Assembly: GCA_918292005.1 (NCBI GenBank)
Contig: CAKJZJ010000017.1
Location: 5,051 to 69,050, forward strand
Reading direction: 5' to 3'
Source: Clostridiales bacterium
GTDB lineage: Bacteria; Bacillota; Clostridia; Christensenellales; UBA1242
Length of the DNA: 64,000 bases
Part shown: piece after piece, positions 1 through 64,000 of the stretch
Layout of the letters: every line of letters starts with the position of its first letter
Numbering within the stretch: position 1 is the stretch's first letter
The notes under the pieces: generated by a model
Told to the model about the DNA's origin: nothing
The model's input: only the letters and a program-made list of their open reading frames with translations
The model's database searches: none
Translations under genes and position numbers: made by a program

Positions 1-1
1 C

Positions 2-337
2 ACAAAAATAAAGGCACCGATTAGTCTACTACTCGCAATATGCGATCGTGGTCAGGGCGATCTGGTAGAAAGCTATCTGAATAATCATCATCTAGATGCA
101 GGTCTGATTATGATGGGCAAAGGTACTGCAACTACCGATATCGCCGATATATTTGGTTTCGGTATGAGTGACCGAGATGTAATATTATGTCTAGTGCCAA
201 AAGCTGACGAGACCAAAATATTAGATGATGTTACCGACATATTGGGCATAGAGAGAGACGAATATGGACTGACTATGCTACTAGATCTGAATAGTGCTAG
301 CTCTAGCATACTGGAGCTGTGCAAAGTGAAGATTTGA
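2..337 (+). CDS. P-II-like (GlnB-fold) protein, 5' partial
   Basis: The frame is open from base 2 (TKIKAPISLLLAICDRGQGD...MMGKGTATTDIADIFGFGMSDRDVILCLV). The GxGTA...lG motif matches the adjacent P-II-like gene. Confidence 0.7.
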   Translation, partial: TKIKAPISLLLAICDRGQGDLVESYLNNHHLDAGLIMMGKGTATTDIADIFGFGMSDRDVILCLVPKADETKILDDVTDILGIERDEYGLTMLLDLNSASSSILELCKVKI

Positions 338-351
338 TGTTCTTTAAAAGA

Positions 352-574
352 AAGTTCTTAAAGAACTTATAAAACTTTCTTTAGACACTAAAAGAAAGTT
401 TAACAAAGAAAGTGCTGGGGGTTCGGATTCCCCCAGACCCCTAAAACCGTTTACGATAGGTCTTATTGGAAAGGGGTTGTAGTCATACATAATACCATAT
501 GCTGTCATTCTGAGCATAGCGAAGAATCTATAAAAATAAAAACAATTTGTCATTCTGAGAGACACGGAGAATCT
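352..574 (+). repeat. Hairpin-rich REP/BIME-like intergenic mosaic
   Basis: Perfect stems at 352-368, 372-401, 415-436 and 437-442/472-477. These are followed by two direct TGTC-tagged units at 503-529 and 548-574 (TGTCATTCTGA...AGAATCT). Confidence 0.7.
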
Positions 575-610
575 ATAAAAAAGATAGCATCTGTAAAAAA
601 GGAAATAATT

Positions 611-1000
611 ATGGAAAATAAAGAAATTAATAATAGTGGATATGATATGATAGTGGCAGTAATTGCCAGGGGTTTTGCCGATTATGTGGTCTCTGCAGCA
701 CGTGATGCAGGTGCGACCGGAGCGACTATTCTATATGGCAGAGGAACAGCCGATGCAGACAAGCAGGTAATGGGTATATCATTGCAACCAGAACGTGAAG
801 CAGTACTAATACTAGTAAAATCTAATGAAAGGAAAAAGGTAATGCAGAATATTGCCGATGAGACTAGTCTAATGGAAGAAGGCCGTGGACTATGCTTTAG
901 TCTGCCAGTGTCTCAAGTGCAAGGTCTACGTAGAGTGACCGAGCAACGTGCCGAGCAGGACCGTATTGCCAAAATGTTAAATAAAAAGAAGAACAAGTGA
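611..1000 (+). CDS. P-II family nitrogen-regulator-like protein
   Basis: IVAVIARG...AARDAGATGATILYGRGTA...EREAVLILV...GRGLCFSLPV is the typical P-II-like pattern. Confidence 0.8.
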   Translation: MENKEINNSGYDMIVAVIARGFADYVVSAARDAGATGATILYGRGTADADKQVMGISLQPEREAVLILVKSNERKKVMQNIADETSLMEEGRGLCFSLPVSQVQGLRRVTEQRAEQDRIAKMLNKKKNK

Positions 1001-1071
1001 AAACTTGTTTTTTTCTTATCATATATTAAAATTATTGAGCAAATTATTGATTTTTGCTAAAATATAAATGT

Positions 1072-3246
1072 ATGGAGAGAAGTGTCGAGATTTTATCCCC
1101 TGTGGGAGATTTGAATACTTTTTATGTGGCACTGAATGCAGGAGCAGATGCTGTGTATTTGGGTTTGCCCAAGTTTAATGCACGAATCAAGGCTGAGAAT
1201 ATTAGTCTGGATAATCTTTCTGATGTCGTAAAGTATGCTCATCTCCGTGGTGTAAAAGTATATCTCACACTCAATACTCTAGTAACTACGTCCGAAATGA
1301 CGCAGGTGGTATCCATGGTAGATAGATGTGTGCAGGCAGGTGTAGATGCATACATTGTACAGGATCTAGGTATAATATCTGTGCTGAAAAGTCTATATCC
1401 AGATATAGTCTTGCATGGTAGTACCCAGATGGGTATTCACAATGTACGTGGTGCTAGGGTGGCTAAAGAACTAGGTCTCAGTAGAATTGTGCTATCTAGA
1501 GAATGTACCATAGATGATATATTAGCCATAAAGCAGGCAGTAGATATAGAAATAGAAGTGTTTGTGCAGGGTGCTATGTGTGTGGCATTCTCTGGGAATT
1601 GCTACATGAGTGCGCTGAAATGTGGTGCTAGTGGTAATAGGGGCGAGTGTAAGCAACTGTGTAGGCTACCATATACTCTGACTAGTGGCAGTAGCAGTAT
1701 GAATGGATACACCATATCTATGAGAGATAATTCAATGATGGGAATATTGAGTAGTCTACTAGACATAGGTGTAGACTCTCTGAAAATAGAAGGCAGGCTC
1801 AGAAGACCTGGATATGTGTATCAGATGACCAGTGCATACAGACATGCTGTAGATGATATATGTCATGGCAAATCTATAGATGTGGGCGTGGTCGAAAATG
1901 GTATGAAAAGGGTATTCTCACGTGGTGAATATATACCTAGTTATAATGCCGGTAATGATGTGATAGAGCCTACTATCAATAATCACATAGGCGAGAGAAT
2001 AGGTACTGTAGTGAGATGTAATAAGTTTAAAGATATATACCAGATACACGTAGATGCTACTCGAGATATACATGTGGGCGATGGGATAAAATTTGTGAAT
2101 GGTAAAAATGTTGTAGATAGTATTGGTGTTGGTAATATTGATAAATATGGCAGAGAAACTATACTTTATGGCACAAAGTCCATACCTAGTGGCACAGATG
2201 TGTATTTAGCGATAGATAGTGATGTCGAGTCAAAAATGATAGAGAATGGTCGCAAGCATAGTATAAATGTGCATGTGTATGCTAGACCTGAGAGTCCACT
2301 ACGCATAGATATTGATGGTGCTGTAGCGATATCCAGAGAGTATGATATGTGCGAAAAAGCAATCAAAAGTGCTATAGACTATACGTCTGTATCTACTGCG
2401 ATGACCAGAGCGAATAAGGGGACTTTTGATATAAATCTAGATGTAGATGCGGTCGGGGTTTTCCTGCCTGTATCTAGACTAAATGCTATATGTAGGGAGA
2501 CCGTCTCTGCAGTGTCTGATGAGATATTATCCAGGTATCCTATTCCTGCTAGGACGGGTGCATTACCCGAGACAAAAGAGATAGGTAGTGATTATGCTAA
2601 TATCGCCATTGTGTGTGATGCAAAAAATATTCGTGGGCTAAAAAAAGATTATGATGCACTCATATATTCTCCTTATGTGTACACTCTATCCAATGTGGAG
2701 AATTTCTACAATGACTATATCAAAATTTTCAAATCTCCTATGTATCTCAATCTACCTATGATATCGCGTTACGATGATATGCCTATCGTCGACGGCATTG
2801 TAGAGTGGTGCAAAGGTAAAAAGGTAGTCCTAGTGGCTGAGAATATATACGGGCTAGACTATATACGTGATGGGCATACAGTAATGGCTGGTAGCAATCT
2901 AAATATTAGTAATGATTATACTGCCACCAAACTTTTGAGCATGGGTGTGCGTGAGATGGTGTCTAGTATAGAGAAATGGTGTCCTACTATATCTGGCACG
3001 TACAAAGTGGTAGATGGTAGGCTGGTGCTAATGACATTCGCACATTGTCCGAATAAAACCCTACATCACAATGATTGTAGTCATTGTACACACTGTGGGG
3101 ATTTGAAACTAAGTGATAGTAGAGAAAAATACTGCTTACGTCGTGTGAAGATTGCTAATTGTTATTTTGAATTGGTAGATGGTGTAGAGAGCAAATCTAA
3201 ATATCATCATCAAATACATGATTTGAGAGGTGGTGGATATGTATAG
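1072..3246 (+). CDS. U32 peptidase family protein (RlhA-type rRNA hydroxylase-like, long C-terminal extension)
   Basis: EILSPVGD, GADAVYLG, HGSTQMGIHN, EVFVQGAMCVAFSGNCYMS...NRGECKQLCRLPY and SLKIEGR motifs. ATG 1072 is preferred over TTG 1054. Confidence 0.85.
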   Translation: MERSVEILSPVGDLNTFYVALNAGADAVYLGLPKFNARIKAENISLDNLSDVVKYAHLRGVKVYLTLNTLVTTSEMTQVVSMVDRCVQAGVDAYIVQDLGIISVLKSLYPDIVLHGSTQMGIHNVRGARVAKELGLSRIVLSRECTIDDILAIKQAVDIEIEVFVQGAMCVAFSGNCYMSALKCGASGNRGECKQLCRLPYTLTSGSSSMNGYTISMRDNSMMGILSSLLDIGVDSLKIEGRLRRPGYVYQMTSAYRHAVDDICHGKSIDVGVVENGMKRVFSRGEYIPSYNAGNDVIEPTINNHIGERIGTVVRCNKFKDIYQIHVDATRDIHVGDGIKFVNGKNVVDSIGVGNIDKYGRETILYGTKSIPSGTDVYLAIDSDVESKMIENGRKHSINVHVYARPESPLRIDIDGAVAISREYDMCEKAIKSAIDYTSVSTAMTRANKGTFDINLDVDAVGVFLPVSRLNAICRETVSAVSDEILSRYPIPARTGALPETKEIGSDYANIAIVCDAKNIRGLKKDYDALIYSPYVYTLSNVENFYNDYIKIFKSPMYLNLPMISRYDDMPIVDGIVEWCKGKKVVLVAENIYGLDYIRDGHTVMAGSNLNISNDYTATKLLSMGVREMVSSIEKWCPTISGTYKVVDGRLVLMTFAHCPNKTLHHNDCSHCTHCGDLKLSDSREKYCLRRVKIANCYFELVDGVESKSKYHHQIHDLRGGGYV

Positions 3247-4813
3247 AATCAATCAGATGACTCTGCCACTTGATTTCGACAGGTCGAGTCTAAAAGAATA
3301 TCTAAGTGAGAGAATCAAACTACCTACAGAGCAAATACCTATTTGCAAATTGTCTAGACTATCTATAGATGCTAGAAACAAACAAAATGTATGCTATAAG
3401 GCTAGTCTAGTATTCGATACCACGGTTCCTTTAAATCTAGATAGACTACGTACGGTGGAGAAATACACCCAACGTCTATTCCCTAAAAAATATTGGTTAA
3501 AAGAACAGAAAGATATCATTGTCGTAGGTACTGGTCCTAGTGGACTTTTTACAGCATTGGTTCTGGCTGAAGCTGGCGCCAAAGTTACTCTCATTGAGCG
3601 TGGCTACGAGATGGAAAAAAGGAAAATCGCCACCAACAAGCTCATGGAATCCGGTGAATTGGACGAAGTATCCAATATTCAATTTGGCGAAGGTGGTGCT
3701 GGTACATTCTCCGATGGTAAATTGAATACGGGTATAAAAAGTGATTATATAGACTATGTTCTGGAGACATTCCATAAATATGGTGCACCAGAGAATATTC
3801 TATATGATAGTCGTGCACATATCGGTACGGATATACTGGCAGATGTAGTGGTGAATATTAGACACAGACTAGAGAATATTGGTGTAAAAGTACTTTTCGA
3901 ACATCAGATGATAGACTGTGAGATAATAGATGGGTGTATAAATTCGATATACGTTCGTCATGGCTCAGAAGTGAAAAATATGCCATGCGATATTCTGGTA
4001 CTAGCAATAGGACACTCTAGTAGAGACACCATCCGAATGCTAGTAAAAAACAATCTAGAGCTCAAGCAAAAAGCCTTTTCTATGGGCTATCGAATAGAAC
4101 ATTTACAACGTGAAATAAGTGTAAGACAATATGGTAGAAGTGCAGAGTTTTTGCCACCTGCAGACTATCATTTGTCAAAAAAACTAGACAATGGGCGCAC
4201 TATCTATACTTTTTGTATGTGTCCCGGTGGTGTGGTGGTACCTGCTATGAGTGAGCATGGTACTATAGTAACCAATGGTATGAGCTATCATGATAGAGCA
4301 GGAGAGAATAGCAATTCTGCAGTGCTAATAAATGTAAATCCAGAAGACTTCGGTGGCGATGGAGTACTGGCAGGTGTAGAGATGCAAGAGAAGTGGGAGA
4401 GATATGCTTATGAGAAAAATGGTCTCATGAAAGCCACCGTGCAACGTGTAGGAGATTTCCTAGCAGGTGTACCATCGCAGAAATTGGGCAAAGTGAAACC
4501 AACTTTCAAGCCTGGTTATGTACTAGGAAGTGTGGAAGATATGCTACCTAGATTTGTAGTAGATTCTATCAAAATGGGTTTACCAAAGCTGGCCGAGCAA
4601 CTCGCAGACTTTGATGAGCCTAATGCAATACTGACTGGTATAGAGACTAGGAGTAGTGCACCATATCAGGTCATACGTAATCAAGACATGGAGAGTAGTA
4701 TAGGTGGCGTGTATATGATAGGCGAAGGCGCCGGATTTGCCGGTGGTATAGTCTCTAGTGCGGTGGAAGGAATAAAGTGTGCTTTCTCATTAATTGATAG
4801 GTTTGGCAAGTGA
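3230..4813 (+). CDS. FAD/NAD(P)-dependent oxidoreductase
   Basis: VVGTGPSG dinucleotide motif, NIQFGEGGAGTFSDGKL, TFCMCPGG and GEGAGFAGGIVSSA. Overlaps the U32 stop. Confidence 0.85.
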   Translation: MVDMYRINQMTLPLDFDRSSLKEYLSERIKLPTEQIPICKLSRLSIDARNKQNVCYKASLVFDTTVPLNLDRLRTVEKYTQRLFPKKYWLKEQKDIIVVGTGPSGLFTALVLAEAGAKVTLIERGYEMEKRKIATNKLMESGELDEVSNIQFGEGGAGTFSDGKLNTGIKSDYIDYVLETFHKYGAPENILYDSRAHIGTDILADVVVNIRHRLENIGVKVLFEHQMIDCEIIDGCINSIYVRHGSEVKNMPCDILVLAIGHSSRDTIRMLVKNNLELKQKAFSMGYRIEHLQREISVRQYGRSAEFLPPADYHLSKKLDNGRTIYTFCMCPGGVVVPAMSEHGTIVTNGMSYHDRAGENSNSAVLINVNPEDFGGDGVLAGVEMQEKWERYAYEKNGLMKATVQRVGDFLAGVPSQKLGKVKPTFKPGYVLGSVEDMLPRFVVDSIKMGLPKLAEQLADFDEPNAILTGIETRSSAPYQVIRNQDMESSIGGVYMIGEGAGFAGGIVSSAVEGIKCAFSLIDRFGK

Positions 4814-4871
4814 TTTTGACCATAAATATGCACTTTGGTGGGATATATTTGCACATTACCAGTGACATTAT

Positions 4872-4900
4872 TTGACAAAAACTGTCATTGTGTATATAAT
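4872..4900 (+). promoter_or_regulatory. Consensus sigma70/sigmaA promoter
   Basis: TTGACA (4872-4877)-N17-TATAAT (4895-4900). Confidence 0.8.
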
Positions 4901-4993
4901 ACATAGTGATTTTTAATCTAATAGTTATTTATTAAGAAATTTATAAGTATATATATTGTGGGTGTTTATCCACAATTTGGAGATTGATTTATA

Positions 4994-5434
4994 ATGTGTC
5001 AAGTGAATACTTTTATGTTTAAAGATGGTGAATTGGACGGAGAAAAATTGATAGATATTATCAAAATTTTTCAGTCTGATGGCTTTACAAATTTTTACGA
5101 ATACAATAATCCACATTTGCGTAATATTAGACGCGACCTAAGACTTTTCGGCTGTGGAAATTTCTGCGATTGTGGTAGCGTACTTACCAAAAAAGTGGTA
5201 GTAGATGAAATGGTCGAACATGAAGAGAGCAGAAAGCTCATAGATATACTATCCAAAACTCTAAATGTGGTAGATACTGCATATGTATTTACGCATTGGT
5301 ATAAAGGCAATAATGATATCGCCCAAGAGAGAGTGGTATTAGAGCGTGCCCCTAAACAGGTAAAACTAAAAGACCTAAGTGAGCAAACCTTTAGGGATAT
5401 GTTTTACAATGAGGTACTAGAAGTAACGAGATAA
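4994..5434 (+). CDS. Hypothetical protein (146 aa)
   Basis: ORF with GGAG RBS at 4979-4982, its own promoter and a terminator. No recognisable family. Confidence 0.75.
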   Translation: MCQVNTFMFKDGELDGEKLIDIIKIFQSDGFTNFYEYNNPHLRNIRRDLRLFGCGNFCDCGSVLTKKVVVDEMVEHEESRKLIDILSKTLNVVDTAYVFTHWYKGNNDIAQERVVLERAPKQVKLKDLSEQTFRDMFYNEVLEVTR

Positions 5435-5465
5435 AAAAAAGACTAGAATGTTTCTAGTCTTTTTT
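5434..5465. terminator. Bidirectional intrinsic terminator
   Basis: A-tract, GACTAGAA/TTCTAGTC stem, T-tract, between convergent genes. Confidence 0.8.
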
Positions 5466-5473
5466 CTTTTCCT

Positions 5474-8400
5474 TTATGGAGTGCTATTAAACTCGGCATT
5501 GTATTTAGCTAATATAGATCTGAATGGATTGTCGTATGTGTCTGGAGTAGTTACATTGTAATTCTCCGGAGTGGTACTATTAGCTTTATTTGTATAATGC
5601 GACTCCAGTGCATCTATATATTGCATGGTCTGGCTATTATTTATTTGTGTATCAGTGAGCTCTGGATGTGCCGTATGGATAGCATCTACTACATTGTCTC
5701 GTACTTCAGATAGAATCATCTTTGCCACCTTTCTAGTTGTAACTACTCCACAGATTAATTTTGCTTGGGTAGTGTCTAGATATACATCTAGTTCGGTTGC
5801 TTTTGCATCACTAATAATGTCGCTAGAAGTAGTTATACTATTGCTGAGACTCTCCATATCATCTTTTACAGTATTGAGTTCGGTAAATAATTCTACGTAT
5901 GTTTTGTAATTACCAGCAGTATTGTATGCACCTGTATTGATGGTGGTGGAGATATTATCTATTAGGTCGTTTGTAATCTCATCTTTGCTACCGGCTGCTG
6001 CACCAGATACTTTGAAATCTTCTACGAGAGATGCTACAGCATCTTTTAGTATTGTACGTGTAATGAATAGGCTATTTACTCTGTTATTATCTACTTCGTA
6101 TGCACTATAGCCACCCTCTAGATTGGTAGAAGAATATATTAGGTCATTATATCTGAGTGGGGTATTGTTTTGATCGAAAGTATTGAATGCTATTGCATCA
6201 ATATTGGTAGCAATAGTTGTGCTAGCATTGTCTAGGGAGTATTCTTGGTCTTTATTCATACTGGTTAGTTTGGTTACGAATGCCAATTCTTTTTCCCAAG
6301 AGAATACTTTATTCTGTGTAATAGCGATAGTATTAATACTATCCTGAATGTTATCAATTAGGTCATTAAATACTGTTTCGTAGGTATTGGTTGTGCTATT
6401 ATTTTTAGCCAAACCGAATGTGTCTTTGATGAGTGTATTGAGAATTGTTCTAGTCACTATCTTGCTATTATTATCGCTATATTGCATATATAGATGGTCG
6501 GAAGTCTCTATCGTATTGAATGCAATAGAGTCTATGGTGCTACCTATATCGGTACCTGTAGGGATATTGAAAATATCTTTAGATATATCTAGAGTGGTGA
6601 GTGTTGCAATATTGCCCAATTCGTAAGCAAATGAAGAAATCTCAATTGAAGTATTGGCAATATTATTTTTGATAGATGTTACTGCAGTTCCGATAATAGT
6701 TGACATTGTAGCATCAAATGAATCTACTATGTCTCCACTCATTTCTTCTATAGCAGTGGCTAATAAATCGCGTACTCTAGGCTCGGTAATAAGATATGAT
6801 CCACGGATGATATCTTCGCCATCGGTGTAGCCGTCTACTACTTTGTCTATCTCTACTCCAATAAATCTAATATTATCTGCTAGATTACTCGAAGTAGAAT
6901 TATCTAGGTCTAGAGATTTCAGTCTATTAATATGGTTCAATTCGGTTGCCCAGAAATTCACTCTAGAGTGTCCGTCTGGATTTGTTTCTGTTGCAAAGAA
7001 AGTAGGGTCTTCGATATCTGTAGCAATATTTTCGATTAATGTATTGATTTTACCATTAATACCAGTAGTATCGTTGGTTTTGATTTGTCTGATTACCGTA
7101 GCAATAATACCGTCTAGAGATGTGGCTGGTATAAGCCTACTAGTATATGCTTTGTCTATATCTTCTGCTATTGCTAGACAAGCAGATATATTGCTAATAT
7201 TTCCACTATCTTCGGATAGTTTTTGTAGAGATTTAAAGCAGGATATTTCTTTAGTCCAGAAATCATTATCGTCTTGCATAATGGTAGTGGTGTTTGCATC
7301 TTCTAGTGTATCTTTTATATCGGTAAATAGTGCATTTATTTTATCATTGAGTGTGTCGGTACCAGAGTCTTCGTAATTGGCGCCTAGTACCATTTCTTTT
7401 ACCTTGTCCATAGCGATATTGACTATTTTTAGTGTTGTATCACCACCTAATAGATTGGATTTTTTCGCTCTGTCTAGGTCTGATCCTAGGGAATTGGATA
7501 ATTCAAATTGACCATTATTACTAGAGTCTTGTAGCATATTATATACATTAGATATTAGTGGAGATACTTTGGATATCTCGTCAGTCCAGAAATCTTCGTC
7601 TGTTGTCGAATGTCCACACCTGATGATATTGTCCTGCATATCTTTAATAATGGATAGCATGTCTCTGAGTCCAGAGTCTGCTTTTTCAGATATTTGTTCG
7701 TGAGCATAGTTTAGAATAGTTGTAAGCAATTTTGTAACAGATGTGCTGGCATAAATGGTTTCTGTACTATCGTATATATTTGTATTACCACCGAATAATT
7801 GTGATGTTTCTAGTGCGTCCAAGAAAGCTCCAAAATTATTGATAATGGTCTCTGACATAGAGAATTCTATAGAATAACCAACTCTTTTATTGTAGCCTTC
7901 TTGAACTTTACCTAGTATTCCATTATCTTTATCACGTAAAATATTGAGTGCAGTATCTATTTTACCCATTTCAACGGCCCAGTCGGTAACATCACCGATA
8001 TTCTCTAGTAGAGAATTATTTACGTAATCTTTGAATACTTTTGGAATAGCATTAGGTGTTAATTGCTTTAGCTTTCTGGTAGTATATGAAATTACATTAT
8101 TGTAAGTTTCTGTATTAATAATTCCACCATCTTTTATGGTATTGAGTAATTGACCTAGTGGAACTAGGGATTCTTGAGTAAGGTAAATAGGGGAATCATT
8201 ACTAATAGTTTTTGCTGTGTCAAATGCTTCATTAATAATCTCTGTGAAACGATCAATGAAATCATCTTTTTCTATATCATTTTTTACATATCCGAAATGA
8301 ATAGAATTGTCTAATGCAGTGAGTCCAATATTGAATACATTGGCAATCGTAGTATTGACGAGTTTTAGTGATAAAATTCTCTCTACCAACTGATTGCTAA

Positions 8401-10042
8401 AGTCGTCATCTACATTGTGAATTATTGTTACAGGATCGTCTAATTTATTAGTAATGACTGGCAGTAATAGATTTTGACTATTGATATATTTTACTATATC
8501 TATCATTCCTTCTGCTTCTTCAAACAGATTTACATTTGCAACTGTAGTTAATTCTTCGATGGTATCTAGCAACAAATCATTTATTTTTTCGTCTGCCGCT
8601 AGTCTAATCTCATTATTTGCCACATAGTTAGTTGCGGCAGGTAGGAGATAATCGGCTAGACAATTTAGGAATTGTACTTTTTTACTTTGAGCCAATAGAT
8701 CTTCGACAGCAGTGATTATTTCGTTTAGTTCGGCTTGAGTCATATTCGCTATGCCGTGCTCATTGACCTTTTTGTATAGACCGAAGGTTTTATCTGCTTG
8801 GACAATGGTGCCAACTAGATTTTGGATATCATCTCTTAAGACAATCTTTTTACCATTAATAGTGGTAGATGTTAATTGGTCGAAGCCAACTAGGTATAAT
8901 TGCTCTAGTCCGATGCTATTGCCCAAAGTATGCATGAGAGATGTTTCATAACCTTTTAGAATCTGTGTTGCTAATCCACCACTTGCTGAGTCTAGAGAGT
9001 ATGTCGTTTCGGTAACATTTTTAATCTCGGTATCTTTGTTGCTCTCTAAAATATTAAGCAAACCATATAGTGGCATCATGGTATTGATAGTTATTACCAA
9101 TCCTACCACCGATCCTACTAGGGCGCCTAGCAGTCTGTGTTTTTTAGGTTTTACATATTTTTCGTCAGAGTCTTGTCCACGATGTCTAGGCTCTTTTACT
9201 TTCTGTGGTTTTTCTTTTTTAGCTTTGCCTTTTGCATTATTGGTATCATTATGTGCTTCTTCGAATGTTGGCATATTACTAGCACCATGAGCATTGGCTG
9301 TTGCGATGTCTTCTTCTTTCTTTATAAACATTCCGACATCACTAGTAGGCTCTGCTTTTGCAGGTTCGGCACTAGTTGTAGCCATTTCCGATACACTAGG
9401 TGTAAGTTTGACAGGATCTTCTGCAGGTGGTGTGGCTGGAGTCTCTGGTGCAGGCTGTTGAGTCTCTGGTTGTGGTGTTGGAGTGGGTGGTGTAGGTGAC
9501 GACTCTGCACTAGTTGTTTGAGATGGGTTGGATTGTAGTGGTTTGGTATTATCATCGTCGCCAAAATCCCATGCTGAAAATCCCATTGCTTCTTTTTTCT
9601 TTCTTTTCCTATCAAATATAGCCTTATATAGTAGATGGTCGATAGGTAAAAGCAGATATTTGAACAGCCAGAATAAAAGTAAATATACAAATGCATTGAC
9701 TAGTATTAGTGGAATGGAAGTTAATACTGAAACGAATTGTGGATTTTTGGTGATGAATTCTTCACCTAAAAATGCCTTTATGTATGCGACAATTATATCA
9801 GATATTTTTACACTACCATGCACTATCTCTTCGCCATTATATGTAATGGTGGTATTGATAGGGATATTCAAAAGTAGTTTAGTCAAAGGCACGGTAATAA
9901 AGAGAAGAATGACACTAGTAATCAAAAGAAAAAGTAGACGACCAGTTGTTCTTTTTAGTCCCCTTATTAGTCCCCAAAGTATTCCGAAAAAAATAAATAC
10001 TGCCAAGGCTATGGTAAAGCCCATTTGTATATATCCACTCAT
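5474..10042 (-). CDS. Giant membrane-anchored protein (1522 aa): CvpA-like N-terminus, Pro/Thr-rich insert, helical repeat region
   Basis: N-terminal TM helices (ILWGLIRGLKR; RLLGALVGSVVG), a low-complexity PTPPTPTPQPE segment and a recurring W-x2-E motif. Confidence 0.8.
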   Translation of the reverse strand: MSGYIQMGFTIALAVFIFFGILWGLIRGLKRTTGRLLFLLITSVILLFITVPLTKLLLNIPINTTITYNGEEIVHGSVKISDIIVAYIKAFLGEEFITKNPQFVSVLTSIPLILVNAFVYLLLFWLFKYLLLPIDHLLYKAIFDRKRKKKEAMGFSAWDFGDDDNTKPLQSNPSQTTSAESSPTPPTPTPQPETQQPAPETPATPPAEDPVKLTPSVSEMATTSAEPAKAEPTSDVGMFIKKEEDIATANAHGASNMPTFEEAHNDTNNAKGKAKKEKPQKVKEPRHRGQDSDEKYVKPKKHRLLGALVGSVVGLVITINTMMPLYGLLNILESNKDTEIKNVTETTYSLDSASGGLATQILKGYETSLMHTLGNSIGLEQLYLVGFDQLTSTTINGKKIVLRDDIQNLVGTIVQADKTFGLYKKVNEHGIANMTQAELNEIITAVEDLLAQSKKVQFLNCLADYLLPAATNYVANNEIRLAADEKINDLLLDTIEELTTVANVNLFEEAEGMIDIVKYINSQNLLLPVITNKLDDPVTIIHNVDDDFSNQLVERILSLKLVNTTIANVFNIGLTALDNSIHFGYVKNDIEKDDFIDRFTEIINEAFDTAKTISNDSPIYLTQESLVPLGQLLNTIKDGGIINTETYNNVISYTTRKLKQLTPNAIPKVFKDYVNNSLLENIGDVTDWAVEMGKIDTALNILRDKDNGILGKVQEGYNKRVGYSIEFSMSETIINNFGAFLDALETSQLFGGNTNIYDSTETIYASTSVTKLLTTILNYAHEQISEKADSGLRDMLSIIKDMQDNIIRCGHSTTDEDFWTDEISKVSPLISNVYNMLQDSSNNGQFELSNSLGSDLDRAKKSNLLGGDTTLKIVNIAMDKVKEMVLGANYEDSGTDTLNDKINALFTDIKDTLEDANTTTIMQDDNDFWTKEISCFKSLQKLSEDSGNISNISACLAIAEDIDKAYTSRLIPATSLDGIIATVIRQIKTNDTTGINGKINTLIENIATDIEDPTFFATETNPDGHSRVNFWATELNHINRLKSLDLDNSTSSNLADNIRFIGVEIDKVVDGYTDGEDIIRGSYLITEPRVRDLLATAIEEMSGDIVDSFDATMSTIIGTAVTSIKNNIANTSIEISSFAYELGNIATLTTLDISKDIFNIPTGTDIGSTIDSIAFNTIETSDHLYMQYSDNNSKIVTRTILNTLIKDTFGLAKNNSTTNTYETVFNDLIDNIQDSINTIAITQNKVFSWEKELAFVTKLTSMNKDQEYSLDNASTTIATNIDAIAFNTFDQNNTPLRYNDLIYSSTNLEGGYSAYEVDNNRVNSLFITRTILKDAVASLVEDFKVSGAAAGSKDEITNDLIDNISTTINTGAYNTAGNYKTYVELFTELNTVKDDMESLSNSITTSSDIISDAKATELDVYLDTTQAKLICGVVTTRKVAKMILSEVRDNVVDAIHTAHPELTDTQINNSQTMQYIDALESHYTNKANSTTPENYNVTTPDTYDNPFRSILAKYNAEFNSTP

Positions 10043-10281
10043 ATATAGTCCCCTAATATGTAATATAATAACTTTATTCTATCATATAAGTAGTTTTTCT
10101 CAAAATGTTATAAATAAAGAAAAAATATAAAATATATCATATTTTCCACATTTTTTGCAGAAAAAAACATTGAAATGATAAATATTTTTAATGTTTGATG
10201 TGTCAAAGTGTGTTGATTTTGTTTGTCAATTGTGTGGCAAAATTATATACTTGAGAGTGATAAAACAAAAGTGGGTGGCAT

Positions 10282-10737
10282 ATGAAAATAATTTTGCAGA
10301 GAGTGAATAGGGCAAATCTTACTAGTGGAGAATACAAAAGTAATATAGGTGGCGGATTACTTGCACTGATTGGTGTGGGTAAGGGGGACACCGAATATGA
10401 TGCTATGTATCTAGCACGTCGTGTGGCACAACTAAGGATATTTGAAGATGGTGATGGCAAGTCCAATTTATCCATTTTGGATATAAATGGAGAAATAATG
10501 TGTGTGAGCAATTTTACCCTACTGGCTGTGACTAAAAAGGGTACAAGACCAGATTATTTCGAAGCAGCAGGTAGAGAAGAAGCAGTGCATTTATATGAAT
10601 TATTTGTGACAGAAATAAAAAAGTATGTAAAGACCAATGTGGCTACGGGTAGTTTCGGCAATCACATGGATATTGATTGTAGTCTAAATGGACCATTTAC
10701 TATTACTCTAGAATCGGCAGGTAGAGATCATGAATGA
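10282..10737 (+). CDS. dtd: D-aminoacyl-tRNA deacylase
   Basis: MKIILQRV, LRIFED, SNFTL and the C-terminal NGPFT (Gly-Pro) motif. Confidence 0.9.
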   Translation: MKIILQRVNRANLTSGEYKSNIGGGLLALIGVGKGDTEYDAMYLARRVAQLRIFEDGDGKSNLSILDINGEIMCVSNFTLLAVTKKGTRPDYFEAAGREEAVHLYELFVTEIKKYVKTNVATGSFGNHMDIDCSLNGPFTITLESAGRDHE

Positions 10738-11086
10738 GAAATTATTGGCTTTATTCCATTATTTTGAACATCTGAAAGTGGTGGAAACAATAGTCGCAGA
10801 AATAATACAGATGGATCATTATGTGTATGATTTTGTAGAAGATGAAGCCATCGCACTTATAGACCATTACTTAACCAAATACAACAAAGAAATCAAAGAA
10901 ATTGGCCATATATATAAAAACAGAGTGGTCATAGAAGATGATCCCAATGTGTATGATACCAAAGATAGTACAGAAGTCAATTCGGACGTGGAGTATATTA
11001 GGGATTGTTTGATTATCATTGGTGCAGTCAAGTCGGGTATTAGGGAGAGTTATAAGCAAGTTATAGAAGAAATAGAGGAGTGGTAA
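10730..11086 (+). CDS. Hypothetical protein (118 aa)
   Basis: ORF overlapping dtd and abutting the MarR gene. No recognisable motif. Confidence 0.7.
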   Translation: MNEKLLALFHYFEHLKVVETIVAEIIQMDHYVYDFVEDEAIALIDHYLTKYNKEIKEIGHIYKNRVVIEDDPNVYDTKDSTEVNSDVEYIRDCLIIIGAVKSGIRESYKQVIEEIEEW

Positions 11087-11087
11087 T

Positions 11088-11513
11088 ATGGATAATTTGG
11101 ATGAATTATTAGAAGAAATGCTTTGCAAAATGTATACTCAAATAATTAATAATGAAAACCGAATTTTAAAGTCTGTTAGTTCACTTTCGCAAAAGGAATT
11201 TCAAACACTAGACATGGTGTTTAGTTGTGAGAGAAATGATTGTAATACCCTAGGTACTATTGCACAGAGACTGGGTATTACACTCAGTACATGTACTATC
11301 AATGTAGATAGATTGATAGAAAAGGGATATCTGCAAAAAGTGAAATTAAATGGAGACAAAAGAGTGTCGTATATTAGTCTTACTTCAACGGGATTAACAG
11401 CCCTAAAGAAGCGAGATATTATGCATCATAGAGTCGTTAATGGTGCCATAAAAAATCTAACATCTAGTGAGAAGGTGGCCCTGCTCAGTGCCATAAATAA
11501 AATGGATATTTAA
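11088..11513 (+). CDS. MarR family transcriptional regulator
   Basis: IAQRLGITLSTCTINVDRLIEKGYL...DKRVSYISLTSTG winged-helix signature. Confidence 0.85.
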   Translation: MDNLDELLEEMLCKMYTQIINNENRILKSVSSLSQKEFQTLDMVFSCERNDCNTLGTIAQRLGITLSTCTINVDRLIEKGYLQKVKLNGDKRVSYISLTSTGLTALKKRDIMHHRVVNGAIKNLTSSEKVALLSAINKMDI

Positions 11514-11591
11514 TTTTCTTATATGGAATTATTTGTATTAAATAAGCAAATTTGATAAAATGGATGTATATAAATTTAAGAGGTGAAAATA

Positions 11592-12131
11592 ATGGATTTC
11601 AAAGATAGTAAAACATATAAAAATCTACAAGAAGCATTCGCTGGTGAGAGCCAGGCTAGAAATAAATACACATATTATGCTTCAAAGGCAAAAAAAGAAG
11701 GATACGAGCAGATAGCTGCTATTTTCGAAGAAACTGCAAATAATGAAAAAGAACATGCGAAAATGTGGTACAAACATTTGAATGGTGGAGAGGTTTCCGA
11801 TACATATACCAATCTTTTGGCTGCTGCCGGTGGTGAGAATGAAGAGTGGACAGCAATGTACAAGAGAATGGCTAAAGAGGCTAGAGAAGAAGGTTATGAC
11901 CAAATCGCTGCTCAATTTGAGGGTGTAGCAAAGATAGAAAAATCTCATGAAGAAAGATATAGAGCATTAGCCAAAAACCTAGAAGAGAATAAGGTATTTA
12001 CAAAAAATGGCGAAAAGGTATGGATTTGCAGAAATTGTGGTCATGTACATGTAGGTAAATCTGCACCTAAGGTATGCCCTGTTTGCGCACATCCACAGAG
12101 TTATTTTGAAGTAAAAGCAGACAACTATTAA
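11592..12131 (+). CDS. rbr: Rubrerythrin
   Basis: [16 protein letters not shown], ExxH di-iron motifs and a C-terminal CRNCG...CPVC rubredoxin. The start is at ATG 11592, because GTG 11583 lies within the RBS. Confidence 0.92.
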
Positions 12132-12278
12132 AATTGATAAAAGACCTAATGATATATGTCATAAGGTCTTTTTTTTATTCATAAATTTTAGTAGTAAAAA
12201 TTTTGTGCATATAGACTTGTGAAACTACGGGTTGTGTGGTATTATTAAATAGTTATTTTTTTTGATACGGGTGTATAC

Positions 12279-12986
12279 GTGGCAGAATATATTGGTAAAA
12301 TCTTTTCAGAGATATTTGGCTCACATTCTGGGCTAGCAACATTACTAATATCCATGTTCCCCCTGATAGAACACAAAGGTGCTATTCCAATAGGCATGAG
12401 TGTGGATTTCTGGGGGAGAGATGCTTTGACTGGTGGTGAAGCATTGCTTTTTGCATTGTTGGGTAGTTGTGCTATAGTGCCAATACTAGCATGGATATTT
12501 ACACCGATTATTAGATGGCTGAAATCTACTAGAGTTTTCAGAAAACTAGGAGAATTTATTGAGAATAAAATAAAGAAAAGTTCAAAGAAAATAGATGACA
12601 AAACACAACATGAAAAAAATAAATTCCGACGCACATTCCTGAAATGTCTAGCAATATTTGGATTTGTGGCTGTGCCACTACCTATGACTGGTGTGTGGAC
12701 TGGTACATGTGTGGCAGTGATGATAGGTCTTAATTATTGGCAAACTATTCTATCTGTGGTGCTGGGCAATATTGTGGCAGGGACAATTATTATGGCAGTA
12801 TGTCTAGCGTTCCCAGAGTTTACAACCATTCTTGTTTATATATTCTTCTTAATAATATTTGCAATGATAGTATTTGCAGTTATTCGAATCATAATGAATA
12901 CTATTAGAGAAAAGAAAAAAATAGCAGAGCCAGCAGTAGATAGTGATGAAATGACTTCATCTGATGAAGAAAACAAAAATGCCTAG
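12279..12986 (+). CDS. Small multidrug export (COG2426-like) membrane protein
   Basis: SMFPLIEHKGAIP and FVAVPLPMTGVWTG motifs. Confidence 0.8.
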   Translation: MAEYIGKIFSEIFGSHSGLATLLISMFPLIEHKGAIPIGMSVDFWGRDALTGGEALLFALLGSCAIVPILAWIFTPIIRWLKSTRVFRKLGEFIENKIKKSSKKIDDKTQHEKNKFRRTFLKCLAIFGFVAVPLPMTGVWTGTCVAVMIGLNYWQTILSVVLGNIVAGTIIMAVCLAFPEFTTILVYIFFLIIFAMIVFAVIRIIMNTIREKKKIAEPAVDSDEMTSSDEENKNA

Positions 12987-13005
12987 AATAAATCTAGACA
13001 TTTTT

Positions 13006-14511
13006 TTATGTTATTTTTCTTTTTCGACTTCGGCGATCCCTGTGTTGTGTGGTGGTGTCCGTAGAATCAGTCGCCATGTTGGGTTCTTCATTATTGGTGT
13101 CAATCTGATTGGTAGAGTCGGTCTCTGGTATAGTCTCAGATGACTCTAATAATTCAGGTTTGGCACTTATATTATTATCTTTTCTTTTACGATCTTTCAG
13201 TATAATATTTGCAATGATACCGACAATTAGGGCGCAGGCAATATTAGGTATTTCTAATGCTTGGAATTTAAGGACCAGACCACCAATGCCACAGATAAAT
13301 ATAGATGATATCACAAATAGATTTTTTGAATTATTTAGATCGATATCTTTTATCATTCTTAGACCAGATACTGATATAAATCCATATAGAGCAATACATA
13401 TACCACCTATAACACAACTAGGTATGGAAGCAACGAAAAGTACTAGTGGATAAAAGAATGCGGTAATGATACATAGTATACATGCTGTGAATATTGTCCA
13501 TGTTGAACCGTTTTTAGATAAAGCTACACAGCCGATAGATTCGCCATAAGTAGTATTTGGACAGCCACCGAATAGTGCGCCTACGAATGAGCCTAGACCG
13601 TCTCCTAAAAGTGTGCGATGTAGTCCGGGAGTAACAAACAAATCACTACCTATGATAGAACTAATATTTTTGTGGTCAGCAATGTGTTCGGCGAAAGAAA
13701 CTAGCGATATAGGAACAAATAATAGGAAGATGGCTAAGATATCACCAAACGATGTGATTTGTGATGCCCCCTCGGTAAATAATCCCACAAATGTTAGATT
13801 TGGTAACCAATTATTAAAGTCTGTAATTTTGGCAAAAACACCAAAGTCAATGAGCTGTAAGTATGGTGTTTCTGACAATAAACCTATAATTGTGAAGAAG
13901 CTTGCAATAATGTAACCACCCAAAATGCCAACAATAAAAGGAAACATTTTTAGTTTCTTTTTACCTTTTACCGATACCCAAATAACTATAACGAATGTGA
14001 CTATACCTACGAAGATTGATAGTAGATTGTAATTGGCGGGGTCGGATGCTGTATTCATCAGATTATTAATTGCCGATGCAGATAGGTCAAATCCAATGAG
14101 TGCAACGGTCGGTCCAATTATTATAGGTGGCATGATTTTGTTTATCCAGTTCACGCCAACTTTTTTTGTGATTAGTGCTAGGATTATGTATACTAGGCTA
14201 GAGAATACTGCACCTAGTAATATTCCAAAATATCCAAATGATACTGCAGTAGTCAATGGTACGAGAAAGGCAAATGAACTACCTAGCATGACTGGACTTT
14301 TGAATTGTGTACATATTAGATATATTATAGTTCCAACTGCCGCTCCTATGAGTGCTGCTGACTGTGATAGGTGCGTACCACTAGGGTCAGCGAGTAAGGG
14401 GACTAGCATGGTGGCTGCTATTATTGCTAAATATTGCTGTAGAGCAAAAAGTAAATTTTTGCCGAATGGTAATTTTTCGTGTACCTGATACACCAATTGA
14501 TTATTTTGCAT
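13006..14511 (-). CDS. uraA: NCS2 family uracil/xanthine permease
   Basis: LGSSFAF, EHIADH, TLLGDG and PNTTYGESIG motifs. The start is placed just after the yjjX stop. Confidence 0.85.
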   Translation of the reverse strand: MQNNQLVYQVHEKLPFGKNLLFALQQYLAIIAATMLVPLLADPSGTHLSQSAALIGAAVGTIIYLICTQFKSPVMLGSSFAFLVPLTTAVSFGYFGILLGAVFSSLVYIILALITKKVGVNWINKIMPPIIIGPTVALIGFDLSASAINNLMNTASDPANYNLLSIFVGIVTFVIVIWVSVKGKKKLKMFPFIVGILGGYIIASFFTIIGLLSETPYLQLIDFGVFAKITDFNNWLPNLTFVGLFTEGASQITSFGDILAIFLLFVPISLVSFAEHIADHKNISSIIGSDLFVTPGLHRTLLGDGLGSFVGALFGGCPNTTYGESIGCVALSKNGSTWTIFTACILCIITAFFYPLVLFVASIPSCVIGGICIALYGFISVSGLRMIKDIDLNNSKNLFVISSIFICGIGGLVLKFQALEIPNIACALIVGIIANIILKDRKRKDNNISAKPELLESSETIPETDSTNQIDTNNEEPNMATDSTDTTTQHRDRRSRKRKIT

Positions 14512-14512
14512 T

Positions 14513-15040
14513 TTAATCTCTCCATTTTTCATCTATAAATTGTGTGAGTGACATTATAAAAGCATCTCTAGTTAAATCAATTCTGGATACTTTGTCGTGT
14601 GATATTAAACTAATACCACCACCTTTTGAGCGTATGTCAATTTTATCATATAGTTTATCCATCACATTACCTAGCGAATGGCTCATGATAGATGCTACAT
14701 ATTTTTCGGGTACAGGAAATCCTGCACTAGTACCATACGACCAATTATTTCCATCAGTTGTGGCTGCGACATTTACTATCAACCACATACCGAGACTATT
14801 AGTGATACCCGATTCTATAGCCATATAATAATCGGCTTCTATTCCATTATTTTGTGCATATTCGATAAGTGCCTTTACACGATTTTCAGCACCATGCTTT
14901 ATATCTAGATTGATAGGCTGTTCGGCCACTCCAGAGTCTACACTGATGCCAATTACTTCTACATCGTCATAGTATGTGGTTAGGGCCTGCCTAGCACCCT
15001 CAATTTTTGCTGGATTTTTTGAACCAATCAATACTTTCAT
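14513..15040 (-). CDS. yjjX: Inosine/xanthosine triphosphatase (YjjX/DUF84)
   Basis: GSKNPAKI, SGVAEQP, GAENR, AIESGI and KGGGISLISHDKVSR motifs. Confidence 0.85.
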   Translation of the reverse strand: MKVLIGSKNPAKIEGARQALTTYYDDVEVIGISVDSGVAEQPINLDIKHGAENRVKALIEYAQNNGIEADYYMAIESGITNSLGMWLIVNVAATTDGNNWSYGTSAGFPVPEKYVASIMSHSLGNVMDKLYDKIDIRSKGGGISLISHDKVSRIDLTRDAFIMSLTQFIDEKWRD

Positions 15041-15172
15041 ATTTTCTCCATTTTCATAGTTAGTTTAGCATTTTAGAGTGTACAAGTCAAATAAGCGATG
15101 TCAATATATTGGGTATTGACATCGCTAGTAAACTATTGTATAATCATTACAGAAAAAATGGGGGGGTATATT

Positions 15173-15595
15173 ATGGCTACACAAGGAACAAAAAACTTTG
15201 AATTGTTGTTACTCAGAAACAATGTATATGGGTGGAAAGATCTGTCTATGGATGACGCTCAACAGAGTTATTATGATTTGACCATGTCTATGAAACCAGA
15301 TGAGATAGAAAAACTTAGAGAGGATGAAGCTTGCAATCCTAGCATGGTGGGTGCATATATGCTAGCAATAATTGATAATCCTGAGCACTTTGAGCAAATT
15401 AGTAGAATGGTGGCTAGTTATAGGTATCAAAAGGCTTGTCAGATTTTGAAAGCTTTATCATTTAAAAAGTTTACACCAGAACAAAGAGCAAAACTTAAAA
15501 TTGATTTGGCAGCATATGTGGATGTAGTATCTGCTACGCATGTTAGAGTAGATGAAGATAAACATGTAGACGATGCAGATGTTATGTCTATGTAA
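15173..15595 (+). CDS. Hypothetical protein (140 aa)
   Basis: G-rich RBS before ATG 15173 and a terminator at 15596-15630. No family recognised. Confidence 0.7.
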   Translation: MATQGTKNFELLLLRNNVYGWKDLSMDDAQQSYYDLTMSMKPDEIEKLREDEACNPSMVGAYMLAIIDNPEHFEQISRMVASYRYQKACQILKALSFKKFTPEQRAKLKIDLAAYVDVVSATHVRVDEDKHVDDADVMSM

Positions 15596-15629
15596 AAAAG
15601 GCAACCCAAAATAAATAGGGTTGCTTTTT

Positions 15630-16844
15630 TTATGCATTGTCAGTTATTTGATATTGGAATGTTTTGGTCTTCTGTAGCATACGGTCACTTTTGGTAATGA
15701 GTAGTGTAGATACTATCTGCATACATGATGCAAAGGCTAAATATATGGATAGACTGATAATGTCATTGAGACAATTATATAGTATGAAACATACTATACA
15801 CGATAACATTAGTGATATAGCACTAAAGGTCACATATGCTACATTTTGTTCTATTTTGTATGGTTGTAATTCTGTGTGATTGACCAATACAAATAGACTG
15901 GAATTGATATCTGTATTGAGTAGTTTGGTGGTAATCGCTTGTACAAAATAGTAGATGAAGAATATTACAATCGAGCCGGACAATATCAGAGTTATTGACA
16001 CAATTATACGAGATATTGTACATATCCACATACCTATTGTCTTATGTTTGCCGAATTGGGTGTATAACATAAGTGTAATGCCTGCTATGAGTGCTGCTAG
16101 AGATGCATATATGCCGACTCTATAATTTGTACTAGTTCGCATAAATATTAGTACTGGTAGGAGTATTTCTACAGGACCATTTTTGGAGAATCTGCCTATA
16201 GCGTAACCGAAATATCCATACATGACAGGCTTGTGATGTTTGATGTAAGAAAAGTAATTTTTGATAGGAATGTGTACTATCTCATCATTAACTAGATTGG
16301 TATATAGAGATATTATGAAACATATTGCAGCAATACCAATCATTACGCCGAATAATACATAGTAAGATATAAAGTCGATTACATAACCAGAGATAAGTGG
16401 ACTCAGTACTGCGGCTACTAGTCCTAGAGCATTATTTACTCCTACAAATTTTTTCATTTGAGACTTGGTATTTTTGCTCATCACAGATATTTCGTGGGTA
16501 AAGTAATATGCTGTTTCCGATATTATATACATGGCCTGAATGATAAATATTAGATATACTCTGTCGCTATTCACTAGGAATATTAGCATTGTGGTAGGTA
16601 TGCACATAATAAAACTTAGTCGGTAAATAATATTGAGTAATTTTTTATTGATGATTTTGTATATTGCCAGATGCACGACTAGGTTTATTATTTGATTCAT
16701 AAATAAGTATGATAGAATGATGTTGAGATTTTTGGTTATTTGGTAGGCATATATATTGAAAAATATAGAAAAGAAAGAAAAATTTATTTGCATAAATAAA
16801 TTAATAATTACCAATTTTTTTTTATCTTTAGTATTAGTCTGCAT
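15630..16844 (-). CDS. MFS-type transporter
   Basis: About 12 hydrophobic segments; LSPLISGYVI motif. Confidence 0.75.
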   Translation of the reverse strand: MQTNTKDKKKLVIINLFMQINFSFFSIFFNIYAYQITKNLNIILSYLFMNQIINLVVHLAIYKIINKKLLNIIYRLSFIMCIPTTMLIFLVNSDRVYLIFIIQAMYIISETAYYFTHEISVMSKNTKSQMKKFVGVNNALGLVAAVLSPLISGYVIDFISYYVLFGVMIGIAAICFIISLYTNLVNDEIVHIPIKNYFSYIKHHKPVMYGYFGYAIGRFSKNGPVEILLPVLIFMRTSTNYRVGIYASLAALIAGITLMLYTQFGKHKTIGMWICTISRIIVSITLILSGSIVIFFIYYFVQAITTKLLNTDINSSLFVLVNHTELQPYKIEQNVAYVTFSAISLMLSCIVCFILYNCLNDIISLSIYLAFASCMQIVSTLLITKSDRMLQKTKTFQYQITDNA

Positions 16845-16994
16845 TTCTCTTTCCTTGTCACAATTAATTAATACAAAAGTATATTAGCATATTTGCGATT
16901 TATTTCATAATGAAATGCACAAAAAACAACAACCTACATAGGTTGCTTTTTAAAATTACATATAAGTCAAAAATGCTTATTGGTATTCATCGCT

Positions 16995-17675
16995 TTAAAT
17001 TTCTTTTTGATCTGTTTCAGAATTAAAAAATTGCTTATTTTGTTCGGTTTTATTATCAAGTTTGAGATATTGGCCAAATGCTCTTTCGTCGTAAGAATAT
17101 CCAATGAATATATCTTCGGGAATATCTGCATTATGATAAACCGCTAAAATCTGATTTGGTTGGATATCAAAAAACAATTCCTCTTCGATTATTGCAGATA
17201 TAGCACCGTCGATGATTACTGGTTTTTTAAAGCCTGGTAATTTGGTTCGTATAACTGCATGGCGGTCTATAATATTTTTATCTTCTGAGCGATCGTATAC
17301 AATAAAATCAAAGTCAGTTTTCTTTTCTCTTAATTGTTCTGCTACTGCTTTGCTAGCATAAAAACAAAATGATGGTTTGAAGTCTTCTTCTAGCCTGAAA
17401 TAGTCGTTTATCGAACAAAATCTACCTTTTACACCATCTATCAATTCTAGGGAATTTGGATTTCCTATTTTTAGTTTTTTGATTCGTTTATTAAATTTTA
17501 AATTTTTGTATGCGATAAGTGGAATGAATTGAGTTTTTAAATGATACATAGGGAATTTGTAATCTCTATTTAGATATGGTATTTCATATCCATTGTCATA
17601 TATTCTCTTGATATTCTTGTGCATAAATAAGTCTGCTATATCGTCATATATTGTAAAATTTTCTTTGTTTTTCAT
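16995..17675 (-). CDS. Hypothetical protein, possible transglutaminase/papain-like fold
   Basis: Cys (FCFYASKAV), His (RHAVI) and Asp (VIIDG) in catalytic-triad order. Promoter TTGACA 17710-17705, N17, TATCAT 17687-17682. Confidence 0.65.
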   Translation of the reverse strand: MKNKENFTIYDDIADLFMHKNIKRIYDNGYEIPYLNRDYKFPMYHLKTQFIPLIAYKNLKFNKRIKKLKIGNPNSLELIDGVKGRFCSINDYFRLEEDFKPSFCFYASKAVAEQLREKKTDFDFIVYDRSEDKNIIDRHAVIRTKLPGFKKPVIIDGAISAIIEEELFFDIQPNQILAVYHNADIPEDIFIGYSYDERAFGQYLKLDNKTEQNKQFFNSETDQKEI

Positions 17676-17722
17676 GCAGTTATGATAACATTTTGCATTC
17701 ATTTTGTCAATATGGGCTCTAA

Positions 17723-17864
17723 TGCGGATAACTGGATTTGTCTATATGAGTGGAACGAATATATCTCACGAGTAGGAGGGCTTGCACTCCGGTGACGAGT
17801 GAGTACGGTTCAAATGTAGATTGCTGTCGCAATCTCGTGTGTGGAACACACGCCAGTTATTGCA
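17723..17864. repeat. Branched palindromic element containing tRNA-Leu 3'-end copies
   Basis: 17723-17740 is identical to 17902-17919. Closing stem 17728-17735/17853-17860, with four internal hairpins. Confidence 0.75.
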
Positions 17865-17898
17865 CAAAAAAACAACCACAGGAGTGGTTGTCATTTTT

Positions 17899-17982
17899 TG
17901 GTGCGGATAACTGGATTTGAACCAGCACGGGTCTCCCCACAAACACCTCAAGCTTGCGCGTCTGCCGTTCCGCCATATCCGC
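17899..17982 (-). tRNA. tRNA-Leu(GAG)
   Basis: GCGGATATGGCGGAACGGCAGACGCG CAAGC TT GAG GT GTTTG...long variable arm...GGTTCAAATCC...CCGC A CCA. Terminator at 17866-17898. Confidence 0.95.
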
Positions 17983-18062
17983 ATATGATAGGCTTTTGCC
18001 TATCAATAATATACCACAATATTTGTGATTTTAAAAGACTTTGTAAACAAATTTTTGAAAAA

Positions 18063-19262
18063 CTATGATTTGATTTTATAATAAATCTTTTGTAATTCTT
18101 TTGCCGAGAATTCTTTTGGTACAGGGTACAAAGGATTGGCTTCTTTGGCAGCATGTTTAGCCATGAGTTCTATGTCTTCATCTCGGATAAAGTCAAATGT
18201 TTTTGGTATTCCAAATTCTTCATTAAGGTCGAGTATTTTATTTATAAATTTGTTGGTTGCATTTTGTTCGCTATCGTATGGTCTAGCCACATTACAATAT
18301 ACTGCCATTATTTTTAATTTTTTTATAGCAGATAGTCCATATTCGGATAATACATATGGTAATATTACAGCATTGGCTAGTCCGTGTGGGGTATTGTATC
18401 TACCACCCAGACTGTGTGCAATAGCATGTACATATCCTACATACGATTTTGTAAATGCGAGACCAGCCATGTATGATGCACGTAGCATGTTTGCTCTAGC
18501 TCTTTCATTGCTACCATCGTGATATACTTTTTCTATATTTTCTAATATTAGCCTAGCGGCTTCTAGGGCATTTTTTCTACTATCATCAGTAGTTGAATTA
18601 CCTATAAATGCTTCTATTGCATGAGTTAGTGCATCCATACCAGTCGTTGCTGTGATATTAGGGGGTAATTTGAGAGTGAGAGTGTGGTCTAATAATACCA
18701 ATTCTGGTATGAGTTTAAAGTCATTTATGGTGTACTTTCTATGTGTCTGGTCGTCGGTAATAACGGCTGTAACGGTGGTCTCACTACCAGTACCTGCAGT
18801 AGTTGGTATGGCGATGATTGTAGGTGGTGGATTTTTAATTTTCATAATTCCACGCATATTTAGGAGAGATTTTTTAGGATTTGCAACTCTAGCACCTACA
18901 GCTTTGGCAGTATCCATTACACTACCACCACCGAAAGCTATTATACATTCACACCCATTCTCTTGGTACAGGGCAACTACTTCTTCTACTAGTGAGACGG
19001 TTGGATTTGGTTTCACTTGATCGTATACGGTTAGTTTGATTTTTTCTGCCTTTAGGTCTCTCTCTAGTGGTAGAGTTAGTTTTTGTACACGAATGCCTTC
19101 GTCGGTAATGAGCATTACCTTGCTATAGCCTTTATCTAGCACAATATTTTTGATATCTTCCATTTTTTCTATACACTTTGGTTCGCGATATGGAAGCATA
19201 GGCATTATCCATTTGAAAATTGTTTGATATGTTCTGCAATACGCTTTACTAAAAAAATCCAT
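18063..19262 (-). CDS. Iron-containing alcohol dehydrogenase
   Basis: GGGSVMD, PTTAGTGSE, GMDALTHAIE, HAIAHSLG and HGLANA metal-binding motifs. Confidence 0.9.
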   Translation of the reverse strand: MDFFSKAYCRTYQTIFKWIMPMLPYREPKCIEKMEDIKNIVLDKGYSKVMLITDEGIRVQKLTLPLERDLKAEKIKLTVYDQVKPNPTVSLVEEVVALYQENGCECIIAFGGGSVMDTAKAVGARVANPKKSLLNMRGIMKIKNPPPTIIAIPTTAGTGSETTVTAVITDDQTHRKYTINDFKLIPELVLLDHTLTLKLPPNITATTGMDALTHAIEAFIGNSTTDDSRKNALEAARLILENIEKVYHDGSNERARANMLRASYMAGLAFTKSYVGYVHAIAHSLGGRYNTPHGLANAVILPYVLSEYGLSAIKKLKIMAVYCNVARPYDSEQNATNKFINKILDLNEEFGIPKTFDFIRDEDIELMAKHAAKEANPLYPVPKEFSAKELQKIYYKIKS

Positions 19263-19379
19263 TTTTTCACCTAATATATTTATATTTCATGGCTTTTAAT
19301 TCATGCTTTATTTTATATAAATGATAAGAAAAAAATCATGGATTGTCAAATTTTTTGCTAGTGATAATAAAAAAGCAGG

Positions 19380-21214
19380 ATGGGTTATCAATTTTGAAAT
19401 TTGCAAAAAAGACTAAAAGTAAATTTAGTCTTCTTTTATATTTACAAATTTCCAGTGATAACCACCAGAGCTTTGAGATTTACCTTTACAACATACAGAT
19501 ATAGCACTACGGCTCACATTTATGGTTTGTGCCGCTTCCTTAATGCTATTATAAATAATGCCTGTATCTAAATTAACGACTTTTTTATAATGTGAAGATA
19601 TAGTTATTTGTCTTGCACACTTTGGACAGTTGCGACCTCTTACTCTACAACTAGGACTGGTTTGCCATTCGTAGCCACATTTCTTACATTTCCACCAGTA
19701 TTTTTTATTTGTTTGTGGTCTGATTTGATATGGTTTAATATCGCCATTTTTTTCATAATGCCATTCTTTTACAATTTTAGGAAACAATGTTTCTAAATCA
19801 TTATCGCCAGATAATACTTTTTGTCCAGCACAATATGGACAACCACATTTCATACTGCCTGCTCTTGATGAAACAGTTGCTTGCCACTCGTGTCCTTTTT
19901 TGCACTTCCACCATACTTTTTTATCACTACCTAGTGTAACATATTCAGGATTAACTTTGTTCCTATCATAATCCCATTCGTTTATTAAAATGTGGTTAGC
20001 GATACTATTTTCTTTTGATATTGTTAAAGCTTTATTTAGTATTTTCATATAATCATTTTCAATGTTTGGGGTTGAATTAAGGTTTGTATTAAAAGCTTTA
20101 TTAATAAAATCAAATGTTTGTTTAATAATTTCTTTAAGTTGTAAAATAGGGTTTTTATAAATATTTACATATACGAGATATGAATTTGTTTCATATTCAG
20201 GACAACCAATCTCACGAATACGCACTAGTTTTAAATTATTTTTAGCACATAGTTGATCTTTTTTAAAATCACGTTCTATATTTTTATGCCATTGCCTACC
20301 ATCATATTCTATACCTAAATTTAATTCTGGTATAAATATATCAATTTCCATTGTGTTTAACCAATCAAAATGTTTACTCTCTTCGATTTTAAAATATTTT
20401 GACAAGTAATATGATAATGTTTTTTCTCGAATAGAAGTTTTTAATTCATTTTTACAATATGGACATTCAGTTTTTAAACCAGCTCTTGATCCAATTGTTG
20501 CCAACCATTCATGACCTTTTTTACATTTCCACCAAATCTTTTTAGTCATTCCATGGCTAACCTCTTGTGGGGTTAATACATTTTTTTCATAATTCCACTC
20601 TTTTAACAATTCAGGATGTGTCGTTGCTAAGTCATTTACTCCCACAATGATTTTTTGACCTGAACATATTGGACAAACAATTCTACCTTCCGTCATGTGG
20701 CAAACTTTCGCTTGAAAAACATGTCTTTTATCTTTATCACAAATCCACCAAACTTTTTTGTTGCAATGTGGAAAAATTTCACTTGGTTTTTCTTTATTCA
20801 AATCATAATTCCATTTTCTTGCTATTTTTGGAAATAATGTTTGTAAATCATTTTTACCACTCACTAAGATTTTATTTGCACATGCCGGACAACCTTGTCC
20901 TTTATTTCTATTATTACAGATGCTTAACCATTCATAATTACAAATGTGGCATTTCCACCATGCTTTTTTATTACTACCAAGAGTTGTTTTGTCTGGAAAA
21001 ATACCAAGAGAATTATTTTTCTCCCAGTTCCATTCTTTCATTAACTCTTTGTTGTTTATTATATAATCTTTGATCATATGTGTATTATAACATAAAAATA
21101 ATAAAAAGTCTCGAATTGACCAAATTTTTGTGTTAAGAGAGAATTAAAAAACACCCTAACTTTTTCAAGTTAAAGTGTTAATTATTTGGCTAGTTTCAAA
21201 AGTCAGCAACTATA
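19380..21214. mobile_element. Cassette A: non-autonomous element with conserved ends, inserted in the degV terminator loop
   Basis: Both ends are shared with 40242-42339. Flanked by AAAAGCAGG (19371-19379) and CCTGCTTTT (21216-21224). Boundaries are uncertain by about 3 bp. Confidence 0.75.
19425..21077 (-). CDS. Zinc-ribbon repeat (DUF4379-like) protein with Vsr/DUF559-like nuclease and NUMOD1-like C-terminus
   Basis: Five WWxC...CPxC modules, central EIDIFIPELNLGIEYDGRQWH, and C-terminal YNSIKEAAQTINVSRSAISVCCKGKSQSSGGYHWKF. Confidence 0.8.
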   Translation of the reverse strand: MIKDYIINNKELMKEWNWEKNNSLGIFPDKTTLGSNKKAWWKCHICNYEWLSICNNRNKGQGCPACANKILVSGKNDLQTLFPKIARKWNYDLNKEKPSEIFPHCNKKVWWICDKDKRHVFQAKVCHMTEGRIVCPICSGQKIIVGVNDLATTHPELLKEWNYEKNVLTPQEVSHGMTKKIWWKCKKGHEWLATIGSRAGLKTECPYCKNELKTSIREKTLSYYLSKYFKIEESKHFDWLNTMEIDIFIPELNLGIEYDGRQWHKNIERDFKKDQLCAKNNLKLVRIREIGCPEYETNSYLVYVNIYKNPILQLKEIIKQTFDFINKAFNTNLNSTPNIENDYMKILNKALTISKENSIANHILINEWDYDRNKVNPEYVTLGSDKKVWWKCKKGHEWQATVSSRAGSMKCGCPYCAGQKVLSGDNDLETLFPKIVKEWHYEKNGDIKPYQIRPQTNKKYWWKCKKCGYEWQTSPSCRVRGRNCPKCARQITISSHYKKVVNLDTGIIYNSIKEAAQTINVSRSAISVCCKGKSQSSGGYHWKFVNIKED

Positions 21215-21222
21215 ACCTGCTT

Positions 21223-22059
21223 TTATTTATCAAGGAAAAGTACTCCTATACAATTCTCGCCACAATGGCTAGATATTGTGCCACCTGCTCTGGTAGGGTA
21301 GATGTGACCAAATCCACGATCTTTCAGTATCTCTGTGATGGCTGTTTCGGCTTCGGGCATGTCGGTCGAACTAGTGATAAATACATAGTCTAGTTCGGGA
21401 TCGGGGTGGGATACTAGCAAATCTTTGCAGTATTTGATGGCTACTTTGTTTATGTCGCCGGTGTATTTTTTACCTACACCCATTTTGCCATTAGCGACAA
21501 TGATTTGTGGTTTGATTCTTAGGATATTAGCACCCAACATTGCTAGAGCAGAACATCTGCCACCTTTGTATAGATAATTGAGTTTTTCTAGAACAAAACT
21601 TGCTTGGGTTTTTTCGGTCAGTTTGTTTATAGTGGCGACTATCTCTTCTGGAGACTTGCCGGCTTTTGCTAGCTCTGTGGCTTTGATGGCCTGTAGTGCA
21701 ATACCGGTAGATAGAGTTTTGCTATCTATTACATATACGTTACTCATCTCTTTAGCTATCATAACGGCATTATTGTATGCACTGCTCATTAGAGAACTGA
21801 GTGTAATGTGTATTATTGCATCGTAGTCCTTTTTTAAGTTTTCGAAATATTCCTTGTATTGCTCTGGACTGACGGCAGATGTCTTTGGTAATTTTTTGGT
21901 TTTAGATACGTACTCAAATATATCTTTTGATATACCAAATCTATCTTTTTCAATTTTGTCACCAAAAGTTATAGAGAATGGTGTGGTGGTTATGCCGAAT
22001 TTATCTAGTAATTCTTGTGGTAAATCGATTGTGCTTTCGGCAGATATTGCTATTTTCAT
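21223..22059 (-). CDS. DegV family fatty-acid-binding protein
   Basis: LPKTSAVS, SSLMSSAY, IDSKTLSTG, YLYKGGR and ISSHCG motifs. Confidence 0.9.
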   Translation of the reverse strand: MKIAISAESTIDLPQELLDKFGITTTPFSITFGDKIEKDRFGISKDIFEYVSKTKKLPKTSAVSPEQYKEYFENLKKDYDAIIHITLSSLMSSAYNNAVMIAKEMSNVYVIDSKTLSTGIALQAIKATELAKAGKSPEEIVATINKLTEKTQASFVLEKLNYLYKGGRCSALAMLGANILRIKPQIIVANGKMGVGKKYTGDINKVAIKYCKDLLVSHPDPELDYVFITSSTDMPEAETAITEILKDRGFGHIYPTRAGGTISSHCGENCIGVLFLDK

Positions 22060-22265
22060 AATTCATCTCCTAGTTCTTTTTATATTTTCATTGTATTGCA
22101 AATGTGATTTTTTTACACTCTAATTTGTGTCCTGGGAATTCTCTACTGATGCGAGTTAATTCTACTAATCAGTTTTGTCACTCTATTATGAATAGAGTGG
22201 GCAAAATTTGCTTGTATTGACGGCGTGTATGTGCTAAAATAAATGTAGAATGAAAAGGGAAAATT

Positions 22266-23474
22266 ATGAAATTATTGGCTAGTAACAAATGGAAAAAAAG
22301 ATTGCCATTTGATAATGTAATATATAAAGATGTGCGTAGGCATAGTCTGCAATTAAGTGCTTTAGAGCGAGAAATTATGAACGTTCAGATAGATTTCTAT
22401 AGAACGCATTTTTCGCTTGAGCAGGTAATGGTTCATTTCCGAATTTTGAAAACTCCAGAAGAAAAAGAAACTTTTATAAAAGCAGTATTGAAAAGACTAG
22501 ACAATGTACTCTATATCCCTGTAGCATTGAATGGCTATTATAAAAAAATAATTAAAGAAGAATTCGCCGAATATAGAGCATTTTTTGAGATTGTGCTGAA
22601 TAGGTCCTTGGAACAAAAACACGACAATCTAATGTTGCCTATATACAAAAAAATATTTGGCGAATATTACAAGTGTATTGTAAAAGATGTAAATAAATAT
22701 TATAAACAAAAACCATTCATGGTATCTGATAGAGTATTGAAACCAGAAGCCCAGGAGAATACTGCTAGAGATATAATAAAGAGTATTCAAGATGATCTAT
22801 ATCTTGCTGCTATCTATGGCAGGTCGACGGTTAGACGTAGTGTGCCTATATCTGTAGTTGATGATTATGGTTATGGCGAGTGGACCAGTAAAAATGTATC
22901 ATTTGCTACCAATAGATTTTATCTATATGCCAATCATGATAAACTCACCAAATTGCAATTAGAATATATGATATATCTGAATGTTTATCCGGGCTATGGA
23001 CATTTCTATAATACTGTGCTAGATGAGCCACATAATATATGTTTCGATAATGGTGCTACTTATCTAATCAATGGCTGGGGAATGTATGCATCATGCTTTA
23101 GTAAAAATTCTCCTTATGCTACAAATAGACTGGTGGAAGCATGTACTATTGCACATCATCTGCTGGGTAAAAATCTAGAGAAAGCATTTGAAAATGTTTA
23201 CGTATATCTACTCAGCAAATATACCAAAGCACAAGCACAGGAGTATCTAGCATCTTATTCCCAATTCCCAGGAGATTATATGAGTTATGTTTTGGGGGCT
23301 CTCGCTACATTTGAGTGTATCAAAGTGGGTTTTGCCAATAATCCATTAGACTATCTGAATACACTAAAAGATATTAATTGTGGAGATTTTTTCGCATTGT
23401 ATTCTCCTAAAATGCAGAGAAAAATCGCCAAAACTACTATTACAGCCAAAGTTTCGCCTAAATTTTTACAATAA
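22266..23474 (+). CDS. DUF885-like protein with degenerate metallopeptidase motifs
   Basis: YLNVYPGYGH, INGWGMYA and PGDYMSYVLG align with DUF885 HExxPGHH, EGWALYAE and PGQAxxYxxG. Confidence 0.55.
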   Translation: MKLLASNKWKKRLPFDNVIYKDVRRHSLQLSALEREIMNVQIDFYRTHFSLEQVMVHFRILKTPEEKETFIKAVLKRLDNVLYIPVALNGYYKKIIKEEFAEYRAFFEIVLNRSLEQKHDNLMLPIYKKIFGEYYKCIVKDVNKYYKQKPFMVSDRVLKPEAQENTARDIIKSIQDDLYLAAIYGRSTVRRSVPISVVDDYGYGEWTSKNVSFATNRFYLYANHDKLTKLQLEYMIYLNVYPGYGHFYNTVLDEPHNICFDNGATYLINGWGMYASCFSKNSPYATNRLVEACTIAHHLLGKNLEKAFENVYVYLLSKYTKAQAQEYLASYSQFPGDYMSYVLGALATFECIKVGFANNPLDYLNTLKDINCGDFFALYSPKMQRKIAKTTITAKVSPKFLQ

Positions 23475-23502
23475 AAAAGAAGGACTAAGTCCTTCTTTTT
23501 TT
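23472..23502. terminator. Bidirectional intrinsic terminator
   Basis: AAAAAA GAAGGAC TAA GTCCTTC TTTTTT. Confidence 0.8.
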
Positions 23503-23509
23503 TCTTATA

Positions 23510-23941
23510 TTAATCTCTATCCATAGTATCCACTGTATGTGGTTTGTATCCGTATGCAATTTTAGTCAAATATTTGCCGAGCATACCATTCAATTCGGAT
23601 GCTTGAATTATGCCTTTGTTAGACATAGCATTGTAATAGTATACTTCGAGTAATTCTCTAGACTTTACTATTGCGCTTACTAGGTCGCGTTGGGTATATT
23701 CTACGTCCATTGTATGATTCTCGCCTAGTAGTATTCTAGAGTCTCTGATATCTCCTCTCAATGTATCCAAGAATTCTTCCATTTTGGCACTAGTTCTAAA
23801 TGCAAAAGAACGATTGAATAGTCCGACTTGGCTCTCTGGTACCATTGTGCTTTTAACATTGTTGAGAGCCAATTCCAATTCACGGTCTCTTTTTATATGA
23901 ATACGTAGTGTTTCTTCATTTGGTTTAATTTGATTTTTCAT
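23510..23941 (-). CDS. Hypothetical protein (143 aa)
   Basis: GGGGGA RBS before ATG 23941. The longer ORF-track start overlaps the divergent gene and is unlikely. Confidence 0.7.
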   Translation of the reverse strand: MKNQIKPNEETLRIHIKRDRELELALNNVKSTMVPESQVGLFNRSFAFRTSAKMEEFLDTLRGDIRDSRILLGENHTMDVEYTQRDLVSAIVKSRELLEVYYYNAMSNKGIIQASELNGMLGKYLTKIAYGYKPHTVDTMDRD

Positions 23942-24095
23942 TGTATTTCCCCCAATCCATTTTCCTGTTACAATTTTATCATAGTATGGGGGATGTGTCA
24001 ATAGTGAATTTTTTTGGGGTGGGCATTTAGAGTAGTATTGCAAAATGTGTAATTGTATGCTATAATATGTACAATAAGAAATATGGGGGTGTATT

Positions 24096-25241
24096 ATGCC
24101 TGTACCAGATAGTAGAGATTTGAGAATTAGGAAACTGCTCAATGCGAGAGTGTCAGAGAAATTAAAGACATTTAGAGACAAGATATACTGTGTGTATGCA
24201 GATACGTCTGATTGCAATATAACTCTATCCAATTTATATGATAATTTTGTAGAAGAATCTGGAAGTCATTTCGGCGATACGATTACTAGAATTGGTAGAC
24301 ACCAGGATAGTCAAAGAATGGGTAAATATACAGTATATAATTACTTTGATAATGATTCACTATATGCTTTTGACAAATACTTGGAAAAACTATTACAATT
24401 CATTTACAATAATAGGGAAATAGTTCAGGGATATAGATATCCTAGAATTACACCTCGCACTATAGACAAATCAATGCAACAAGTAGTGGATTGGTCTGTG
24501 AAAAATAAAAATAAAAGTGAATCAAATTATTACAAAGGCTATGCCACACTAGCACTCAAATCCGAAAGGGGATATTTACATCTAGATCCTATCACGACAG
24601 GAGTGTCCAAGACTCTAGCAGGCAAATTAACTCCAGCAGAGATTGATGATGAAATAAATGAATACTTCAGAGAAAGACATACCAAGACTAGTGTCACTAC
24701 CACCGAGCCTGCACGTACAACAGGATTGACACATATATCTGACATTATTCCCAAGGCCATTCCTAAGCCTGCTGAATTGTCCGAAGATGAAGCAGATGTA
24801 TATGAATATATAGATTATACATACCATGACAAGAATGGAGACAAACACTGCAAATTGCGTATTGATAGTGATGAGTGGTTCTATGATAGTGAAGGTGTCA
24901 TGAATATTCGTAAAATCATAGCAGTAGGTCCAGAAGGAATGTTGATTGGTACATACAGGTGTGATGATGGACAATTAGCAAATAGACGAGTATATACTGG
25001 ACTATTGTATGACGAAGAATACAATCCTGTGCAAGATGAAGAAGAAACAGGTGAAGTATTCTACCCACATAAATCTCTAAGGGCTGCATGTGGTGAGATG
25101 AGAGAAAGGGTGGCAACAGAATCAAAAACCAATCCAAAAAATACAGGTAAAAAATCTACTAGAAAACCTAAAGTAAAACCAGACGATCCAAACCAGATGA
25201 CATTATTTGATAATCCAACAGATGGCAAAGATGAAATGTAA
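24096..25241 (+). CDS. Hypothetical protein (381 aa) with C-terminal QMTLF motif
   Basis: GGGGGTG RBS and a downstream terminator. No family recognised. Confidence 0.75.
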   Translation: MPVPDSRDLRIRKLLNARVSEKLKTFRDKIYCVYADTSDCNITLSNLYDNFVEESGSHFGDTITRIGRHQDSQRMGKYTVYNYFDNDSLYAFDKYLEKLLQFIYNNREIVQGYRYPRITPRTIDKSMQQVVDWSVKNKNKSESNYYKGYATLALKSERGYLHLDPITTGVSKTLAGKLTPAEIDDEINEYFRERHTKTSVTTTEPARTTGLTHISDIIPKAIPKPAELSEDEADVYEYIDYTYHDKNGDKHCKLRIDSDEWFYDSEGVMNIRKIIAVGPEGMLIGTYRCDDGQLANRRVYTGLLYDEEYNPVQDEEETGEVFYPHKSLRAACGEMRERVATESKTNPKNTGKKSTRKPKVKPDDPNQMTLFDNPTDGKDEM

Positions 25242-25277
25242 AAAGAAAAAGAATGAGACTGCTATCTCATTCTTTTT

Positions 25278-26297
25278 TTATAATTGAATTATTCTAAATC
25301 CGGCGGCACGAATTAGTCTATTATATACAGCCATGGATATGCCTGTTGTTTCTGGACATCGGGCATATACTGTTTCGGCATGCATTTCATCCAATTCACG
25401 TAGCGCTCTAAAGAGCCTATGGGCTTGTTCCTGTGGACTAGTAATACTACCATAGGTGATAGTGGGTAGTACAAAGGCATCTTTTTCTTCATCAAAGCAC
25501 ATTACAAACATGTTATCACAAGTGTGCATATCTACATATTTTTTAAATTCTTCTAGTGTTCCTTTTAATATTGTGATATTTGCTTTTGGGGCATAATGTT
25601 TATATTTAATGCCAGGAGATAATACTTTTTTGTCAGAAACGTGTTTTTCTAATACGCCTTTTGCAATATCAACTTTTTTGTTTAAACATGTCTCTATCAT
25701 CTCTTTGGTGATAACACCTGGACGTAAGATAATAGGGGTGTCGTCTAGCGTAGATATGACTGTGGACTCTACACCAGCATCACATTCCCCACCATCTATG
25801 ATGAGTGGGATTCTACCTATCATATCGGTGTATACATCATTTGCATTGGTGGGACTGGGTTTGCCAGATAGATTGGCGCTGGGTGCTGCAAATGCAATTC
25901 TGGATCTAGATATTATCTCATGTGCTATGGGATGTGATGGCATCCTGACTCCCACACTATTTAGACCTGCACAGGTGCTATCACACACCTTATTACCTTT
26001 AGGCATAATAATTGTGATTGGCCCCGGCCAAAATGTCTCAGCGAGTTTTTTTGCATCATCTGGGATTTTAGATACAATGCCGTCCAGCATATCCATATTT
26101 GCTATATGTACTATTAGGGGATTGTCTTGAGGTCTGCCTTTTGCTGTAAATATTTTTTGTATTGCTGATGGATTTGTACTATCTCCTGCTAGACCATAGA
26201 CAGTCTCTGTCGGTACTGCTACGACTTCTCCATTTTGCAGAAGTTTACAGGCTAGATTTATACTATCTTCTGTGGGCTTTAAAATTTGAGTTTCCAT
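25278..26297 (-). CDS. sua5: Threonylcarbamoyl-AMP synthase (Sua5)
   Basis: PTETVYGL, KGRPQDNPLIVH, APSANLSG, STV and SPGIKYKHYAP motifs. Confidence 0.93.
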   Translation of the reverse strand: METQILKPTEDSINLACKLLQNGEVVAVPTETVYGLAGDSTNPSAIQKIFTAKGRPQDNPLIVHIANMDMLDGIVSKIPDDAKKLAETFWPGPITIIMPKGNKVCDSTCAGLNSVGVRMPSHPIAHEIISRSRIAFAAPSANLSGKPSPTNANDVYTDMIGRIPLIIDGGECDAGVESTVISTLDDTPIILRPGVITKEMIETCLNKKVDIAKGVLEKHVSDKKVLSPGIKYKHYAPKANITILKGTLEEFKKYVDMHTCDNMFVMCFDEEKDAFVLPTITYGSITSPQEQAHRLFRALRELDEMHAETVYARCPETTGISMAVYNRLIRAAGFRIIQL

Positions 26298-26402
26298 ATC
26301 TGCTCCTTTGACTACATAATAATATAACACACATGTTTTTTTGTTACAAGTGAGTGGTGGGTTTTGTTTTGTAATTATTATTTTTCTGGGTATAATAGTA
26401 GT

Positions 26403-27224
26403 ATGAAAACCAAAGAAAAATCAAAAAATGCTTGTAAAAAAATTTATTACTATTCAGACCCTTTGAATGATGATTTCGCTGGTACAAATATAAAGACTAA
26501 ACAGGTCGGGGAGAACTTTCAATTTTTACATAAAAGTTTATTTTGGCGATTTCTATCATTTATTGCTTACTATGTAGTGGCATTTATACCCGTATGGATA
26601 TTTGTTCGCATTATCCATGGTGTAAAATTCAAAGGCAAGAAGAATTTGCGTAAGGTGAAAGGCCCCAAATTTTTCTATGGTAATCACACTCAAATAATAG
26701 ATGTACTAGAGCCTAGCATCATTTCTTGGCCTAGGAGAAATAAGATAATGGCATCTCCTGATGTTGTATCCATCTGGGGTATCAAAAATTTCGTACAGAT
26801 GCTAGGGGCTATTCCCGTTCCTAATAATATAGGTGCTCTAAAAAAATTTAAAACGGCTATCGATTATGACTATAAAAGGGGTTACGATATCTATGTATTC
26901 CCCGAAGCACACATTTGGCCATATTATACTGGTGTTAGACCATTCAGTGATGTTACATTCTCCTATGCTATTAGTTTAAATGCGCCAGTATTTGCATTCT
27001 TTACAGCATATTCTCCACCTAGGAGTATTTTTAAACTTTTCCCACACAAAACAACCAAGACTATATATATCAGTGAGCCTTTTTATATAAATACAGATTT
27101 GCCTAGGAAAGAGGCAAAAAAAGACTTGCGTGATAGAGTGTATAATTGGATGTTAGATTGCTCCAAAAAATACAATACATACGAAGTAATTCAGTATGTA
27201 CAAGTAGATAAAAAAGAAAAATAA
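26403..27224 (+). CDS. Lysophospholipid acyltransferase (PlsC-like)
   Basis: NHTQIID (HX4D) and FPEAH motifs. Confidence 0.8.
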   Translation: MKTKEKSKNACKKIYYYSDPLNDDFAGTNIKTKQVGENFQFLHKSLFWRFLSFIAYYVVAFIPVWIFVRIIHGVKFKGKKNLRKVKGPKFFYGNHTQIIDVLEPSIISWPRRNKIMASPDVVSIWGIKNFVQMLGAIPVPNNIGALKKFKTAIDYDYKRGYDIYVFPEAHIWPYYTGVRPFSDVTFSYAISLNAPVFAFFTAYSPPRSIFKLFPHKTTKTIYISEPFYINTDLPRKEAKKDLRDRVYNWMLDCSKKYNTYEVIQYVQVDKKEK

Positions 27225-27254
27225 AAACTGCTATTACTAGCAGTTTTTTTGTTT

Positions 27255-28631
27255 TTAGAAATTACAATTTTTAGGTGTTCTAGGGAATGGCATAACGTCT
27301 CTAATATTTGTCATACCAGTTACATACATGATGAATCTATCGAAGCCCATGCCGAAGCCACTATGTTTAACCGAACCGAATTTTCTTAGGTTTAGATACC
27401 ACCAATAACTCTCTTCGTTTAGGCCTAATTCATGTATTCTATTTAGTAGTACATCATATCTTTCTTCTCTTTCACTAGCACCACACAATTCTCCGATACC
27501 TGGTACTAGTAGGTCGGTGGCTTTTACTGTCTTGCCATCATCATTTACACGCATATAGAATGCTTTGATTTCCTTTGGATAATTGTATACGAATACAGGT
27601 TTGCCATAGACTACTTGAGATAGATATTTCTCGTGTTCGCTTTGTAGGTCGCAACCCCATTCTACTTTGAATTCAAATTTATCGTTATTTTTCTCTAGTT
27701 CTTTGATGGCATCGGTATATGTTACTCTAGCAAAGTCATTATCTGTTACATTGTGTAATTTTTCTAGTAATCCTTTTTCTACGAATTTATCGAAAAACTC
27801 TAGTTCATCTTTGCATTTGGTGAATAGGTGATTGATAACGTATTTTATCATGGCTTCCATGACGTCCATATCATCAAAAAGTTCGTAAAATGCCATCTCT
27901 GGCTCAATATGCCAGAATTCATTTACATGCTTTACAGTATTGCTATTTTCTGCTCTGAATGATGGGCCAAAAGTGTATATCTTACCCATTGATAGAGCGA
28001 ATGCTTCGCCTTCTAATTGACACGATGGAGATAGGTATACTTCTTTACCAAAAAGTTCGTCTTTTGGATCTAATTTATGGCCAGCATAGATGTCTTGTGT
28101 ACTTACTTTAAATAATTCTCCAGCACCTTCACAGTCGGAAGCAGTGAGTATTGGTGCATGTACATATGTGAATCCTTCACTATTGAAAAATTCGTGCAAT
28201 GCAAAGGCAGATTCACTCCTTACTCTGAATACGGCATTGAAAAGATTGGTTCTACCACGCAAATATGCCTGGTCACGCAAAAATTCGTAACTATGGCCTT
28301 TTTTCTGTAGTGGGTATGTCTCGTCGGTAGCACATACGATTTCCACACTATCGCACTGCAATTCGAAAGGCTGTTTTGCATTAGGGGTGGATACTAGTTT
28401 GCCATGACATATTACTGATGAGCCAGCATTGAGTTTTGATACTTCGCTGTAATTAGGCATTTTGCTATTTAATACTACCTGAGCGCCTTTAAAACTAGTG
28501 CCATCATTCAAATCTAGAAAGCCGAAATTTTTCAGGTCTCTGACCGATCTAACCCAGCCTGCTAGAGTCACTTCTTTGCCATCATATTGTTTCAAATCTT
28601 TGTATATTTTGTTTAAGTCTAATTTTTTCAT
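27255..28631 (-). CDS. asnS: Asparagine--tRNA ligase
   Basis: OB-fold N-terminus, YPLQKK, CEGAGELF, FRAENS, DLQSEHE and HSGFGMGFDR motifs. Confidence 0.95.
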   Translation of the reverse strand: MKKLDLNKIYKDLKQYDGKEVTLAGWVRSVRDLKNFGFLDLNDGTSFKGAQVVLNSKMPNYSEVSKLNAGSSVICHGKLVSTPNAKQPFELQCDSVEIVCATDETYPLQKKGHSYEFLRDQAYLRGRTNLFNAVFRVRSESAFALHEFFNSEGFTYVHAPILTASDCEGAGELFKVSTQDIYAGHKLDPKDELFGKEVYLSPSCQLEGEAFALSMGKIYTFGPSFRAENSNTVKHVNEFWHIEPEMAFYELFDDMDVMEAMIKYVINHLFTKCKDELEFFDKFVEKGLLEKLHNVTDNDFARVTYTDAIKELEKNNDKFEFKVEWGCDLQSEHEKYLSQVVYGKPVFVYNYPKEIKAFYMRVNDDGKTVKATDLLVPGIGELCGASEREERYDVLLNRIHELGLNEESYWWYLNLRKFGSVKHSGFGMGFDRFIMYVTGMTNIRDVMPFPRTPKNCNF

Positions 28632-28877
28632 GATTGCTCCCCATAAGGTTCTAATAAATTTATACTATATTTTACACTTTTTATTTGTTTTTGTCTAAAA
28701 AAAACCACGTATTTATAAATATTATTGATATTAATAATAAACGTATTTTACACCCATTGTGTGCAAAATGCAATAGTATTATAAAATATGATGTTGGGGT
28801 GGATTTGGCGTAAATATTTTGAGAAAGGAAAAACTTATGTTAGAATGAAAATAATTAAATAATTTTGCGAGGTAATA

Positions 28878-31133
28878 ATGATAGAGAATGAGAAACTACT
28901 AGAAAATCTAGAGAATTATTTCGGAAATTGGTTTGAGACTAGTGACGTGCCACATATGACTAAAAATCTATATCCATATAGTAGCATGTTTAGTCCTATT
29001 AGAGTCAATAGACTTACCATTAAAAATAGGCTAGTAATGGGACCAATGGGCAATATATCTATGTGTGAAGAGACGGGTAGACCTAATGATAAAATGCTCA
29101 AATATTTCGAAGAAAGAGCCAAGGGTGGTGTGGGGCTAATTACCACCGGACTTATCCCTGTGAGCCATGGCGTAGATCCGTCACTTACCGAGCCAGACAG
29201 ACTATCCTATTTCCCTAGGATAGATAGATCTAGAACCAATCTAGCAGGCTGGAGAGATTTATCTTATGCTTGTCATAGTTATGGTGCAACAATGTTTATT
29301 CAATTAACAGCAGGTCTGGGAAGGGTGGGCAATCCACAGTGTTTGGTTAATTCTCTAAAATTACCAGTGAGTGCATCGTGGAATTCCAATTTTTATATAC
29401 CACAGATACCTTGCAAAAGGCTCAGTACCTGTGCAATAAAGAAAATTGTGAAAAATATTGGTCAAGCCAGTGCAGATGCCAAAGCATGTAATATAGATGG
29501 TGTTTATCTGCATGGCCATGAAGGCTATTTGATGGAGCAATTAACCAATCCAGCATTCAATCGTAGAAAACTGGGTAGATATGCAAATTGGCAGGCATTT
29601 GGTATAGATTGTGTAAAGAAAATAAGGGAGAGATGTGGGGACAAATACCCTATAATGTATAGAATAGATCTGTCTCTAGCGCTCAATGCCACTTATGGCG
29701 AAAAAATGAAGACTATCAAAGCCCTGAAAAAATTTAGGAATGAGCGTAGAATAGCTGAAACACTAGACTACATGGTGAATCTAGTAAAAGCAGGTGTGGA
29801 TATATTTGACGTCGACCTAGGGTGTTATGATAATTGGTGGTTACCACATCCACCTACATCAATGCCATCGGGGTGTTACCTGGAAGTAAGCAAACTTGTC
29901 AAAGATTATTTCAAAGACCACGGGATTCTCTCTAATGCAGGAGTAGAAGTGCCAATAGTAGCAGTAGGCAAATTAGGCTATCCAGATCTAGCAGAGCAGG
30001 CATTGAGAGATGGTAAATGCGATATGATAATGCTCGCCAGACCTTTGCTTGCCGATCCAGACTGGCCTAAGAAAGCATATGCAGGAGAAGTAGGTAGTAT
30101 TAGACCATGTATAGGCTGTCACGAAGGCTGTATAAAAGAATTTGTAGATGGTGGTCATCCACAATGTGCAGTAAATCCTAGATGTGCATTTGAACATGAA
30201 TTGGGTAATATTCAGAAAGTAGATAATCCTAAAAAAGTGTGTGTAATAGGTGCAGGTCCTGCAGGTATTACCGCGACTGCTGTATTACTTGCCAAAGGAC
30301 ACAAGGTGGATTTAATAGAAAAAGCAAATCAAGTGGGTGGTAATGTTGATGTGGCAGGTGTGCCAAAAATCAAATATGAAGTGGAGAATTATAGACAATA
30401 TCTAATTGGCTGTGTAGAGAAATTTAAGGCTAATAAAAATTTCCATTTACAACTGGGCAAGTCTGCCGAAGCAAAAGATTTGCAGGGTAAATATGATGTA
30501 ATCATTACTGCTACTGGTACTACTATGGTAGGATTGCCAGTACATGGTATCAATAAACCTAATGTGGCTAGTGTTGTAGATGTCCTACGTAATCCTAAAA
30601 AACTAGAGCATGCAAAAAGAGTGGCTATAATAGGTGGCGGAGATAGTGGATGTGAATTGGCATATTATCTGAAATATGAACTTAATAAAGAGCCAATTAT
30701 TATTGAAATGCAGAAATACTTAATGAGTGAGAGCTGTACTGCTAATAGGGGGCATATATTACACTATCTGCAGAAAGCAGGGGTAAAGGCGTATAATTGT
30801 ACTAGTCTACTAGGTATCAATGATGATGGTACAATATCTATTAATCAGAATGTATCCAAGACTGTTCCCGATCCATACAATACGTGGCAACCGATATTGC
30901 CTGATAATATAGTAAATCCATTGGCACCTAAATTTAAAGAAGAACTAGAAGAAAAAGCAATAGAAGTCGACTACATAGTATTAGCATGTGGTACCAAATC
31001 TAATAATGAGATGTATTATGAATTGGTGAAAAACAACGCAGCCAAAGAAATATACAATGTGGGCGATAGCAATAAACCGGGCAAAATATTTGTTGCAACC
31101 AAAACGGCATATAGGGTGGCGATTAATATTTAA
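28878..31133 (+). CDS. Old-yellow-enzyme family NADH:flavin oxidoreductase (2-enoate-reductase-like)
   Basis: TIM-barrel HGHEGY, 4Fe-4S CIGCHEGC...CAVNP and two GxGxxG dinucleotide motifs. Confidence 0.85.
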   Translation: MIENEKLLENLENYFGNWFETSDVPHMTKNLYPYSSMFSPIRVNRLTIKNRLVMGPMGNISMCEETGRPNDKMLKYFEERAKGGVGLITTGLIPVSHGVDPSLTEPDRLSYFPRIDRSRTNLAGWRDLSYACHSYGATMFIQLTAGLGRVGNPQCLVNSLKLPVSASWNSNFYIPQIPCKRLSTCAIKKIVKNIGQASADAKACNIDGVYLHGHEGYLMEQLTNPAFNRRKLGRYANWQAFGIDCVKKIRERCGDKYPIMYRIDLSLALNATYGEKMKTIKALKKFRNERRIAETLDYMVNLVKAGVDIFDVDLGCYDNWWLPHPPTSMPSGCYLEVSKLVKDYFKDHGILSNAGVEVPIVAVGKLGYPDLAEQALRDGKCDMIMLARPLLADPDWPKKAYAGEVGSIRPCIGCHEGCIKEFVDGGHPQCAVNPRCAFEHELGNIQKVDNPKKVCVIGAGPAGITATAVLLAKGHKVDLIEKANQVGGNVDVAGVPKIKYEVENYRQYLIGCVEKFKANKNFHLQLGKSAEAKDLQGKYDVIITATGTTMVGLPVHGINKPNVASVVDVLRNPKKLEHAKRVAIIGGGDSGCELAYYLKYELNKEPIIIEMQKYLMSESCTANRGHILHYLQKAGVKAYNCTSLLGINDDGTISINQNVSKTVPDPYNTWQPILPDNIVNPLAPKFKEELEEKAIEVDYIVLACGTKSNNEMYYELVKNNAAKEIYNVGDSNKPGKIFVATKTAYRVAINI

Positions 31134-31197
31134 TATACAATACGGGCAAACAAAAAACGACTTGAGTAGTACAAGTCGTTTTTCTTTACTTATATTA

Positions 31198-31398
31198 TTA
31201 ATTGTTTTTACTTTCTTCGTTAGTTTGACCAGATTGACTATCTTTTTCAGCCTGTTGCATATCGCTGTCTAGTCTCTGCTCATACATTTCATCGCTCTTT
31301 TTAATGCGGAAATTCTCATAAGCGAATGAACCTGCAAATACCAATACGAATATAGCAATCATTATTGTGATGACGATATTAATTGACTTCTTAGACAT
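31198..31398 (-). CDS. Small single-TM membrane protein (66 aa)
   Basis: N-terminal hydrophobic helix, an RBS and a shared terminator near 31150-31185. Confidence 0.6.
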   Translation of the reverse strand: MSKKSINIVITIMIAIFVLVFAGSFAYENFRIKKSDEMYEQRLDSDMQQAEKDSQSGQTNEESKNN

Positions 31399-31631
31399 AA
31401 TATTTATCCCCTTGTTTGCTCATTTCGAGTCAGGTTTTATACCTTATTTTATGCAACTTGTGCAAATTTTACATATATATCATATAACAAAAAAATTCAA
31501 ATGTCAATATAGTTATTGAAATAATTTAACTTAATTCCTTGACTTTATGGGAAATTAGTTGGACAATTATTAGAGAAAATTTGTAATGTATTTATCGATT
31601 TTTGTGTATATTATATGGGGTGACAGGTATT

Positions 31632-33413
31632 ATGAAAAAAAGAAGTCAAATAGAAGAAAAATACAAATGGGATTTAACTCAGATATATTCCAGTGATGAT
31701 TTGTTATTAGCAGATATAGAAAAATTAAAGACATATCCCGAAAAATTGTCTGCATACAAAGGTAAATTGGGCAAGCCAAATAAGTGTCTGGAATTTTTGC
31801 AATTAGGCTCTGAATTGGGTAAATTAAGCGAAAAAATATCGGTGTATATTTTCTTGAGATTGTCCGAAAATCTAGAGAATACCAAATATATAGAATTGAA
31901 TTCGGTAGTTAGCACCATAGGTAAACATATATCGGTAGCATCATCTTTTGAAGAGTCCGAACTTATCGGTTATGGTGAAAAATATATTCGTAAATTGATG
32001 GCAGATGATAGATTTGCCGAATACAGAATGGGACTCAATAATTTCCTTAGAAATAAAGACCATATATTAGATGAGCGTGAAGAGATTATTGTCTCCAAGG
32101 CTATGAAATCTCTATCTGGCTACTCTGATGTATTTGATAATATAGACAATCTAGATCTGAAATTTGCCGATGCTCTAGATGGCAAGGGTAAAAAACATGA
32201 AGTAAATCAACACAATATGACCGAATTATTAGAGAGTAAGGATAGGACATTACGTTGTAATGCACAGAAATCAATTACCAATGCTTATCATTCTATGGGT
32301 AATACCATATCTGCCAATTATATTAGTTCGGTAGAAGGTGACTGGTTTGTATCAGATATATATAGATATGATTCTGTCCTAGGTAATGAATTATTCGGAG
32401 AGAATATACCCAAACTGGTGTATGAGAAATTACTTGCCAATGTCAATAATAATCTAAAGTCTATGCATAGATTTTATGCTCTAAAAAAGAAAGCATTGGG
32501 ATACAAAGATTTTTATTTCTACGATAGAATGGTGTCTATATGTAATCACAAAAGCAGTATGAAGTATTCTCAAATGTGTGACTTGGTTTTACGTGCTTTA
32601 GGAGTATTAGGTCAAGACTATGTAGATGGGCTAAAGACTGCTATGGATAATAGATGGATAGATGTATATCCATGTGAGAAAAAAGAGAGTGGTGGTTTCT
32701 GTTGTAATATGTATGAACCACATCCATATGTGTTGCTGAATACTGTAGAAGATAGTTCTAGCGTGTACACACTAGCACATGAATTGGGACATGCCATGCA
32801 CGGTGTGTTTAGTAGAAAAAATCAACCATATGAATTATATGACCATACAATATTTTTAGCAGAGATAGCCAGTACCGTAAATGAAGTATTACTTTTCAAA
32901 TATTTATACAATCATGCAGAGAGTAAAAAAGAGAAACTATCACACCTAGAGAAATATATTAGCAATATTATCGGAACAATATATAGACAAACACTCTATA
33001 GTGAATTTGAATATTTTGCTCACACTCTGGTAGAAAAAGGTGAACCAATATCTAAAGACATTCTGAATGCTAAATATAAATCTCTGACACAGAAATATTA
33101 TGGCAAGGGGGTAAAATTAATCAAAGAAGATCTAGGTGAAGACTGGATGAGAATACCACATTTCTATAGAGCGTATTATGTATATAAATATGCTACCGGT
33201 ATGACTAGTGCGATTAATTTTGCTAGAACAATTTATAATGGTGTAGATGGCGCAGTAGATAGGTACAAATCATTCTTAAGTTCTGGCACGTGTGACTATT
33301 CGATTAATATATTACGTAATGCAGGAGTAGATCTCACGACTGATGAGCCATACAGGGTTATGAATGAAGAATTGACCTGGGCTTTGGATGAATTTGAGAA
33401 ATTAATAAAATAA
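31632..33413 (+). CDS. pepF: Oligoendopeptidase F (M3B)
   Basis: KYKWDL, WIDVY, HELGH zinc motif, AEIAST, WMRIPHFY and YVYKYATG. Confidence 0.92.
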   Translation: MKKRSQIEEKYKWDLTQIYSSDDLLLADIEKLKTYPEKLSAYKGKLGKPNKCLEFLQLGSELGKLSEKISVYIFLRLSENLENTKYIELNSVVSTIGKHISVASSFEESELIGYGEKYIRKLMADDRFAEYRMGLNNFLRNKDHILDEREEIIVSKAMKSLSGYSDVFDNIDNLDLKFADALDGKGKKHEVNQHNMTELLESKDRTLRCNAQKSITNAYHSMGNTISANYISSVEGDWFVSDIYRYDSVLGNELFGENIPKLVYEKLLANVNNNLKSMHRFYALKKKALGYKDFYFYDRMVSICNHKSSMKYSQMCDLVLRALGVLGQDYVDGLKTAMDNRWIDVYPCEKKESGGFCCNMYEPHPYVLLNTVEDSSSVYTLAHELGHAMHGVFSRKNQPYELYDHTIFLAEIASTVNEVLLFKYLYNHAESKKEKLSHLEKYISNIIGTIYRQTLYSEFEYFAHTLVEKGEPISKDILNAKYKSLTQKYYGKGVKLIKEDLGEDWMRIPHFYRAYYVYKYATGMTSAINFARTIYNGVDGAVDRYKSFLSSGTCDYSINILRNAGVDLTTDEPYRVMNEELTWALDEFEKLIK

Positions 33414-33465
33414 TATAGCGACACATATAAGTGTCGCTTTTTGTTTGTTATATATAGAGTTTGTG

Positions 33466-34275
33466 TCAATTAATTGTATTCATTTGCCAAATACTATATT
33501 CTTTTTCAAAATCTTGTCGATACGTTTCTCCAATGGTATTCTGGTATTGGTCGAATGTTTGTGCAAATTTTTGTTGTGTTGAATTGGTTATATTTGCCAT
33601 GTGTTTTTCGTATTTTTCTATATTGTCCTGTATCATTTGTTTTTTAATGTTTTGTAGTGATTCATCGTGTTTATCTGGCAGAGTGGTATGGATATTATGA
33701 ACCATATTTATGAGCTCTATTTCTGATAGTTTAGTTAGCCTTAGTATATCTACCCCAGGGTGGTTTTCATGTAGTCTTTTTACCAATTTATATTTATTGA
33801 TATCTCCTACGCCATTAGTGATTTTTTCGTCGTACATGTCTCGATCTTCGTAGTTTTCACATACGGCACATAGTATTTCTTTTTGTCTAAGGTAATTGTA
33901 GACATGCTCGACTATATGAACGTCGAGTGCCTGTGTGAGTCCGTCTATTACTGTAATGTTTACAGCATTATTTTTATCATCTACATCTATAAATCCACAT
34001 CTAGCACACTGGTCCATAAAATCGGTGGTTGCTGTGGCTATGTCTAGTCCAGTGTAGTCTAGATCGGATAGAACTATCGCTGCATCTTCGTTGAGTGCTT
34101 TGCTACTAACGACTTTGTAGTTTTTATCACACAGAAATTCTACCCTAGGATTTATCTCTATCATTATGTAATTATAATCTCTGGCTGTAATGCCTAATAC
34201 TATTATTAGTGTTACAGCACATGAGATTATAAAAACTACGAATGCCAGTGCTATAATTGTTTGTTTTTTTTCCAT
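33466..34275 (-). CDS. Membrane protein with RsgI-like extracytoplasmic domain
   Basis: TM helix followed by YIMIEINPRVEF...VVSSKALNEDAAIVL. Confidence 0.7.
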   Translation of the reverse strand: MEKKQTIIALAFVVFIISCAVTLIIVLGITARDYNYIMIEINPRVEFLCDKNYKVVSSKALNEDAAIVLSDLDYTGLDIATATTDFMDQCARCGFIDVDDKNNAVNITVIDGLTQALDVHIVEHVYNYLRQKEILCAVCENYEDRDMYDEKITNGVGDINKYKLVKRLHENHPGVDILRLTKLSEIELINMVHNIHTTLPDKHDESLQNIKKQMIQDNIEKYEKHMANITNSTQQKFAQTFDQYQNTIGETYRQDFEKEYSIWQMNTIN

Positions 34276-34396
34276 ATCTGATACCGAAATTTTTCTTTTA
34301 TCTTTTGCAAAAAGGTTTTATTTATGTGTAATATAAATTATTTTGTTAGTTGTCTATTTTGTGGTACAATGTTTTTAAAAAATAGGTAGGTGTGAT

Positions 34397-35245
34397 ATGG
34401 CATTGGTTTTGAATGGAAAATTGCTTGCTCAGGCTACAGAAGAAGATTTAAAAATTCGTGTGGAAAAAGTTAAGGAAAAACTGGGATATACACCAGTGCT
34501 TGCCACCATTCTAGTGGGGGATAATCCTGCTTCGGTAACTTATGTTAATATGAAAGCAAAAGCATGTGAAAGAATAGGAATGGGTTCGCAGATAGTGAGA
34601 CTTGCAGAGACCACAACTACCCAGGAATTATTGGACGTTATAGATACACTCAATAATGATGTAAAAGTGTGTGGAATACTTCTTCAACACCCTGTACCTA
34701 AGCAAATAGATGAGCGTGCATGTTTCGATAGAATATTACTATCCAAAGATGTTGATGGAGTAAATTCTCAATCGTATGGTCTAATGTCCATGGGTAGAGA
34801 TGCTTATGTGTCGGCTACACCATTTGGTATTATGAGAATTTTGAAACATTACGGAATAGAACTTGCTGGCAAACATGCTGTAGTTGTGGGAAGATCTGCC
34901 ATTTTAGGCAAACCAGTTGCGATGCTGCTACTCAATGAGAATTGTACTGTCACAATATGCCATAGCAAAACAAAAAATTTGCCCGATATAGTCCGTACGG
35001 CAGATATAGTTGTGGGTGCAGTGGGCAAACCTAAGTTTATCCAGAGTGACTGGGTAAAAGATGGGGTGGTTTTAGTAGATGCTGGCTATAATCCTGGTAA
35101 CATCGGAGATATAGATTTGGAAAATTGTATCAATAAATGTTCTGCCTACACTCCTGTGCCAGGTGGAGTAGGACCAATGACTATCAATTCACTTATTTTA
35201 CAAACGGTTATGTCTGCTGAAAAACTAGCGAATGATGAGAGATAA
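34397..35245 (+). CDS. folD: Bifunctional methylene-THF dehydrogenase/cyclohydrolase
   Basis: [20 protein letters not shown] and [11 protein letters not shown] motifs. Confidence 0.95.
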
Positions 35246-35558
35246 GTTGACTCTGTATTTTGTCTAAAGTTTCACAGATTTTATCCAATTGTGTGTTGTT
35301 TAAATTATAGGTATAGATATTGTTTTTTACGGCATTATCTATATCTTTTTTTAGTATAATAAATGCATCATCGTACATGCCATTTTCTTTTATTTTTTCT
35401 AGGCATAAATCCCTTAGTTTTATGGCTATATTACTTGCATTATTTAGTCTTTCTGTATCAATGTTTAGATTAATTATAATCATACTTTTGCACTTGAGCA
35501 AAATGCGACTAATCTCTATATAATTGTCTAGTAGTTTTAGTTTCTCTTTATATCTCAT
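35208..35558 (-). CDS. Hypothetical protein (116 aa)
   Basis: AGGTGG RBS before ATG 35558. Its 3' end overlaps the folD 3' end. Confidence 0.55.
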
Positions 35559-35687
35559 AATCCACCTATGTATTGTATATGTTGGCGACACAATGGATTG
35601 TGAATACTGAATGCTCCAATATCACCTACATTGCTTGACAATTTACGCTTTATTTAGATATAATCTAAATAATAAAACTACGAAGGT

Positions 35688-36434
35688 GTGCACAACGTGA
35701 AAAAAAGTATATATCGGTGTTTCTTTAAAAGGCTTTTCGATGTAGTATGTTCATTTCTGGCGATTATAATATTGTCGCCAATTTTTTTGCTAACTATAAT
35801 ACTATCGGAAATATTTATAGGTGGTAATGTTTTCTTTAAACAATACAGACCGGGCAAAAATGGTAAAATTTTTCCACTTGTTAAATTTCGCTCCATGACG
35901 AATAAAAAAGACAAAGATGGAAATTTGCTACCCGATAAAGATAGAATTACCTGGTGGGGTAAGGTTATTAGGAAAACTAGCATAGATGAATTACCACAAT
36001 TATTTAATATTTTAGTCGGACATATGAGTTTTATAGGTCCAAGACCTAGAATGGTAGAAGAATGTGTCTTTCTAGATGAAACCCAGCAAGACAGATTTCG
36101 TGTAACCCCAGGTATTACTGGATGGGCTCAGGTGCATGGTAGAAATACGATTACTTTTGATAAAGTTGTTGAGTATGATAAATATTACGTAGAGCATATT
36201 TCTCTATGGCTAGACATCAAGATATTCTTTATGACTATAGGATACGTGTTTAAAAGGAAAGGTATTAATAAAGAAGGCACGGTATCTAATGAATTTCATG
36301 GAGACTATTTGCTTCGTACCGGCCAAATAGAAAAAGATTATTATGATGAAAAAATCGCTCAGGCAAAAGAGATGATTGCAGAAGCAAAAGATAAAAAATA
36401 CAAAAAGAACAAAAAGAGAGTAGATAATGTTTAG
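35688..36434 (+). CDS. Priming sugar-1-phosphate transferase (EpsL/PglC-like)
   Basis: KRLFD, KFRSM, RKTSIDELPQL, GHMSFIGPRP and PGITGWAQV motifs. Confidence 0.9.
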   Translation: MHNVKKSIYRCFFKRLFDVVCSFLAIIILSPIFLLTIILSEIFIGGNVFFKQYRPGKNGKIFPLVKFRSMTNKKDKDGNLLPDKDRITWWGKVIRKTSIDELPQLFNILVGHMSFIGPRPRMVEECVFLDETQQDRFRVTPGITGWAQVHGRNTITFDKVVEYDKYYVEHISLWLDIKIFFMTIGYVFKRKGINKEGTVSNEFHGDYLLRTGQIEKDYYDEKIAQAKEMIAEAKDKKYKKNKKRVDNV

Positions 36435-37545
36435 TGGTAAAAAAATAATGTTGGTTGCAACAACAGACAATATGATATGGCAGTTTTTATTGCCACATAT
36501 AAACTATATGATTAAGGCCGGCAATACTGTGGACTGCTATTGTACGAAGACTGGCTTTTGGTTTGATGATATGAAAGAAAAGTATGGTCTAAACGTCATA
36601 GATATTCCATTCACACGTAGTCCATTTAGTATCAAAAATATTAAAGGATACAATCAGTTGGTTGCTAATGAAAAAGATAAAAAGTATGACCTTGTGTATT
36701 GCCAACAGCCAGTTGGTGGCGTAATGGGTAGACTTATTGCCAAAAAGTTCAAGATACCATGTATATATACTGCACACGGTTTTCATTTTTACAAAGGTTG
36801 CCCTTTGATGTACAAGTTGCTTTTTAAGCCTGTAGAGAAGTATTGTGCGAAGTATACTACAGCACTGGTTACCATGAATGAGGAAGACTACCAGAATGCA
36901 CAAAAATTCAAAGCAAAGAAAGTATACAAAATTAATGGTATAGGTGTAGATTTATCTAAATATAAAAAGAATGAAAAATTAGATGCCAAGGCTTTTAGGG
37001 CTCAATTTGGTATTGCTCCAGATGACTTTGTAATAACATCTATCGGTGAATTGAATAAAAATAAAAACACATTACGTCTAATAGATGTAATGTCCCAGAT
37101 ATCTAATCCCAAGATTAAATATCTCATTTGTGGTCAGGGGCCATTAAAAGAAGATTATGAAAAAGCAATAGCAAAATACAATCTGCAGGATAGGGTAAAA
37201 ATGTTGGGGTTTAGAAAAGACATTCCAGATATACTGACTATCACTGACTTGTATATAATGCCATCTTATCGTGAGGGGTTACCTAAATCCATGATGGAGG
37301 CTATGTGTTATGGATTACCAGTGGTTGCATCCAAAATTCGTGGCAATATGGATTTGATCGGTGAGAACGAAGGTGGAATATTATTTGACCCAACTCGTAA
37401 TGCAGAGATTATAGATAGTATTATGCAGATTTATGAAGATAAAGCTCTTAGAAACAAATTTTCAAAAAGAAATGCCGAGTTTATCAAAAATTATGATACT
37501 TCGGTAGTTATAGACCAATTAGAAAAAATTTATGAAGAAATGTAA
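36427..37545 (+). CDS. GT4 family glycosyltransferase
   Basis: YTAHGFHF and PSYREGLPKSMMEAM (EX7E) motifs. Confidence 0.9.
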   Translation: MFSGKKIMLVATTDNMIWQFLLPHINYMIKAGNTVDCYCTKTGFWFDDMKEKYGLNVIDIPFTRSPFSIKNIKGYNQLVANEKDKKYDLVYCQQPVGGVMGRLIAKKFKIPCIYTAHGFHFYKGCPLMYKLLFKPVEKYCAKYTTALVTMNEEDYQNAQKFKAKKVYKINGIGVDLSKYKKNEKLDAKAFRAQFGIAPDDFVITSIGELNKNKNTLRLIDVMSQISNPKIKYLICGQGPLKEDYEKAIAKYNLQDRVKMLGFRKDIPDILTITDLYIMPSYREGLPKSMMEAMCYGLPVVASKIRGNMDLIGENEGGILFDPTRNAEIIDSIMQIYEDKALRNKFSKRNAEFIKNYDTSVVIDQLEKIYEEM

Positions 37546-37550
37546 TTGAC

Positions 37551-38846
37551 ATGGAAAAAGAAAAGAAAAAAGTCCTGATTAATAATACGATAATGATGTA
37601 CATACTCAGTATAGCCAAATTAGTTATACCACTTATTTCATTACCATATCTCACGAGAGTATTATCCGTAGAGTGCTATGGTAGTGTGGCTTATGCTAGA
37701 AGTATTGTTTCCTATATGCAGATACTTATTGACTTTGGTTTTATATTATCTGCAACAAAAGATATTGTAAACATAATTAAAAAGAAAAAGTCTCCATCTA
37801 TTATCATTGGAGACACTATGTATGCTCAATTACTATTGTGTGTAATTGCCACGATAGTGATGGTAATTATGTGTTTCTGTATGGATATACTGAAAGGCTA
37901 TGAATTATTTGCTATTCTTACATTGATTCCATCAATTATGTCTATCTTTCTGTTTGAATATGTGTTTAGAGCATACGAAAAGATGGATAAGATTGCCATT
38001 AGATATGTTATAGCCAGGGTAATATCACTAATACTAGTATTGATATTTGTTAAATCCGATTCAGACATATATCTGATGCCAATATTTGATTGTATTGCAG
38101 TATTTGTGGCAATACTTCTAGTGTCAGTGCAAATGAAAAAATTAGGAGTACATATCAGCTTTAATCTCAAAAGATTTCTACCAGCACTGAGAGTTATAAA
38201 AGAATCTTTTATATTCTTTTTGTCAGATTTTGCCACGACGGCTTTCTCTGCTCTAAATACATTGTTAATAGGTATATTCTTAACAAAGACTGATGTGGCA
38301 TATTGGGCAGTGGCTTTACAATTAGTGAGTGCTATTCAGGCACTGTATACGCCTATTACCAATAGTGTTTTCCCAACAATGTTAAAAGAAAAAGAACTAA
38401 AAATTGTGCACAGAATAATGCTAATATATATGCCACTGATTTTCATTGGTTGTGGACTAGTTGTATTATTGGGCGACTGGGCTGTAGTTCTTGTATTGGG
38501 TGATAATTATCTCATGTCTTCTACATTACTCAAATATCTCATTCCGGTACTCATAGCATCATTCCCGGGACTACTATATGGGTGGCCATGTTTGGGGGCT
38601 ATAAATAAACAAGGAACAAATACGATGGCTACTTTTGTTGCAGCATTATTTCAGACATTCGGTATAGGGGTATTACTCATGATAGGTCAATTTAATTTAC
38701 TCGCTATCTGTATAGTAAGGGGATTTACCGAATTTGTATTGGCAGGATATAGGGTAATAGCTGTTTACAAAAACAAGCATTTGTTTGTTGGTGGAGAAAA
38801 AAACACAGAGATTAATGAAACTAATGTAAATGAGATGGAAGTTTAA
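37551..38846 (+). CDS. Wzx-type oligosaccharide flippase
   Basis: PYLTRVLSVECYG and DFGF motifs, with many TM segments. Confidence 0.85.
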   Translation: MEKEKKKVLINNTIMMYILSIAKLVIPLISLPYLTRVLSVECYGSVAYARSIVSYMQILIDFGFILSATKDIVNIIKKKKSPSIIIGDTMYAQLLLCVIATIVMVIMCFCMDILKGYELFAILTLIPSIMSIFLFEYVFRAYEKMDKIAIRYVIARVISLILVLIFVKSDSDIYLMPIFDCIAVFVAILLVSVQMKKLGVHISFNLKRFLPALRVIKESFIFFLSDFATTAFSALNTLLIGIFLTKTDVAYWAVALQLVSAIQALYTPITNSVFPTMLKEKELKIVHRIMLIYMPLIFIGCGLVVLLGDWAVVLVLGDNYLMSSTLLKYLIPVLIASFPGLLYGWPCLGAINKQGTNTMATFVAALFQTFGIGVLLMIGQFNLLAICIVRGFTEFVLAGYRVIAVYKNKHLFVGGEKNTEINETNVNEMEV

Positions 38847-38945
38847 AATAGATGTAATAATGATAAGATTTGTTTCGTCATGAAATACAATTAGATAGTC
38901 AATAGTTTACTTTTCATCATAAACTAAATACAAGGTGGTAAGGTA

Positions 38946-39650
38946 ATGTATAAAAACTTAAAAAAGATGCCTACACATATTGCTTTTATTCTAGATGGCA
39001 ATGGTAGATGGGCAAAAGAACGTGGGTTGCCTAGGTCAATGGGACACAAGGCAGGACTAGACAATTTAAAAAAGATATTGAAAGAGTGTTTTTACAAATG
39101 TGATATTCCATATGTGAGCATATATGCATTCTCTACAGAGAATTGGAATAGACCACAAAAAGAAATAGACTTTATCACAGGACTTGCTAAAAACTTTTTC
39201 GTTGATAGATTTTTAAAGAATTTTCCAGGCGTTAGACTAAATATCATGGGAGATTATACCAAATTCCCTAGTAATGTAGTAAAAATGGCAGAAGACACTA
39301 TCAATGCCACCAAGAAAAATACTAAATATGTACTTAATCTAGGTGTAAATTATAGTGGTCAAGATGAAATAGTGCATGCTATCAATGGCATTATTGCCGA
39401 TGGCATACAGAGCGTAGATAGAGATACTGTGGAGAAGTATTTATACACAGCAGGTCAGCCACCAGTAGACTTGCTGGTTAGGTCTAGCGGTGAGCAGAGA
39501 CTCAGCAATTTTATGCTATGGCAATTAGCATATGCAGAGTTTTATTTTTCCAATGTTATGTGGCCTGCTTATGATAAAAAAGAATTTCTAAAATCCCTTA
39601 TCGATTACCAGAATCGAGATAGGCGATTTGGTGGTATAAAGGAGCAATAA
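38946..39650 (+). CDS. uppS: Undecaprenyl diphosphate synthase
   Basis: HIAFILDGNGRWA, FSTENWNR and RSSGEQRLSNF motifs. Confidence 0.93.
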   Translation: MYKNLKKMPTHIAFILDGNGRWAKERGLPRSMGHKAGLDNLKKILKECFYKCDIPYVSIYAFSTENWNRPQKEIDFITGLAKNFFVDRFLKNFPGVRLNIMGDYTKFPSNVVKMAEDTINATKKNTKYVLNLGVNYSGQDEIVHAINGIIADGIQSVDRDTVEKYLYTAGQPPVDLLVRSSGEQRLSNFMLWQLAYAEFYFSNVMWPAYDKKEFLKSLIDYQNRDRRFGGIKEQ

Positions 39651-40240
39651 TGGATATATCTATTCTAAATTGGATTAATAGTAATCTTCATGGTAGTGTG
39701 GTATTTAATTACCTATTTAAATATATTACATATACTGCCGAGTGGGGCGCAATATGGTTGCTCACGGCACTGGTTTTGCTATTCTTTAGACGAACTAGAC
39801 GTGGTGCAATTATTTTGTTTATTGCCTATGGTGGTGTGGCATGTGTAAATCTTGTGCTCAAACATTTTATAGATAGACCTAGACCATTTTTAGAGAATGC
39901 AGAATTTGTATCGTTTATCGAGTCTATCAATATGAAATTGCCCGATTCTTCTAGTTTCCCTAGTGGTCATACGGCTCTGTCATTTATGGCAGCGACTGTA
40001 CTTACTCTTACCTTTGGTAAATATGGCGCATGGTCATATATATGGGCTGTGCTTGTAGCATTCAGCAGGATATTCTTATGTGTGCATTATCCTACAGATG
40101 TGCTAGGTGGTGCAATGGTGGGGGTTATCGTTGCATTCGCCGTATTCTACATTTGCAAATGGATATTCCCTAAAATAGAAAAATGGTGGCAGGATAGACA
40201 TAAGGACAAGCCTAATGAAGACAAAAATAAAAGTGCATAA
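39650..40240 (+). CDS. PAP2 family phosphatase (undecaprenyl-PP phosphatase-like)
   Basis: K...RPRP, SFPSGH and SRIFLCVHYPTDV motifs. Confidence 0.88.
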   Translation: MDISILNWINSNLHGSVVFNYLFKYITYTAEWGAIWLLTALVLLFFRRTRRGAIILFIAYGGVACVNLVLKHFIDRPRPFLENAEFVSFIESINMKLPDSSSFPSGHTALSFMAATVLTLTFGKYGAWSYIWAVLVAFSRIFLCVHYPTDVLGGAMVGVIVAFAVFYICKWIFPKIEKWWQDRHKDKPNEDKNKSA

Positions 40241-40241
40241 G

Positions 40242-42339
40242 ATGGGCTATCAATTTTGAAACTTGCATAATATTGAAGGAATCTTATTCTAGAAGGTTCC
40301 TTTTTATAATTTTTTTAAAAAAATAACATTTTTATATTCGCTTATGTTATACTATTGTTGTAGTGTTATTGGAGTATAATTATGCCAAGTGGTAAAAAAA
40401 GAACAAATGAAGAGTTTTTGAATGAGTTTAATAGAAAAAATACAAATTCATCATCTATAAAAATATTAGGTCAATATTTGAATAATAACACAAATATTGC
40501 GTGTTTATGTTTGAAATGTGGAAACAAATGGAATCCCACTCCAAAAACATTATTAAGTAATCATGGTTGCCCTAAATGTGGGAATAATCAAAAATTTACA
40601 AAACTAGAATTTCTTAATCAATTTCATAAGAATAATTCGCATTCTGAAAATATAAATGTTATTGGTGAATATGGTGGTGTATCAAAAAAAATTAAATGTG
40701 AATGTAAAATATGTAAAAATATTTGGTATACTCGTGCTGGGGATTTGATTTATTCTAATTCAGGATGCCCAATTTGTTCTGGGAGTATTACACAAACACA
40801 TAATATTTTTTTAAAAAAAGTGGCATTTAAAAATATTCATTTTAATGATATCGAATTTAAAAGTCAATACACAGGTTCATTAAACAGAATAAAATGTCAA
40901 TGTAAAATTTGTGGACACGAATGGGAACCAATAGCAAGTAGTTTGTTGCAGGGTACAGGATGCCCTAAATGTGCACAAATCAAAACATCGCAAAAAGGAA
41001 AAGAAATTCTAAAAAAAGTCAGAGACAATAACCCGGCTGTAAAAAAAATGTCTCATAAAGATTTCATAGAGAAATTATATCTAAAAAATCCTTATGCCAA
41101 TAGTATAGAAATAATAAATGAATACAAAGGCGCAAATACTAGATTAAGATGTAAATGTAAGCGATGTAATAATATATGGGAGCCAATGGCTAGTGCATTA
41201 TTACAAGGACAATTTTGTCCTAGATGTCAACATTCATCAACGTCTTTTATGGAACAATTTATTGCACAAGGTTTAATTTATGTTTTAGGTAAAAAACATG
41301 TAATTCAAAGAGATAAAAAATTGATAAATAAAGAATTGGATATTTATATACCAAAATACCAATTAGCAATTGAACCCGGCTCATGGAAATGGCATAAAAA
41401 TATTCTACAAAAAGATATTGAAAAAATAAATTTATGCAAACAAAAAGGTGTTAAATTGATCATTCTCTATGATTCATGCCCTGAAGACAATATAAAAAAT
41501 GAAAACATTATATGTTTTAAAAATGATTTAGGTAGTGAAAAAAATCATAAGACATTAAAACAATTTTTAAAATCAATATTTACACAAAATAATATTATTG
41601 TTTCAGAGGATATGACTATGTGGAGTAATATTGAACAAAGAGCATATAAATTATCTCAAAGAATTACAAATCAAGAGTTTATTGAAAAATTTAAAATAAA
41701 TAATAATCACTATGCAAACATTATCATTAAATCTCAATATACTAGAGCAATAGATTCTATTGAATGTGAATGTAAAAATTGTGGAAATATTTGGAAAACA
41801 CCAGCATATGAGTTATTAAAAGGCAAGGGTTGTCCGAAATGTCAAATAAAACAGGTTGGATTAAAGAAGCAAAAAAGAAATATAATTAAGGAATGGCGAA
41901 GACAAAATCCTTATGGAAATAAATTACAATGTGAAAAAGAAACTGGAATAAGCAGAGTTACAATTTATAAATGGTGGAATGATTAAAAATAATTGGCATT
42001 TAAACGTGTGCTAGTCTTGATACAAGTCGTTGTCGCTTCGCTCCAACGAAGACAAGCACACAATAAATAAAATCGGTTAGAAGAAAGAGTGTGTGCTGGC
42101 GTTAGCATTAGCACAACACTCTTTCATTTTTCTCTTTGTTTTTTAGTGTAAACGAATATTCTTTGTTGTCAAGGTTAAAATGTATGTCTTGTAATTGTAA
42201 ATATTAAGATAACAACGACAACCTATGACAACGGCATAATATCCGTTTTGTTGGCTGGTTAAGAGAGAATAAAAAACACTCTAACTTTTTCAAGTTAAAG
42301 TGTTCATTATTTGGCTTGTTTCAAAAGTCAGTGACTATA
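40242..42339. mobile_element. Cassette B: same end family as cassette A, inserted in the PAP2-gene terminator loop
   Basis: Shared ends. Flanked by AAAAGTGCAT (40230-40239) and ATGCACTTTT (42339-42348). Boundaries are uncertain by about 3 bp. Confidence 0.75.
40382..41986 (+). CDS. Zinc-ribbon repeat protein with Vsr/DUF559-like nuclease and C-terminal HTH
   Basis: Five CxCxxC..W...GCPxC modules, central ELDIYIPKYQLAIEPGSWKWH, and C-terminal KETGISRVTIYKWW. Confidence 0.8.
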   Translation: MPSGKKRTNEEFLNEFNRKNTNSSSIKILGQYLNNNTNIACLCLKCGNKWNPTPKTLLSNHGCPKCGNNQKFTKLEFLNQFHKNNSHSENINVIGEYGGVSKKIKCECKICKNIWYTRAGDLIYSNSGCPICSGSITQTHNIFLKKVAFKNIHFNDIEFKSQYTGSLNRIKCQCKICGHEWEPIASSLLQGTGCPKCAQIKTSQKGKEILKKVRDNNPAVKKMSHKDFIEKLYLKNPYANSIEIINEYKGANTRLRCKCKRCNNIWEPMASALLQGQFCPRCQHSSTSFMEQFIAQGLIYVLGKKHVIQRDKKLINKELDIYIPKYQLAIEPGSWKWHKNILQKDIEKINLCKQKGVKLIILYDSCPEDNIKNENIICFKNDLGSEKNHKTLKQFLKSIFTQNNIIVSEDMTMWSNIEQRAYKLSQRITNQEFIEKFKINNNHYANIIIKSQYTRAIDSIECECKNCGNIWKTPAYELLKGKGCPKCQIKQVGLKKQKRNIIKEWRRQNPYGNKLQCEKETGISRVTIYKWWND

Positions 42340-42410
42340 TGCACTTTTTATATTTGAAAAACAAAAAACACCTTTATATATTAGAAGGTGTTTTTATTCG
42401 GCTACCTTGA

Positions 42411-42623
42411 TTATGCCAAAACAGTAATGTCTTTGCTGATAATCATAGTTACAAGGTCAATGATCCAGAAAATTGGAGCTAAGAAAAAGTTAAGTATTGC
42501 GCCAATGATGTGACCTCTTTGTACTCTGGTAATAATTCCACATACAATGCTAGTAATAGGAATAATAGCCAAAATTAAGCATACAATCCAATCAAGACCG
42601 AAATATCTTTTTGAACTTGCCAT
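42411..42623 (-). CDS. Small membrane protein (70 aa)
   Basis: AGGAG RBS, two hydrophobic helices, promoter TTGACA 42714-42709/N17/TACAAT 42691-42686, and a terminator at about 42363-42396. Confidence 0.7.
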   Translation of the reverse strand: MASSKRYFGLDWIVCLILAIIPITSIVCGIITRVQRGHIIGAILNFFLAPIFWIIDLVTMIISKDITVLA

Positions 42624-43089
42624 ATTCGTACTCCTTCTAATAATTTGTAATAATTCGACCATACTTGTCGAATGATGACAAGAATATTGTATGATTTTTT
42701 TGTATATTTGTCAAGAGAATAATAGAATATTTATATGCATTGGTCGAAATTATTTGTACTATAAATTATATGAGAAATTTTGTCAGATTATTACCAAAAT
42801 TTATAAAGAGCAATAGGGATTTCCTATTGCTCAATTATGGTGTTATTTGTTGCATTTATGATTGTGCGATAGGGACAAAGTGGTATTATGATAAAAGGAT
42901 TGGCACAACCACATCTATTGCAATTATTATTGTAGTATCTATTGCAAAACATTGATGACTCCTAAATTGCAAGTGATAAGCACTTGCTAGTCTAGTATAT
43001 GTAAAGATTTGATTTTTTGTTTTCACGTAGTGTTTGCCTTGTCAAAATGGTAGATTTGTGCTAATATTATCTCATAATATAGGTGAAAT

Positions 43090-43734
43090 ATGGACATTAT
43101 AAAAATTATCAGTGAAAAGAATAAGGAAAAATTGTCCCAGAATAATTATCTGGTAGTCTCTGGCAAAGATGCTATTATGATAGATGCTAGTGCTAGTGTA
43201 AAGGCTACAAAGGAAAATCTGGCACTATATGGTGGTGTGAAATTGCATGCAATTTTTCTGACACATTGTCATTTTGACCATATAGCAGAATTAGACGATC
43301 TTATTGCACATTATAATTGTCCTGTATACATTCATAAAAATGGTAAACATAGTCTGTACAAAGTGGAAGAAAATTTATCTTTCCTAGACGAACCATTTAC
43401 GATTAAAAATAGAAAGAATATAAAGACATTTGTAGATGGTGATGAGATGGATTTCGGGGAAATCCACATTAAGTGTTATTTGACGGAAGGTCATAGTCAT
43501 GACAGCAGTTGTTTCATTGTAGGTGATAATATGTTTACCGGCGATACTGTATTTAAAGTCTGTGTGGGACGAACAGATATGTTCGGTGGTAATGAGTTTG
43601 TGCAGAAGATATCTCTAAAGAGAATACGAGATGATTTAAGTAATGGTGTAAATAATTACTATTCCGGACATGGTGCCAACTTTGATTATGAAGGAATGAA
43701 ATATATTATTGATAGCGTTGTGGGAGATAAATAA
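43090..43734 (+). CDS. MBL-fold metallo-hydrolase
   Basis: THCHFDH, GHS, FTGDT and SGHG motifs. Confidence 0.88.
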   Translation: MDIIKIISEKNKEKLSQNNYLVVSGKDAIMIDASASVKATKENLALYGGVKLHAIFLTHCHFDHIAELDDLIAHYNCPVYIHKNGKHSLYKVEENLSFLDEPFTIKNRKNIKTFVDGDEMDFGEIHIKCYLTEGHSHDSSCFIVGDNMFTGDTVFKVCVGRTDMFGGNEFVQKISLKRIRDDLSNGVNNYYSGHGANFDYEGMKYIIDSVVGDK

Positions 43735-45410
43735 TGGATTTGAAAAAATTGGTTTATGACCAAATAAAAGATGTGGAAATACTATCATGTGTAGACAATT
43801 TGTATCAATTATTGACGGTAACACAGGATAGTAAAAATGGCGATATCACATTGCCATGTTTTTCGCTAGCAAAAATATTACACAAAAGTCCAGTGGCTAT
43901 TGGTGATGAAGTGGTAGGTGCTATACATAGCGATATTTTCCAAAATATTGTCAATGTAAATGGCTATGTAAATTTCTTTTTTAAAAAAGACATGTTGTTT
44001 GGTAAAATAATAGAGAATTTCGGAAAATCAGACATATCAAAAACTGGTGCTGGCAAAACACTCTTTATAGACTTTAGTAGTCTAAATCTAGCCAAATATA
44101 TGCATATAGGGCATTTGTCTACTACGGTAATAGGTAGTGTGATCGCCAATACGTATGAGCATATAGGATATGATGTAAAAAGACTCAATTATGTGGGTGA
44201 TTATGGTACACCTTTTGGGAAAATGATTGCCGCTATTAAACATTGGGGTGATGAGTCCGAGATAGAGAAAAAAGGTGTGGATTATATCCAGGACCTATAT
44301 GTAAAATTTAATGTAGAAGCAGACAATCAGCCTAGCCTTATGGATGAAGCAAGGGATTGGTTTAAAAGGATAGAAGATGGTGAGCCTGAAGCCACTAGAA
44401 TTTACAATAAAATCATTACAGTGTCTATTGCCGAAGCAAAAAGACTGTGCGATATTTTAGGCATAAATTTCGATAGTTGGCGTGGAGAAGCATACTATAA
44501 TGATAAAATGGGACCTATCATTGACACACTCAATGAAAAGGGACTACTTGTGACTAGCGAAGGAGCAAAAATAGTAGACCTAGAGCCATATGGACTAGGT
44601 GCATGTATGATTCAGAAAAGTGATGGTGCCAGCCTATATGCTACTAGGGATTTGGCAACTGCTGTAGATAGATACAATACGTATCATTTTGACCTAGGAT
44701 TGTATGTGACTAGCGTACAACAAAATTTGCATTTCGCTAGATGGTTCAAAGTACTAGAACTCATGGGATATGACTATGCAAAAAATTTAAGACATATAGC
44801 CTATGGCACATATTCTCTACCTACGGGGAAAATTGGCTCTAGATTTGGTAAACAGGCATTGGTAAAAGATATGTTGGATTTATCTATAACAAAAGCCAAA
44901 GATGTCGTAATTAGTCGTGGCACAAAAGTAGATGATATAGATGCACTCGCTAGGTCTATAGGTATTGGTGCAGTAAAATTCGGAGTATTAAAAACAGAGA
45001 GAATCAAAGACTGTGTGTTTGACCTAGAGAGTAGTCTAAATTTTGATGGAGAAACTAGCCCATACATACAATACACATATGCTAGATGTAATAGCATTAT
45101 CAATAAATCTAATGGACTAGAAAAAGTAGGCGATATATCTGATGTAGATAATTTTGATACATTCGAATTGGTTAAATATGTTAATGATTTAGATAAAACT
45201 ATTTTAGACTCTGCCAATGACTTTGAGCCATGCTATATTAGTAGATTTTTATTAGGTCTATGTGGGCTTTTCAATAAATTCTACAATAATTACAGAATCA
45301 TTGATGGCGACAAAGTAAATAAGTATAGATTGCAATTAGTAGGTGCAGTAAAATTGGCATTAGCCACTGGTCTAAAATTGCTAGGTATAGATGCCACAGA
45401 GGTAATGTAA
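43734..45410 (+). CDS. argS: Arginine--tRNA ligase
   Basis: MHIGH (HIGH motif), NYVGDYG, LYATRD and DALR-type C-terminus (PYIQYTYAR). Confidence 0.95.
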   Translation: MDLKKLVYDQIKDVEILSCVDNLYQLLTVTQDSKNGDITLPCFSLAKILHKSPVAIGDEVVGAIHSDIFQNIVNVNGYVNFFFKKDMLFGKIIENFGKSDISKTGAGKTLFIDFSSLNLAKYMHIGHLSTTVIGSVIANTYEHIGYDVKRLNYVGDYGTPFGKMIAAIKHWGDESEIEKKGVDYIQDLYVKFNVEADNQPSLMDEARDWFKRIEDGEPEATRIYNKIITVSIAEAKRLCDILGINFDSWRGEAYYNDKMGPIIDTLNEKGLLVTSEGAKIVDLEPYGLGACMIQKSDGASLYATRDLATAVDRYNTYHFDLGLYVTSVQQNLHFARWFKVLELMGYDYAKNLRHIAYGTYSLPTGKIGSRFGKQALVKDMLDLSITKAKDVVISRGTKVDDIDALARSIGIGAVKFGVLKTERIKDCVFDLESSLNFDGETSPYIQYTYARCNSIINKSNGLEKVGDISDVDNFDTFELVKYVNDLDKTILDSANDFEPCYISRFLLGLCGLFNKFYNNYRIIDGDKVNKYRLQLVGAVKLALATGLKLLGIDATEVM

Positions 45411-45415
45411 AAGTA

Positions 45416-45444
45416 TTGACATTGTATGTCCTAAGTGATACAAT
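45416..45444 (+). promoter_or_regulatory. Sigma70/sigmaA promoter of the pheST leader
   Basis: TTGACA-N17-TACAAT. Confidence 0.8.
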
Positions 45445-45454
45445 TTACATTGTA

Positions 45455-45704
45455 ATTGAATAAAGACGTTTGAGGGTAATTTCAGTAGTCTATCACAGTT
45501 CTTGACAGAGAGTGCTGGTCGTGGGTTGAGAGCCGGTATGAAGATAAAAGTGTAGATGAATTTCGCTTATCCGAGTCGCTAGTGAAAACTATGCCGGTTA
45601 TATTTCCGTAATAAAAATAAATTGAGCAAATGTGCATACATTTGGAAATAGGGTGGTACCACGATAATAATCGTCCCTAAGGAGTTTTGCCTTAGGGATT
45701 TTTT
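45455..45704 (+). promoter_or_regulatory. T-box riboswitch leader (Phe)
   Basis: T-box AATAGGGTGGTACCACG at 45647-45663, terminator TCCCTAAGG/CCTTAGGGA-T6 at 45674-45704, an AGAGA/GCTG-like stem I motif and a candidate TTC specifier near 45561-45563. The 5' boundary is approximate. Confidence 0.88.
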
Positions 45705-45721
45705 ATGTAAAAGGAGACATT

Positions 45722-46747
45722 ATGAAAGAAATTGACGAAATACAAAAATTATTCAATACTGCACTAGACAAGGTCGACACCAATGATGATTTGAATGAAG
45801 TGAGAACGGCGTTTTTAGGTAAAACGGGACATCTTACCAATGCTATGAAACTTCTCAAAGATATGACTGCCGAGGCTAAAAAAGAATTCGGTGTAGGTAT
45901 CAATAATCTGAAGACCAAAATTTTAGATATGATTGAGAGTAAAAAGTCAGAATTGGAATTGGCAAAAATTAATAGAGAATTGAAAAATATGCCTAGAGTA
46001 GACTTGACTGTACCTTGTGATGAGTGTACGGGTAGTCTGCATCCAGTAACAATTATCCAAGATAGACTTATTCAGATATTTAGGTCAATGGGCTTTACTG
46101 TAGAAGATGGTTGTGAGATAGAGACAGAATATAATAATTTTGAGGCTGTGAATGTGCCTAAAAATCATCCTGCTAGAGATATGCAGGATACTTTCTATCT
46201 AGATAATGGCGAACTCCTAAAAACTCATACATCTGCCATTCAGAATAAGATTATGCGTAAGTATGGCGCACCATTAAAGGCTATATTCCCAGGAAGATGT
46301 TTTAGAAATGAGGAATTGGATGCCAGTCATGAAAATACTTTCTTTCAGATGGAAGGTATGATGATAGATAAAAATGTATCTATTAGTAATTTAATTTACT
46401 TTATGAAGACTATGCTTACTCAGGTTTTTGGCAAAGAAGTAGATGTTAGACTGCGTCCGGGATTTTTCCCATTTGTTGAACCTGGGTTTGAATTAGACTG
46501 CTCTTGCCCATATTGTGGTGGCAAAGGTTGTCGTGTGTGCAAAAATGGTGGCTGGATAGAATTGTGTCCATGCGGCATGATACATCCTAATGTACTCAGA
46601 ATGGGTGGTATTGATCCTGATGAATATCAGGGATTTGCCTTTGGATTGGGACTAAGTAGACTAGTCATGATGACGTATGGATTTAATGATATTAGATATT
46701 TGAATGGTAAAGACTTGAAAATACTCAGTCAGACCAGATTGAAGTAA
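45722..46747 (+). CDS. pheS: Phenylalanine--tRNA ligase alpha subunit
   Basis: HPARDMQDTFY, KTHTS, FFPFVEP and GFAFGLG motifs. Confidence 0.96.
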   Translation: MKEIDEIQKLFNTALDKVDTNDDLNEVRTAFLGKTGHLTNAMKLLKDMTAEAKKEFGVGINNLKTKILDMIESKKSELELAKINRELKNMPRVDLTVPCDECTGSLHPVTIIQDRLIQIFRSMGFTVEDGCEIETEYNNFEAVNVPKNHPARDMQDTFYLDNGELLKTHTSAIQNKIMRKYGAPLKAIFPGRCFRNEELDASHENTFFQMEGMMIDKNVSISNLIYFMKTMLTQVFGKEVDVRLRPGFFPFVEPGFELDCSCPYCGGKGCRVCKNGGWIELCPCGMIHPNVLRMGGIDPDEYQGFAFGLGLSRLVMMTYGFNDIRYLNGKDLKILSQTRLK

Positions 46748-46758
46748 GGGGTGCAATT

Positions 46759-49125
46759 ATGTATATTTCAACCAATTGGATAAAAGATTTCGTAGATATA
46801 GACGATTTAGATATAAAAGAAATTGCTAATAAATTTACTCTATCGTGTGCCGAAGTAGAGGGTGTTATTGAAAAGGGTAAAGACATCTCCGGTATTATTA
46901 CAGCGAAGATTGAGTCGGTAGCAGAACATCCCAATAGCAAAAAATTGCATATTTTGCAAGTAAATACAGGTAAAGAAACATTACAGGTGGTGTGTGGTGC
47001 ACCTAATGTAAGAGTGGGATTAATTACGGCTTTTGCTACTATTGGAGCAAAATTGGGAGACATTACTATAGCAAAGGCAGAACTAGCCGGATATGAGAGT
47101 TATGGTATGTGTTGTAGTGCCAAAGAGATAGGTATATCAGACGACCATAGTGGTATTATGGAATTTCCTGCTGATACCAAAGTGGGCGTGGATATAAAAA
47201 CAATACTACCTATAGAAGATACACTGATTGAAGTAGATAATAAATCACTAACTAATAGACCAGATATGTGGGGACACTATGGTATTGCTAGAGAGATAGC
47301 AGCCATTACTGGTAGGGCATTAAAGCCATATCCGGTAGACAATACCGACTACAGCAAAAATGCAGGTCTTGATGTAAAAGTTGAGAGTGAGAGTTGCTAT
47401 AGATATAGTGCAGTAAGAATTGAGAATGTGCATAAATCGATAAGTCCAATGGCTATGCAAATTAGACTATATTATACAGGCATGAGAGCAATATCCTTGC
47501 TTGCTGACCTGACTAATTATATTATGTTGGAATTAGGCCAACCAATGCATAGTTTCAATGGAAGCAAAGTGAAAAGTATATTAGTTAGAGATGTAGATAA
47601 TGATACACCATTCACAACATTGGATGGCACCGAGAGAGTATTGCCTGCTGGTACTATGGTTATTGACCTAAATTCTGAAATAGGTGCTGTGGCTGGTGTT
47701 ATGGGTGGATTGTCATCCGAGATAGAGAGTGATACAAATTCTACATTTATAGAGAGTGCCAATTTTGATGCTGCCAAAGTGAGAAGAACTGCGATAGCAT
47801 TAGGTCTCAGGACTGAGTCCAGTGCTAGATATGAGAAAAGCCTAGATCCAGAGATGACTATTACTGCAATCAAGAGATATTTGTATCTGCTCAAAAATAT
47901 TGATGGTGGTGTAAAGGTAACTAGCAATATTACTGATGTCTATAATTATCAGTATCCAAAGATAACTATTGACGTATCCAAAGAGTATATAGATAGATAT
48001 GCTGGCATTGATATCGGTGCTGAGAAAATGATGGCTATACTCAAATCTCTAGAATTCGATGTAAAGTATGCAGATGGCGTCTTTACAGTAGGTGTACCAT
48101 CATGGCGTGCAACAAAAGATATATCTAATAAAGCAGATATAGTAGAAGAGATTACCAGGGTGTATGGTTACGATAATATTACACCATTACCAATATTACA
48201 ACCAGTACGTGTTTCTGCACTTGATGTCGCAATTAAGAGAGATTATGACATAAAATATGCACTTGCTGACAAATATTCTATGCATGAGATACATAGTTAT
48301 ATTTGGGAAGATAGTGCTATTAATAATACGTATGGTATAAAAACTACATCGTATATTAGACTGGTTAATGCTTTGCAAAAGGGTAATGATGATATTAGGT
48401 CTACTATGAAACCTACTATTATTAGAGCATTGGCTATGAATAAAAATTATAGTGAAGATTTGGGAATATTCGAGATAGGGCATATCGTAACAGGTGTTGT
48501 AGATGGTCTCGCTGTAGAAGAAAAATCTTTAGGTATGGGATGGCTTTTCGAAAAGTCTCAATTATCTAAAAAACTAATTGATGTAAAAAATCTAATTGGG
48601 TATCTGTTTGGTTACATTCTCAGCATGCCTGTGAAACTAGTGGCATCTAATACCAATGAAGATTACCTGTGTGATGTCAATCATTACGATATTGTATGTG
48701 AGAATGATATTATAGGTAATATAGGTGTATTGCATCCGACTGTTGCCAATAAAATTGATGATGGCAAATATATGATACTGGCTGAATTGAATATAACCAA
48801 ACTAGGCAACCATTCATCATTCGAGAACAAATTTGAGCAGGTATCAAAATATCCTGTGACTACATTGGATTTCAATTTTGTATTACCAAAAGATGGTCTG
48901 TATTCAACTATTGAGAATATCGCTAGCATAGTGGATACCGAGTTGTCATACAAATGTGAGTTATTAGATATTTTCCATAATACTCATGATAATACAAAGA
49001 GTTATACTCTGAGATATTATGTAACTAGCATGGACCACACCTTGTCTAGTACCGAGATTGAGTCGTTCCATAAAAATGTTATAGATACATTCCGTGCAAA
49101 TGGTATTGCTCTAAAAACTGAATAA
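46759..49125 (+). CDS. pheT: Phenylalanine--tRNA ligase beta subunit
   Basis: VVCGAPNV, NRPDMWGHYGIARE, VPSWR...D and EEITRVYGY motifs. Confidence 0.95.
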   Translation: MYISTNWIKDFVDIDDLDIKEIANKFTLSCAEVEGVIEKGKDISGIITAKIESVAEHPNSKKLHILQVNTGKETLQVVCGAPNVRVGLITAFATIGAKLGDITIAKAELAGYESYGMCCSAKEIGISDDHSGIMEFPADTKVGVDIKTILPIEDTLIEVDNKSLTNRPDMWGHYGIAREIAAITGRALKPYPVDNTDYSKNAGLDVKVESESCYRYSAVRIENVHKSISPMAMQIRLYYTGMRAISLLADLTNYIMLELGQPMHSFNGSKVKSILVRDVDNDTPFTTLDGTERVLPAGTMVIDLNSEIGAVAGVMGGLSSEIESDTNSTFIESANFDAAKVRRTAIALGLRTESSARYEKSLDPEMTITAIKRYLYLLKNIDGGVKVTSNITDVYNYQYPKITIDVSKEYIDRYAGIDIGAEKMMAILKSLEFDVKYADGVFTVGVPSWRATKDISNKADIVEEITRVYGYDNITPLPILQPVRVSALDVAIKRDYDIKYALADKYSMHEIHSYIWEDSAINNTYGIKTTSYIRLVNALQKGNDDIRSTMKPTIIRALAMNKNYSEDLGIFEIGHIVTGVVDGLAVEEKSLGMGWLFEKSQLSKKLIDVKNLIGYLFGYILSMPVKLVASNTNEDYLCDVNHYDIVCENDIIGNIGVLHPTVANKIDDGKYMILAELNITKLGNHSSFENKFEQVSKYPVTTLDFNFVLPKDGLYSTIENIASIVDTELSYKCELLDIFHNTHDNTKSYTLRYYVTSMDHTLSSTEIESFHKNVIDTFRANGIALKTE

Positions 49126-49264
49126 AAAATAAACACCCTACCAATAGTGGATAGGGTGTTTATTTATTGTTATGTATTATTTTTTCTCGTCGATTACGTA
49201 AGTGGTTGGATTAGAGCCATGTTGCAAAAAAAACAAGACTTCGATTTGGAAGTCTTGAATATCA

Positions 49265-50170
49265 TTATGGCATCTTTTTTAATGTTTCGAAGAATAGTTT
49301 TTTGAATTTTTTTACTTTTATGGTTGTGGCTACCAACATATTAGGTGCTTTGATTGGGTCAAAGTCTATTACACCAGTTTGTTGTTTTTCTAGGAATCTA
49401 ATATGTACGTACATCATTTCTTTCTCAAAAAATTCTGGATGTGCAACATATACTACTGCACAAGGGTCATGGGTGGCTATACCTACCTTTACATGTCTGT
49501 CTTTGTAACTACGGAAGATGTATTCCAGCATCTCTCCAGTTTTATTGGTTGTTCGGATTTGTTCTACTTCGTCTGGAGTCAGGAATGCTGTGTGACCATG
49601 GTCGCTAGGACAGATAATAATATTGGCTCCACTCTGCAATACATATTTGGCTGCTTCTGGATCTTGCATAACATTGAACCCTAGATATGGATTGCGTTTG
49701 CTATCATGTAGTAGTCCACCAGATATGAGTATGTAGTCTATATTATATTTTACTTCTGGGTGGGTAAGAAGGAGTTTGCCTATATTGGTCAGTGGTCCCA
49801 GTGCAATAACGACCACTCTTTCTTTACTTTTCATAATGGTCTTATACATTTTCTCTACTGCATCTTCTTTGATAGTTTTGAGTTCTAGTTTTGGGAATTT
49901 ATATTTGCCTAGACCTTTTTTACCATGGGCTTGTATGGAATTATCCTTTTCTCTTTCTAGTGGTTTAGATTCCCCCATGGCTACAGGTATTTTTGTTTTG
50001 CCTATTGCTTGCAAAAAATTCAATGTGTTTTTTGTAACTTCGTTTACACTCAAATTACCACAGATGGTGGTAATGAGTTTTACATTGAGTTTATTGGAGT
50101 AGGTGGCTAGTGCTATTGCTACTGCATCGTCTATACCTGTGTCTACATCTAGGATAACTGGTTTTTTCAT
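49265..50170 (-). CDS. Inosine-uridine nucleoside hydrolase
   Basis: DVDTGIDDA (DxDxxxDD), LGPLTN and HDP motifs. The real start is MKKPVILD, not the 447-aa ORF start. Confidence 0.9.
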   Translation of the reverse strand: MKKPVILDVDTGIDDAVAIALATYSNKLNVKLITTICGNLSVNEVTKNTLNFLQAIGKTKIPVAMGESKPLEREKDNSIQAHGKKGLGKYKFPKLELKTIKEDAVEKMYKTIMKSKERVVVIALGPLTNIGKLLLTHPEVKYNIDYILISGGLLHDSKRNPYLGFNVMQDPEAAKYVLQSGANIIICPSDHGHTAFLTPDEVEQIRTTNKTGEMLEYIFRSYKDRHVKVGIATHDPCAVVYVAHPEFFEKEMMYVHIRFLEKQQTGVIDFDPIKAPNMLVATTIKVKKFKKLFFETLKKMP

Positions 50171-50384
50171 ATGGAATTTCCTTAATTTTATTTTGTACAA
50201 ATAGTATATATTGATTTGATGATTTTTCAAAGTCTTTTCGGTATATTGTGGTATTTTCTTTAGTATTTTCTCATGTGAATATGTGTGCATATATTCAGAT
50301 ATTGTATATACCCAATATTTCATTTGACAATTTGCAGATAATTTTTCATACTTAGTAGGTAAATATATATTATACGGAGTAAGT

Positions 50385-51617
50385 ATGGCTAAAAGGCGAA
50401 TGACGAAAAGACAAAAGAAGCAAATGGCTAATTTTGCTTTTGCACATTGGAAATTATTGCTAGTATTATTGCTAATAGTGGTAGTTCTAGGTGTAACGGC
50501 ATATTTTATGGGCTGGCTAAATTTTTTATTTGTAGATAAAAATGCTACGAGCAATACTACACCTGTGAGTGCTCCAGAGAGAATGTCGTCTGCAGGTGGG
50601 CAAGTCACAAATCTAGATGCTCCAAAAGACCTGGTTATTAATTTCTTTAGTGTAGGTCAGGCTGATTGTATGATTATTGAATTGCCAGACGGCAAGTATA
50701 TGATCATAGATGGTGGTGATGATAAAACTACTGATAGAACAATTTTGCAGAATTACATTACAGCCAAAAGTATCACAACATTTGACTATATGTTGCTTAC
50801 ACATCCACATCAGGATCACGTGGCAAATTTAGGCTGGATAATAGACAATTATATTGTTAGATACGTATTCCGTCCTAATGTTTATTCGGATAATACAGTA
50901 TCTAGTGGTCTGCCAGATACATTTAATGTAGGACCTAGGGATAAAGATACTTATTCTACCAATAAATCTTATGCAGAATTCCTAGTATCTCTATACAACG
51001 AAGAAAATTGCAGTAATGAAATTTTCGATAAAGATAGCGATTTTTCAAATAAAGTAATTTGTGGTGAACAGGAATACACATATAAATTTGATTTTCTGAC
51101 ACCTGTGGCTCTAGGTACCACGGTATCTTCCAAAAACATTAATAATTATTCTCCTATAGTAATGCTAGAGTATGCTGGCAGAAAGATAATCTTTACAGGG
51201 GATGCAGAGACAAACGTTCTTACAGAATATGTGTCTACATATGGTAATGCCAATAATGTAGATGTATTGAAGGTGGGACATCATGGTAGCAAAAATGCTA
51301 CGACTCAGGCATTTATAGATGCTATCGATCCAGAGTATGCTGTTATTCAGGTGTATCCGACTAGAAAAGATAGACTACCAAATACCGAAACACTTAACAT
51401 TCTAGCCGGTAACGATACTACAATATACAGAAACGACACTAATGGAAAAATAGTATTGACTATTAATACTGCAGGTAATATGAATTGGGAACTAGAAGAT
51501 ACAGACATGTCCAACAATATGAAAAATGGCGAAGAGATGTGTGACCTATATGATATAGGTGTCAGTATGCCATTATTCGATATTTTCTATGATGATAAAA
51601 AAGTAAAAATCGCCTAA
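50385..51617 (+). CDS. ComEC/Rec2-type MBL-fold hydrolase with N-terminal membrane anchor
   Basis: VGQADC, THPHQDH, FTGDAE and KVGHHGS motifs. No multi-TM competence domain. Confidence 0.8.
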   Translation: MAKRRMTKRQKKQMANFAFAHWKLLLVLLLIVVVLGVTAYFMGWLNFLFVDKNATSNTTPVSAPERMSSAGGQVTNLDAPKDLVINFFSVGQADCMIIELPDGKYMIIDGGDDKTTDRTILQNYITAKSITTFDYMLLTHPHQDHVANLGWIIDNYIVRYVFRPNVYSDNTVSSGLPDTFNVGPRDKDTYSTNKSYAEFLVSLYNEENCSNEIFDKDSDFSNKVICGEQEYTYKFDFLTPVALGTTVSSKNINNYSPIVMLEYAGRKIIFTGDAETNVLTEYVSTYGNANNVDVLKVGHHGSKNATTQAFIDAIDPEYAVIQVYPTRKDRLPNTETLNILAGNDTTIYRNDTNGKIVLTINTAGNMNWELEDTDMSNNMKNGEEMCDLYDIGVSMPLFDIFYDDKKVKIA

Positions 51618-51631
51618 ATAAAGGAGTAATT

Positions 51632-52540
51632 ATGTATTATATAGGTGTAGACGTGGGTGGAACAAACTTAAAAATAGGTTTGATTCAAGACAACCAAGTC
51701 GTTATAAAAAAAGTATTACAAACCAATGCTCTAGATATTATTAAACAAGTAGTCACTGGTATAAAAGAGATGCTCGCAGATAATTCTATATCCATGTCTG
51801 ATATTGCTGGTGTGGGTGTTGGTTTCCCTGGTATGATGAAAAATGGCAGGGTTATCCATAGTCCAAATATCCAATTAGACGATTGTCCAATACAGTCTAT
51901 TTTGGCAGACCATTTGGGTGTAAAGACTATTGTAAAAAATGATGGAGACCTGGCTGCTTTTGCCGAACATGAGATTGGTGCCGGTGTCGGTAGTAATGAT
52001 ATGATAATGCTGACCATTGGTACTGGTGTTGGTGGTGGTATTATTATTAATAATCAAATATATCAAGGTTGCGGTGGTGCCGGAGAATTAGGTCATATAA
52101 TGTGTGTCCCTAATGGCAAACATTGTAATTGTGGCAGATTGGGTTGTGCAGAAAAATACGTGTCTCTGTCTGCCTTGCATGATATGGCTGTAGAAAAAAT
52201 GACTAAATATAGCGAAAATACAATACACAAAGCAGATGGTGTAAGAGCGATAGATATTTTAGATGCCTATCATCAAGGAGATGCATGCGCTAGAGAGATT
52301 ATATCCGAGTATGTGGTAATGTTATCTGATGTAATACTTAATTATTGTAATATATTCCGTCCAGATACAATTGTAATAGGTGGTGGACTCACGTATGCTA
52401 GAGACATCATAGATATGGTGGCTAAAAGGTGTGAAGAAATGCACTATGGCTACGTGGGGGCACGTAAGGTAAAAATAGTGCCTGCTAGCCTGGGAAATGA
52501 TGCTGGTATGTTGGGTGCCGTACTATCTCTAGATAGATAA
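51632..52540 (+). CDS. ROK family sugar kinase (glucokinase-like)
   Basis: GVDVGGT, NDG, TIGTGVGGG, GELGH...CNCG..GCAE and GNDAG motifs. Confidence 0.88.
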   Translation: MYYIGVDVGGTNLKIGLIQDNQVVIKKVLQTNALDIIKQVVTGIKEMLADNSISMSDIAGVGVGFPGMMKNGRVIHSPNIQLDDCPIQSILADHLGVKTIVKNDGDLAAFAEHEIGAGVGSNDMIMLTIGTGVGGGIIINNQIYQGCGGAGELGHIMCVPNGKHCNCGRLGCAEKYVSLSALHDMAVEKMTKYSENTIHKADGVRAIDILDAYHQGDACAREIISEYVVMLSDVILNYCNIFRPDTIVIGGGLTYARDIIDMVAKRCEEMHYGYVGARKVKIVPASLGNDAGMLGAVLSLDR

Positions 52541-52856
52541 TTTTTGATAAAAAACACTCTACCTGTATGGTGGGGTGTTTTTTTCAAATTTTGTACAATT
52601 TGTAATAGACAAAAATAATATTTTTTAAAAAATTTTTTATGGTAATTTTGCGAACATTTTACACTTCAAAGTATTTTTTTGCATGGTGATTTTTCATAAA
52701 ATATTGCCTGTGGGGACATATATATTATATATATGTGATATCTTCTGTCAGAAACTATATCAATTTGTATCTGTGACAATTTTCGGCAATAGTGATGTCA
52801 AGCAAAATGACATAGAATTTTAAAAAAAAATAAAAAAAATTTTCTTTAAATTTTTG

Positions 52857-52945
52857 TTGACAACCACTATATCTTGTGGTAAGATTTGGTAATTGCATAC
52901 AAGATATATGTATTTTTGCCATTTGGCGCATACTATATATAGTGT
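52857..52945 (+). promoter_or_regulatory. nrdD promoter with NrdR boxes
   Basis: TTGACA 52857-52862/N17/TAAGAT 52880-52885. NrdR-like boxes CCACTATATCTTGTGG (52864-52879) and ATACTATATATAGTGT (52930-52945). Confidence 0.8.
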
Positions 52946-52984
52946 GTGCATTTTTGAGAGAAAATAAAAAAATAGGAGTTTGAG

Positions 52985-55366
52985 ATGATTACAAAGATAA
53001 GAAAGAGAGACGGAAGACTGGTAGATTATGATATCGGTAAAATTGAAAATGCTATTGCAAAAGCCATGATTGCTCTAGGCGATGGTGAAATCAAAGATTG
53101 TAAAAAGATGGCAAAGATAGTAGAATTCAATCTTATCGAAAAATTCGAAGAAAAAATCCCAACTGTAGAAGATGTACAAGATCTAGTGGAAAAGACTCTT
53201 ATGACCAATGGTTATGAGAATGTCGCAAAGGCTTATATTATATATAGAAAGGATCATGAGAAAGTTCGTAATATTGAGAATACTATGATGGACTACAAGG
53301 CTACCGTAGACAAATATCTCAATTTAGCCGATTGGCGTGTAAAAGAGAATTCTACCGTTACATACTCTGTAGGTGGTCTAATTCTTAGCAATTCGGGTGC
53401 TATTACTGCGAATTATTGGTTGAGTGAAGTATATGACAAAGAGATAGCACAGGCTCACAAAAATGCAGATATTCATATCCACGATTTGTCTATGCTTACT
53501 GGTTATTGTGCCGGCTGGTCTTTGAAACAACTTATCAAAGAAGGTCTAGGTGGTGTTGTGGGTAAAATCACTTCTACACCTGCTAGCCACTTATCTACAC
53601 TATGTAATCAGATGGTAAACTTCTTGGGCATAATGCAGAATGAATGGGCAGGGGCACAAGCATTCTCATCATTTGATACATATTTGGCACCTTTCGTAAG
53701 AGTAGATAATCTAACATATAAAGAAGTTAAACAATGTATCCAGAGTTTTATATACGGCGTAAATACTCCATCTAGATGGGGTACTCAGGCACCATTTACC
53801 AATATTACTCTAGACTGGGTAGTTCCTAATGACCTAGCAGAACTCAATGCTATCGTTGGTGGCAAAGAGATGGACTTCAAATATAAAGATTGTGCAAAAG
53901 AAATGGCTATGGTCAATAAAGCATTCATCGAGATTATGATTGAGGGTGATGCTAATGGTAGGGGATTCCAATATCCTATCCCTACATATTCTATTACTCG
54001 TGATTTCGACTGGTCAGAGACAGAGAATAATAGATTATTATTCGAGATGACTACTAAATATGGTACTCCATATTTCTCCAATTATATCAATTCTGATATG
54101 GAGCCTAGTGATGTAAGATCTATGTGTTGTAGATTGAGACTAGACCTAAGAGAATTACGTAAAAAATCCGGTGGATTCTTTGGTTCTGGTGAAAGCACAG
54201 GTAGTGTGGGTGTTGTTACCATCAATATGCCTAGAATAGCATATCTATCAAAGACAGAAGATGAATTCTTTGAGAGATTAGATCATATGATGGATATTGC
54301 TGCTAGATCACTAAAGACCAAACGTGAAGTTATAACCAAACTCCTAGAATATGGTCTATATCCATATACAAAGAGATATTTGGGTACATTCAATAATCAC
54401 TTCTCCACTATTGGTCTAGTGGGTATGAATGAAGCATGCCTAAATGCTATATGGATTGCAGAGGATTTGACACATAAAGATGCTCAAGAATTCACAAAGA
54501 AAGTACTTAATCATATGAGAGATAGACTCAGTGATTATCAAGAGCAATATGGAGATTTATACAATCTAGAAGCAACTCCTGCAGAGAGTACTTCATTCAG
54601 ACTAGCTAAACACGATAGAGAGAGATATCCAGACATTATTACTGCTACTCAGAATGATAATGCTCCATATTATACCAATAGTTCACACTTGCCAGTAGGA
54701 TTTACATCAGATATATTCGAAGCACTAGATATTCAAGATGAATTGCAGACATTATATACATCTGGTACAGTATTCCATGCATTCCTAGGTGAAAAACTAG
54801 AAGACTGGAAGACCACAATGAATCTAGTTAGAAAGATAGCAGAGAATTATAAATTGCCATACTACACCATGTCTCCTACATATTCCGTATGTAAAAATCA
54901 TGGATACATCGCTGGTGAACATTATGAATGTCCAGAGTGTGGTGCTCCAACAGAAGTATATAGTAGAATAACAGGTTATTATAGACCAGTTCAAAACTGG
55001 AATGATGGCAAATCTCAAGAATTCAAAGAGAGAAAAACCTATGATATTGCAAATAGCAAATTGAAAAAGACCAATGAAGATACCTGTTGCGAATGTAAAG
55101 ATGACGATAAAAAAGCCGATAAACCTGCAGGTCCAGTACTATTTGCTACCAAGACATGTCCTAATTGTAAGATGGCAAAAATGTTGCTAGATAAAGCAAA
55201 TATCAAATATACAGTAGTAGATGCAGAAGAAAATGTGGAATTGACAAATGAATATAAGGTTAAAAAAGCACCTACACTTATCGTGCCTACCAAGTCGGGA
55301 CTAGAGTATTACGATAATGCTAGCGAAATAAGAAGATATATCGAGACCAAAACTAATAATAAATAA
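52985..55366 (+). CDS. nrdD: Class III anaerobic ribonucleoside-triphosphate reductase with ATP cone and C-terminal glutaredoxin-like domain
   Basis: N-terminal IRKRDGR ATP cone, SMCCRL thiyl Cys, RITGYY glycyl loop and C-terminal TKTCPNC. Confidence 0.92.
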   Translation: MITKIRKRDGRLVDYDIGKIENAIAKAMIALGDGEIKDCKKMAKIVEFNLIEKFEEKIPTVEDVQDLVEKTLMTNGYENVAKAYIIYRKDHEKVRNIENTMMDYKATVDKYLNLADWRVKENSTVTYSVGGLILSNSGAITANYWLSEVYDKEIAQAHKNADIHIHDLSMLTGYCAGWSLKQLIKEGLGGVVGKITSTPASHLSTLCNQMVNFLGIMQNEWAGAQAFSSFDTYLAPFVRVDNLTYKEVKQCIQSFIYGVNTPSRWGTQAPFTNITLDWVVPNDLAELNAIVGGKEMDFKYKDCAKEMAMVNKAFIEIMIEGDANGRGFQYPIPTYSITRDFDWSETENNRLLFEMTTKYGTPYFSNYINSDMEPSDVRSMCCRLRLDLRELRKKSGGFFGSGESTGSVGVVTINMPRIAYLSKTEDEFFERLDHMMDIAARSLKTKREVITKLLEYGLYPYTKRYLGTFNNHFSTIGLVGMNEACLNAIWIAEDLTHKDAQEFTKKVLNHMRDRLSDYQEQYGDLYNLEATPAESTSFRLAKHDRERYPDIITATQNDNAPYYTNSSHLPVGFTSDIFEALDIQDELQTLYTSGTVFHAFLGEKLEDWKTTMNLVRKIAENYKLPYYTMSPTYSVCKNHGYIAGEHYECPECGAPTEVYSRITGYYRPVQNWNDGKSQEFKERKTYDIANSKLKKTNEDTCCECKDDDKKADKPAGPVLFATKTCPNCKMAKMLLDKANIKYTVVDAEENVELTNEYKVKKAPTLIVPTKSGLEYYDNASEIRRYIETKTNNK

Positions 55367-55376
55367 AGGACAGACA

Positions 55377-56282
55377 ATGTTTGATATAATAGTAATAGGC
55401 GGGGGTGTTGCAGGAATGACTGCAGCACTCTATGCTTTGAGAAACAATAAAAGTGTATTATTGATAGAGGGCACCAGTATTGGTGGTCAGATAGCACAAT
55501 CTCCTAGGGTGGAGAATTATCCTTCTATCAAAAAAATTGCAGGTTCGGAACTCACAGACAATATGTTTGAGCAAATATCAAATCTGGGTGCAGAATTTGA
55601 ATTTGATAATATTGAGCATATAGAGAAAGTCGATAATGTATTTAAACTCACTGGTGAATTTGCAAATTATGAGTCAAGGGCAGTAATTATTGCCAACGGT
55701 GTAAAACATAGAAAATTAAGGCTACCTAATGAAGACGATTTGATAGGTCATGGAGTGTATTATTGTGCATTATGTGATGGTCCTTTTTACAAAGGTAAAG
55801 ACGTGACACTTATCGGTGATGGTAATACGGCTCTGCAGTATGCACTGATGCTGTCAGATATGTGTAGCAAAGTAAATTTGGTTATTATGTTTGATCATTT
55901 CTTTGGTGATGAGAGTCTAGTCAAGGCTGTAGAGAGCAGAGAAAATATAGAGATTACTAGAGAGGCAAAAACAGTGGCTTTGCTAGGTGAGACCGAGCTT
56001 ACGGGTATTAGATTTGAAAGGAAAGATGGTACTACATTTGAAATATTAGACACTCCACTATTCGTGGCGATCGGTCAAGTTCCAGATAATAAGAAATTTG
56101 AGAATCTTGCCAAACTAGATAAGTTCGGATATTTCGATAGTGATGAGTCTACCACCACTATTACTCCTGGATTATTTGTGGCAGGAGATACTAGGAAAAA
56201 AGATGTTCGCCAGGTTACCACAGCTATATGTGATGGTGCTATTGCAGCCACTGGTGCATGTAATTATCTAAATACTTTATAA
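55377..56282 (+). CDS. trxB: Thioredoxin reductase-like flavoprotein
   Basis: GGGVAG, VENYP, YCALCDG, GDGNTA and GLFVAGD motifs. Confidence 0.88.
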   Translation: MFDIIVIGGGVAGMTAALYALRNNKSVLLIEGTSIGGQIAQSPRVENYPSIKKIAGSELTDNMFEQISNLGAEFEFDNIEHIEKVDNVFKLTGEFANYESRAVIIANGVKHRKLRLPNEDDLIGHGVYYCALCDGPFYKGKDVTLIGDGNTALQYALMLSDMCSKVNLVIMFDHFFGDESLVKAVESRENIEITREAKTVALLGETELTGIRFERKDGTTFEILDTPLFVAIGQVPDNKKFENLAKLDKFGYFDSDESTTTITPGLFVAGDTRKKDVRQVTTAICDGAIAATGACNYLNTL

Positions 56283-56365
56283 AAAAATCGACACTGTATT
56301 GGTGTCGTTTTTTTGTTTATTGTTGTGGTATTATCTGTCAATAATATTCTAGTTTATGTCAAAAA

Positions 56366-57049
56366 CTAGTATCCACGCAGTTTTGTATTAGGTATATATT
56401 TTTTTATACGTTCTAGTATTTGTATTGCTTCTGCTTTTGGTATTTCGTGTAGATCACCTTTTATGCATGAGCCACTATCTACAAATTTTTGCAGATAGTA
56501 TTTCTGGGCATTCGGTATCATCTGACCAATGATATCAAAGTCATTAATACTATGATATTCGGATACAATTGTTGTACGGAATTCATAGTCGATTCCACAC
56601 GACATTATGTATTTTATGGTGTCCATTATTTGAATCTTGTTTATATCTTTACCCGTGATGGCAGAGTATTTTTCTAGGCAGTTTTTTATATCCATTGCGA
56701 TGTAGTCGATTAGGTGGTTTTCTACTAGATATTTTACCATGTCTAGATTTGTGCCATTGGTGTCTAGTTTGACTAGATACCCCATATCTTTTATCTTCTT
56801 TATGAATAGGGGAAGATCGGGGTGTAGGGTTGGCTCCCCACCTGATATAACTACACTATCTAGTATGTTTTTTCTTTTCTCTAGATAGGCAAATATTTCT
56901 TTTTCATCAATACTATCGGTGTTACCGATTACTAGCGAAGAATTGTGGCAAAATGGACAGGCAAAATTACAGCCAGCCGTAAAGATAGTTGCTGCCATGT
57001 GTTCGTCGTAGTCTACTAATGATAATTTCTGCAGTCCGGATATTTTCAT
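56366..57049 (-). CDS. nrdG: Anaerobic RNR activating radical-SAM protein
   Basis: GCNFACPFCHN (CX3CX2C), SGGEP and DTNG motifs. Confidence 0.9.
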   Translation of the reverse strand: MKISGLQKLSLVDYDEHMAATIFTAGCNFACPFCHNSSLVIGNTDSIDEKEIFAYLEKRKNILDSVVISGGEPTLHPDLPLFIKKIKDMGYLVKLDTNGTNLDMVKYLVENHLIDYIAMDIKNCLEKYSAITGKDINKIQIMDTIKYIMSCGIDYEFRTTIVSEYHSINDFDIIGQMIPNAQKYYLQKFVDSGSCIKGDLHEIPKAEAIQILERIKKYIPNTKLRGY

Positions 57050-57226
57050 ATTTACCCCCACATATATATTATAACAAATTTTGGTGGATTTGTCATATCC
57101 ATATAGAGTATAAATTTACAATATTTAAATGCATATATGTGCAAGTGCTCAAATGTGCAATAATTCATTTCACAATTTTGACTTTTTTTGGTATTATAAT
57201 TCTATACAATATGTAAGGGTGAAATT

Positions 57227-59947
57227 ATGAAATCGTATCACAATTATGAATTAGAAGAAGTGTATAATAAACTCAATACCAGCGAAGTGGGATTGACTAG
57301 CGAAGAGGCTGCAAATAGACTTGCACGAAATGGAAAAAATGCACTAGATGAGGGTAAGTCAAAGACGTGGATACAGAGATTCTTCGCTCAAATGAAAGAC
57401 CTAATGATAATAGTTTTACTCATAGCGGCTGTGATATCTGCCGTGATAGCAATATTAGAAAAGAATTACACCGAATTGATTGATAGTGGAATAATCCTAC
57501 TCATTGTCATAGTGAATGCTATTATAGGAACCATTCAAGAAGAAAAAGCCGATCAGGCGATGAAAGAACTGACCAAGATGAATAAACCGTATGCAAAGGT
57601 AATGCGTGATGGTGAAATTCAAAAAATTAAATGTGAAGATATAGTGGTGGGTGACGTAGTTGTGCTAGAAGCAGGTGATGTAGTTCCTGCAGACCTAAGG
57701 CTGATATCATCTAAATCACTGAAGATACAAGAAAGTACACTTACTGGAGAGAGCGTTCCTGCAGAAAAAGATTATTTAGCCGACCTACAAGATGAGTGTC
57801 CACTAGGTGATAGAAAAACCATGGCATATAGTACTGGTGTGGTAGCATATGGCAGGGGAAGTGGTATAGTAATTGCTACAGGTATGAATACCGAAGTGGG
57901 CAAAATCGCAGGTATGCTAAATACTCAAACCAAAACAGATACTCCGTTACAAAAGCAATTAGCCAAGACTGCTAAATTCCTATCATTCGTAGTGCTGGGA
58001 ATAGCAGCAGTAATATTCGTAGCAGGAATAATTAATAGAGATCCCGGTCAGCCGATAGTTGATAGTATCATTAATAGCTTCATGGTAGCAGTCGCAATAG
58101 CAGTAGCAGCCATTCCAGAAGGATTGCCTGCAGTAGTAACAATTGTGCTAGCGATAGGCGTAAAGAGAATGAGCGAGAGAAAGGCGATTGTAAAAAATCT
58201 ACCTGCTGTAGAAACACTAGGTTGTTGCGAAGTAATATGTTCGGATAAGACCGGTACACTTACTCTAAATAAAATGACTGTAAAAGAATTCTATACCAAA
58301 TCAATGGGGCTATTCTACAGAGAAGAAAAAGTACTAGACCAGAGTGTCAATACACTCATTGAGGGTGTGGTGCTATGTAATGATACCGAAGAAAGAATGG
58401 ATCAAGAATTAATAGGAGATCCGACCGAGACAGCCCTTGTAGCATATGCTCGAAAGATAGGTGTATCGGCTAAAGATTTGAAACAAAACAATGTTCGTAT
58501 TGATGAGATACCATTTGATAGCAAAAGAAAACTTATGACAACAGTTCATGAGAATTTGACAGAAAATACCAAGATATCGTACACGAAAGGTGCATTTGAT
58601 ATGTTGCTTAATCGTTGTACAAAGATACTGGATTGTGATAAAGAAAGAGAAATAACCGACGAAGATAAACAAAACTTACGTAAGGCTAATAAAGAGATGG
58701 CTAGCAATGCTCTGAGAGTATTGGGTCTAGCGTATAAAAAACATCACCTAAATGACCATGACAATCTAGAGACTGATCTAGTATTCGTGGGACTGGTAGG
58801 TATGATAGATCCACCTAGAAAAGAAGTTGGTGATGCAGTAGCCACATGTAAACGTGCAGGTATGACTGCAATTATGATTACGGGTGATCATCTAGACACG
58901 GCAGTGGCTATCGCCACACAAATAGGTATATATAAAAAAGGTGATCTCGCTATCACTGGTGCCGATCTAGATAAACTCACAGATGAGGAATTCCTGAGAG
59001 ACCTACGTAAATATAAAGTATTTGCACGTGTGTCTCCTGAGAATAAAGTAAGAATAGTGCAAGCATATAAGTCATTCAATGTAATAGTTGCTATGACAGG
59101 AGATGGAGTAAATGATGCTCCATCCATAAAGACTGCTGATATAGGTATAGGTATGGGTATTACTGGTACCGATGTTAGTAAGGGTGCTGCAGATATAGTA
59201 CTAGCAGATGATAATTTTGCAACAATCATTGCTGCAGTGGAAGAGGGTAGAAAAGTTTACTCTAATATAAAAAAGGCTGTGCAATATCTATTGTCGGCGA
59301 ATATTGCCGAAGTACTATGTTTGTTTATTGCAACCATTTTTATGAGAGTGGAATTCCTAAGCGCAGTAATGATACTGTGGGTAAACTTGGTTACAGATAG
59401 TTTGCCTGCTCTAGCACTCGGTGTAGAGAGGGTTGAGCGTGATGTGATGAATAAACCACCTAGGAAGTCTCACGATTCACTCTTTGCAGGGCATACAGGT
59501 AGGAATATTATTATTCAAGGCATAATGCAGACAATACTAGTTATGACATCATTCGTTATAGGTAATTACGTAATCGGTAGTCACATTGTTGGTATGACTA
59601 TGTCATTCATTACCCTAGCACTTACACAATTATTTCATGCCTACAATAGTAGATCTCAGACACACTCATTGTTTAGTTCAAATCCTTTAGGCAATAGACA
59701 GATGAATTTATCATTCCTAGCAGGTGTTATACTTACTGCTATTACATTCATTCCTGCATTCCAGACATTCTTCGGCACAACCATGCTTAGTGCTGGTCAA
59801 TTTGCCATAGCAATCGGATTATCTTTTGCAATTATTCCTTGTGTAGAATTGCAGAAAATAATTGAATGGGGTGTACGTCGTAAAAAAGAGAAACAGATTA
59901 CTCAATATCAAGCCGAACAAAAGGATGAATTTGAATCTCAGAATTAA
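57227..59947 (+). CDS. P-type II cation (Ca2+-like) transporting ATPase
   Basis: TGES, IPEGL, DKTGT, TGDH, GDGVND and NLVTD motifs. Confidence 0.92.
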   Translation: MKSYHNYELEEVYNKLNTSEVGLTSEEAANRLARNGKNALDEGKSKTWIQRFFAQMKDLMIIVLLIAAVISAVIAILEKNYTELIDSGIILLIVIVNAIIGTIQEEKADQAMKELTKMNKPYAKVMRDGEIQKIKCEDIVVGDVVVLEAGDVVPADLRLISSKSLKIQESTLTGESVPAEKDYLADLQDECPLGDRKTMAYSTGVVAYGRGSGIVIATGMNTEVGKIAGMLNTQTKTDTPLQKQLAKTAKFLSFVVLGIAAVIFVAGIINRDPGQPIVDSIINSFMVAVAIAVAAIPEGLPAVVTIVLAIGVKRMSERKAIVKNLPAVETLGCCEVICSDKTGTLTLNKMTVKEFYTKSMGLFYREEKVLDQSVNTLIEGVVLCNDTEERMDQELIGDPTETALVAYARKIGVSAKDLKQNNVRIDEIPFDSKRKLMTTVHENLTENTKISYTKGAFDMLLNRCTKILDCDKEREITDEDKQNLRKANKEMASNALRVLGLAYKKHHLNDHDNLETDLVFVGLVGMIDPPRKEVGDAVATCKRAGMTAIMITGDHLDTAVAIATQIGIYKKGDLAITGADLDKLTDEEFLRDLRKYKVFARVSPENKVRIVQAYKSFNVIVAMTGDGVNDAPSIKTADIGIGMGITGTDVSKGAADIVLADDNFATIIAAVEEGRKVYSNIKKAVQYLLSANIAEVLCLFIATIFMRVEFLSAVMILWVNLVTDSLPALALGVERVERDVMNKPPRKSHDSLFAGHTGRNIIIQGIMQTILVMTSFVIGNYVIGSHIVGMTMSFITLALTQLFHAYNSRSQTHSLFSSNPLGNRQMNLSFLAGVILTAITFIPAFQTFFGTTMLSAGQFAIAIGLSFAIIPCVELQKIIEWGVRRKKEKQITQYQAEQKDEFESQN

Positions 59948-60023
59948 TAAAAAGCATATCATGGCGATATGCTTTTTTCATTCATTTCATATACGGGATT
60001 TTATCCTATATCCATCTACACTA

Positions 60024-60094
60024 TGTCATTCTGAAATGTATCAATCTGAAAATAGCAATTTTGGCTGTGTCATTCTGAACGAAGTGAAGAATCT
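60024..60094 (+). repeat. Tandem TGTC-tagged REP-like units
   Basis: 60024-60047 (degenerate) and 60068-60094 (TGTCATTCTGAACGAAGTGAAGAATCT), the same family as 503-574. Confidence 0.75.
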
Positions 60095-60208
60095 ACTTCA
60101 ATAAAATCTAAATTTATTTTAATAAATCCGTCATCACAAACGTACAAATTCGTTTTGTGAAAAGGATATAATATGCTAAACTACAAAGTAATAAGGCAGG
60201 TATGAATC

Positions 60209-60886
60209 ATGGGTTATTTAATAGTCATAGAAGGTACAGATGGTTCTGGTAAACAGACTCAGGCAGATAGACTACTACTTAGACTACAAATGTTGGGCAA
60301 AAAGGCTATTAAATTTAGTTTTCCTAATTATGACAGCCTGTCATCTGGCCCGGTAAAAATGTATCTAGGTGGAGAATTTGGCGATAATGACAAATCTCTA
60401 GATGCGTATCAGGCTAGTGTGCTATATGCTGTAGATAGGCTATGCACTTATAAAAAGGACATAGAGAAATACTACAACGATGGCTATATAGTAGTGCTAG
60501 ATAGATATGTGCAGTCCAATATGTTACATCAAGCAGGCAAAATTAGAGAGACGGTTGCAGTAGATAAATATCTGGATTGGCTCGATGAATTGGAATTCAA
60601 TACACTACATCTACCTAGAGCAAATAAGGTAATATTCCTAGATGTACCAGTTGATGTTAGTATGGAATTGGCTAGAGCCAGGGGAGACCTAAAAACTGGT
60701 GGTAAAAAGGACATTCACGAGAAAGATCCCAACCATCTAATTCATGCATATAATGCAGGCATCTACGTGGGTGAAAAATATGGCTGGTCTAGGATACAGT
60801 GTACTAGGAATGGTAAAATGAGAACAATAGAAGATATCTCTAATGATATTTTTGATGAAATAAAAGAAGAAATAAAGAGGGTATAG
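60209..60886 (+). CDS. tmk: Thymidylate kinase
   Basis: EGTDGSGKQTQ P-loop and LDRY motifs. Confidence 0.9.
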   Translation: MGYLIVIEGTDGSGKQTQADRLLLRLQMLGKKAIKFSFPNYDSLSSGPVKMYLGGEFGDNDKSLDAYQASVLYAVDRLCTYKKDIEKYYNDGYIVVLDRYVQSNMLHQAGKIRETVAVDKYLDWLDELEFNTLHLPRANKVIFLDVPVDVSMELARARGDLKTGGKKDIHEKDPNHLIHAYNAGIYVGEKYGWSRIQCTRNGKMRTIEDISNDIFDEIKEEIKRV

Positions 60887-60887
60887 T

Positions 60888-62054
60888 ATGGATATCAAAA
60901 TCATTGCATCAACGAGTGTTGGTAATATTGCACCAAAAGATTCTTTTGATACTTTCAGTGGACATGCTGCTGGTGTGTGCTATATGAGTAGCACATTTGA
61001 CGAATTGGTGAATGAAGATCGTTCAAAAACAGCACGTAGAGTGGCTCAGACTAAAAGAGATGGTCATCATAGTGTTTTTGATCATACTAGTATCTCTATG
61101 TATCTGCACGATGTACCTAAAATAGTGGCAATGGTAATTAATAATGAAAAGCAATATACCACTAGTGAAAAATCGGCTAGATATACCCGTATGGCTGCTA
61201 CTCCACAAGAAACTCAATTATACAATAAATGGGTGGAAATATTCAAAAGTAGAATTATTAAAAAGTATGGTAATACCTGCCCACAGTATTTCACAGATAG
61301 TAGAATTGTAAAATTGGCAGAAGAGAATGCTAGACTACTCACATCAGTTTTCACTCCTACATCTTTGATTTACACCACGACATATAGACAATTCAATTAT
61401 TTGATTGCTTTTATTGATAAATTTATCGCTAAAGAAAACAAAGATGAATTTGAGACTAGACTATCGGATAGCCTACAAGAATTCGTAGATAAACTGAAAG
61501 AATTGCCATATTATGATGCAACACTCAATGCCAATGAGAAAAGCAGGGGGCTGTCTATATTCGGTAATGGCAAAAAGGTTGAGGAGTATTATGGCGATGT
61601 GTATGCCACGTCGTACAAGGCTAGTTTCGCCGAATATGCACAGGCTCAGAGACATAGGACTATTAGTTACAATCTACGTGTTCTAGAAGACGAGTATTAT
61701 GTACCTAAGATTATTGCAGATAGTCCAGACTTTACCGAATTATGGATATCGGATATCAAATCTCTAGGTAATACATATCCACAGGCACAATTATGTGAAG
61801 TAAATGAGATGGGTACACTCGATGCATTTATATTGAAAATGAAAGAACGCAAATGTACATATGCACAATTGGAAATCAACCAAATCACAGATGAAACATT
61901 GAAAAAATATGAATATGCATTGCGTATGAAAATACATCCTAGAGCCGAAGAAATGATGGGATATACCAAAGGCAGTAGGTGTACATTCCCAGACTATCAT
62001 TGTTCATCTCCATGTGGATTTGCCGATGGTGTCAATGGTACTAGAGAGATATAA
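60888..62054 (+). CDS. thyX: Flavin-dependent thymidylate synthase, two-domain form
   Basis: GHHSVFDH and SEKSARY in the N-half, QRHRT in the C-half. Lies directly after tmk. Confidence 0.75.
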   Translation: MDIKIIASTSVGNIAPKDSFDTFSGHAAGVCYMSSTFDELVNEDRSKTARRVAQTKRDGHHSVFDHTSISMYLHDVPKIVAMVINNEKQYTTSEKSARYTRMAATPQETQLYNKWVEIFKSRIIKKYGNTCPQYFTDSRIVKLAEENARLLTSVFTPTSLIYTTTYRQFNYLIAFIDKFIAKENKDEFETRLSDSLQEFVDKLKELPYYDATLNANEKSRGLSIFGNGKKVEEYYGDVYATSYKASFAEYAQAQRHRTISYNLRVLEDEYYVPKIIADSPDFTELWISDIKSLGNTYPQAQLCEVNEMGTLDAFILKMKERKCTYAQLEINQITDETLKKYEYALRMKIHPRAEEMMGYTKGSRCTFPDYHCSSPCGFADGVNGTREI

Positions 62055-62061
62055 TAACAAC

Positions 62062-62090
62062 AAAAAAGACCGAGATTTTCGGTCTTTTTT
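62062..62090. terminator. Bidirectional intrinsic terminator
   Basis: AAAAA GACCGA GATT TTCGGTC TTTTTT, between thyX and the VirD4-like gene. Confidence 0.8.
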
Positions 62091-62099
62091 ATTGTTTGA

Positions 62100-63998
62100 T
62101 TAAAAGTCAAATGGATTATTGCCACCACCGAAGCCACCATTATTAGGAGCCTTTTTCAGTATCTTTTGATTACGTACACGTATATCGTAGAATAATGCTT
62201 GTTCATCCAATTGTTGTGGAAGCTTATTATTAGGTGGAGCTTTGGTCATGTCGTATACCGAGCATTTGTAACTAGGTGTGAATACCGACCTAATAGGGTT
62301 ACGCTGTAATATGGATACGATACATTCACCAGAGTTTGGCTTGAGTGATGCGAGCTCGGCAGGGTAGATAAGTGGTCGGGTATCCAGTTGCACGTTAACC
62401 GATTTGCTGGCTTCTGACTCGGCTTTTTCACCTTTGCTAATAGATGTAGTCTCGGTCTCTACAGATATATTACCACATCGTTTACTAAAGTCTTCTAGAG
62501 TGCCCTGGTCATTAGATGCTATGAATATGTGTATATTACAGTTATCTTTGACAGTAGCACTGACATCTTGTCCATATTTAATGGTTAATTGTGCATATGA
62601 TTGTAGGATCAATGTGAAGTATATTCTACGTGATCTAGCAACGGTAATAATAGTCTCAAAATTCTCTATTTTAGGCATATTACCAAATTCATCTAGTAGG
62701 AAGTATACGTCTCTAGGTAGGGCACCACCACGTTTATTGGCGATGTCTACTAGTATTTTATATAGCTGGGATACGAACATTGTAGCTATTGGGTGACGAG
62801 TAGTCTTTTCATCAGGAATTTTAATGAATACTGCTGTTGGTTGATCGGCAAATGTCTTTAGGTCCATCTCATTGGTAGATGTAGCGAAACATATACCCAT
62901 ATCACTGAAAAGTCCCATTCTGTCTGTAACAATACCCATGTAGGATTTCATTGTTTTGTCTGCATTGGTTATAACCTGATTGGCTAGTTGTACAGCCTGA
63001 CTCAGAGTATCACGACCGGCGAAGTAATCTATTAGGGATTTTAGTGGATTGCCTTGGTCGCCATCTTTCATATTTAGTATTTTAGCTAGGTTATAGAAAT
63101 TAAATCTATCCTTGGTCATGCCTAGGTCTGGATTTTCACTATCTTCTAGCATGGCAAGCATAGTACCCAGTACTAGATCTTTGGCACCACGTTCCCATAT
63201 AGGATCGTTATTAGATTGAATAGGGCAGAGTACAGATGCTATATCTTTTAGGTCTTCGAATGCTTCGGTTTTCAGTATTTGCTTTAGCGATGCCTGATGG
63301 TTTTGCAGAGATTGTAGGTCGGCAAATGCATAACCGTCGAATTCGTACCATTCGCCATAATATACCTGACTGACACATTTGAGTGAGAAGTCTCTAGGAT
63401 CATCATTGTGATGGACTTTGACTTCTTTATTTAGATTCATTGCTCTTTCATTTATTTCGTATGCTCTAGTCATTGGATTCCATCTAGCACTTTGGAATGG
63501 CTCTTTTAGGTCGAATACTAGCACACGATAGCCGTTTTTACGTAATTTTTCCGAGTGATTATCATATATTTCACCTTTTGGGTCGGTGATAACTAGGCAT
63601 GGCTTTGCGTGAGATTCGGATAGTATCTGCATGGTAGGGTCTACGAATTGTGTAGTTTTACCAGCACCGGTAGTACCTATGACTAGTGTATGGATTGGTT
63701 TGTACATATTTACATTTAGCTTGTTACCAATGAGCTCGGCTCTAATAGGTATGCCCACATTGTCCGAACGGTGTAGGTCTTCGTAGTAGTGGAATTTAAA
63801 GTCAGGATTCTTTTTCAATTCTTCTACCGATAGCCAATTGGTATCGTAGAATTTCTTTATACCATTTTTAGTTTCTACCTTAGCTCCAGAACTACCGAAT
63901 TTGAATTTACGATTACTGAACCATATAAGTACAGCCAGTAGGGTAATACCGGAGATAATTGTAAAGTAGGATTTAAATTTCTGATGCGTTAGTACTCC
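62100..63998 (-). CDS. virD4: VirD4/TraG-type type IV secretion coupling ATPase, 5' partial
   Basis: Walker A GTTGAGKTT, TDPKGE, WNPM and Walker B FLLDEFGN...RSRRI...ILQSYAQL...YG. The frame stays open to the window edge and includes a TM segment. Confidence 0.85.
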   Translation of the reverse strand, partial: GVLTHQKFKSYFTIISGITLLAVLIWFSNRKFKFGSSGAKVETKNGIKKFYDTNWLSVEELKKNPDFKFHYYEDLHRSDNVGIPIRAELIGNKLNVNMYKPIHTLVIGTTGAGKTTQFVDPTMQILSESHAKPCLVITDPKGEIYDNHSEKLRKNGYRVLVFDLKEPFQSARWNPMTRAYEINERAMNLNKEVKVHHNDDPRDFSLKCVSQVYYGEWYEFDGYAFADLQSLQNHQASLKQILKTEAFEDLKDIASVLCPIQSNNDPIWERGAKDLVLGTMLAMLEDSENPDLGMTKDRFNFYNLAKILNMKDGDQGNPLKSLIDYFAGRDTLSQAVQLANQVITNADKTMKSYMGIVTDRMGLFSDMGICFATSTNEMDLKTFADQPTAVFIKIPDEKTTRHPIATMFVSQLYKILVDIANKRGGALPRDVYFLLDEFGNMPKIENFETIITVARSRRIYFTLILQSYAQLTIKYGQDVSATVKDNCNIHIFIASNDQGTLEDFSKRCGNISVETETTSISKGEKAESEASKSVNVQLDTRPLIYPAELASLKPNSGECIVSILQRNPIRSVFTPSYKCSVYDMTKAPPNNKLPQQLDEQALFYDIRVRNQKILKKAPNNGGFGGGNNPFDF

Positions 63999-64000
63999 CA

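Follow-up and report, generated by a model that had tools for sequence, protein, structure and literature searches.

Hairpin-rich, protein-less units matched to the neighbouring tRNA 3' end recur behind tRNA and tmRNA genes in a genus of gut Clostridia

The T-loop is the classic sublocation for elements that integrate into tRNA genes. Other mobile DNA relies on folded or single-stranded intermediates: the attP site of CTX phage and the attC sites of integrons imitate dif or pair with attI, using XerCD or IntI, and IS200/IS605 elements transpose as single strands and require a Y1 transposase. A further kind of sequence found behind a tRNA gene, the rtT repeat of E. coli, is co-transcribed with the tRNA and known as RNA. 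It consists of 178-bp units arranged in tandem behind the tRNA at tyrT/tyrV (RttR, RF00391; we read the sequence at MG1655 1286640-1287640). The units are expressed, and their mode of action is still called unknown (bioRxiv 10.1101/2024.07.17.603846). Here we describe small units found behind tRNA and tmRNA genes of a gut bacterium and its relatives, and set them against these systems.

We analysed a 64-kb stretch of DNA (hereafter the window) from an uncultured gut Clostridia bacterium with a genome of 1.2 Mb, 34% G+C and 96% completeness; the sequencing runs that hold the window are ruminant gut metagenomes. The sole tRNA gene of the window is tRNA-Leu(GAG) (ARAGORN; Rfam tRNA, 50.7 bits), and beyond the 3' end of this gene lies the structure set out in Table 1. 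A preliminary description of the locus had listed a branched palindrome made of tRNA-end repeats, hairpins and a terminator, and every one of these parts is present where it had been placed. The 5' arm, which forms the far edge of the insert, corresponds to C56-A73 of tRNA-Leu(GAG) in antisense reading and is a displaced direct copy. The T-loop copy GGTTCAAAT (17807-17815) is the exact inverse of 17915-17923, and the 3' arm CCAGTTATTGCA is imperfect in its acceptor part, with one base absent and one C>T change relative to the tRNA. Paired with each other, the two arms form a 12-bp helix that resembles the top half of a tRNA; one long imperfect palindrome runs from the 3' arm through the terminator into the end of the tRNA. 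The whole stretch folds at -62.5 kcal/mol (z = -4.1), a value equalled by 0 of 200 shuffles. There is no ORF inside the unit, which lies between a 235-aa ORF and an alcohol dehydrogenase gene. An Rfam 15 cmscan of 16500-19000 at E up to 10, RtT (RF00391) included, returned the tRNA only, and scans of three sister loci at E up to 1 returned only tRNA and tmRNA.

Table 1. Parts of the tRNA-Leu(GAG) locus (window coordinates) and sites of the element types in the same genome
Feature	Position or site	Strand	Description
tRNA-Leu(GAG) gene	17899-17982	-	CCA encoded; 3' part 17902-17919 is the proximal direct repeat
5' arm (a')	17723-17740	+	TGCGGATAACTGGATTTG; exact 18-nt repeat of 17902-17919
Type A core, conserved left end	17741-17764	+	TCTATATGAG..GAATATAT; kept in at least 10 copies in the same genome
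Hairpin P1	17743-17763	+	TATAT / ATATA; innermost pair covaries, T:A to C:G
Hairpin P2	17765-17803	+	CTCAC...GTGAG; inner GGAG-N8-CTCC hairpin, asymmetric internal loop
Conserved TAC linker and sense T-loop copy	17804-17815	+	T-loop copy GGTTCAAAT; first half of the inverted pseudo T-arm
Hairpin P3	17818-17835	+	AGATTGC-TGTC-GCAATCT; perfect 7-bp palindrome inside the pseudo T-loop
Hairpin P4	17836-17852	+	CGTGTGT-GGA-ACACACG; perfect 7-bp palindrome
3' arm (a)	17853-17864	+	CCAGTTAT-TGCA; sense copy of T-stem 3' strand and acceptor 3' strand; pairs with a'
Terminator (A-run, hairpin, T-run)	17866-17898	both	Predicted; inside the repeat unit, now serves the tRNA gene
Type A sites	3' of tRNA-Leu(TAA), Leu(CAG), Glu(CTC), Ser(GGA), Ser(CGA), Asn(GTT), Gln(CTG), Arg(ACG)		Two tandem copies at Leu(CAG); copy at Arg(ACG) behind a ~890-bp insert
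Type A variant	Glu(TTC), Ile(GAT)		
Type B sites	Ser(TGA), Thr(CGT), Gln(CTG), tmRNA		(T/C)ATTAAG..CTCGGG..CCCGAGTAC
Further core type	Tyr(GTA)		
Further core type	Gly(GCC)		

The 235-aa ORF (16995-17702, minus strand; no Pfam match) directly adjoins the displaced tRNA end and is preceded by a strong promoter of its own at 17710-17682, TTGACA-17-TGnTATCAT. On this side both the CCA and the native terminator of the tRNA are absent, so that the ORF may be a later insertion in its own right. No further displaced tRNA-Leu ends were found to the left of it, and the terminator at ~16920 simply belongs to this ORF. On the other side of the tRNA gene, the minus strand at 19425-21077 encodes a 550-aa protein with five DUF4379 treble-clef zinc-finger repeats and a NUMOD-like nuclease-associated domain.

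The preliminary description had argued that the structure was no simple att scar and might be a tRNA-targeting miniature element or a folded single-stranded recombination substrate, with analogues to be looked for downstream of other tRNA genes. This view is supported by a family of such elements, with tRNA-specific arms and shared internal hairpins, that we found 3' of other tRNA genes in the same genome, in related genomes and at tmRNA genes. The elements are ~125-180 nt long, protein-less and rich in hairpins, and contain sequence copied from the neighbouring tRNA. In this genome 26 tRNA or tmRNA genes stand last in their transcription unit, and we count an element behind at least 16 of them. 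At least four core types can be told apart (Table 1); on the strand opposite the tRNA, the type A core reads TCTATAYGA..GARTATATYTC, P2, GAGTAC, GTTCRANN, P3, P4. In all members the tRNA-end copy on the far side stops at ...TYG (C56), with the break between T55 and C56, and the tRNA proper continues with AACC at the junction. The direct repeat varies from 18 to ~57 nt between copies, and the left flanks of the copies are unrelated. Between element and tRNA lies a terminator with a T-run serving the tRNA strand; in two sister copies (C3 and C5) the T-run is found on the tRNA strand only.

Every element contains the T-arm region of the neighbouring tRNA as a sense copy, in the orientation opposite to that of the tRNA gene itself. 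In all copies the variable hairpins P3 and P4 interrupt the loop of this pseudo T-arm, behind position 60 in type A elements and behind position 55 or 57 in those of types B and C. P2 occurs in a short or a long form that folds in every copy, and its outer stem covaries. At the P3 position each copy has a hairpin of a different sequence, built from Watson-Crick pairs only, and the tip of P4 reads YGC-N3/4-GCR in most copies other than that at Leu(GAG). The copied parts follow the tRNA next door: variable positions 57, 59 and 60 of the T-loop copy agree with the neighbouring tRNA in every case, and gapless identity over arm and T-loop averages 11.9/14 with the cognate tRNA versus 6.9/14 with non-cognate tRNAs (permutation p < 1e-5). 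Within the 3' arm the T-stem part is usually exact, and the acceptor part nearly always has 1-3 changes. At tRNA-Arg(ACG), ~890 bp (G000 C5:62008-62900) separate the tRNA from an older type A element; this insert contains a 219-aa ORF (62203-62862), ends in a tRNA 3'-end fragment, GGTGCACCA, and resembles a small gene cassette that had used this tRNA as its insertion site.

The same arrangement is found at tRNA-Leu and tmRNA loci throughout the genus. Orthologous tRNA-Leu(GAG) genes in other species of the genus are 96-99% identical, and what lies downstream of them varies: in one species (G005) the site is empty, with a terminator only, two (G048 and G024) have type B tandem arrays, and a fourth (G041) has a third core, type C, together with an older copy. 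Among the sampled tRNA-Leu loci of the genus, the tRNA end recurs in direct orientation 125-180 nt downstream in thirteen. Of 20 species, 12 have a homologous element at the tmRNA locus and 8 have none. Tandem arrays combine core types, and their distal, older copies are more decayed; where the distal arm decays, the 3' arm does not compensate (C7 and C2). At the Tyr, tmRNA, Glu and Asn sites, where the outer flank is intact, the native terminator, CCA and tRNA end are found in duplicate outside the insert, which is the remnant expected if a unit with its own copy had inserted at T55|C56. Insertion of a DNA unit at this position is thus well supported.

Outside the genus the pattern was not encountered. 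None of ~85 tRNA genes from thirty other families of the same order had such a repeat, and in a search of 185,579 species genomes the strict type A pattern was restricted to this genus; exact core patterns gave a single chance match in these genomes, within a coding region, and 17 matches in IMG/VR viral contigs, all of them chance matches in coding DNA. We found no full-length relative with a protein gene in the genus loci examined or in IMG/VR viral contigs, and an identical-protein look-up with both neighbour genes, made for strain variants, returned no record. A 475-nt relative without a 3' arm is found at a tRNA-Leu(CAG) locus (L037, in G017) and contains seven copies of AATGATATT / AATATCATT; the AATGATATT repeats look like iterons or arm-type binding sites, and they are not clustered in the genome that holds the window. 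In another species (G004, L012/L014) a G+C-rich structured insert of ~190 nt lies between two type A copies at tRNA-Leu(CAA) and breaks the tRNA-end copy elsewhere, after TGCCGAAGG, so that more than one kind of small element is present at these sites.

Read depth in the source metagenome suggests that the assembly understates the locus. The unitig spanning 17723-17919 has a depth of 23.9, compared with 12-14 in its flanks, and a 42-nt unitig links terminator-TGG to the 5' arm and core at Leu(GAG). The same is seen at the Leu(TAA) locus (G000 C3:107771-107939) in unitigs of two runs, where the depth of the junction is close to that of the flanks. Since unit depth is about twice that of the flanks and a unit-to-unit junction is present, both loci are probably tandem dimers that the short-read assembler merged. 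Junction unitigs alone would be compatible with a circle as well as with a tandem dimer, and the twofold depth fits the dimer; no reads specific to an empty site or a circle were seen among the source-sample unitigs of the two loci. Elements of this kind collapse in short-read assemblies and may be taken for att scars or small RNAs.

Because the hypervariable hairpins defeated alignment of the full set of type A copies with MAFFT, they were analysed by script. Formal covariation was assessed in alignable tmRNA-linked orthologues from 12 species instead of with a type A covariance model. In this alignment 94% of cells pair, compared with 80% in shuffles and 28-53% with slid partners; 13 of 20 pairs have double changes, 37 double changes stand against 4 single ones, and 0 of 500 shuffles reach the observed score. 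The covariation of internal stems that the preliminary description had named as a check is therefore present. Helix 2, the equivalent of P2, covaries. In helix 1 the 3' arm tracks species-specific changes of the tmRNA T-stem, so the agreement between arm and target is actively maintained. Unpaired, single-stranded blocks are strongly conserved across the 12 species.

The type of base pair bears on whether these structures are selected as DNA or as RNA. Across P2-P4 of 14 type A copies we counted 305 Watson-Crick pairs and 2 G·U pairs, whereas G·U accounts for 11.3% of pairs in the folded tRNA and tmRNA stems of the same genome (Fisher p = 1e-11). Stems with near-zero G·U point to folded DNA rather than an RNA gene, because pairing on both strands, or as DNA, gives pure Watson-Crick stems and selection on an RNA usually does not. 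Hairpin-templated correction during replication can also keep palindromes perfect without selection. Of 21 copies, 16 have the more stable fold on the plus strand, whose mean advantage over the minus strand is 3.4 kcal/mol; GNRA-like loops occur in some P2 hairpins, and there is a tandem G·A motif. No sigma-70-like promoter was predicted on the element (plus) strand, and we found no RNA sequencing runs containing the element. Rumen metatranscriptome contigs cover the tmRNA, ending exactly at its 3' end, and leave the adjacent element uncovered, at a depth of only 2-6 that makes this a weak indication. The preliminary description had also offered an RNA complementary to the tRNA. This option is disfavoured by stems nearly devoid of G·U, by the missing plus-strand promoter and, weakly at this depth, by the lack of RNA contigs over the sister copy.

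As to an enzyme, neither a Y1/HUH transposase (PF01797) nor a reverse transcriptase (PF00078) had any match in the genome that holds the window (96% complete). Both were accordingly rejected as drivers, and with the latter a retron or other element dependent on reverse transcriptase. Within the genus, PF01797 occurs in 9 of 41 genomes, with no link to element occupancy, and PF00078 in 10 of 41. The genome has two tyrosine recombinases, neither of them beside an element: a Xer-like gene (C11 45105-46175), which adjoins lexA and is present in every genome of the genus, and a 464-aa tyrosine integrase (gene at C9 33971-35365) in a conventional island at tRNA-Thr(GGT) (G000 C9:33971-36855). Many genomes of the genus encode integrases of about this length. 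The integrase region of this island was tried as a model for the elements and rejected, as it has TTGACACCA arm repeats near the tRNA and is without hairpins. None of the copies has an integrase beside it, and none carries a protein gene.

We favour the reading that the feature at Leu(GAG) consists of one copy, or probably two tandem copies, of a non-autonomous, protein-less DNA element that inserts at T55|C56 and recombines as folded single-stranded DNA, and we rate it at slightly less than an even chance. The unit replaces all the displaced parts, C56-A73, CCA and terminator; because it supplies them the tRNA stays intact, and the old 3' end remains as the far direct repeat. In the mechanism that we propose, the element would recombine as a folded single strand, its inverted pseudo T-arm pairing with the antisense tRNA 3' end within the element itself and with that in the chromosome. 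Such pairing would yield a duplex that mimics the target up to the cleavage point, where an enzyme acting in trans would exchange strands at ...TYG|. By analogy with attC and CTX attP, exchange of a single strand followed by replication would give the observed product. Arrays might then grow beside the tRNA through repeated insertion or through recombination between repeats, and the universal T-loop sequence may explain why any tRNA or tmRNA can be targeted. In type B, the pseudo T-arm could pair to either side of the cut and place P3 and P4 directly at it, as one would expect if it acted as a guide or formed part of a folded attP mimicking its target.

What else might have produced these units has to be judged on the same evidence. 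If they were ordinary products of double-stranded site-specific recombination, that is, minimal attP-like units or tiny CIMEs that phages or integrative elements using the tRNA T-loop as attB had left behind, or mobilised in trans, through their tyrosine or serine integrases, the hairpins would be incidental or would be palindromes for protein binding. The tRNA 3'-end repeat does begin inside the T-loop, the element restores the tRNA and brings a terminator, tandem accretion is familiar from CIME and ICE systems, the 475-nt relative has AATGATATT repeats like arm-type sites or iterons, and integrases like the 464-aa one are found in many genomes of the genus. Yet one core serves Leu, Ser, Glu, Asn, Gln, Arg, Ile and tmRNA targets, and we know of no protein-read att core that serves many different targets. 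A double-stranded attP has no use for an inverted pseudo T-arm matched to the tRNA, hairpin sequences are free to vary while pairing is kept, the one real integrase island of the genome has TTGACACCA arm repeats and no such hairpins, and no integrase adjoins any copy; we therefore regard an origin of this kind as unlikely. Still less do we expect that no mobile unit is involved and that local replication errors at the tRNA-terminator palindrome (fold-back, quasi-palindrome correction, slippage) made the whole pattern. The continuous imperfect palindrome of 3' arm, terminator and tRNA end, the perfectly Watson-Crick stems and the commonness of tandem duplication would suit such errors, but cores of 60-80 nt are common to unrelated tRNA loci and to different species, the tRNA-Tyr arm does not continue the terminator palindrome, and 0 of the ~85 tRNAs in other families of the order have the repeat. 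The shared cores refute replication error as a full explanation, leaving it very improbable overall, although it may be a source of the perfection of the palindromes.

A structured non-coding RNA gene like rtT, mimicking or pairing with the acceptor/T-arm minihelix of the neighbouring tRNA, would give the elements a role in tRNA processing, as decoys for tRNA-targeting nucleases or in a stress response, and would make the repeats a by-product of gene duplication. The layout shared with the expressed rtT units of E. coli, the imitation of the tRNA top half by the 12-bp arm helix, the GNRA-like P2 loops and tandem G·A motif, the unpaired blocks conserved in 12 species, the better fold of the plus strand and the presence of an element at most terminal tRNA genes all accord with an RNA. 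Against this stand the near absence of G·U pairs, the lack of a predicted plus-strand promoter together with the unrelated left flanks, and a terminator that parts the element from the tRNA and acts on the tRNA strand only in several copies. Sites are also empty in some species, the distal arm decays, Rfam gives no match (rtT included), and metatranscriptome contigs cover the tmRNA and not the element next to it, weak evidence at their low depth. On balance an RNA gene seems to us rather improbable, yet a rival to be kept in view. A host function could nonetheless be the alternative meaning of the presence of elements at most terminal tRNA genes in a genome this reduced, or of their conserved single-stranded blocks.

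The reading as a folded DNA element can be taken further, with considerably more reserve. The occurrence of one core at many tRNAs, each copy with an inverted segment matched to its target, suggests that the target is read by base pairing. It is conceivable, if on the unlikely side, that the elements form a self-addressed, nucleic-acid-guided insertion system and that the E. coli rtT repeats belong to the same unnamed class. The pseudo T-arm would then be a split guide across T55|C56 of the antisense strand, with the hairpins forming a scaffold where the strand is cut. Strands would be exchanged on single-stranded DNA by an enzyme that serves housekeeping or is supplied transiently, and a rewritten guide would allow one core to address any tRNA. 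Target reading by base pairing would be of interest for programmable insertion, and the elements would offer a context for the long-unexplained rtT repeats. Should they prove to be mobile DNA, they would rank with the smallest site-specific elements known, able to occupy essential tRNA genes harmlessly because they bring along a terminator and the gene end that they displace.

These elements fit no mobile element or RNA family so far described, and a full-text literature search found no account of them. They were rejected as MITEs, since their inverted arms differ from copy to copy and equal the neighbouring tRNA, the repeat of 18 to ~57 nt is no short fixed duplication, and no parent element was found. 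With islands at tRNA and tmRNA genes and with CIMEs they share insertion in the T-loop, a restored tRNA, a displaced 3' end as a direct repeat, and tandem arrays. Unlike these, they are only 125-180 bp long and gene-less with no associated integrase, use one core for many tRNAs, and have an inverted, target-matched pseudo T-arm and covarying hairpins. Of the features that mark a CIME, the bracketing tRNA 3'-end repeats and the restored tRNA were found; an integrase or its remnant was not, and repeats resembling arm-type sites occur only in the 475-nt relative (L037).

A further comparison is with systems that work through folded single strands. IS200/IS605 elements and PATEs, like REP/RAYT, have end hairpins and insert 3' of a guide-read sequence with no true target duplication, features that the elements described here would share; IS200/IS605 guides are 4-5 nt long, compared with 9-18 nt in our elements, and the Y1 transposase that would mark such a system is absent from the genome studied. 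In the attP(+) of CTX phage and in integron attC, inverted imperfect segments fold into a target-like duplex, a likeness that our elements appear to share, and in both cases structure rather than sequence is conserved, here in the form of Watson-Crick covariation and an imperfect 3' arm. In contrast to CTX attP and attC, each of our elements imitates its own tRNA's 3' end. We would treat CTX attP, attC and the IS200/IS605 guides as functional analogies only.

The closest look-alike is the E. coli rtT repeat, and the likeness is one of layout only, with no sequence or covariance-model match. The rtT unit has at its end the final 19 nt of tRNA-Tyr, from the T-loop onwards, as a direct copy; it also contains an inverted T-stem/acceptor copy, GGGGAAGGAT, able to pair with this direct copy, and a T-loop copy, AAGGTTCGA. 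Between the T-loop copy and the 3' arm lie two perfect GCA-triloop hairpins, in the place that P3 and P4 occupy here. The two differ in that our elements have a terminator between tRNA and unit and rtT has none, and in that rtT is confined to one tRNA whereas the elements accompany many different ones.

Follow-up and report, generated by a model that had tools for sequence, protein, structure and literature searches.

Two sites in the stretch of DNA analysed here (the window, 64,000 nt) carry the same pair of end sequences around two different nuclease-like genes, and the question they raise is what kind of unit this is and how it could have moved. Neither unit, cassette A or cassette B, encodes a transposase or recombinase, as a first-pass annotation had already stated. 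Here we report that A and B are real mobile gene cassettes, each lodged inside the loop of a terminator hairpin. Comparison of sequences leads us to think it likely that both are non-autonomous, recombinase-less derivatives of elements in gut and rumen Clostridia that are integrative and probably mobilizable, and whose ends would be the att half-sites of a large serine recombinase (LSR). The parent elements form a family in gut Clostridia that is widespread and apparently undescribed so far.

Cassette A extends over 19380-21213 and cassette B over 40240-42337, and their ends and the host sequences around them are as follows.

19371..19379, unstranded: left arm of the degV terminator, AAAAGCAGG, split by cassette A; a perfect inverted repeat of 21216-21224
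19380..19410, plus strand: left end of cassette A (read as attL side, P' half-site), with core TTTTGAAAT
21132..21213, plus strand: right end of cassette A, an insulating hairpin and the right inverted repeat
21216..21224, unstranded: right arm of the degV terminator, CCTGCTTTT, overlapping the degV stop codon
40229..40239, unstranded: left arm of the PAP2-gene terminator, AAAAGTGCATA, split by cassette B; an inverted repeat of 42338-42349
40240..40270, plus strand: left end of cassette B, TA followed by AGATGGGCTATCAATTTTGAAACTTGCA
42258..42337, plus strand: right end of cassette B, a hairpin (42275-42304) and an inverted repeat (42310-42337) that terminates in GAC followed by TA
42338..42349, unstranded: right arm of the PAP2 terminator, TATGCACTTTTT, split by cassette B

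The shared ends with an inverted core described in the first-pass annotation are confirmed: the left ends agree at 25/27 positions (19379-19405 against 40241-40267), the right ends are 92.8% identical across 83 nt (21132-21214 against 42258-42339), and the core, TTTTGAAAC / GTTTCAAAA, is present at both ends of the cassettes, whose inverted repeats measure about 28-30 bp. The right-end hairpin of cassette A (21150-21179) forms a minus-strand terminator, and the cassette's right inverted repeat (21185-21213) terminates in AAC followed by TA. An identical 2-bp junction sequence, TA, stands at both junctions in B, in a further copy (C2) and in relatives, and the left junction of cassette A has CA in its place, presumably a mutated TA. 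The flanks of the cassettes are inverted, not direct, repeats, with only TA common to both junctions.

Each pair of ends encloses one gene with features of its own.

19410..19437, minus strand: terminator hairpin specific to this cargo (nuclease A), a stem-loop with a T-run after it on that strand
19425-21077, minus strand: cargo A open reading frame, 550 aa
21084..21094, minus strand: extended -10-like, putative promoter of nuclease A, TGTTATAAT, read from sequence
40382-41986, plus strand: cargo B open reading frame, 534 aa, in the opposite orientation to cargo A

These are, as first described, two non-identical, AT-rich nuclease-like cargos in opposite orientations: the proteins are just 24% identical, and GC content is 0.30 in cargo A and 0.265 in cargo B, against 0.35 for the window and 0.37-0.385 for the neighbouring genes. 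Cargo A combines five DUF4379 zinc treble-clefs with a PD-(D/E)xK-like core and a NUMOD-like HTH (Pfam; sequence motif), and cargo B has five CapR-homology zinc domains and a PD-(D/E)xK-like core, whose motif is common to the two proteins. Both match phage homing-endonuclease-type PHROGs (559, 681 and 3339 for cargo A, whose PDB matches are to DUF4379 only), and the cargo A protein resembles, in its predicted domains, a phage-type homing endonuclease. A hairpin of its own occupies the position after the left end in every copy, and an extended -10-like motif lies upstream of the cargo in other copies too; the TGTTATAAT motif is a candidate promoter.

The setting of the cassettes is consistent with insertion into terminators. 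In the split degV terminator the arms (19371-19379 and 21216-21224) have their A-run and T-run on the outside. Comparison of the adh-degV and PAP2 loci with those of relatives, proposed in the first-pass annotation, revealed a plain terminator at the syntenic degV-adh loci of three related genomes (G005, G021 and G015) and an intact PAP2 terminator, without the element, in G005; strain look-ups for the cassette sites returned filled sites only. Two-ended copies lie between locus-specific inverted arms with A- and T-runs three times in the window's own genome (G000; other G- and L-numbers are labels of related genomes or loci), eight times in the genus and about 17 times elsewhere. A T-run follows the right end in 61/63 distinct right ends, and in 52 of the 63 it starts +8 to +12 past the junction TA. 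In the attP half-sites TTTT is found at +10 and +12.

Four more copies, in varied states of decay, are present in G000: C2 (C2:49933-52030), C7 (right end only), C9 (degenerate) and C14+C16. End-core matches there number 17, against 1 for a reversed-pattern control, and the core was matched in all species of the genus, above control in most. These further copies, and an end core far above its control, argue that the shared ends are not due to chance. Among related Clostridia of gut and rumen, many have these ends around very different cargo, including restriction-modification systems, an HNH nuclease, UDG, a helicase, ABC transporters, GNAT and hydrolases, among others. The copy count and cargo catalogue that the first-pass annotation had called for stand at six copies in G000 and a varied cargo in related Clostridia; its picture of shuttled zinc-ribbon nucleases is right in that nucleases are among the cargo, and too narrow for the many other types carried. 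In two strains with flanks 99.3% identical and an identical left end, the cargo is different. The ends are paired, linked to cargo and absent from syntenic empty sites, as expected of non-autonomous cassettes with exchangeable cargo that need movement in trans, and these are not the unpaired or cargo-free ends that the same annotation had named as evidence against such cassettes.

Complete elements with the same ends, both repeats and matching terminator arms were found in L094 (6.8 kb) and G008 (13 kb). The first-pass annotation had advised looking for an autonomous copy; these copies carry an LSR and a Rep, and no transposase. The gene order of complete members is left inverted repeat, variable cargo, double hairpin, a sigma-70-like protein of 209 aa, Rep, LSR and right inverted repeat. 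The LSR has Resolvase, Recombinase and Zn_ribbon_recom domains; no other recombination gene turned up between these ends, and the same right repeat lies 57-650 nt past the LSR stop in 10/10 LSR loci examined. The Rep matches Pfam REP_ORF2-G2P at 43 bits (cut-off 27.8), and its sequence contains an HFH motif (RLHFHGIFV), the paired tyrosines YIMKYIRK and FCTFTY; it has no match in PLSDB plasmids and matches one uncultured phage contig. The LSR is absent from A, from B and from the whole of G000, where neither the sigma-like protein nor the HUH Rep was found either. The earlier analogy with IS231 and its MICs, in which a DDE transposase acts on transposon inverted repeats, is not supported: full-length relatives have an LSR and an HUH Rep, the junction repeat is 2 bp (TA) in place of a 10-12 bp duplication, and the ends behave as split attP half-sites.

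Cassette B retains non-coding parts of such an element on the right-hand side of its cargo.

42006..42061, unstranded: hairpin 1, origin-like, with the bulged motif TCTTGATAC at 42015-42023
42083..42125, unstranded: hairpin 2, a long bidirectional terminator-like stem, part of the conserved module
42148..42232, unstranded: relic of the stretch between Rep and LSR in full-length elements, containing an operator-like palindrome, TTGTCAAGG...TGACAAC

CTTGATA, the pC194-type origin motif (pC194 origin sequence in PMC7072734), sits in the bulge of hairpin 1, and the conserved double hairpin adjoins the right end. The inner stem of hairpin 1 covaries, one-sided changes giving wobble pairs. Short cassettes, B and C2 among them, retain hairpin 1 with 77-95% identity to its counterpart in full-length elements; A and many others lack it. 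Of 120 loci collected with the hairpin as sole query, about half carry genes of the set sigma-like protein, HUH Rep and LSR, with Rep and/or LSR linked to the hairpin in about 58. In G008 and L094, the sequence preceding the LSR gene aligns with the relic. From these motifs, the full-length relatives appear to encode a putative HUH rolling-circle Rep next to the hairpin of its cognate origin, of which cassette B keeps the hairpin only. The shared internal remnants (hairpin 1 and the Rep-LSR intergenic relic) point to descent of the short cassettes from the autonomous element: the 209-aa gene, Rep and LSR have been lost through internal deletion and the ends kept, and B also keeps the origin. 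Neither the origin-like double hairpin of B nor the split terminators had a place in the first cassette account, which left them to separate findings, and both are present.

Based on these observations, we propose that the LSR would join the attP of the element to an attB-like chromosomal site by way of a 2-bp TA crossover, attP being the right repeat, TA and the left repeat as joined on the circle. If attP consists of the joined repeats, the inverted repeats at the ends would be its two half-sites and the DNA outside them the halves of a palindromic target. Bidirectional intrinsic terminators may be targeted because they mimic the attP joint, with a central TA(A) and an A-run and T-run about 10 bp to either side; an element drawn to such a mimic would land in the hairpin loop, and, carrying terminators of its own, would block read-through. 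The target sites used by TnpX are similar to the joint of its circular form. Once excised, the circle would be replicated or mobilised by means of Rep and the CTTGATA hairpin, and the short cassettes would be movable only when a complete element supplies the enzymes.

Cargo might be exchanged when elements accrete in tandem at resident ends and are excised through different pairs of ends. Tandem joints (right repeat, TA, left repeat) and accretions of cassettes in tandem with other elements were found; tandem cassette arrays are rare (L246), with imperfect palindromes between cassettes, and a search for the joined-end pattern returned tandem arrays only and no circular contigs. The G000 copies are probably immobile now, since all six are diverged or decayed and the genome has no cognate Rep or LSR.

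Several points weaken the assignment to an LSR. Characterised LSRs use asymmetric dinucleotides for polarity, and a palindromic TA crossover is unusual. A close LSR is found in one species of the genus (G008), and G000 is without all three proteins. Subterminal sequence differs between short cassettes and full-length elements, cassette A has no TA at its left junction, and the joined-end pattern matched no circular contig.

The HUH Rep could itself be the mover, inserting single-stranded copies from the CTTGATA hairpin into terminator loops, extruded or formed as lagging-strand hairpins, on the models of IS91/ISCR, Helitrons and IS200/IS605, with the LSR only resolving or stabilising the products. 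The insertion points are indeed hairpin loops, no part is better conserved than the origin-like hairpin, which short cassettes such as B and C2 retain, about 25 hairpin loci have Rep without LSR, and the wobble-pair asymmetry implies that one strand folds. This explanation nevertheless seems unlikely: the ends of HUH elements are asymmetric, whereas here they are inverted repeats with a shared 2-bp junction and the geometry of a two-fold synapse, the CTTG motif is absent from the target loops, A and many others have normal ends and targets without the hairpin, and the right repeat abuts the LSR gene in every case. Terminal inverted repeats of about 30 bp, TA/TAA at both junctions and a palindromic type of target also preferred by some DDE transposases would likewise suit classical mobile insertion cassettes or MITEs, in which the ends are IS inverted repeats served by a DDE transposase in trans (IS5/Harbinger-like with TAA duplication, or IS630-like with TA). 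We consider this quite improbable, as no DDE transposase occurs among the approximately 45 elements examined, no IS with these ends and such a transposase among those elements and 240 loci, and the LSR is the sole recombination gene between the ends.

The zinc-ribbon nucleases as agents of mobility, that is, free-standing homing endonuclease genes homing into a pre-existing intergenic repeat, would fit the phage homing-endonuclease-type matches of both cargos, the NUMOD-like HTH of one and the homing-type HNH nuclease of another cassette. Yet most same-ended cassettes have no nuclease and their distribution is largely independent of one, no cargo-free copy of the putative target repeat was seen in G000, and the flanks are locus-specific terminators rather than a shared homing site, which makes homing very improbable. 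Host regulatory or terminator repeats that flank horizontally acquired genes by chance, and never moved, would explain the terminator-like hairpins in the ends and the age and divergence of the G000 copies; such immobility is hardly credible beside split terminators with matching arms, empty syntenic sites, one composite found in two different terminators, and non-coding modules 85-91% identical between species whose DegV proteins are just 40-68% identical.

The proposed LSR element has counterparts among known integrative elements. Tn4451/Tn4453 (TnpX) and IME_Rho_tet (PMC12904643, PMC5704250) likewise have an LSR gene at one end with the boundary less than 150 bp past its stop, short terminal inverted repeats that are recombination half-sites, a 2-bp repeat at both junctions, passenger genes, and a relaxase or Rep with its origin. 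IME_Rho_tet has LSR-type 21-bp inverted repeats and a boundary 81-90 bp past the recombinase stop (PMC12904643, PMC5704250). In contrast to these elements, the target here is a class of terminator palindromes, not one gene or a GA-centred site; the crossover is apparently a palindromic TA; a two-tyrosine HUH Rep (YxxxY) with the CTTGATA hairpin replaces the MobV/MobC relaxosome; and recombinase-less derivatives are abundant, with many cargos. Unlike pC194/phiX174-type Reps, with which it shares the HUH motif, paired tyrosines, FCTFTY and a CTTGATA hairpin adjacent to the gene, this Rep is chromosomally integrated within an LSR element.

Cassettes A and B resemble CIMEs (PMC5704250) in retaining both att-derived ends, attL and attR, after loss of the integration and transfer genes, and tandem accretions are known here; classical CIMEs arise in situ at one gene-specific att site (PMC5704250). 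The present copies differ in being spread, like MITEs, over many terminators per genome and across species, and an origin of replication or transfer survives in many of them. MIC231 of the Bacillus cereus group and cargo-carrying MITEs are similarly small, with the ends of an autonomous element, no mobility gene, one or a few passenger genes and a target of palindromic character. Movement of MICs relies on a DDE transposase (IS231, IS4 family) and produces duplications of 10-12 bp, whereas the autonomous relatives here have an LSR gene and the repeat at the junctions is 2 bp long. Integron cassettes with attC sites also hold exchangeable cargo between conserved recombination sequences, and palindromes lie between cassettes in the rare arrays. 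Identity as integron gene cassettes was rejected for A and B, which have repeats at both ends, promoter-like and terminator elements of their own and no integrase nearby; the system differs from integrons in having no IntI tyrosine integrase, attI platform or common promoter, and its cassettes are mostly solitary in scattered terminators.

If the LSR model is right, one recombinase family has bidirectional intrinsic terminators, as an entire class, for its attachment sites. This would explain how uncultured gut Clostridia with small, streamlined genomes (about 1.2 Mb here) gain and swap defence and accessory genes without damage to operons, and account for many "orphan" structured intergenic elements and split hairpins in them. 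A broader, tentative reading, to which we give a low but real chance, is that Gram-positive gut bacteria have a second gene-cassette system, similar to integrons, in which a standard chassis (a pair of att half-sites, terminators of its own and the origin hairpin) would take arbitrary genes at fixed boundaries, one immediately within the left repeat and the other 12 nt ahead of hairpin 1. Arrays would grow at resident ends, a serine recombinase would re-sort the cassettes and, with any intrinsic terminator a neutral landing pad, one helper element could set in motion defence and accessory cassettes pooled across the genome. A bolder, related idea is that Rep and the hairpin capture new cargo through rolling-circle read-through. 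The serine integrase candidate, with its simple degenerate palindromic target (A-run, about 9 nt, TA, about 9 nt, T-run), may be of practical interest. The CIME/MITE concept would be extended to serine-recombinase elements, in which non-autonomous copies far outnumber autonomous ones: the end core is found in 41/41 species of the genus, though a close LSR homologue in one only.

Cassettes A (19380-21213) and B (40240-42337), the two nuclease-gene elements of the window, bear out the description in the first-pass annotation. Their claimed common left ends (19379-19405 and 40241-40267) are identical at 25 of 27 positions, their common right ends (21132-21214 and 42258-42339) show 92.8% identity over 83 nt, and the core TTTTGAAAC / GTTTCAAAA is inverted in both. 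The cargo is AT-richer, as had been noted, with a GC content of 0.30 (A) and 0.265 (B), below the window's 0.35 and the 0.37-0.385 of genes nearby, and neither cassette holds a recombinase gene. Each has a single ORF, and the two nuclease-like genes are indeed non-identical (24% protein identity only) and on opposite strands:

19425-21077, minus strand: cargo A ORF, 550 aa, five DUF4379 zinc treble-clefs and a NUMOD-like HTH
40382-41986, plus strand: cargo B ORF, 534 aa, five CapR-homology zinc domains
17902-17982, minus strand: tRNA gene, the sole Rfam gathering-level match within the window, about 1.4 kb from cassette A and outside it

Both cargo proteins have a PD-(D/E)xK-like ELDIYIP...IE core and hit PHROGs of phage homing-endonuclease type. 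Exact-protein look-up of the genes flanking the cassettes gave no match on record.

In all copies with both ends in the window's own genome, the outer flanks form a locus-specific inverted repeat bordered by an A-run and a T-run:

Cassette A: AAAAGCAGG / CCTGCTTTT
Cassette B: AAAAGTGCATA / TATGCACTTTTT
Copy on contig C2: AAAAGCAGTGC / GCACTGCTTTT

Together these flanks make up the two arms of one bidirectional intrinsic terminator, with the element inside its loop. Empty sites, for which the first-pass annotation had proposed a comparison, were found at both loci: the syntenic degV-adh locus of three related species has a plain terminator, and at the PAP2 locus one of these species (G005) has AAAAAAGACATATAGA-loop-TCTATATGTCTTTT with the element absent. 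The left junction reads [arm]-TA-AGG...TTTTGAAAC and the right junction GTTTCAAAA-N6-GAC-TA-[arm]. A T-run follows 61 of 63 distinct right ends, starting mostly +8 to +12 after the junction TA (range +7 to +13, centre about +10), and at positions +11 to +15 the base is T in 84-95% of these 63. In a further genome (G018, locus L042), the plain terminator between convergent adh and degV genes is AAATAAGTTTCAAATTTTGAAGCTTATTT, whose stem holds GTTTCAAA/TTTGAAAC-like sequence resembling the repeat core; this likeness may be a footprint or a coincidence.

The family extends well beyond the window. The end core TTTTGAAACTAGCNAAA (up to two mismatches) is matched in each of the 41 species of the genus, mostly above the reversed control, with 17 matches in the own genome against 1 for that control. 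Elements defined by convergent end pairs 0.8-6 kb apart each have their own split terminator. Their cargo includes a C5-methyltransferase cluster with a 498-aa partner of no assigned identity; restriction-modification (R-M) systems of HaeIII, Eco47II (with an OLD-like ATPase) and NgoFVII-like types; an HNH homing-type nuclease, a uracil-DNA glycosylase, an ExoIII-like nuclease and a radical-SAM protein; ABC transporters with an AbrB/MazE-like regulator; GNAT, alpha/beta-hydrolase and isochorismatase proteins; and small proteins without a Pfam match. The earlier idea that the family shuttles zinc-ribbon nucleases is too narrow, as nucleases make up one kind of cargo among many.

The own genome (1.2 Mb, 19 contigs), in which the window occupies C17:5051-69050, has four copies beyond A and B. 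The copy at C2:49933-52030 carries a relative of nuclease A (77% identity) and a 265-bp non-coding module 91% identical to positions 41994-42258 of B. At C7:84876-89657 a right end is present and a left end is not detectable; adjoining the right end is a gene for a 650-aa Schlafen-group-3/DUF2075-like helicase, with an 826-aa ORF upstream, and the two may be a defence pair. The copy on C9 is degenerate. One decayed element spans two contigs (C14:1-561, reverse, and C16:1-1400, with a 12-nt overlap, ATCTATTATATC) in the order left repeat, 149-aa gene, repeat-protein gene of about 385 aa, hairpin 1 (C16:1219-1271) and truncated hairpin 2; it has no right repeat and adjoins a terminator and a tRNA gene.

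Most elements have 270-450 nt of conserved non-coding DNA adjoining the right end, the core of which is two hairpins. Hairpin 1 has the layout GTGTGCTTGTCT-TGATACAAGT-[inner stem-loop]-AGACAAGCACAC, whereas hairpin 2 forms a long stem that resembles a terminator. Covariation is seen in the inner stem of hairpin 1 (GTTC/GAAC, GGTG/CACC, GTCG/CGAC, GTTG/CAAC) and, read on one strand, the one-sided changes of this hairpin give 9 wobble-pair cells against 1 C-A cell, so the module folds in single-stranded form, as RNA or ssDNA. The bulge of hairpin 1 contains TCTTGATAC, including CTTGATA, a motif also present in the phiX174 origin. In the pC194 rolling-circle origin, whose sequence is given in PMC7072734, CTTGATA is the conserved motif. 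Neither the ends nor the hairpin module matched an Rfam family at the gathering or E-value threshold. In cassette B the bulge (42015-42026, CTTGATACAAGT) is alike at 9 of 12 positions to the end-repeat cores at 40253-40264 (TTTGAAACTAGT) and 42318-42330 (TTTGAAACAAGC), which could be chance in AT-rich DNA or a common protein-binding motif. The hairpin 2 loop forms an imperfect palindrome that is conserved (TTGYGCGCTGAACCGCTTGCRCAA in lineages of higher GC); in L143 this loop is broken after ...TTACCACAA, about 200 nt past hairpin 1, by the 3' stub of a gene for a serine recombinase, and in L100 the hairpin is intact. The loop may be a second recombination or protein-binding site.

A search with the hairpin 1 pattern by itself found at least 120 loci in species-representative genomes, and among the matches listed all are from uncultured gut or rumen Clostridia, including Christensenellales, Candidatus Caccovivens, Onthoplasma and Scatosoma. 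By tblastn, about 58 of these loci have some or all of three genes beside the hairpin:

Gene 1: 209-aa protein with weak sigma-70 similarity
Gene 2: 297-aa rolling-circle protein (Rep), Pfam REP_ORF2-G2P, with motifs FCTFTY, RLHFHGIFV (HUH) and YIMKYIRK (paired tyrosines)
Gene 3: 500-aa large serine recombinase (LSR) with Resolvase, Recombinase and Zn_ribbon_recom domains, resembling Ccr and XisF

In 10 of 10 loci with the LSR, the right repeat followed by TA, stem and T-run lies 57-650 nt past its stop codon. Candidate autonomous copies with a recombinase between the same ends, suggested earlier as something to look for, exist as two complete elements, both with the two repeats and matching terminator arms:

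L094: 6.8 kb, ABC-transporter cargo, arms AGACGATT
G008: 13 kb, type I R-M cargo, arms AATAAAAAATCACCAT

Short cassettes, B among them, keep a remnant of the region between the Rep and LSR genes, including its palindrome TTGTCAAGG...CCTTGACAA, which identifies them as deletion derivatives. The own genome has no homologue of the 209-aa protein, Rep or LSR, and its copies, being diverged or decayed and without a helper, are probably relics. Just before the LSR start codon, L238:11150-11200 and L094:5690-5735 contain right-repeat-like sequence (TTTCGCTCTGTCGAAAGACA vs TTTCGCTAGTTTCAAAAGT), which may be an autoregulatory site or a pseudo-site of the LSR deletion yielding short cassettes.

Rep also has a distribution of its own. 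About 25 hairpin loci among the matches listed (L079, L087, L108, L111 and L119, for example) have a shorter Rep beside hairpin 1, matching only residues 87-286 of the 297-aa protein, and no LSR; the sole phage-contig match to Rep is in MT835493.1:30769-31353, an unannotated 57-kb human-gut phage contig. Thus the pairing of hairpin and Rep is also present outside terminator-targeting elements. Rep had no match among plasmid records and no relative by sequence among solved structures.

Based on these observations, we propose that a circular joint of right repeat, TA and left repeat would be the attP, which the LSR would recombine with a terminator, the attB, at the central TA. Integration would leave inverted attP halves at the element ends and inverted attB halves outside. 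The attP halves have TTTT at +10 and +12, and together with the T-run position at right ends this suggests that terminators mimic the joint; the target rule appears to be one of sequence and spacing rather than purely of structure. A fixed 5-bp offset between attP and attB is at odds with the variation in T-run position from +7 to +13. TnpX of Tn4451 shows similar target behaviour. The palindromic TA would permit both orientations, consistent with a symmetric target, and Rep with the hairpin would replicate or mobilise the excised circle; RCR-type relaxases mobilise many Firmicute IMEs (PMC5704250). The double hairpin could instead be an sRNA or form the 5' leader of the cargo, since a promoter is plausible on the minus strand and the wobble pairs fall on it too, and its transcription is possible; we rank this below the origin reading on account of the linkage to Rep.

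Other readings of the ends fit less well. A sigma-54 promoter at TGGCAC has the wrong spacing, the ends are inverted rather than the same-strand hairpins of IS200/IS605, and an IS110 bridge RNA would be constant while the targets differ per locus. Whole-terminator duplication, as with IS1630 or IS231, is contradicted by the single arm on each flank. The proposed analogy to IS231-type MICs is not borne out either, as no DDE transposase was found in the about 45 elements examined and the junction is 2 bp. The cassettes are non-autonomous and would be moved in trans, as first suggested, probably by a serine recombinase rather than a transposase; full-length relatives carry an LSR. Without a recombinase, cassettes A and B are not LSR elements themselves; they have the properties of non-autonomous derivatives and lack those of integron cassettes. 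The nearest known systems for the family are serine-recombinase IMEs, and for the short copies the nearest concept is the CIME, a decayed element retaining attL and attR (PMC5704250). We found no description of this element family in the literature. Terminator loops as a target class, a two-tyrosine HUH Rep with a CTTGATA hairpin inside an LSR element, the abundant recombinase-less copies with their varied cargo, and the occasional arrays all appear to be new.

Cargo exchange is visible between two strains at a YhhN-family gene and its downstream region (L204 and L205), where flanks and left repeat are 99.3% identical but one strain carries a DUF1749 alpha/beta-hydrolase and the other a cupin-GNAT protein. 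The two sequences become homologous again exactly at TTTGGCA, 12 nt ahead of hairpin 1, which indicates a cargo slot with fixed boundaries. Exact-protein look-ups for other elements returned filled sites only, the single exception being one cargo swap. Across species, non-coding modules are 85-91% identical and DegV proteins 40-68%, and one composite occurs in L245 and again, in a different terminator, in L247 (after rplL). A strict joined-end pattern had no match, and a looser one matched five tandem junctions from metagenomes but had no match in viral contigs; these searches yielded arrays and no circles. Units of about 95 bp that consist of left repeat, terminator hairpin and right repeat, without cargo, connect through TA to the left repeat of the next element:

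L246:321-1427
L245:429-560
L247:1465-1600
L244:13130-13275

In L246 this arrangement repeats 1039 bp apart, forming a small cassette array with attC-like palindromes between genes.

Follow-up and report, generated by a model that had tools for sequence, protein, structure and literature searches.

A cassette in the terminator of degV

We examined a 64,000-nt stretch of a Christensenellales genome (the window), in which an insert of 1.83 kb, which we call cassette A, lies next to degV. A sister copy, cassette B, lies elsewhere in the window. The features are:

19369..19379, no strand: left half of the split degV terminator, an A-tract and the stem arm AAAAAAGCAGG
19380..19381, no strand: left copy of the 2-bp direct repeat AT (crossover or target dinucleotide)
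19382..19404, plus strand: left end of cassette A (P'-type half-site), GGGTTATCAATTTTGAAATTTGC
19405..19438, no strand: cassette-specific bidirectional terminator hairpin just inside the left end, AAAAAAGACTAAA-AGTAAA-TTTAGTCTTCTTTT
19425..21077, minus strand: cargo ORF of 550 aa with DUF4379 and NUMOD-like domains
21150..21179, minus strand: conserved right-end hairpin, a terminator with 13 pairs and a T-tail that faces read-through from degV
21187..21211, plus strand: right end of cassette A (P-type half-site), TGGCTAGTTTCAAAAGTCAGCAACT, an inverted copy of the left-end core
21212..21213, no strand: right copy of the 2-bp direct repeat AT
21214..21224, no strand: right half of the split terminator, the loop remainder AA and the arm CCTGCTTTT
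21223..22059, minus strand: degV (278 aa), whose terminator is split by cassette A
40242..42338, plus strand: cassette B, with AT repeats at 40242-43 and 42337-38

A perfect 9-nt inverted repeat, AAAAGCAGG (19371-19379) and CCTGCTTTT (21216-21224), brackets the insert just outside its conserved ends. Because the degV ORF occupies 21223-22059 on the minus strand, its TAA stop codon (21223-21225) falls inside the right arm. An earlier note on this DNA had described both the repeat and its overlap with the stop codon, and we see them as well. (On the minus strand, 19369..19379 reads as the 3' arm and U-tail of the degV terminator.)

The earlier note had also stated that there was no direct target duplication, but this is incorrect: one AT immediately precedes the left end (19380-81) and a second immediately follows the right end (21212-13). 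We fixed the register of the left AT by alignment to 24 other copies and to two empty alleles of sister cassettes. In every other copy, AT or AA is repeated in the same register, and the register of the ends and the dinucleotide is fixed across all copies. The base that precedes the left dinucleotide varies, so the repeat is limited to 2 bp.

Besides its cargo gene, cassette A retains only two half-sites and the right-end terminator. The conserved core of the subterminal inverted repeats, TTTGAAA(C/T)T(A/T)GC, lies in the left end, and each copy has its own distinct hairpin just inside this end. The cargo protein has a nuclease-like core among five DUF4379 treble-clef zinc fingers, and a NUMOD-like tail as in I-HmuI; it is a passenger rather than a recombinase. 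This is the cassette's one ORF, with DUF4379 and NUMOD-like domains only, and we found no large serine recombinase (LSR; Resolvase, Recombinase, and zinc ribbon domains) in the cassette. Both att-derived ends have been kept, and genes for integration and transfer are absent. A comparison of the window to Rfam gave no matches at the gathering score and only chance-level matches at E <= 5, including in the conserved right-end region.

Cassettes insert into the loops of intrinsic terminators

If the insert is removed, the flanks should recreate a terminator, as the earlier note proposed, and they do. With a single AT, the rebuilt degV site (AAAAAAGCAGG-AT-AACCTGCTTTT) has a 9-bp stem, a 4-nt loop, and a U6 tail on the degV strand. 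Its folding energy is -16 kcal/mol, versus -4.7 +/- 2.1 for shuffled sequences (z = -5.4), and 0 of 200 shuffles fold as well. The terminator that the note gave for comparison, at 23472-23502 of the window, is real and lies at 23473-23501.

Cassette A has inserted within the loop of an intrinsic terminator, and insertions of this kind recur across the family. We aligned the flanks of 24 well-delimited copies from many species. All 24 pairs of flanks are palindromic and rebuild a single A-tract/stem/loop/stem/T-tract hairpin, with a 2-bp duplication of AA or AT. The rebuilt sites have a mean energy of -13.3 kcal/mol, versus -4.8 for mismatched pairs of left and right flanks (Mann-Whitney p = 4e-15). 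For example, cassette B splits the terminator AAAAGTGCAT/ATGCACTTTT after a PAP2 gene. Several target stems contain G-T pairs, which would be G-U wobbles on one strand only; this fits RNA terminators. Cassette B, copy C on contig C2, a small C9 copy, and about 20 copies from other species each have a different inverted repeat at their flanks. For annotation, this means that inverted repeats that bracket such inserts belong to the host and not to the element.

The earlier note had inferred that this targeting is structure-directed, but the enzyme may read either the shape of the hairpin or the A/T tracts. The A-tract and the T-tract lie about 8-10 nt on each side of the crossover, so recognition of sequence is as likely as recognition of hairpin shape.

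Empty alleles

The earlier note had also suggested reading empty alleles, in which the two arms should be joined. For two sister cassettes, we found exact empty alleles in other strains. In both, the arms are joined as one hairpin and the dinucleotide is single. The first is an APH cassette upstream of rpsL (empty, ...AAAAACACCACTTTTAAAGGTGTTTTT...; filled, ...CACCGCTTTT[element]TTAAGGGTG...). The second is at an amidase/TM2 site (empty, GCACGCC-CAAC-GGCGTG; filled, GCACGCCC-AA-[element]-AA-CGGCGTG). In a third strain, the amidase/TM2 hairpin is occupied by another cassette, of the restriction-modification type.

A caveat is that we did not find the empty allele of degV. Across 40 genomes of the genus, no degV orthologue exceeds 69% identity, and the terminators of these orthologues could not be aligned; the best DegV in a scan of metagenomes was 61% identical; and an exact-protein look-up of DegV gave no match. 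Two look-ups for empty alleles returned contigs that were either filled or non-orthologous. A single dinucleotide in the empty site was seen for the two sister cassettes only, and in cassette A both junctions are AT. An empty degV site would be AAAAGCAGG-AT-AACCTGCTTTT as one hairpin, with the junction ATAATAAAAAAGCAGGATAACCTGCTTTTATTTATCAAGG and a single AT.

A large serine recombinase is linked to the same ends

An autonomous relative with cassette A's ends does exist, in the form of two full-length elements:

G008:C1:194822-207853: 13 kb, with cassette-type ends, AA repeats, and a terminator target
G373:C4:42597-48590: 6 kb, with cassette-type ends, AA repeats, and a terminator target

In both, a gene lying about 120 nt from the right end codes for a protein of 501 aa that has Resolvase, Recombinase, and Zn_ribbon_recom domains. 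These recombinases come from different genera and are 96% identical to each other. In the 13-kb element, sequences matching the cassettes' conserved non-coding modules flank the rep-like gene and the LSR gene. (The right-end modules of cassette B are conserved and of the longer type.)

The ends themselves resemble recombination sites. The left arm and the reverse-complemented right arm both carry TTTGAAACTAGC at positions 13-24 of pseudo-palindromic half-sites of about 25 bp, as seen in cassettes A and B, a 2,060-bp cassette, and both LSR elements. The half-sites of attP sites for LSRs are also pseudo-palindromic; they are 25 bp long, with a zinc-ribbon motif at bp 16-24 (PMC3783163).

We therefore propose, with a probability of roughly 0.7, that an LSR moves a family of integrative elements found in gut Christensenellales/Clostridia and that cassette A is a non-autonomous member of that family. 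The excised element would be circular, and its joined ends would make up a pseudo-palindromic attP-like site: two half-sites of about 25 bp, with TTTGAAACTAGC at positions 13-24 of each, flanking a central dinucleotide. With its usual 2-nt stagger, the LSR would exchange this site with an identical dinucleotide in an intrinsic terminator's loop. An exchange at this position would leave the insert flanked by 2-bp direct repeats and by both arms of the hairpin. Since there are terminators just inside both ends of the element, transcription of the flanking genes should still terminate.

Several observations count against an LSR. First, the window's genome has no gene with a Resolvase domain, and so no serine recombinase. 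Cassette A is therefore probably stranded. Second, the LSRs that are physically linked to these ends belong to one orthogroup in two elements, both with AA, and we found no LSR-bearing element with cassette A's AT core. In the LSR systems characterised so far, a palindromic core such as AT would abolish control of orientation. Third, the flanks of copies L170 and L208 and of the C7 copy do not match. Also, the presence of serine recombinases does not track the presence of cassettes across genomes (mostly MAGs). These ends do not follow LSRs that are 44-55% identical to the enzyme from the 13-kb element.

Other enzymes

Another explanation is that a DDE transposase encoded elsewhere binds the terminal inverted repeats and makes a 2-bp staggered cut in terminator loops, so that the cassettes would be MITE- or MIC-like derivatives of an IS30, IS630, IS1182, or IS4 type. 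The cassettes do end in inverted repeats, which are imperfect, and are flanked by a 2-bp duplication. Also, IS30-family elements favour palindromic targets, and a few of the genomes in the genus have transposases of the IS30 type. But none of the rve-type transposase genes that we examined in the genus has these ends, and a search for the rve family found none in the window's genome. The two full-length elements have an LSR gene but lack a DDE gene. Conservation of the repeats is strongest at subterminal positions (13-24), not at the tips. Finally, most lineages have AA as the core dinucleotide, whereas the window's cassettes belong to a lineage with AT, and a lineage-specific dinucleotide fits homology-dependent exchange better than it fits a shared transposase. 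Overall, we consider a DDE transposase to be unlikely. The earlier note's analogy to IS1182 and IS4 is not supported, as our search of the rve family found no DDE transposase with these ends and the full-length members carry an LSR by the right end: on our preferred reading, cassette A is not an insertion sequence of either type. (None of the small contigs of the assembly is an insertion sequence.)

The full-length elements also encode a rep-like protein of the HUH type (ORF2/G2P-like) next to the LSR. HUH enzymes cut in hairpin loops, and this protein might nick the single-stranded hairpin loops of terminators and insert a single-stranded circle there. Consistent with this, cassettes retain a very stable hairpin with a GCGAAGC tip. 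However, this hairpin module is wholly absent from cassette A. Furthermore, insertion of a single strand predicts no 2-bp duplication and does not need symmetric half-sites, and both are present here. This makes the HUH protein quite improbable as the responsible enzyme.

We also considered other types of mobile elements. None of the 41 genomes of the genus has PF01548 (the DEDD transposase of IS110/IS1111, which use bridge RNA or seekRNA). The only two tyrosine recombinases in the window's genome are Xer-like and an island integrase. We infer from the geometry that host Xer recombination is not involved: in the joined junction, the conserved repeats are about 22 nt apart, which is too far for a dif-like core. 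Transposition of a single strand as in IS200/IS605, a group II intron, and an integron attC were rejected from anatomy only, because of the 2-bp duplication and the symmetric ends and because there is no matching enzyme or motif.

Cargo and mobility of the cassettes

The cassettes with these ends carry restriction-modification systems, an APH-family phosphotransferase gene, a likely TrpRS, a tubulin-like gene, or small ORFs. In cassette B, the cargo is a different zinc-ribbon gene. The small cassettes lack a recombinase, have highly varied cargo, and are dispersed singly over many terminators.

In cassette A, the gene for the zinc-finger nuclease looks selfish. It could be a homing endonuclease that cuts empty terminators, with the cassette spreading through repair, and its zinc fingers, nuclease-like core, and NUMOD-like tail are typical of homing enzymes. 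But most cassettes with the same ends have unrelated cargo, and the cargo can be in either orientation. Homing would not explain the conserved ends or the insertion into unrelated terminators. Also, the 2,060-bp cassette suggests that cassettes with no nuclease gene move just as well. We give very little credence to homing.

The 2,060-bp cassette is 98.2-99.5% identical among six species, yet its flanks are unrelated. Such high identity (98-99.5%) at unrelated sites suggests that the cassette moved in trans and did not decay in place. We infer that the LSR of the full-length elements supplies this activity.

Comparison to known systems

Some insertion sequences target hairpins: IS1397 and ISKpn1 insert in REP loops, IS1630 (IS30 family) inserts at terminator-like repeats, and the earlier note named some IS1182- and IS4-family elements. 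Like the cassettes, they insert into or at palindromic intergenic sequences, with a short duplication or none. They encode DDE transposases, while the full-length elements here encode an LSR. (The targeting of REPs by insertion sequences is covered in PMC1525189.)

Our family resembles the integrative mobilisable elements of the Tn4451/Tn4453 type in Clostridia (LSR TnpX) and multi-targeting LSR elements, which also have the LSR gene at one end. The att sites of Tn4451 share identical 2-bp sequences, between which recombination occurs and which end up on both sides of the element (PMC5704250). Multi-targeting LSR elements, one of which has a TT core and A/T-enriched flanks, also use many different target sites (PMC10083194). 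Unlike Tn4451-type elements, the family here specifically targets the loops of intrinsic terminators, its core dinucleotide is AA or AT instead of GA, and most copies are small cassettes without a recombinase. Its LSR also lacks DUF4368, which is common in the TndX-like clade.

Pseudo-SCC elements of staphylococci depend on Ccr LSRs that are supplied in trans. Like these elements and like CIMEs (cis-mobilisable elements), which have lost their integration genes and kept attL and attR (PMC5704250), the cassettes have variable cargo between conserved ends. CIMEs and SCC pile up in tandem arrays at one fixed site, whereas our cassettes are dispersed singly. Integron cassettes are also small mobile units with no recombinase, very varied cargo, and a palindromic recombination site. 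Here, however, there is no attC with R and L boxes, no IntI, and no array; the targets are dispersed terminators, and exchange is at a 2-bp core, which is typical of serine recombinases.

A broader possibility, which we hold tentatively and at somewhat less than even odds, is that gut Christensenellales with small genomes run a dispersed, integron-like system of gene capture on a serine recombinase. A few LSR elements would supply the recombinase in trans to a large pool of cassettes that lack one (restriction-modification, APH-family, likely tRNA synthetase, tubulin-like, and selfish nucleases), and nearly any terminator would be a safe landing site. The A- and T-tracts of terminators would mimic the T-rich zinc-ribbon motif of the half-sites, TTTTGAAA, but shifted about 5 bp inwards, just as attB relates to attP in LSRs that have been characterised. 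With termination restored on each side by the cassette, insertion would be nearly neutral, and a hairpin could be reused by different cassettes.

If so, intrinsic terminators would be a very abundant and nearly cost-free class of landing sites. This would explain how defence and accessory genes are exchanged among genomes that measure about 1.2 Mb and are nearly devoid of insertion sequences. It would also be a natural case of cassettes mobilised by an LSR in trans. The LSR would be a multi-targeting enzyme whose target logic is legible from the sequence (an A-tract, a short palindrome centred on AA or AT, and a T-tract), which bears on understanding how attB is recognised. An example of a terminator of the target kind is AAAAAAGCCC-AATC-GGGCTTTTTT.

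The degV site

At the site of cassette A, an insert of ~1.83 kb, we considered the following features of the window.

19371-19379: left arm AAAAGCAGG, flank of cassette A
19380-81: AT direct repeat, left copy, directly before the conserved left end
21212-13: AT direct repeat, right copy, directly after the conserved right end
21216-21224: right arm CCTGCTTTT, flank of cassette A
21223-22059, minus strand: degV ORF
23473-23501: comparison terminator, a genuine A-tract/stem/TAA-loop/stem/T-tract hairpin

As the earlier note had seen, the arms are perfect inverted repeats, and the right one overlaps the degV stop codon. The degV ORF spans 21223-22059 on the minus strand. The hairpin that was cited for comparison is real. 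If the flanks are joined with a single AT, they give AAAAAAGCAGG-AT-AACCTGCTTTT, which folds on the degV strand into a 9-bp stem capped by a 4-nt loop and followed by a U6 tail. This rebuilt site has an energy of -16 kcal/mol, versus -4.7 ± 2.1 for shuffled sequences (0 of 200 shuffles were as good), so removing the insert does recreate a degV terminator. The earlier note saw no direct target duplication, but AT is present at both junctions. An empty degV allele was not found: the nearest DegV is 69% identical in the genus and 61% in metagenomes, and a look-up of the exact protein found no match.

Copies and their distribution

The window's genome (1.2 Mb in 19 contigs) contains these other copies or ends:

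Window 40242-42338: cassette B, same ends, AT repeats
Contig C2: copy C
G000:C9:80128-80857: small cassette of ~730 bp, AA repeats, degenerate ends, one small minus-strand ORF
G000:C7:84876-84960, minus strand: lone right end, preceded by large ORFs (650 aa and 826 aa)
G000:C14:538-568: lone left end, 540 bp from the contig edge

The terminator split by cassette B, AAAAGTGCAT/ATGCACTTTT, shares bases with the PAP2 stop codon, and the small cassette on C9 splits AAAAAAACAC.../...GTGTTTTTTT. The right end on C7 has neither a matching left end nor a T-tract flank; a rearrangement or a break in the assembly might explain this end and the lone left end on C14. (The 650-aa ORF on C7 has a helicase/ATPase-like tail, as judged by eye.) Identity between A and C is only 77% in the cargo and 92% at the ends: the window's copies are old.

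Of 24 further genomes searched in the genus, 11 have the right end, and scanning one genome per species for the exact pattern yielded another 45 loci. Their hosts are all uncultured Clostridia or Christensenellales and, where the source is stated, mostly from the human gut. All copies share a layout: left flank, dinucleotide, 5'-GG...TTTTGAAACTAGC, variable cargo, GCTAGTTTCAAA-N9-GACT-3', the same dinucleotide, right flank. Most lineages have AA as the dinucleotide; AT is found in the lineage to which A, B, C, and a widespread cassette of 2,060 bp belong. The repeat is limited to 2 bp, because the base preceding the left dinucleotide varies freely.

Insertion into terminators

Among 24 well-delimited copies, the flanks are unlike between copies, yet the two flanks of each copy are complementary. 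Every rebuilt site (24/24) is a single A-tract/stem/loop/stem/T-tract hairpin, with the duplicated AA or AT in or beside the loop. The mean energy of the rebuilt sites is -13.3 kcal/mol, versus -4.8 kcal/mol if left flanks are paired with right flanks from other copies (Mann-Whitney p = 4e-15). Matching flanks are lacking in a few copies: L170, L208, and the C7 copy. Several stems include G-T pairs, which are wobbles on one strand only, as one would expect for RNA terminators but not for sites recognised as DNA.

Empty alleles were available for two sister cassettes:

Site 1, upstream of rpsL: cassette with an APH-family (phosphotransferase) gene
Site 2, amidase/TM2 locus of one species: L334, L336, L337-L341

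For Site 1, contigs with a gene for the identical 181-aa neighbour have no cassette and read ...AAATAAAAACACCACTTTTAAAGGTGTTTTTTATTTTTTT... Where the cassette is present, the sequence is ...AAAAACACCGCTTTT[element]TTAAGGGTGTTTTTT... At Site 2, the empty strains have GCACGCC-CAAC-GGCGTGTTTTTT, and a filled strain has GCACGCCC-AA-[258-aa cassette]-AA-CGGCGTG. In a third strain, this hairpin instead holds another cassette, which carries a MunI-like restriction-modification system. This hairpin is reused: it has three states among strains (empty, the 258-aa-ORF cassette, or the MunI-like cassette). At both sites, the empty allele has the two arms together in a single hairpin, and insertion duplicates exactly two bases. 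Thus, at the level of the family, the earlier note's idea withstands its own refuting condition; this comes from two sister-cassette sites, not from site A. Overall, terminator-loop insertion by the cassette family is supported by the 24 rebuilt hairpins and the two empty alleles; the lack of a duplication and the analogy to IS1182 and IS4 elements are not.

The candidate recombinase

We found no IS110-type transposases in the whole genus, and neither rve-type transposases nor serine recombinases in the window's genome. This genome has two tyrosine recombinases, one of them Xer-like, with its gene next to lexA, and the other an island integrase. (The latter, a 464-aa tyrosine integrase at G000:C9:33971-35365, is beside a methyltransferase and other defence-like genes, and its locus is probably a separate genomic island.)

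We screened the flanks of the relatives' serine-recombinase genes for the cassette end motif and found one match, in the first of these elements:

G008:C1:194822-207853: 13-kb element, same left and right ends, AA repeats
G373:C4:42597-48590: 6-kb element from another genus, same ends, AA repeats

The 13-kb element splits the terminator AAAAAATCACCAT/ATGGTGATTTTTT. Alongside a type I restriction system and a Fic gene, it has a gene like Rep ORF2/G2P and one for a 501-aa large serine recombinase (LSR). The LSR has Resolvase, Recombinase, and zinc-ribbon domains, and its gene ends ~120 nt from the right end. Directly upstream of the LSR gene is the rep-like gene, a 293-aa ORF (L286:16644-17522) that matches Rep ORF2/G2P, a rolling-circle initiator type, which suggests that the excised circle is replicated or mobilised. 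The recombinase of the 6-kb element is 96% identical, and that element sits in an unlike terminator (AAAAAAGCCC/GGGCTTTTTT). The linkage of recombinase to ends comes from one orthogroup and two elements, both with AA cores. We found no element of the AT lineage that encodes an LSR. Because an AT core is a palindrome, control of orientation should be lost with it. Across the genomes, which are mostly MAGs, the presence of serine recombinases is not correlated with the presence of cassettes.

Similarly to the cassettes, with their 2-bp repeat at both junctions, Tn4451 recombines between 2-bp identical sequences of its att sites (PMC5704250). The attP of an LSR is a pseudo-palindrome with 25-bp half-sites and a zinc-ribbon motif at bp 16-24, which lies 5 bp further inwards in attB (PMC3783163). 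In both cassette arms, the conserved core is at positions 13-24. In the targets, the distance from the crossover is 6-12 nt to the start of the T-tract and 3-13 nt (mostly 8-10) to the end of the A-tract, which precedes the crossover. Given these distances, the terminator's tracts could mimic the arms' T-rich motif TTTTGAAA, a few bases closer in. The enzyme may read either the hairpin's shape, as in the structure-directed insertion that the earlier note proposed, or the A/T tracts. For one multi-targeting LSR, a TT core and A/T-enriched flanks have been described, with no mention of terminators (PMC10083194); the cassettes have AA or AT cores and A- and T-tracts in their targets.

On our best reading, cassette A is stranded: it derives from an LSR element that targets terminators, but has no recombinase itself. 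It resembles a cis-mobilisable element (CIME), in which integration genes are lost and attL and attR are kept (PMC5704250): cassette A has both ends and no recombinase. Cassette B and many relatives have a long conserved non-coding region that is modular, with a GCGAAGC-tip hairpin, a bidirectional terminator, and the inverted repeat TTGTCAAGG...CCTTGACAA. In the 13-kb element, the GCGAAGC hairpin and this repeat flank the rep-like and recombinase genes on either side; thus the small cassettes look like the element's mobility region minus those genes.

Window 42006-42061 (cassette B) and L286 ~14986-15058 (13-kb element): long conserved hairpin GTGTGCTTGTCT...AGACAAGCACAC, GCGAAGC tip on the minus strand

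This hairpin recurs in many cassettes and is upstream of the rep-like gene in the 13-kb element; it has no match in Rfam. GCGAAGC is a very stable DNA mini-hairpin motif. The hairpin could be an origin or transfer site. Separately, downstream of other LSRs (~45% identical) in G005 and G042 (L290, L291, L042) lies a conserved structured module, GGCTAAATTTATTCCATGGTGTACTTGACA...TGTCAAGTACCTTTCACGGCATAAA, which is also just upstream of the standard right end in one G024 cassette. This sharing points to modular exchange between lineages of LSR elements.

Cargo and predicted effects on flanking genes

A, B, and C carry zinc-finger nucleases. In cassette B this is a 534-aa protein with zinc fingers of the CapR-homology and DUF4379 kinds. 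Taking the ends as reference, it is encoded on the strand opposite to that of cassette A's cargo. Besides these nucleases, the very diverse cargo includes restriction-modification systems, a phosphotransferase gene of the APH family (Pfam APH), an ABC transporter, a three-gene unit that includes a tubulin/FtsZ-like protein, small ORFs, and, as judged by its sequence alone, a likely tryptophanyl-tRNA synthetase. The ORFs are in either orientation, and none of the listed cargo is a recombinase.

The 2,060-bp cassette encodes an 82-aa HTH-like ORF, a 189-aa ORF, and a 243-aa tubulin/FtsZ-like ORF. It is 98.2-99.5% identical in six species representatives (L167, L170, L182, L197, L198, and L201), with each copy in another terminator and no detectable similarity of the flanks. 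Near-identical copies with unrelated flanks indicate that this cassette spread recently, across species and into different terminators.

The conserved right-end hairpin is a minus-strand terminator (21179-21150; 13 pairs and a T-tail) and faces read-through from degV. Just inside the left end, each copy has its own version of a bidirectional terminator (19405-19438 in cassette A). Because there are terminators inside both ends, insertion may be nearly neutral for the flanking genes.

Follow-up and report, generated by a model that had tools for sequence, protein, structure and literature searches.

A recombinase-less gene cassette in the loop of a PAP2 terminator hairpin, probably a nonautonomous derivative of an LSR-bearing element family

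Introduction

Intrinsic terminators serve class C group II introns as safe insertion sites, which are recognized largely by structure. Being retroelements, these introns integrate immediately behind the hairpin, whereas intron RNA and reverse transcriptase are absent from the cassettes described here. Terminator hairpins are also the targets of IS1272/TnSha1 (IS1182 family), which insert in either orientation, without a sequence consensus and without target duplication (PMC4923244). In that system, a DDE transposase cuts the stem and part of the hairpin is deleted; in contrast, the family reported here keeps both arms and enters the loop.

Among elements that use large serine recombinases (LSRs), the clostridial mobilizable transposons Tn4451/Tn4453 (TnpX) and Tn5397 (TndX) carry a 2-nt core at both junctions. 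Like our family, they are small elements of Clostridia with many targets, no long target duplication, a separate mobilization or replication function, and cargo. However, their core is GA, their targets look like the joint of the circularized element and not like terminator hairpins, and they encode a Mob/Pre relaxase in place of the HUH rolling-circle Rep of ORF2/G2P type found here. To our knowledge, nonautonomous cargo cassettes are not a described feature of these transposons. CIMEs (ICESt1/3 family) and MICs such as MIC231 have kept their ends and passenger genes but lost the recombinase, which acts on them in trans. MICs are bounded by DDE-transposase terminal repeats and target duplications, and CIMEs occupy one fixed tRNA or gene site; in contrast, the ends described here appear to stem from an LSR attachment site, and many different terminators are occupied. 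Classical LSRs are sequence specific, which counts against acceptance of unrelated stems by an enzyme of this class. Multi-targeting LSRs use many genomic sites with loose AT-rich motifs and a fixed core dinucleotide (Durrant et al. 2022, PMC10083194). DUF4368, a domain found in most LSRs of that clade (PMC10083194), is absent from the family LSR of genome G008. Terminators, hairpins, and palindromes have 0 occurrences in that article, and a literature search for work linking LSRs or serine integrases to intrinsic terminators or terminator hairpins returned no relevant publication.

Results and Discussion

Cassette B splits the PAP2 terminator hairpin

The window analyzed is a 64,000-nt stretch of one contig from a Clostridiales bacterium (genome G000). 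In the loop of the terminator hairpin of a PAP2-family phosphatase gene (39650-40240, plus strand; from the open reading frame list, with Pfam match PF01569, E=2.9e-23), we observed a 2.1-kb gene cassette without a recombinase of its own (cassette B, about 40242-42338). The left half of the split terminator, an A-run and stem with the sequence AAAAGTGCAT (40229-40238), is the exact reverse complement of the right half, a stem and T-run that reads directly as ATGCACTTTT (42339-42348). A sequence-only reading of this DNA had reported the perfect 10-bp inverted repeat, which was confirmed; its right arm lies where that reading had placed it, but the left arm, given as 40230-40239, lies one base leftward. 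The left arm does overlap the PAP2 stop codon (TAA, 40238-40240, plus strand), although by one base only. It is followed by the former loop (40239-40243), which consists of AAG and then AT (40242-40243), the putative crossover dinucleotide, at which conservation among copies begins. Both arms lie outside the ends common to cassettes A and B (left end from ∼40241, right end to 42338), and the stem of B (GTGCAT) is unrelated to that of A (GCAGG), also as originally claimed. Cassette A (19380-21213, plus strand; arms at 19371-19379 and 21216-21224) is a sister element that lies in the split terminator of degV and is without most of the noncoding module described below.

To estimate how often such a repeat arises by chance, we scored 20,000 random position pairs from this window identically, placing them 2,098 nt apart and allowing offsets of 0 to 8 nt per side. 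A perfect inverted repeat of at least 10 nt was found in 0.04% of these pairs (∼4e-4). Joined flanks fold into terminator hairpins with z-scores of -5 to -6. No CDS was disrupted by the insertion, in agreement with the sequence-only reading, and outward-facing terminators lie 30 to 35 nt inside each element end. At the left, an internal hairpin facing the PAP2 gene (40275-40311, plus strand; an 11-pair stem and T tail in a terminator scan) replaces the split one. At the right, an outward-facing hairpin (42274-42305, minus strand; 14 pairs and a T tail in the scan) is kept in all copies. Outside the cassette, direct reading revealed a second, intact bidirectional terminator (42364-42395), which serves a convergent 83-aa gene (42411-42662, minus strand).

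Inverted repeats at a boundary are a classical signature of transposon ends, and the arms might in principle be element sequence (terminal repeats or an RNA clasp) instead of parts of a host terminator. We consider this extremely improbable: each copy has arms of its own, whereas the bases directly inward of them are conserved; in B, the arm on the left runs into the PAP2 stop codon; and orthologous loci free of the insert have a single hairpin at this position. In genome G005, the gene order up234-PAP2-dn83-dn214 is kept, an intact terminator directly follows the PAP2 stop, and the locus has the same two-terminator layout as in this genome. At the site of cassette C6 of G005, an intact hairpin (A-run/stem/loop/stem/T-run) adjoins the orthologue of the right-flank gene in eight congeneric genomes; in G014, the orthologues of both flank genes are adjacent around one such hairpin.

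The comparison with empty sites that had been proposed from the sequence was possible for related species, whose orthologous sites carry one intact terminator, but a same-species empty site was not found. Exact-protein look-ups with PAP2 and its 83-aa neighbor returned no match, and the best match in a metagenome scan with PAP2 was 46% identical. Flank proteins of five cassettes, looked up in named MAGs, led to filled sites or to nothing. DNA searches with joined flanks yielded no match above 83% identity around G005 or above 73% around G008 and recovered orthologous sites, none of them identical; in all strain-level contigs recovered, the site was filled or absent.

All complete copies lie in terminator loops

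We examined 20 complete members of the family, comprising four copies in this genome, 10 clean-junction cassettes from other MAGs, and six LSR-bearing elements. An A-run and stem on one side and a stem and T-run on the other flank every one of them (20/20), and the stems differ between copies. Nonpalindromic flanks at the frequency expected by chance, the outcome that would have spoken against the sequence-only reading, were absent among these 20 copies. The perfect flank repeat had a median length of 10 nt in 16 complete elements versus 5 nt in mismatched pairs of left and right flanks that retained their A/T runs (Mann-Whitney p = 1e-4). Arms are intact and complementary to within 0 to 7 nt of the element ends. 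All 20 elements are situated within the loop, at or near the center of the palindrome, and 0 were found elsewhere in intergenic DNA.

This placement argues against untargeted insertion across AT-rich DNA followed by selection that spares only terminator-loop copies. Multi-targeting LSRs with relaxed AT-rich motifs are known (PMC10083194), and small genomes offer few neutral sites. However, selection would permit other intergenic positions, e.g., the 100- to 300-nt spacers at the same loci, and we regard this explanation as distinctly unlikely. Still less probable, in our judgment, is movement of the cassettes in trans by a hairpin-targeting DDE transposase (IS1272/TnSha1-like, IS1182 family), with the conserved ends as its terminal repeats. 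Shape-like targeting of terminators by a transposase does have a precedent in IS1272/TnSha1 (PMC4923244), but TnSha1 cleaves within the stem with partial loss of the hairpin, whereas here the insert is in the loop; judged by the intact, complementary arms, targeting is not of the IS1182/IS1272 type. In addition, no DDE gene was detected in any cassette or larger relative, the sole end-linked enzyme being an LSR, and an all-against-all open reading frame comparison detected no multi-copy transposase-like frame in this genome.

In 19 of the 20 elements, the core dinucleotide is equal at both junctions (AT...AT or AA...AA), as expected for a serine-recombinase crossover; the exception, L103, combines a left-junction AA with a right-junction AT. 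For cassette B, the core is AT at 40242-40243 and again at 42337-42338, with no longer target duplication. The copies carry unrelated cargo (zinc-ribbon protein, HNH, ThaI RM plus Dcm, DUF262, His phosphatase, TrpRS, Isc genes, and lipoprotein), and no recombinase was found among the cassette cargo genes.

Other known classes of element were also considered. A strict, IS-derived mobile insertion cassette was rejected, since the flanks are inverted and not direct and the repeat is only 2 nt. A bridge-RNA model of the IS110/IS1111 type was rejected, given that no DEDD gene (PF01548) was found in G000, G001, or G005 and that the modules of cassettes B and C are nearly the same although their targets differ. 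The Y1 HUH transposase (PF01797) of IS200/IS605 is absent from G000 and G001. For a class C group II intron, there was neither an Rfam intron match (19000-43000, E≤1) nor a reverse transcriptase open reading frame.

The sequence-only reading had concluded that independent insertions chose a shape, not a sequence. The data support the first part, namely independent events in different terminator loops that directly follow stop codons. The second part is not proven, because an A-run, a T-run, and a central AT or AA are also common to all targets and might amount to a degenerate sequence motif. The sequence-only reading did not invoke the likely mechanism, an LSR acting in trans.

Cassette ends match those of LSR-bearing elements

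The left end of cassette B (40244-40270, plus strand) has the sequence GGGCTATCAATTTTGAAACTTGC, which includes a subterminal inverted-repeat core, TTTTGAAAC, and is 90% identical to cassette A at 19379-19408. This sequence, putatively the P' arm derived from attP, recurs in every copy and in the LSR-bearing elements, each time at the left end. The right end, putatively the attP-derived P arm, comprises GGCTTGTTTCAAAAGTCAGTGACT and the AT dinucleotide at the junction (42313-42338, plus strand); it is common to cassettes A and C, the C7 remnant, and 23 loci in other MAGs.

Complete LSR elements of 6 to 18 kb were found in related genomes. They carry an LSR, a rolling-circle Rep, and a small HTH regulator near the right end, together with variable cargo. 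The cassette ends are not those of a classical IS transposon; their last ∼30 nt match the ends of these LSR elements, which likewise split terminator hairpins. Among the 30 closest LSR loci (mostly at least 65% identical), at least 22 have the ∼30-nt right end after the LSR gene, and one of these right ends, of T-type, is nearly identical to that of B. In G057, a truncated LSR gene is followed by a terminator, the right-end sequence CCGCTAGTTTCAAAACGACTAGACTAA, and a stem plus T-run. Matching left ends and complementary arms were present in six complete LSR elements, such as that of G008 (arms AAAAAATCACCAT and ATGGTGATTTTTT), whose LSR has Resolvase, Recombinase, and Zn_ribbon_recom domains (PF00239, PF07508, and PF13408 only) and has an HUH Rep (ORF293) as its neighbor. 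When joined (attP), the ends form an imperfect palindrome around the core. A perfect 12- to 13-nt distal repeat (GCTAGTTTCAAA and TTTGAAACTAGC) lies 10 to 11 nt from the core on each side, and the proximal parts are only partly symmetric.

Given these shared ends and the same-dinucleotide junctions, cassette B is best read as a nonautonomous element that keeps only two attachment-site-derived ends and a conserved noncoding block of the LSR-element family. We consider it probable that B derives from an LSR-carrying integrative family of gut and rumen Christensenellales-like Clostridia and was inserted by a crossover in the terminator loop. B shares both ends with autonomous elements, encodes no enzyme, and carries passenger genes. 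There is no LSR gene inside it, only the gene for a 534-aa zinc-ribbon protein; relatives with the same ends do contain one.

No LSR, Rep, or ORF209 was detected in this genome, which has neither a PF00239 match nor a homologue of the family LSR; therefore, cassettes A, B, and C and the short C9 may have been moved in trans by an element since lost, or may now be stranded. Co-occurrence of cassettes with a serine recombinase is imperfect, because G000 and G001, both with clear cassettes, have none at all and 5 of 20 other cassette-bearing MAGs are also without one. In MAGs with cassettes, the majority of LSR genes fall into other clades, with no family ends in their vicinity.

In the mechanism we propose, the LSR would pair the joined element ends (attP, with its repeat GCTAGTTTCAAA) with a chromosomal palindrome laid out as A-run, stem, loop, stem, and T-run, i.e., a bidirectional intrinsic terminator. 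Strand exchange would occur at the 2-nt core (AT for B) in the center of the loop, leaving one inverted arm of the split terminator on each side of the insert and duplicating no target sequence but the core. The empty site for B is reconstructed as AAAAGTGCAT-AAG-AT-ATGCACTTTT, immediately after the PAP2 stop, and the predicted sequence at the joint 40243|42339 is AAAAGTGCATAAGATATGCACTTTT. The element's own outward-facing terminators would take over termination for its neighbors, so the neighboring genes would be intact and still terminating.

It is conceivable that the family LSR reads the geometry of generic bidirectional terminators (dyad symmetry or an extruded hairpin, A/T runs, and a central AT or AA) and not a defined sequence, although we lean somewhat against this. 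If the proposed mechanism is true, it would add a third safe-harbor route at terminators to those of class C group II introns and IS1272, and one that uses a serine recombinase, an enzyme class valued for strict sequence specificity. Tiny (about 1.2 Mb) gut Clostridia genomes would thereby gain and exchange defense and accessory genes with each CDS unbroken, and the family would be a test case for how the zinc-ribbon and recombinase domains of an LSR accept variable half-sites. If the geometric reading also holds, the LSR would be a natural safe-harbor integrase that places cargo after almost any gene and services a pool of recombinase-less cassettes in trans. An LSR that accepts any A-run/stem/loop/stem/T-run site would be of interest to integrase engineers, and the family is a source of natural attB variants for integrase studies.

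Right-end hairpin, cargo protein, and noncoding module

We also considered a tyrosine recombinase, of an integron-like type or the host Xer enzyme, that would act on folded hairpins and use the right-end hairpin as an attC-like site. The cassettes look like those of integrons in that they are single-gene and promoter-variable and have a structured, conserved end; the right-end hairpin retains a conserved C-A mismatch, and G000 encodes two tyrosine recombinases, one of them Xer-like and adjoining lexA. However, the copies are solitary and dispersed, not in arrays, no integron integrase is nearby, and neither of the two PF00589 genes in G000 is linked to a cassette, so that assignment as integron gene cassettes was rejected. 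The junctions share 2 nt only, versus an overlap of 6 to 8 nt expected for tyrosine recombinases, and the same ends flank LSR-encoding elements. The sequence of the right-end hairpin is not conserved in the LSR-bearing relatives, and the attC-like reading was dropped because its GTT motif is not conserved. Movement by a tyrosine recombinase is, in our estimate, unlikely.

Within cassette B, the cargo gene (40382-41986, plus strand) encodes a protein of 534 aa with zinc-ribbon repeats (CapR, DUF4379; PF21817, 9e-23; PF14311, 5.5e-15) and a C-terminal helix-turn-helix. The protein is not a recombinase. Its center, possibly PD-(D/E)xK-like, is 34% identical to the cassette A protein, the center of which had subthreshold nuclease matches only. 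A role for the zinc-ribbon protein as mobilizer or homing endonuclease was rejected, as it is absent from cassette-bearing G001 and G005 and the cargo differs per copy.

Downstream of the cargo gene lies a conserved, structured noncoding module (41993-42275, plus strand), composed of hairpin P1 at 42005-42060, a hairpin at 42082-42124 that resembles a terminator, and a long hairpin domain with three stems. The module was found in about 20 of 25 elements and matched no Rfam family at E≤1 in a search over 19000-43000. P1 is its only part common to LSR-bearing elements; the other ∼280 nt are not shared. The overlap between cassettes and these elements is confined to P1 and the terminal ∼30 nt, which counts against the proposed derivation. 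A putative minus-strand promoter in the module (TTGACA-N16-TACACT) was weakened as a candidate, since its hexamers fall within covarying stems with plus-strand G-U pairs. RNAalifold predicted 71 pairs in the module, of which 15 show compensatory changes; G-U pairs are numerous on the plus strand.

Cassette B and its relatives split terminator hairpins

Direct reading of the window sequence placed the arms of cassette B (~40242-42338), the hairpin halves that flank the insert, at 40229-40238 (AAAAGTGCAT) and 42339-42348 (ATGCACTTTT). These are exact reverse complements, confirming the perfect 10-bp inverted repeat outside the conserved ends described in the sequence-only reading; the left arm lies 1 base further left than the 40230-40239 given there. 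As also described, it overlaps the stop codon of the upstream PAP2 gene (Pfam PF01569; TAA, 40238-40240), by 1 base only. Both arms sit immediately beyond the stretch that B has in common with cassette A (19380-21213, in the split degV terminator): the common left end starts at ~40241 (90% match to 19379-19408), and the common right end stops at 42338 (matching 21145-21233). The arms of the two cassettes are unrelated (stem GTGCAT in B versus GCAGG in A). Among 20,000 random position pairs of the same spacing in the window, 0.04% had a perfect inverted repeat of at least 10 nt.

The genome holding the window (1.2 Mb, 19 contigs; window, C17:5051-69050) contains further copies: cassette C (C2:49927-52025; arms AAAAGCAGTGC and GCACTGCTTTT), a short 0.7-kb copy on contig C9 (arms AAAAAAACAC and GTGTTTTTTT), a left end running off the edge of contig C14, and a solitary right end at C7:84876-84960. 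The last has no T-run flank and no left end within 7 kb; it neighbors a DUF2075-like gene, a UvrD-like gene and a tRNA 3' fragment, and probably lies in a rearranged island.

A pattern scan with one genome per species detected the right-end core in 23 loci, in gut and rumen Christensenellales/Clostridia MAGs; 12 of the loci had both ends within reach. In almost all of these 12, an A-run and stem on the left faced a complementary stem and T-run on the right, with a different sequence each time (for example, AAAAAAAGAGCAAT with ATTGCTCTTTTTTT and AAAAAAACGATTGAA with TTCAATCGTTTTTTT). The median perfect flank repeat was 10 nt in complete elements (n = 16) versus 5 in mismatched left/right pairs, which retain the A/T runs (p = 1e-4). 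Flank repeats were weakest for the L114 and L103 cassettes, which carry the housekeeping-type cargo tryptophanyl-tRNA synthetase and IscR-NifS-NifU; the end dinucleotides of L103 also differ (AA and AT), and this locus may be a hybrid or else an insertion old enough to have eroded.

Orthologous sites hold intact hairpins

Identity look-ups and a metagenome scan with the B flanks returned only distant relatives and no same-species empty site; for cassettes in other MAGs, every strain-level contig was filled. Comparison with relatives nevertheless revealed intact hairpins at orthologous sites. The related genome G005 retains the gene order around PAP2 (up234-PAP2-dn83-dn214), with the hairpin AAAAAAGACATATAGA-GAATCA-TCTATATGTCTTTT directly 3' of the PAP2 stop and a second terminator after it for the convergent gene. 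This two-terminator layout is common to both loci, and the first terminator is split in the window only. When joined, the flanks of A, B and C fold as hairpins with z-scores of -5 to -6, similar to that of the natural terminator in G005. For a cassette on contig C6 of G005 itself, an intact A-run/stem/loop/stem/T-run hairpin (loop, 4-9 nt) lies just beyond the right-flank gene orthologue in 8/8 congeneric genomes, and in G014 the left-flank orthologue is also visibly adjacent to the hairpin.

We reconstructed the targets of 20 elements by placing the crossover at the dinucleotide shared by both ends. All 20 gave sensible terminators with stems of 5-10 bp, flanking A and T runs, and loops that were mostly 4-9 nt and AT-rich with AT or AA near the center; B yields AAAAGTGCAT-AAG-AT-ATGCACTTTT and A yields AAAAAAGCAGG-AT-AA-CCTGCTTTT. 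The T-run begins 6-10 nt from the core in 19/20. Because AT is its own complement, it sets no orientation, which fits the observation that A and B share a chromosomal orientation and are opposite relative to the terminated gene. In keeping with the proposal that the insertions choose a shape and not a sequence, unrelated stems share one architecture; what is recognized may be the shape of a hairpin or cruciform, or else a loose symmetric arrangement of A-run, central AW and T-run.

Terminator hairpins are known as sequence-independent targets of class C group II introns. They serve as such for IS1272/TnSha1 as well (PMC4923244). In both cases, the enzymes and insertion points differ from those of the cassette family.

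A large serine recombinase is the candidate mobilizing enzyme

In the genome holding the window, we detected no IS110-type, Y1-HUH or serine recombinase gene and no multicopy transposase, and neither of its only two tyrosine recombinases is linked to a cassette. A single dinucleotide both opens and closes the conserved region (5'-AT RGG...GACT AT-3' in one lineage, AA...AA in the other). Once joined, the two ends make an imperfect palindrome whose distal repeat is perfect. Judged from sequence, this layout is that of a serine-recombinase attP site.

Elements encoding such an enzyme share the family ends. G057, also cassette bearing, encodes an N-terminally truncated large serine recombinase (LSR) followed by a terminator, the family right end CCGCTAGTTTCAAAACGACTAGACTAA, and a stem and T-run. 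Homologues of this LSR occur in 201/401 family genomes searched. The 30 closest loci are mostly ≥65% identical; in at least 22 of them, this right end recurs 70-190 nt past the LSR stop, in every case followed by stem and T-run. At one T-type locus, the end is almost identical to that of B. Retrieving 20 kb upstream of LSR loci yielded six complete elements of 6-18 kb, all of which combine the family left end with complementary arms, as in G008, of the same genus (AAAAAATCACCAT and ATGGTGATTTTTT), and in G217 (AAAAACACCAC and GTGGTGTTTTT). An intact hairpin at G002:C5:30201-30279 matches the reconstructed G008 target (AAAAAATCACCAT...ATGGTGATTTTTT) on both strands at 80-89% identity and may be orthologous or simply a similar terminator.

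Annotated LSR-bearing elements have a fixed three-gene core adjoining the right end: ORF209 (C-terminal HTH, no Pfam family), ORF293 (an HUH rolling-circle Rep, PF23343, with motifs LHFHGIF and YIMKYIRK) and a canonical three-domain LSR. In the G008 element L244 (G008:C1:194500-209800), these genes occupy positions 9576-13206, the LSR is 501 aa, and a type I RM system is carried as cargo together with a Fic protein; alternative cargo is DegV with a TetR-like regulator. We infer three points: that the LSR is the catalyst, where exactly the crossover falls, and that the cassettes are mobilized in trans. Co-occurrence is imperfect: serine recombinases are absent from the window genome (which has no trace of LSR, Rep or ORF209), from G001 and from 5/20 other cassette-bearing MAGs, whose cassettes may all be stranded or serviced by incoming elements.

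In its mode of action, the family would resemble Tn4451 and Tn5397, which are LSR transposons, and also multi-targeting LSRs (PMC10083194), with the cassettes behaving like CIME- or MIC-type nonautonomous derivatives. Terminators, hairpins and palindromes go unmentioned in the Durrant paper on multi-targeting LSRs (PMC10083194), and a full-text literature search found nothing that links intrinsic terminators or terminator hairpins to LSRs or serine integrases.

Cassette contents

The cargo differs between copies, is unrelated and includes no recombinase: zinc-ribbon proteins (cassettes A, B and C), an HNH endonuclease, a ThaI restriction enzyme with a cytosine methylase, a DUF262 protein, a histidine phosphatase, TrpRS, IscR-NifS-NifU, a lipoprotein and several small unknown proteins. 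The 550-aa proteins of A (19425-21077, minus strand) and C (C2:49980-51629, minus strand) are 72% identical, with five DUF4379 zinc ribbons, a NUMOD-like C terminus and a central region giving only sub-threshold matches to PD-(D/E)xK nuclease families (MTES_1575, E = 0.008). Across the other 40 related genomes searched, the protein is absent except for a fragment in G019. The zinc-ribbon protein was ruled out as mobilizer because G001 and G005 carry cassettes without a homologue.

A terminator scan detected outward-facing terminators 30-35 nt inside both ends of each cassette (in B, 40275-40303, plus strand, and 42305-42274, minus strand); termination of the adjoining genes is therefore restored. 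In ~20/25 elements, a noncoding module of ~340 nt adjoins the right end (41993-42338 in B). Its stems covary (15 covarying pairs), with many G-U pairs on the plus strand, and it had no Rfam match. About 280 nt of it is confined to cassettes; the P1 hairpin (42005-42060) is the sole part also present in LSR-bearing elements. There it sits upstream of ORF209, and it may be a Rep origin or oriT.

Elsewhere in the window, a 34-nt repeat (TGTCATTCTGAG...GAAGAATCTA) occurs in three copies, two in tandem near the start (503-536 and 548-581) and a third 59.5 kb away (60068-60101).
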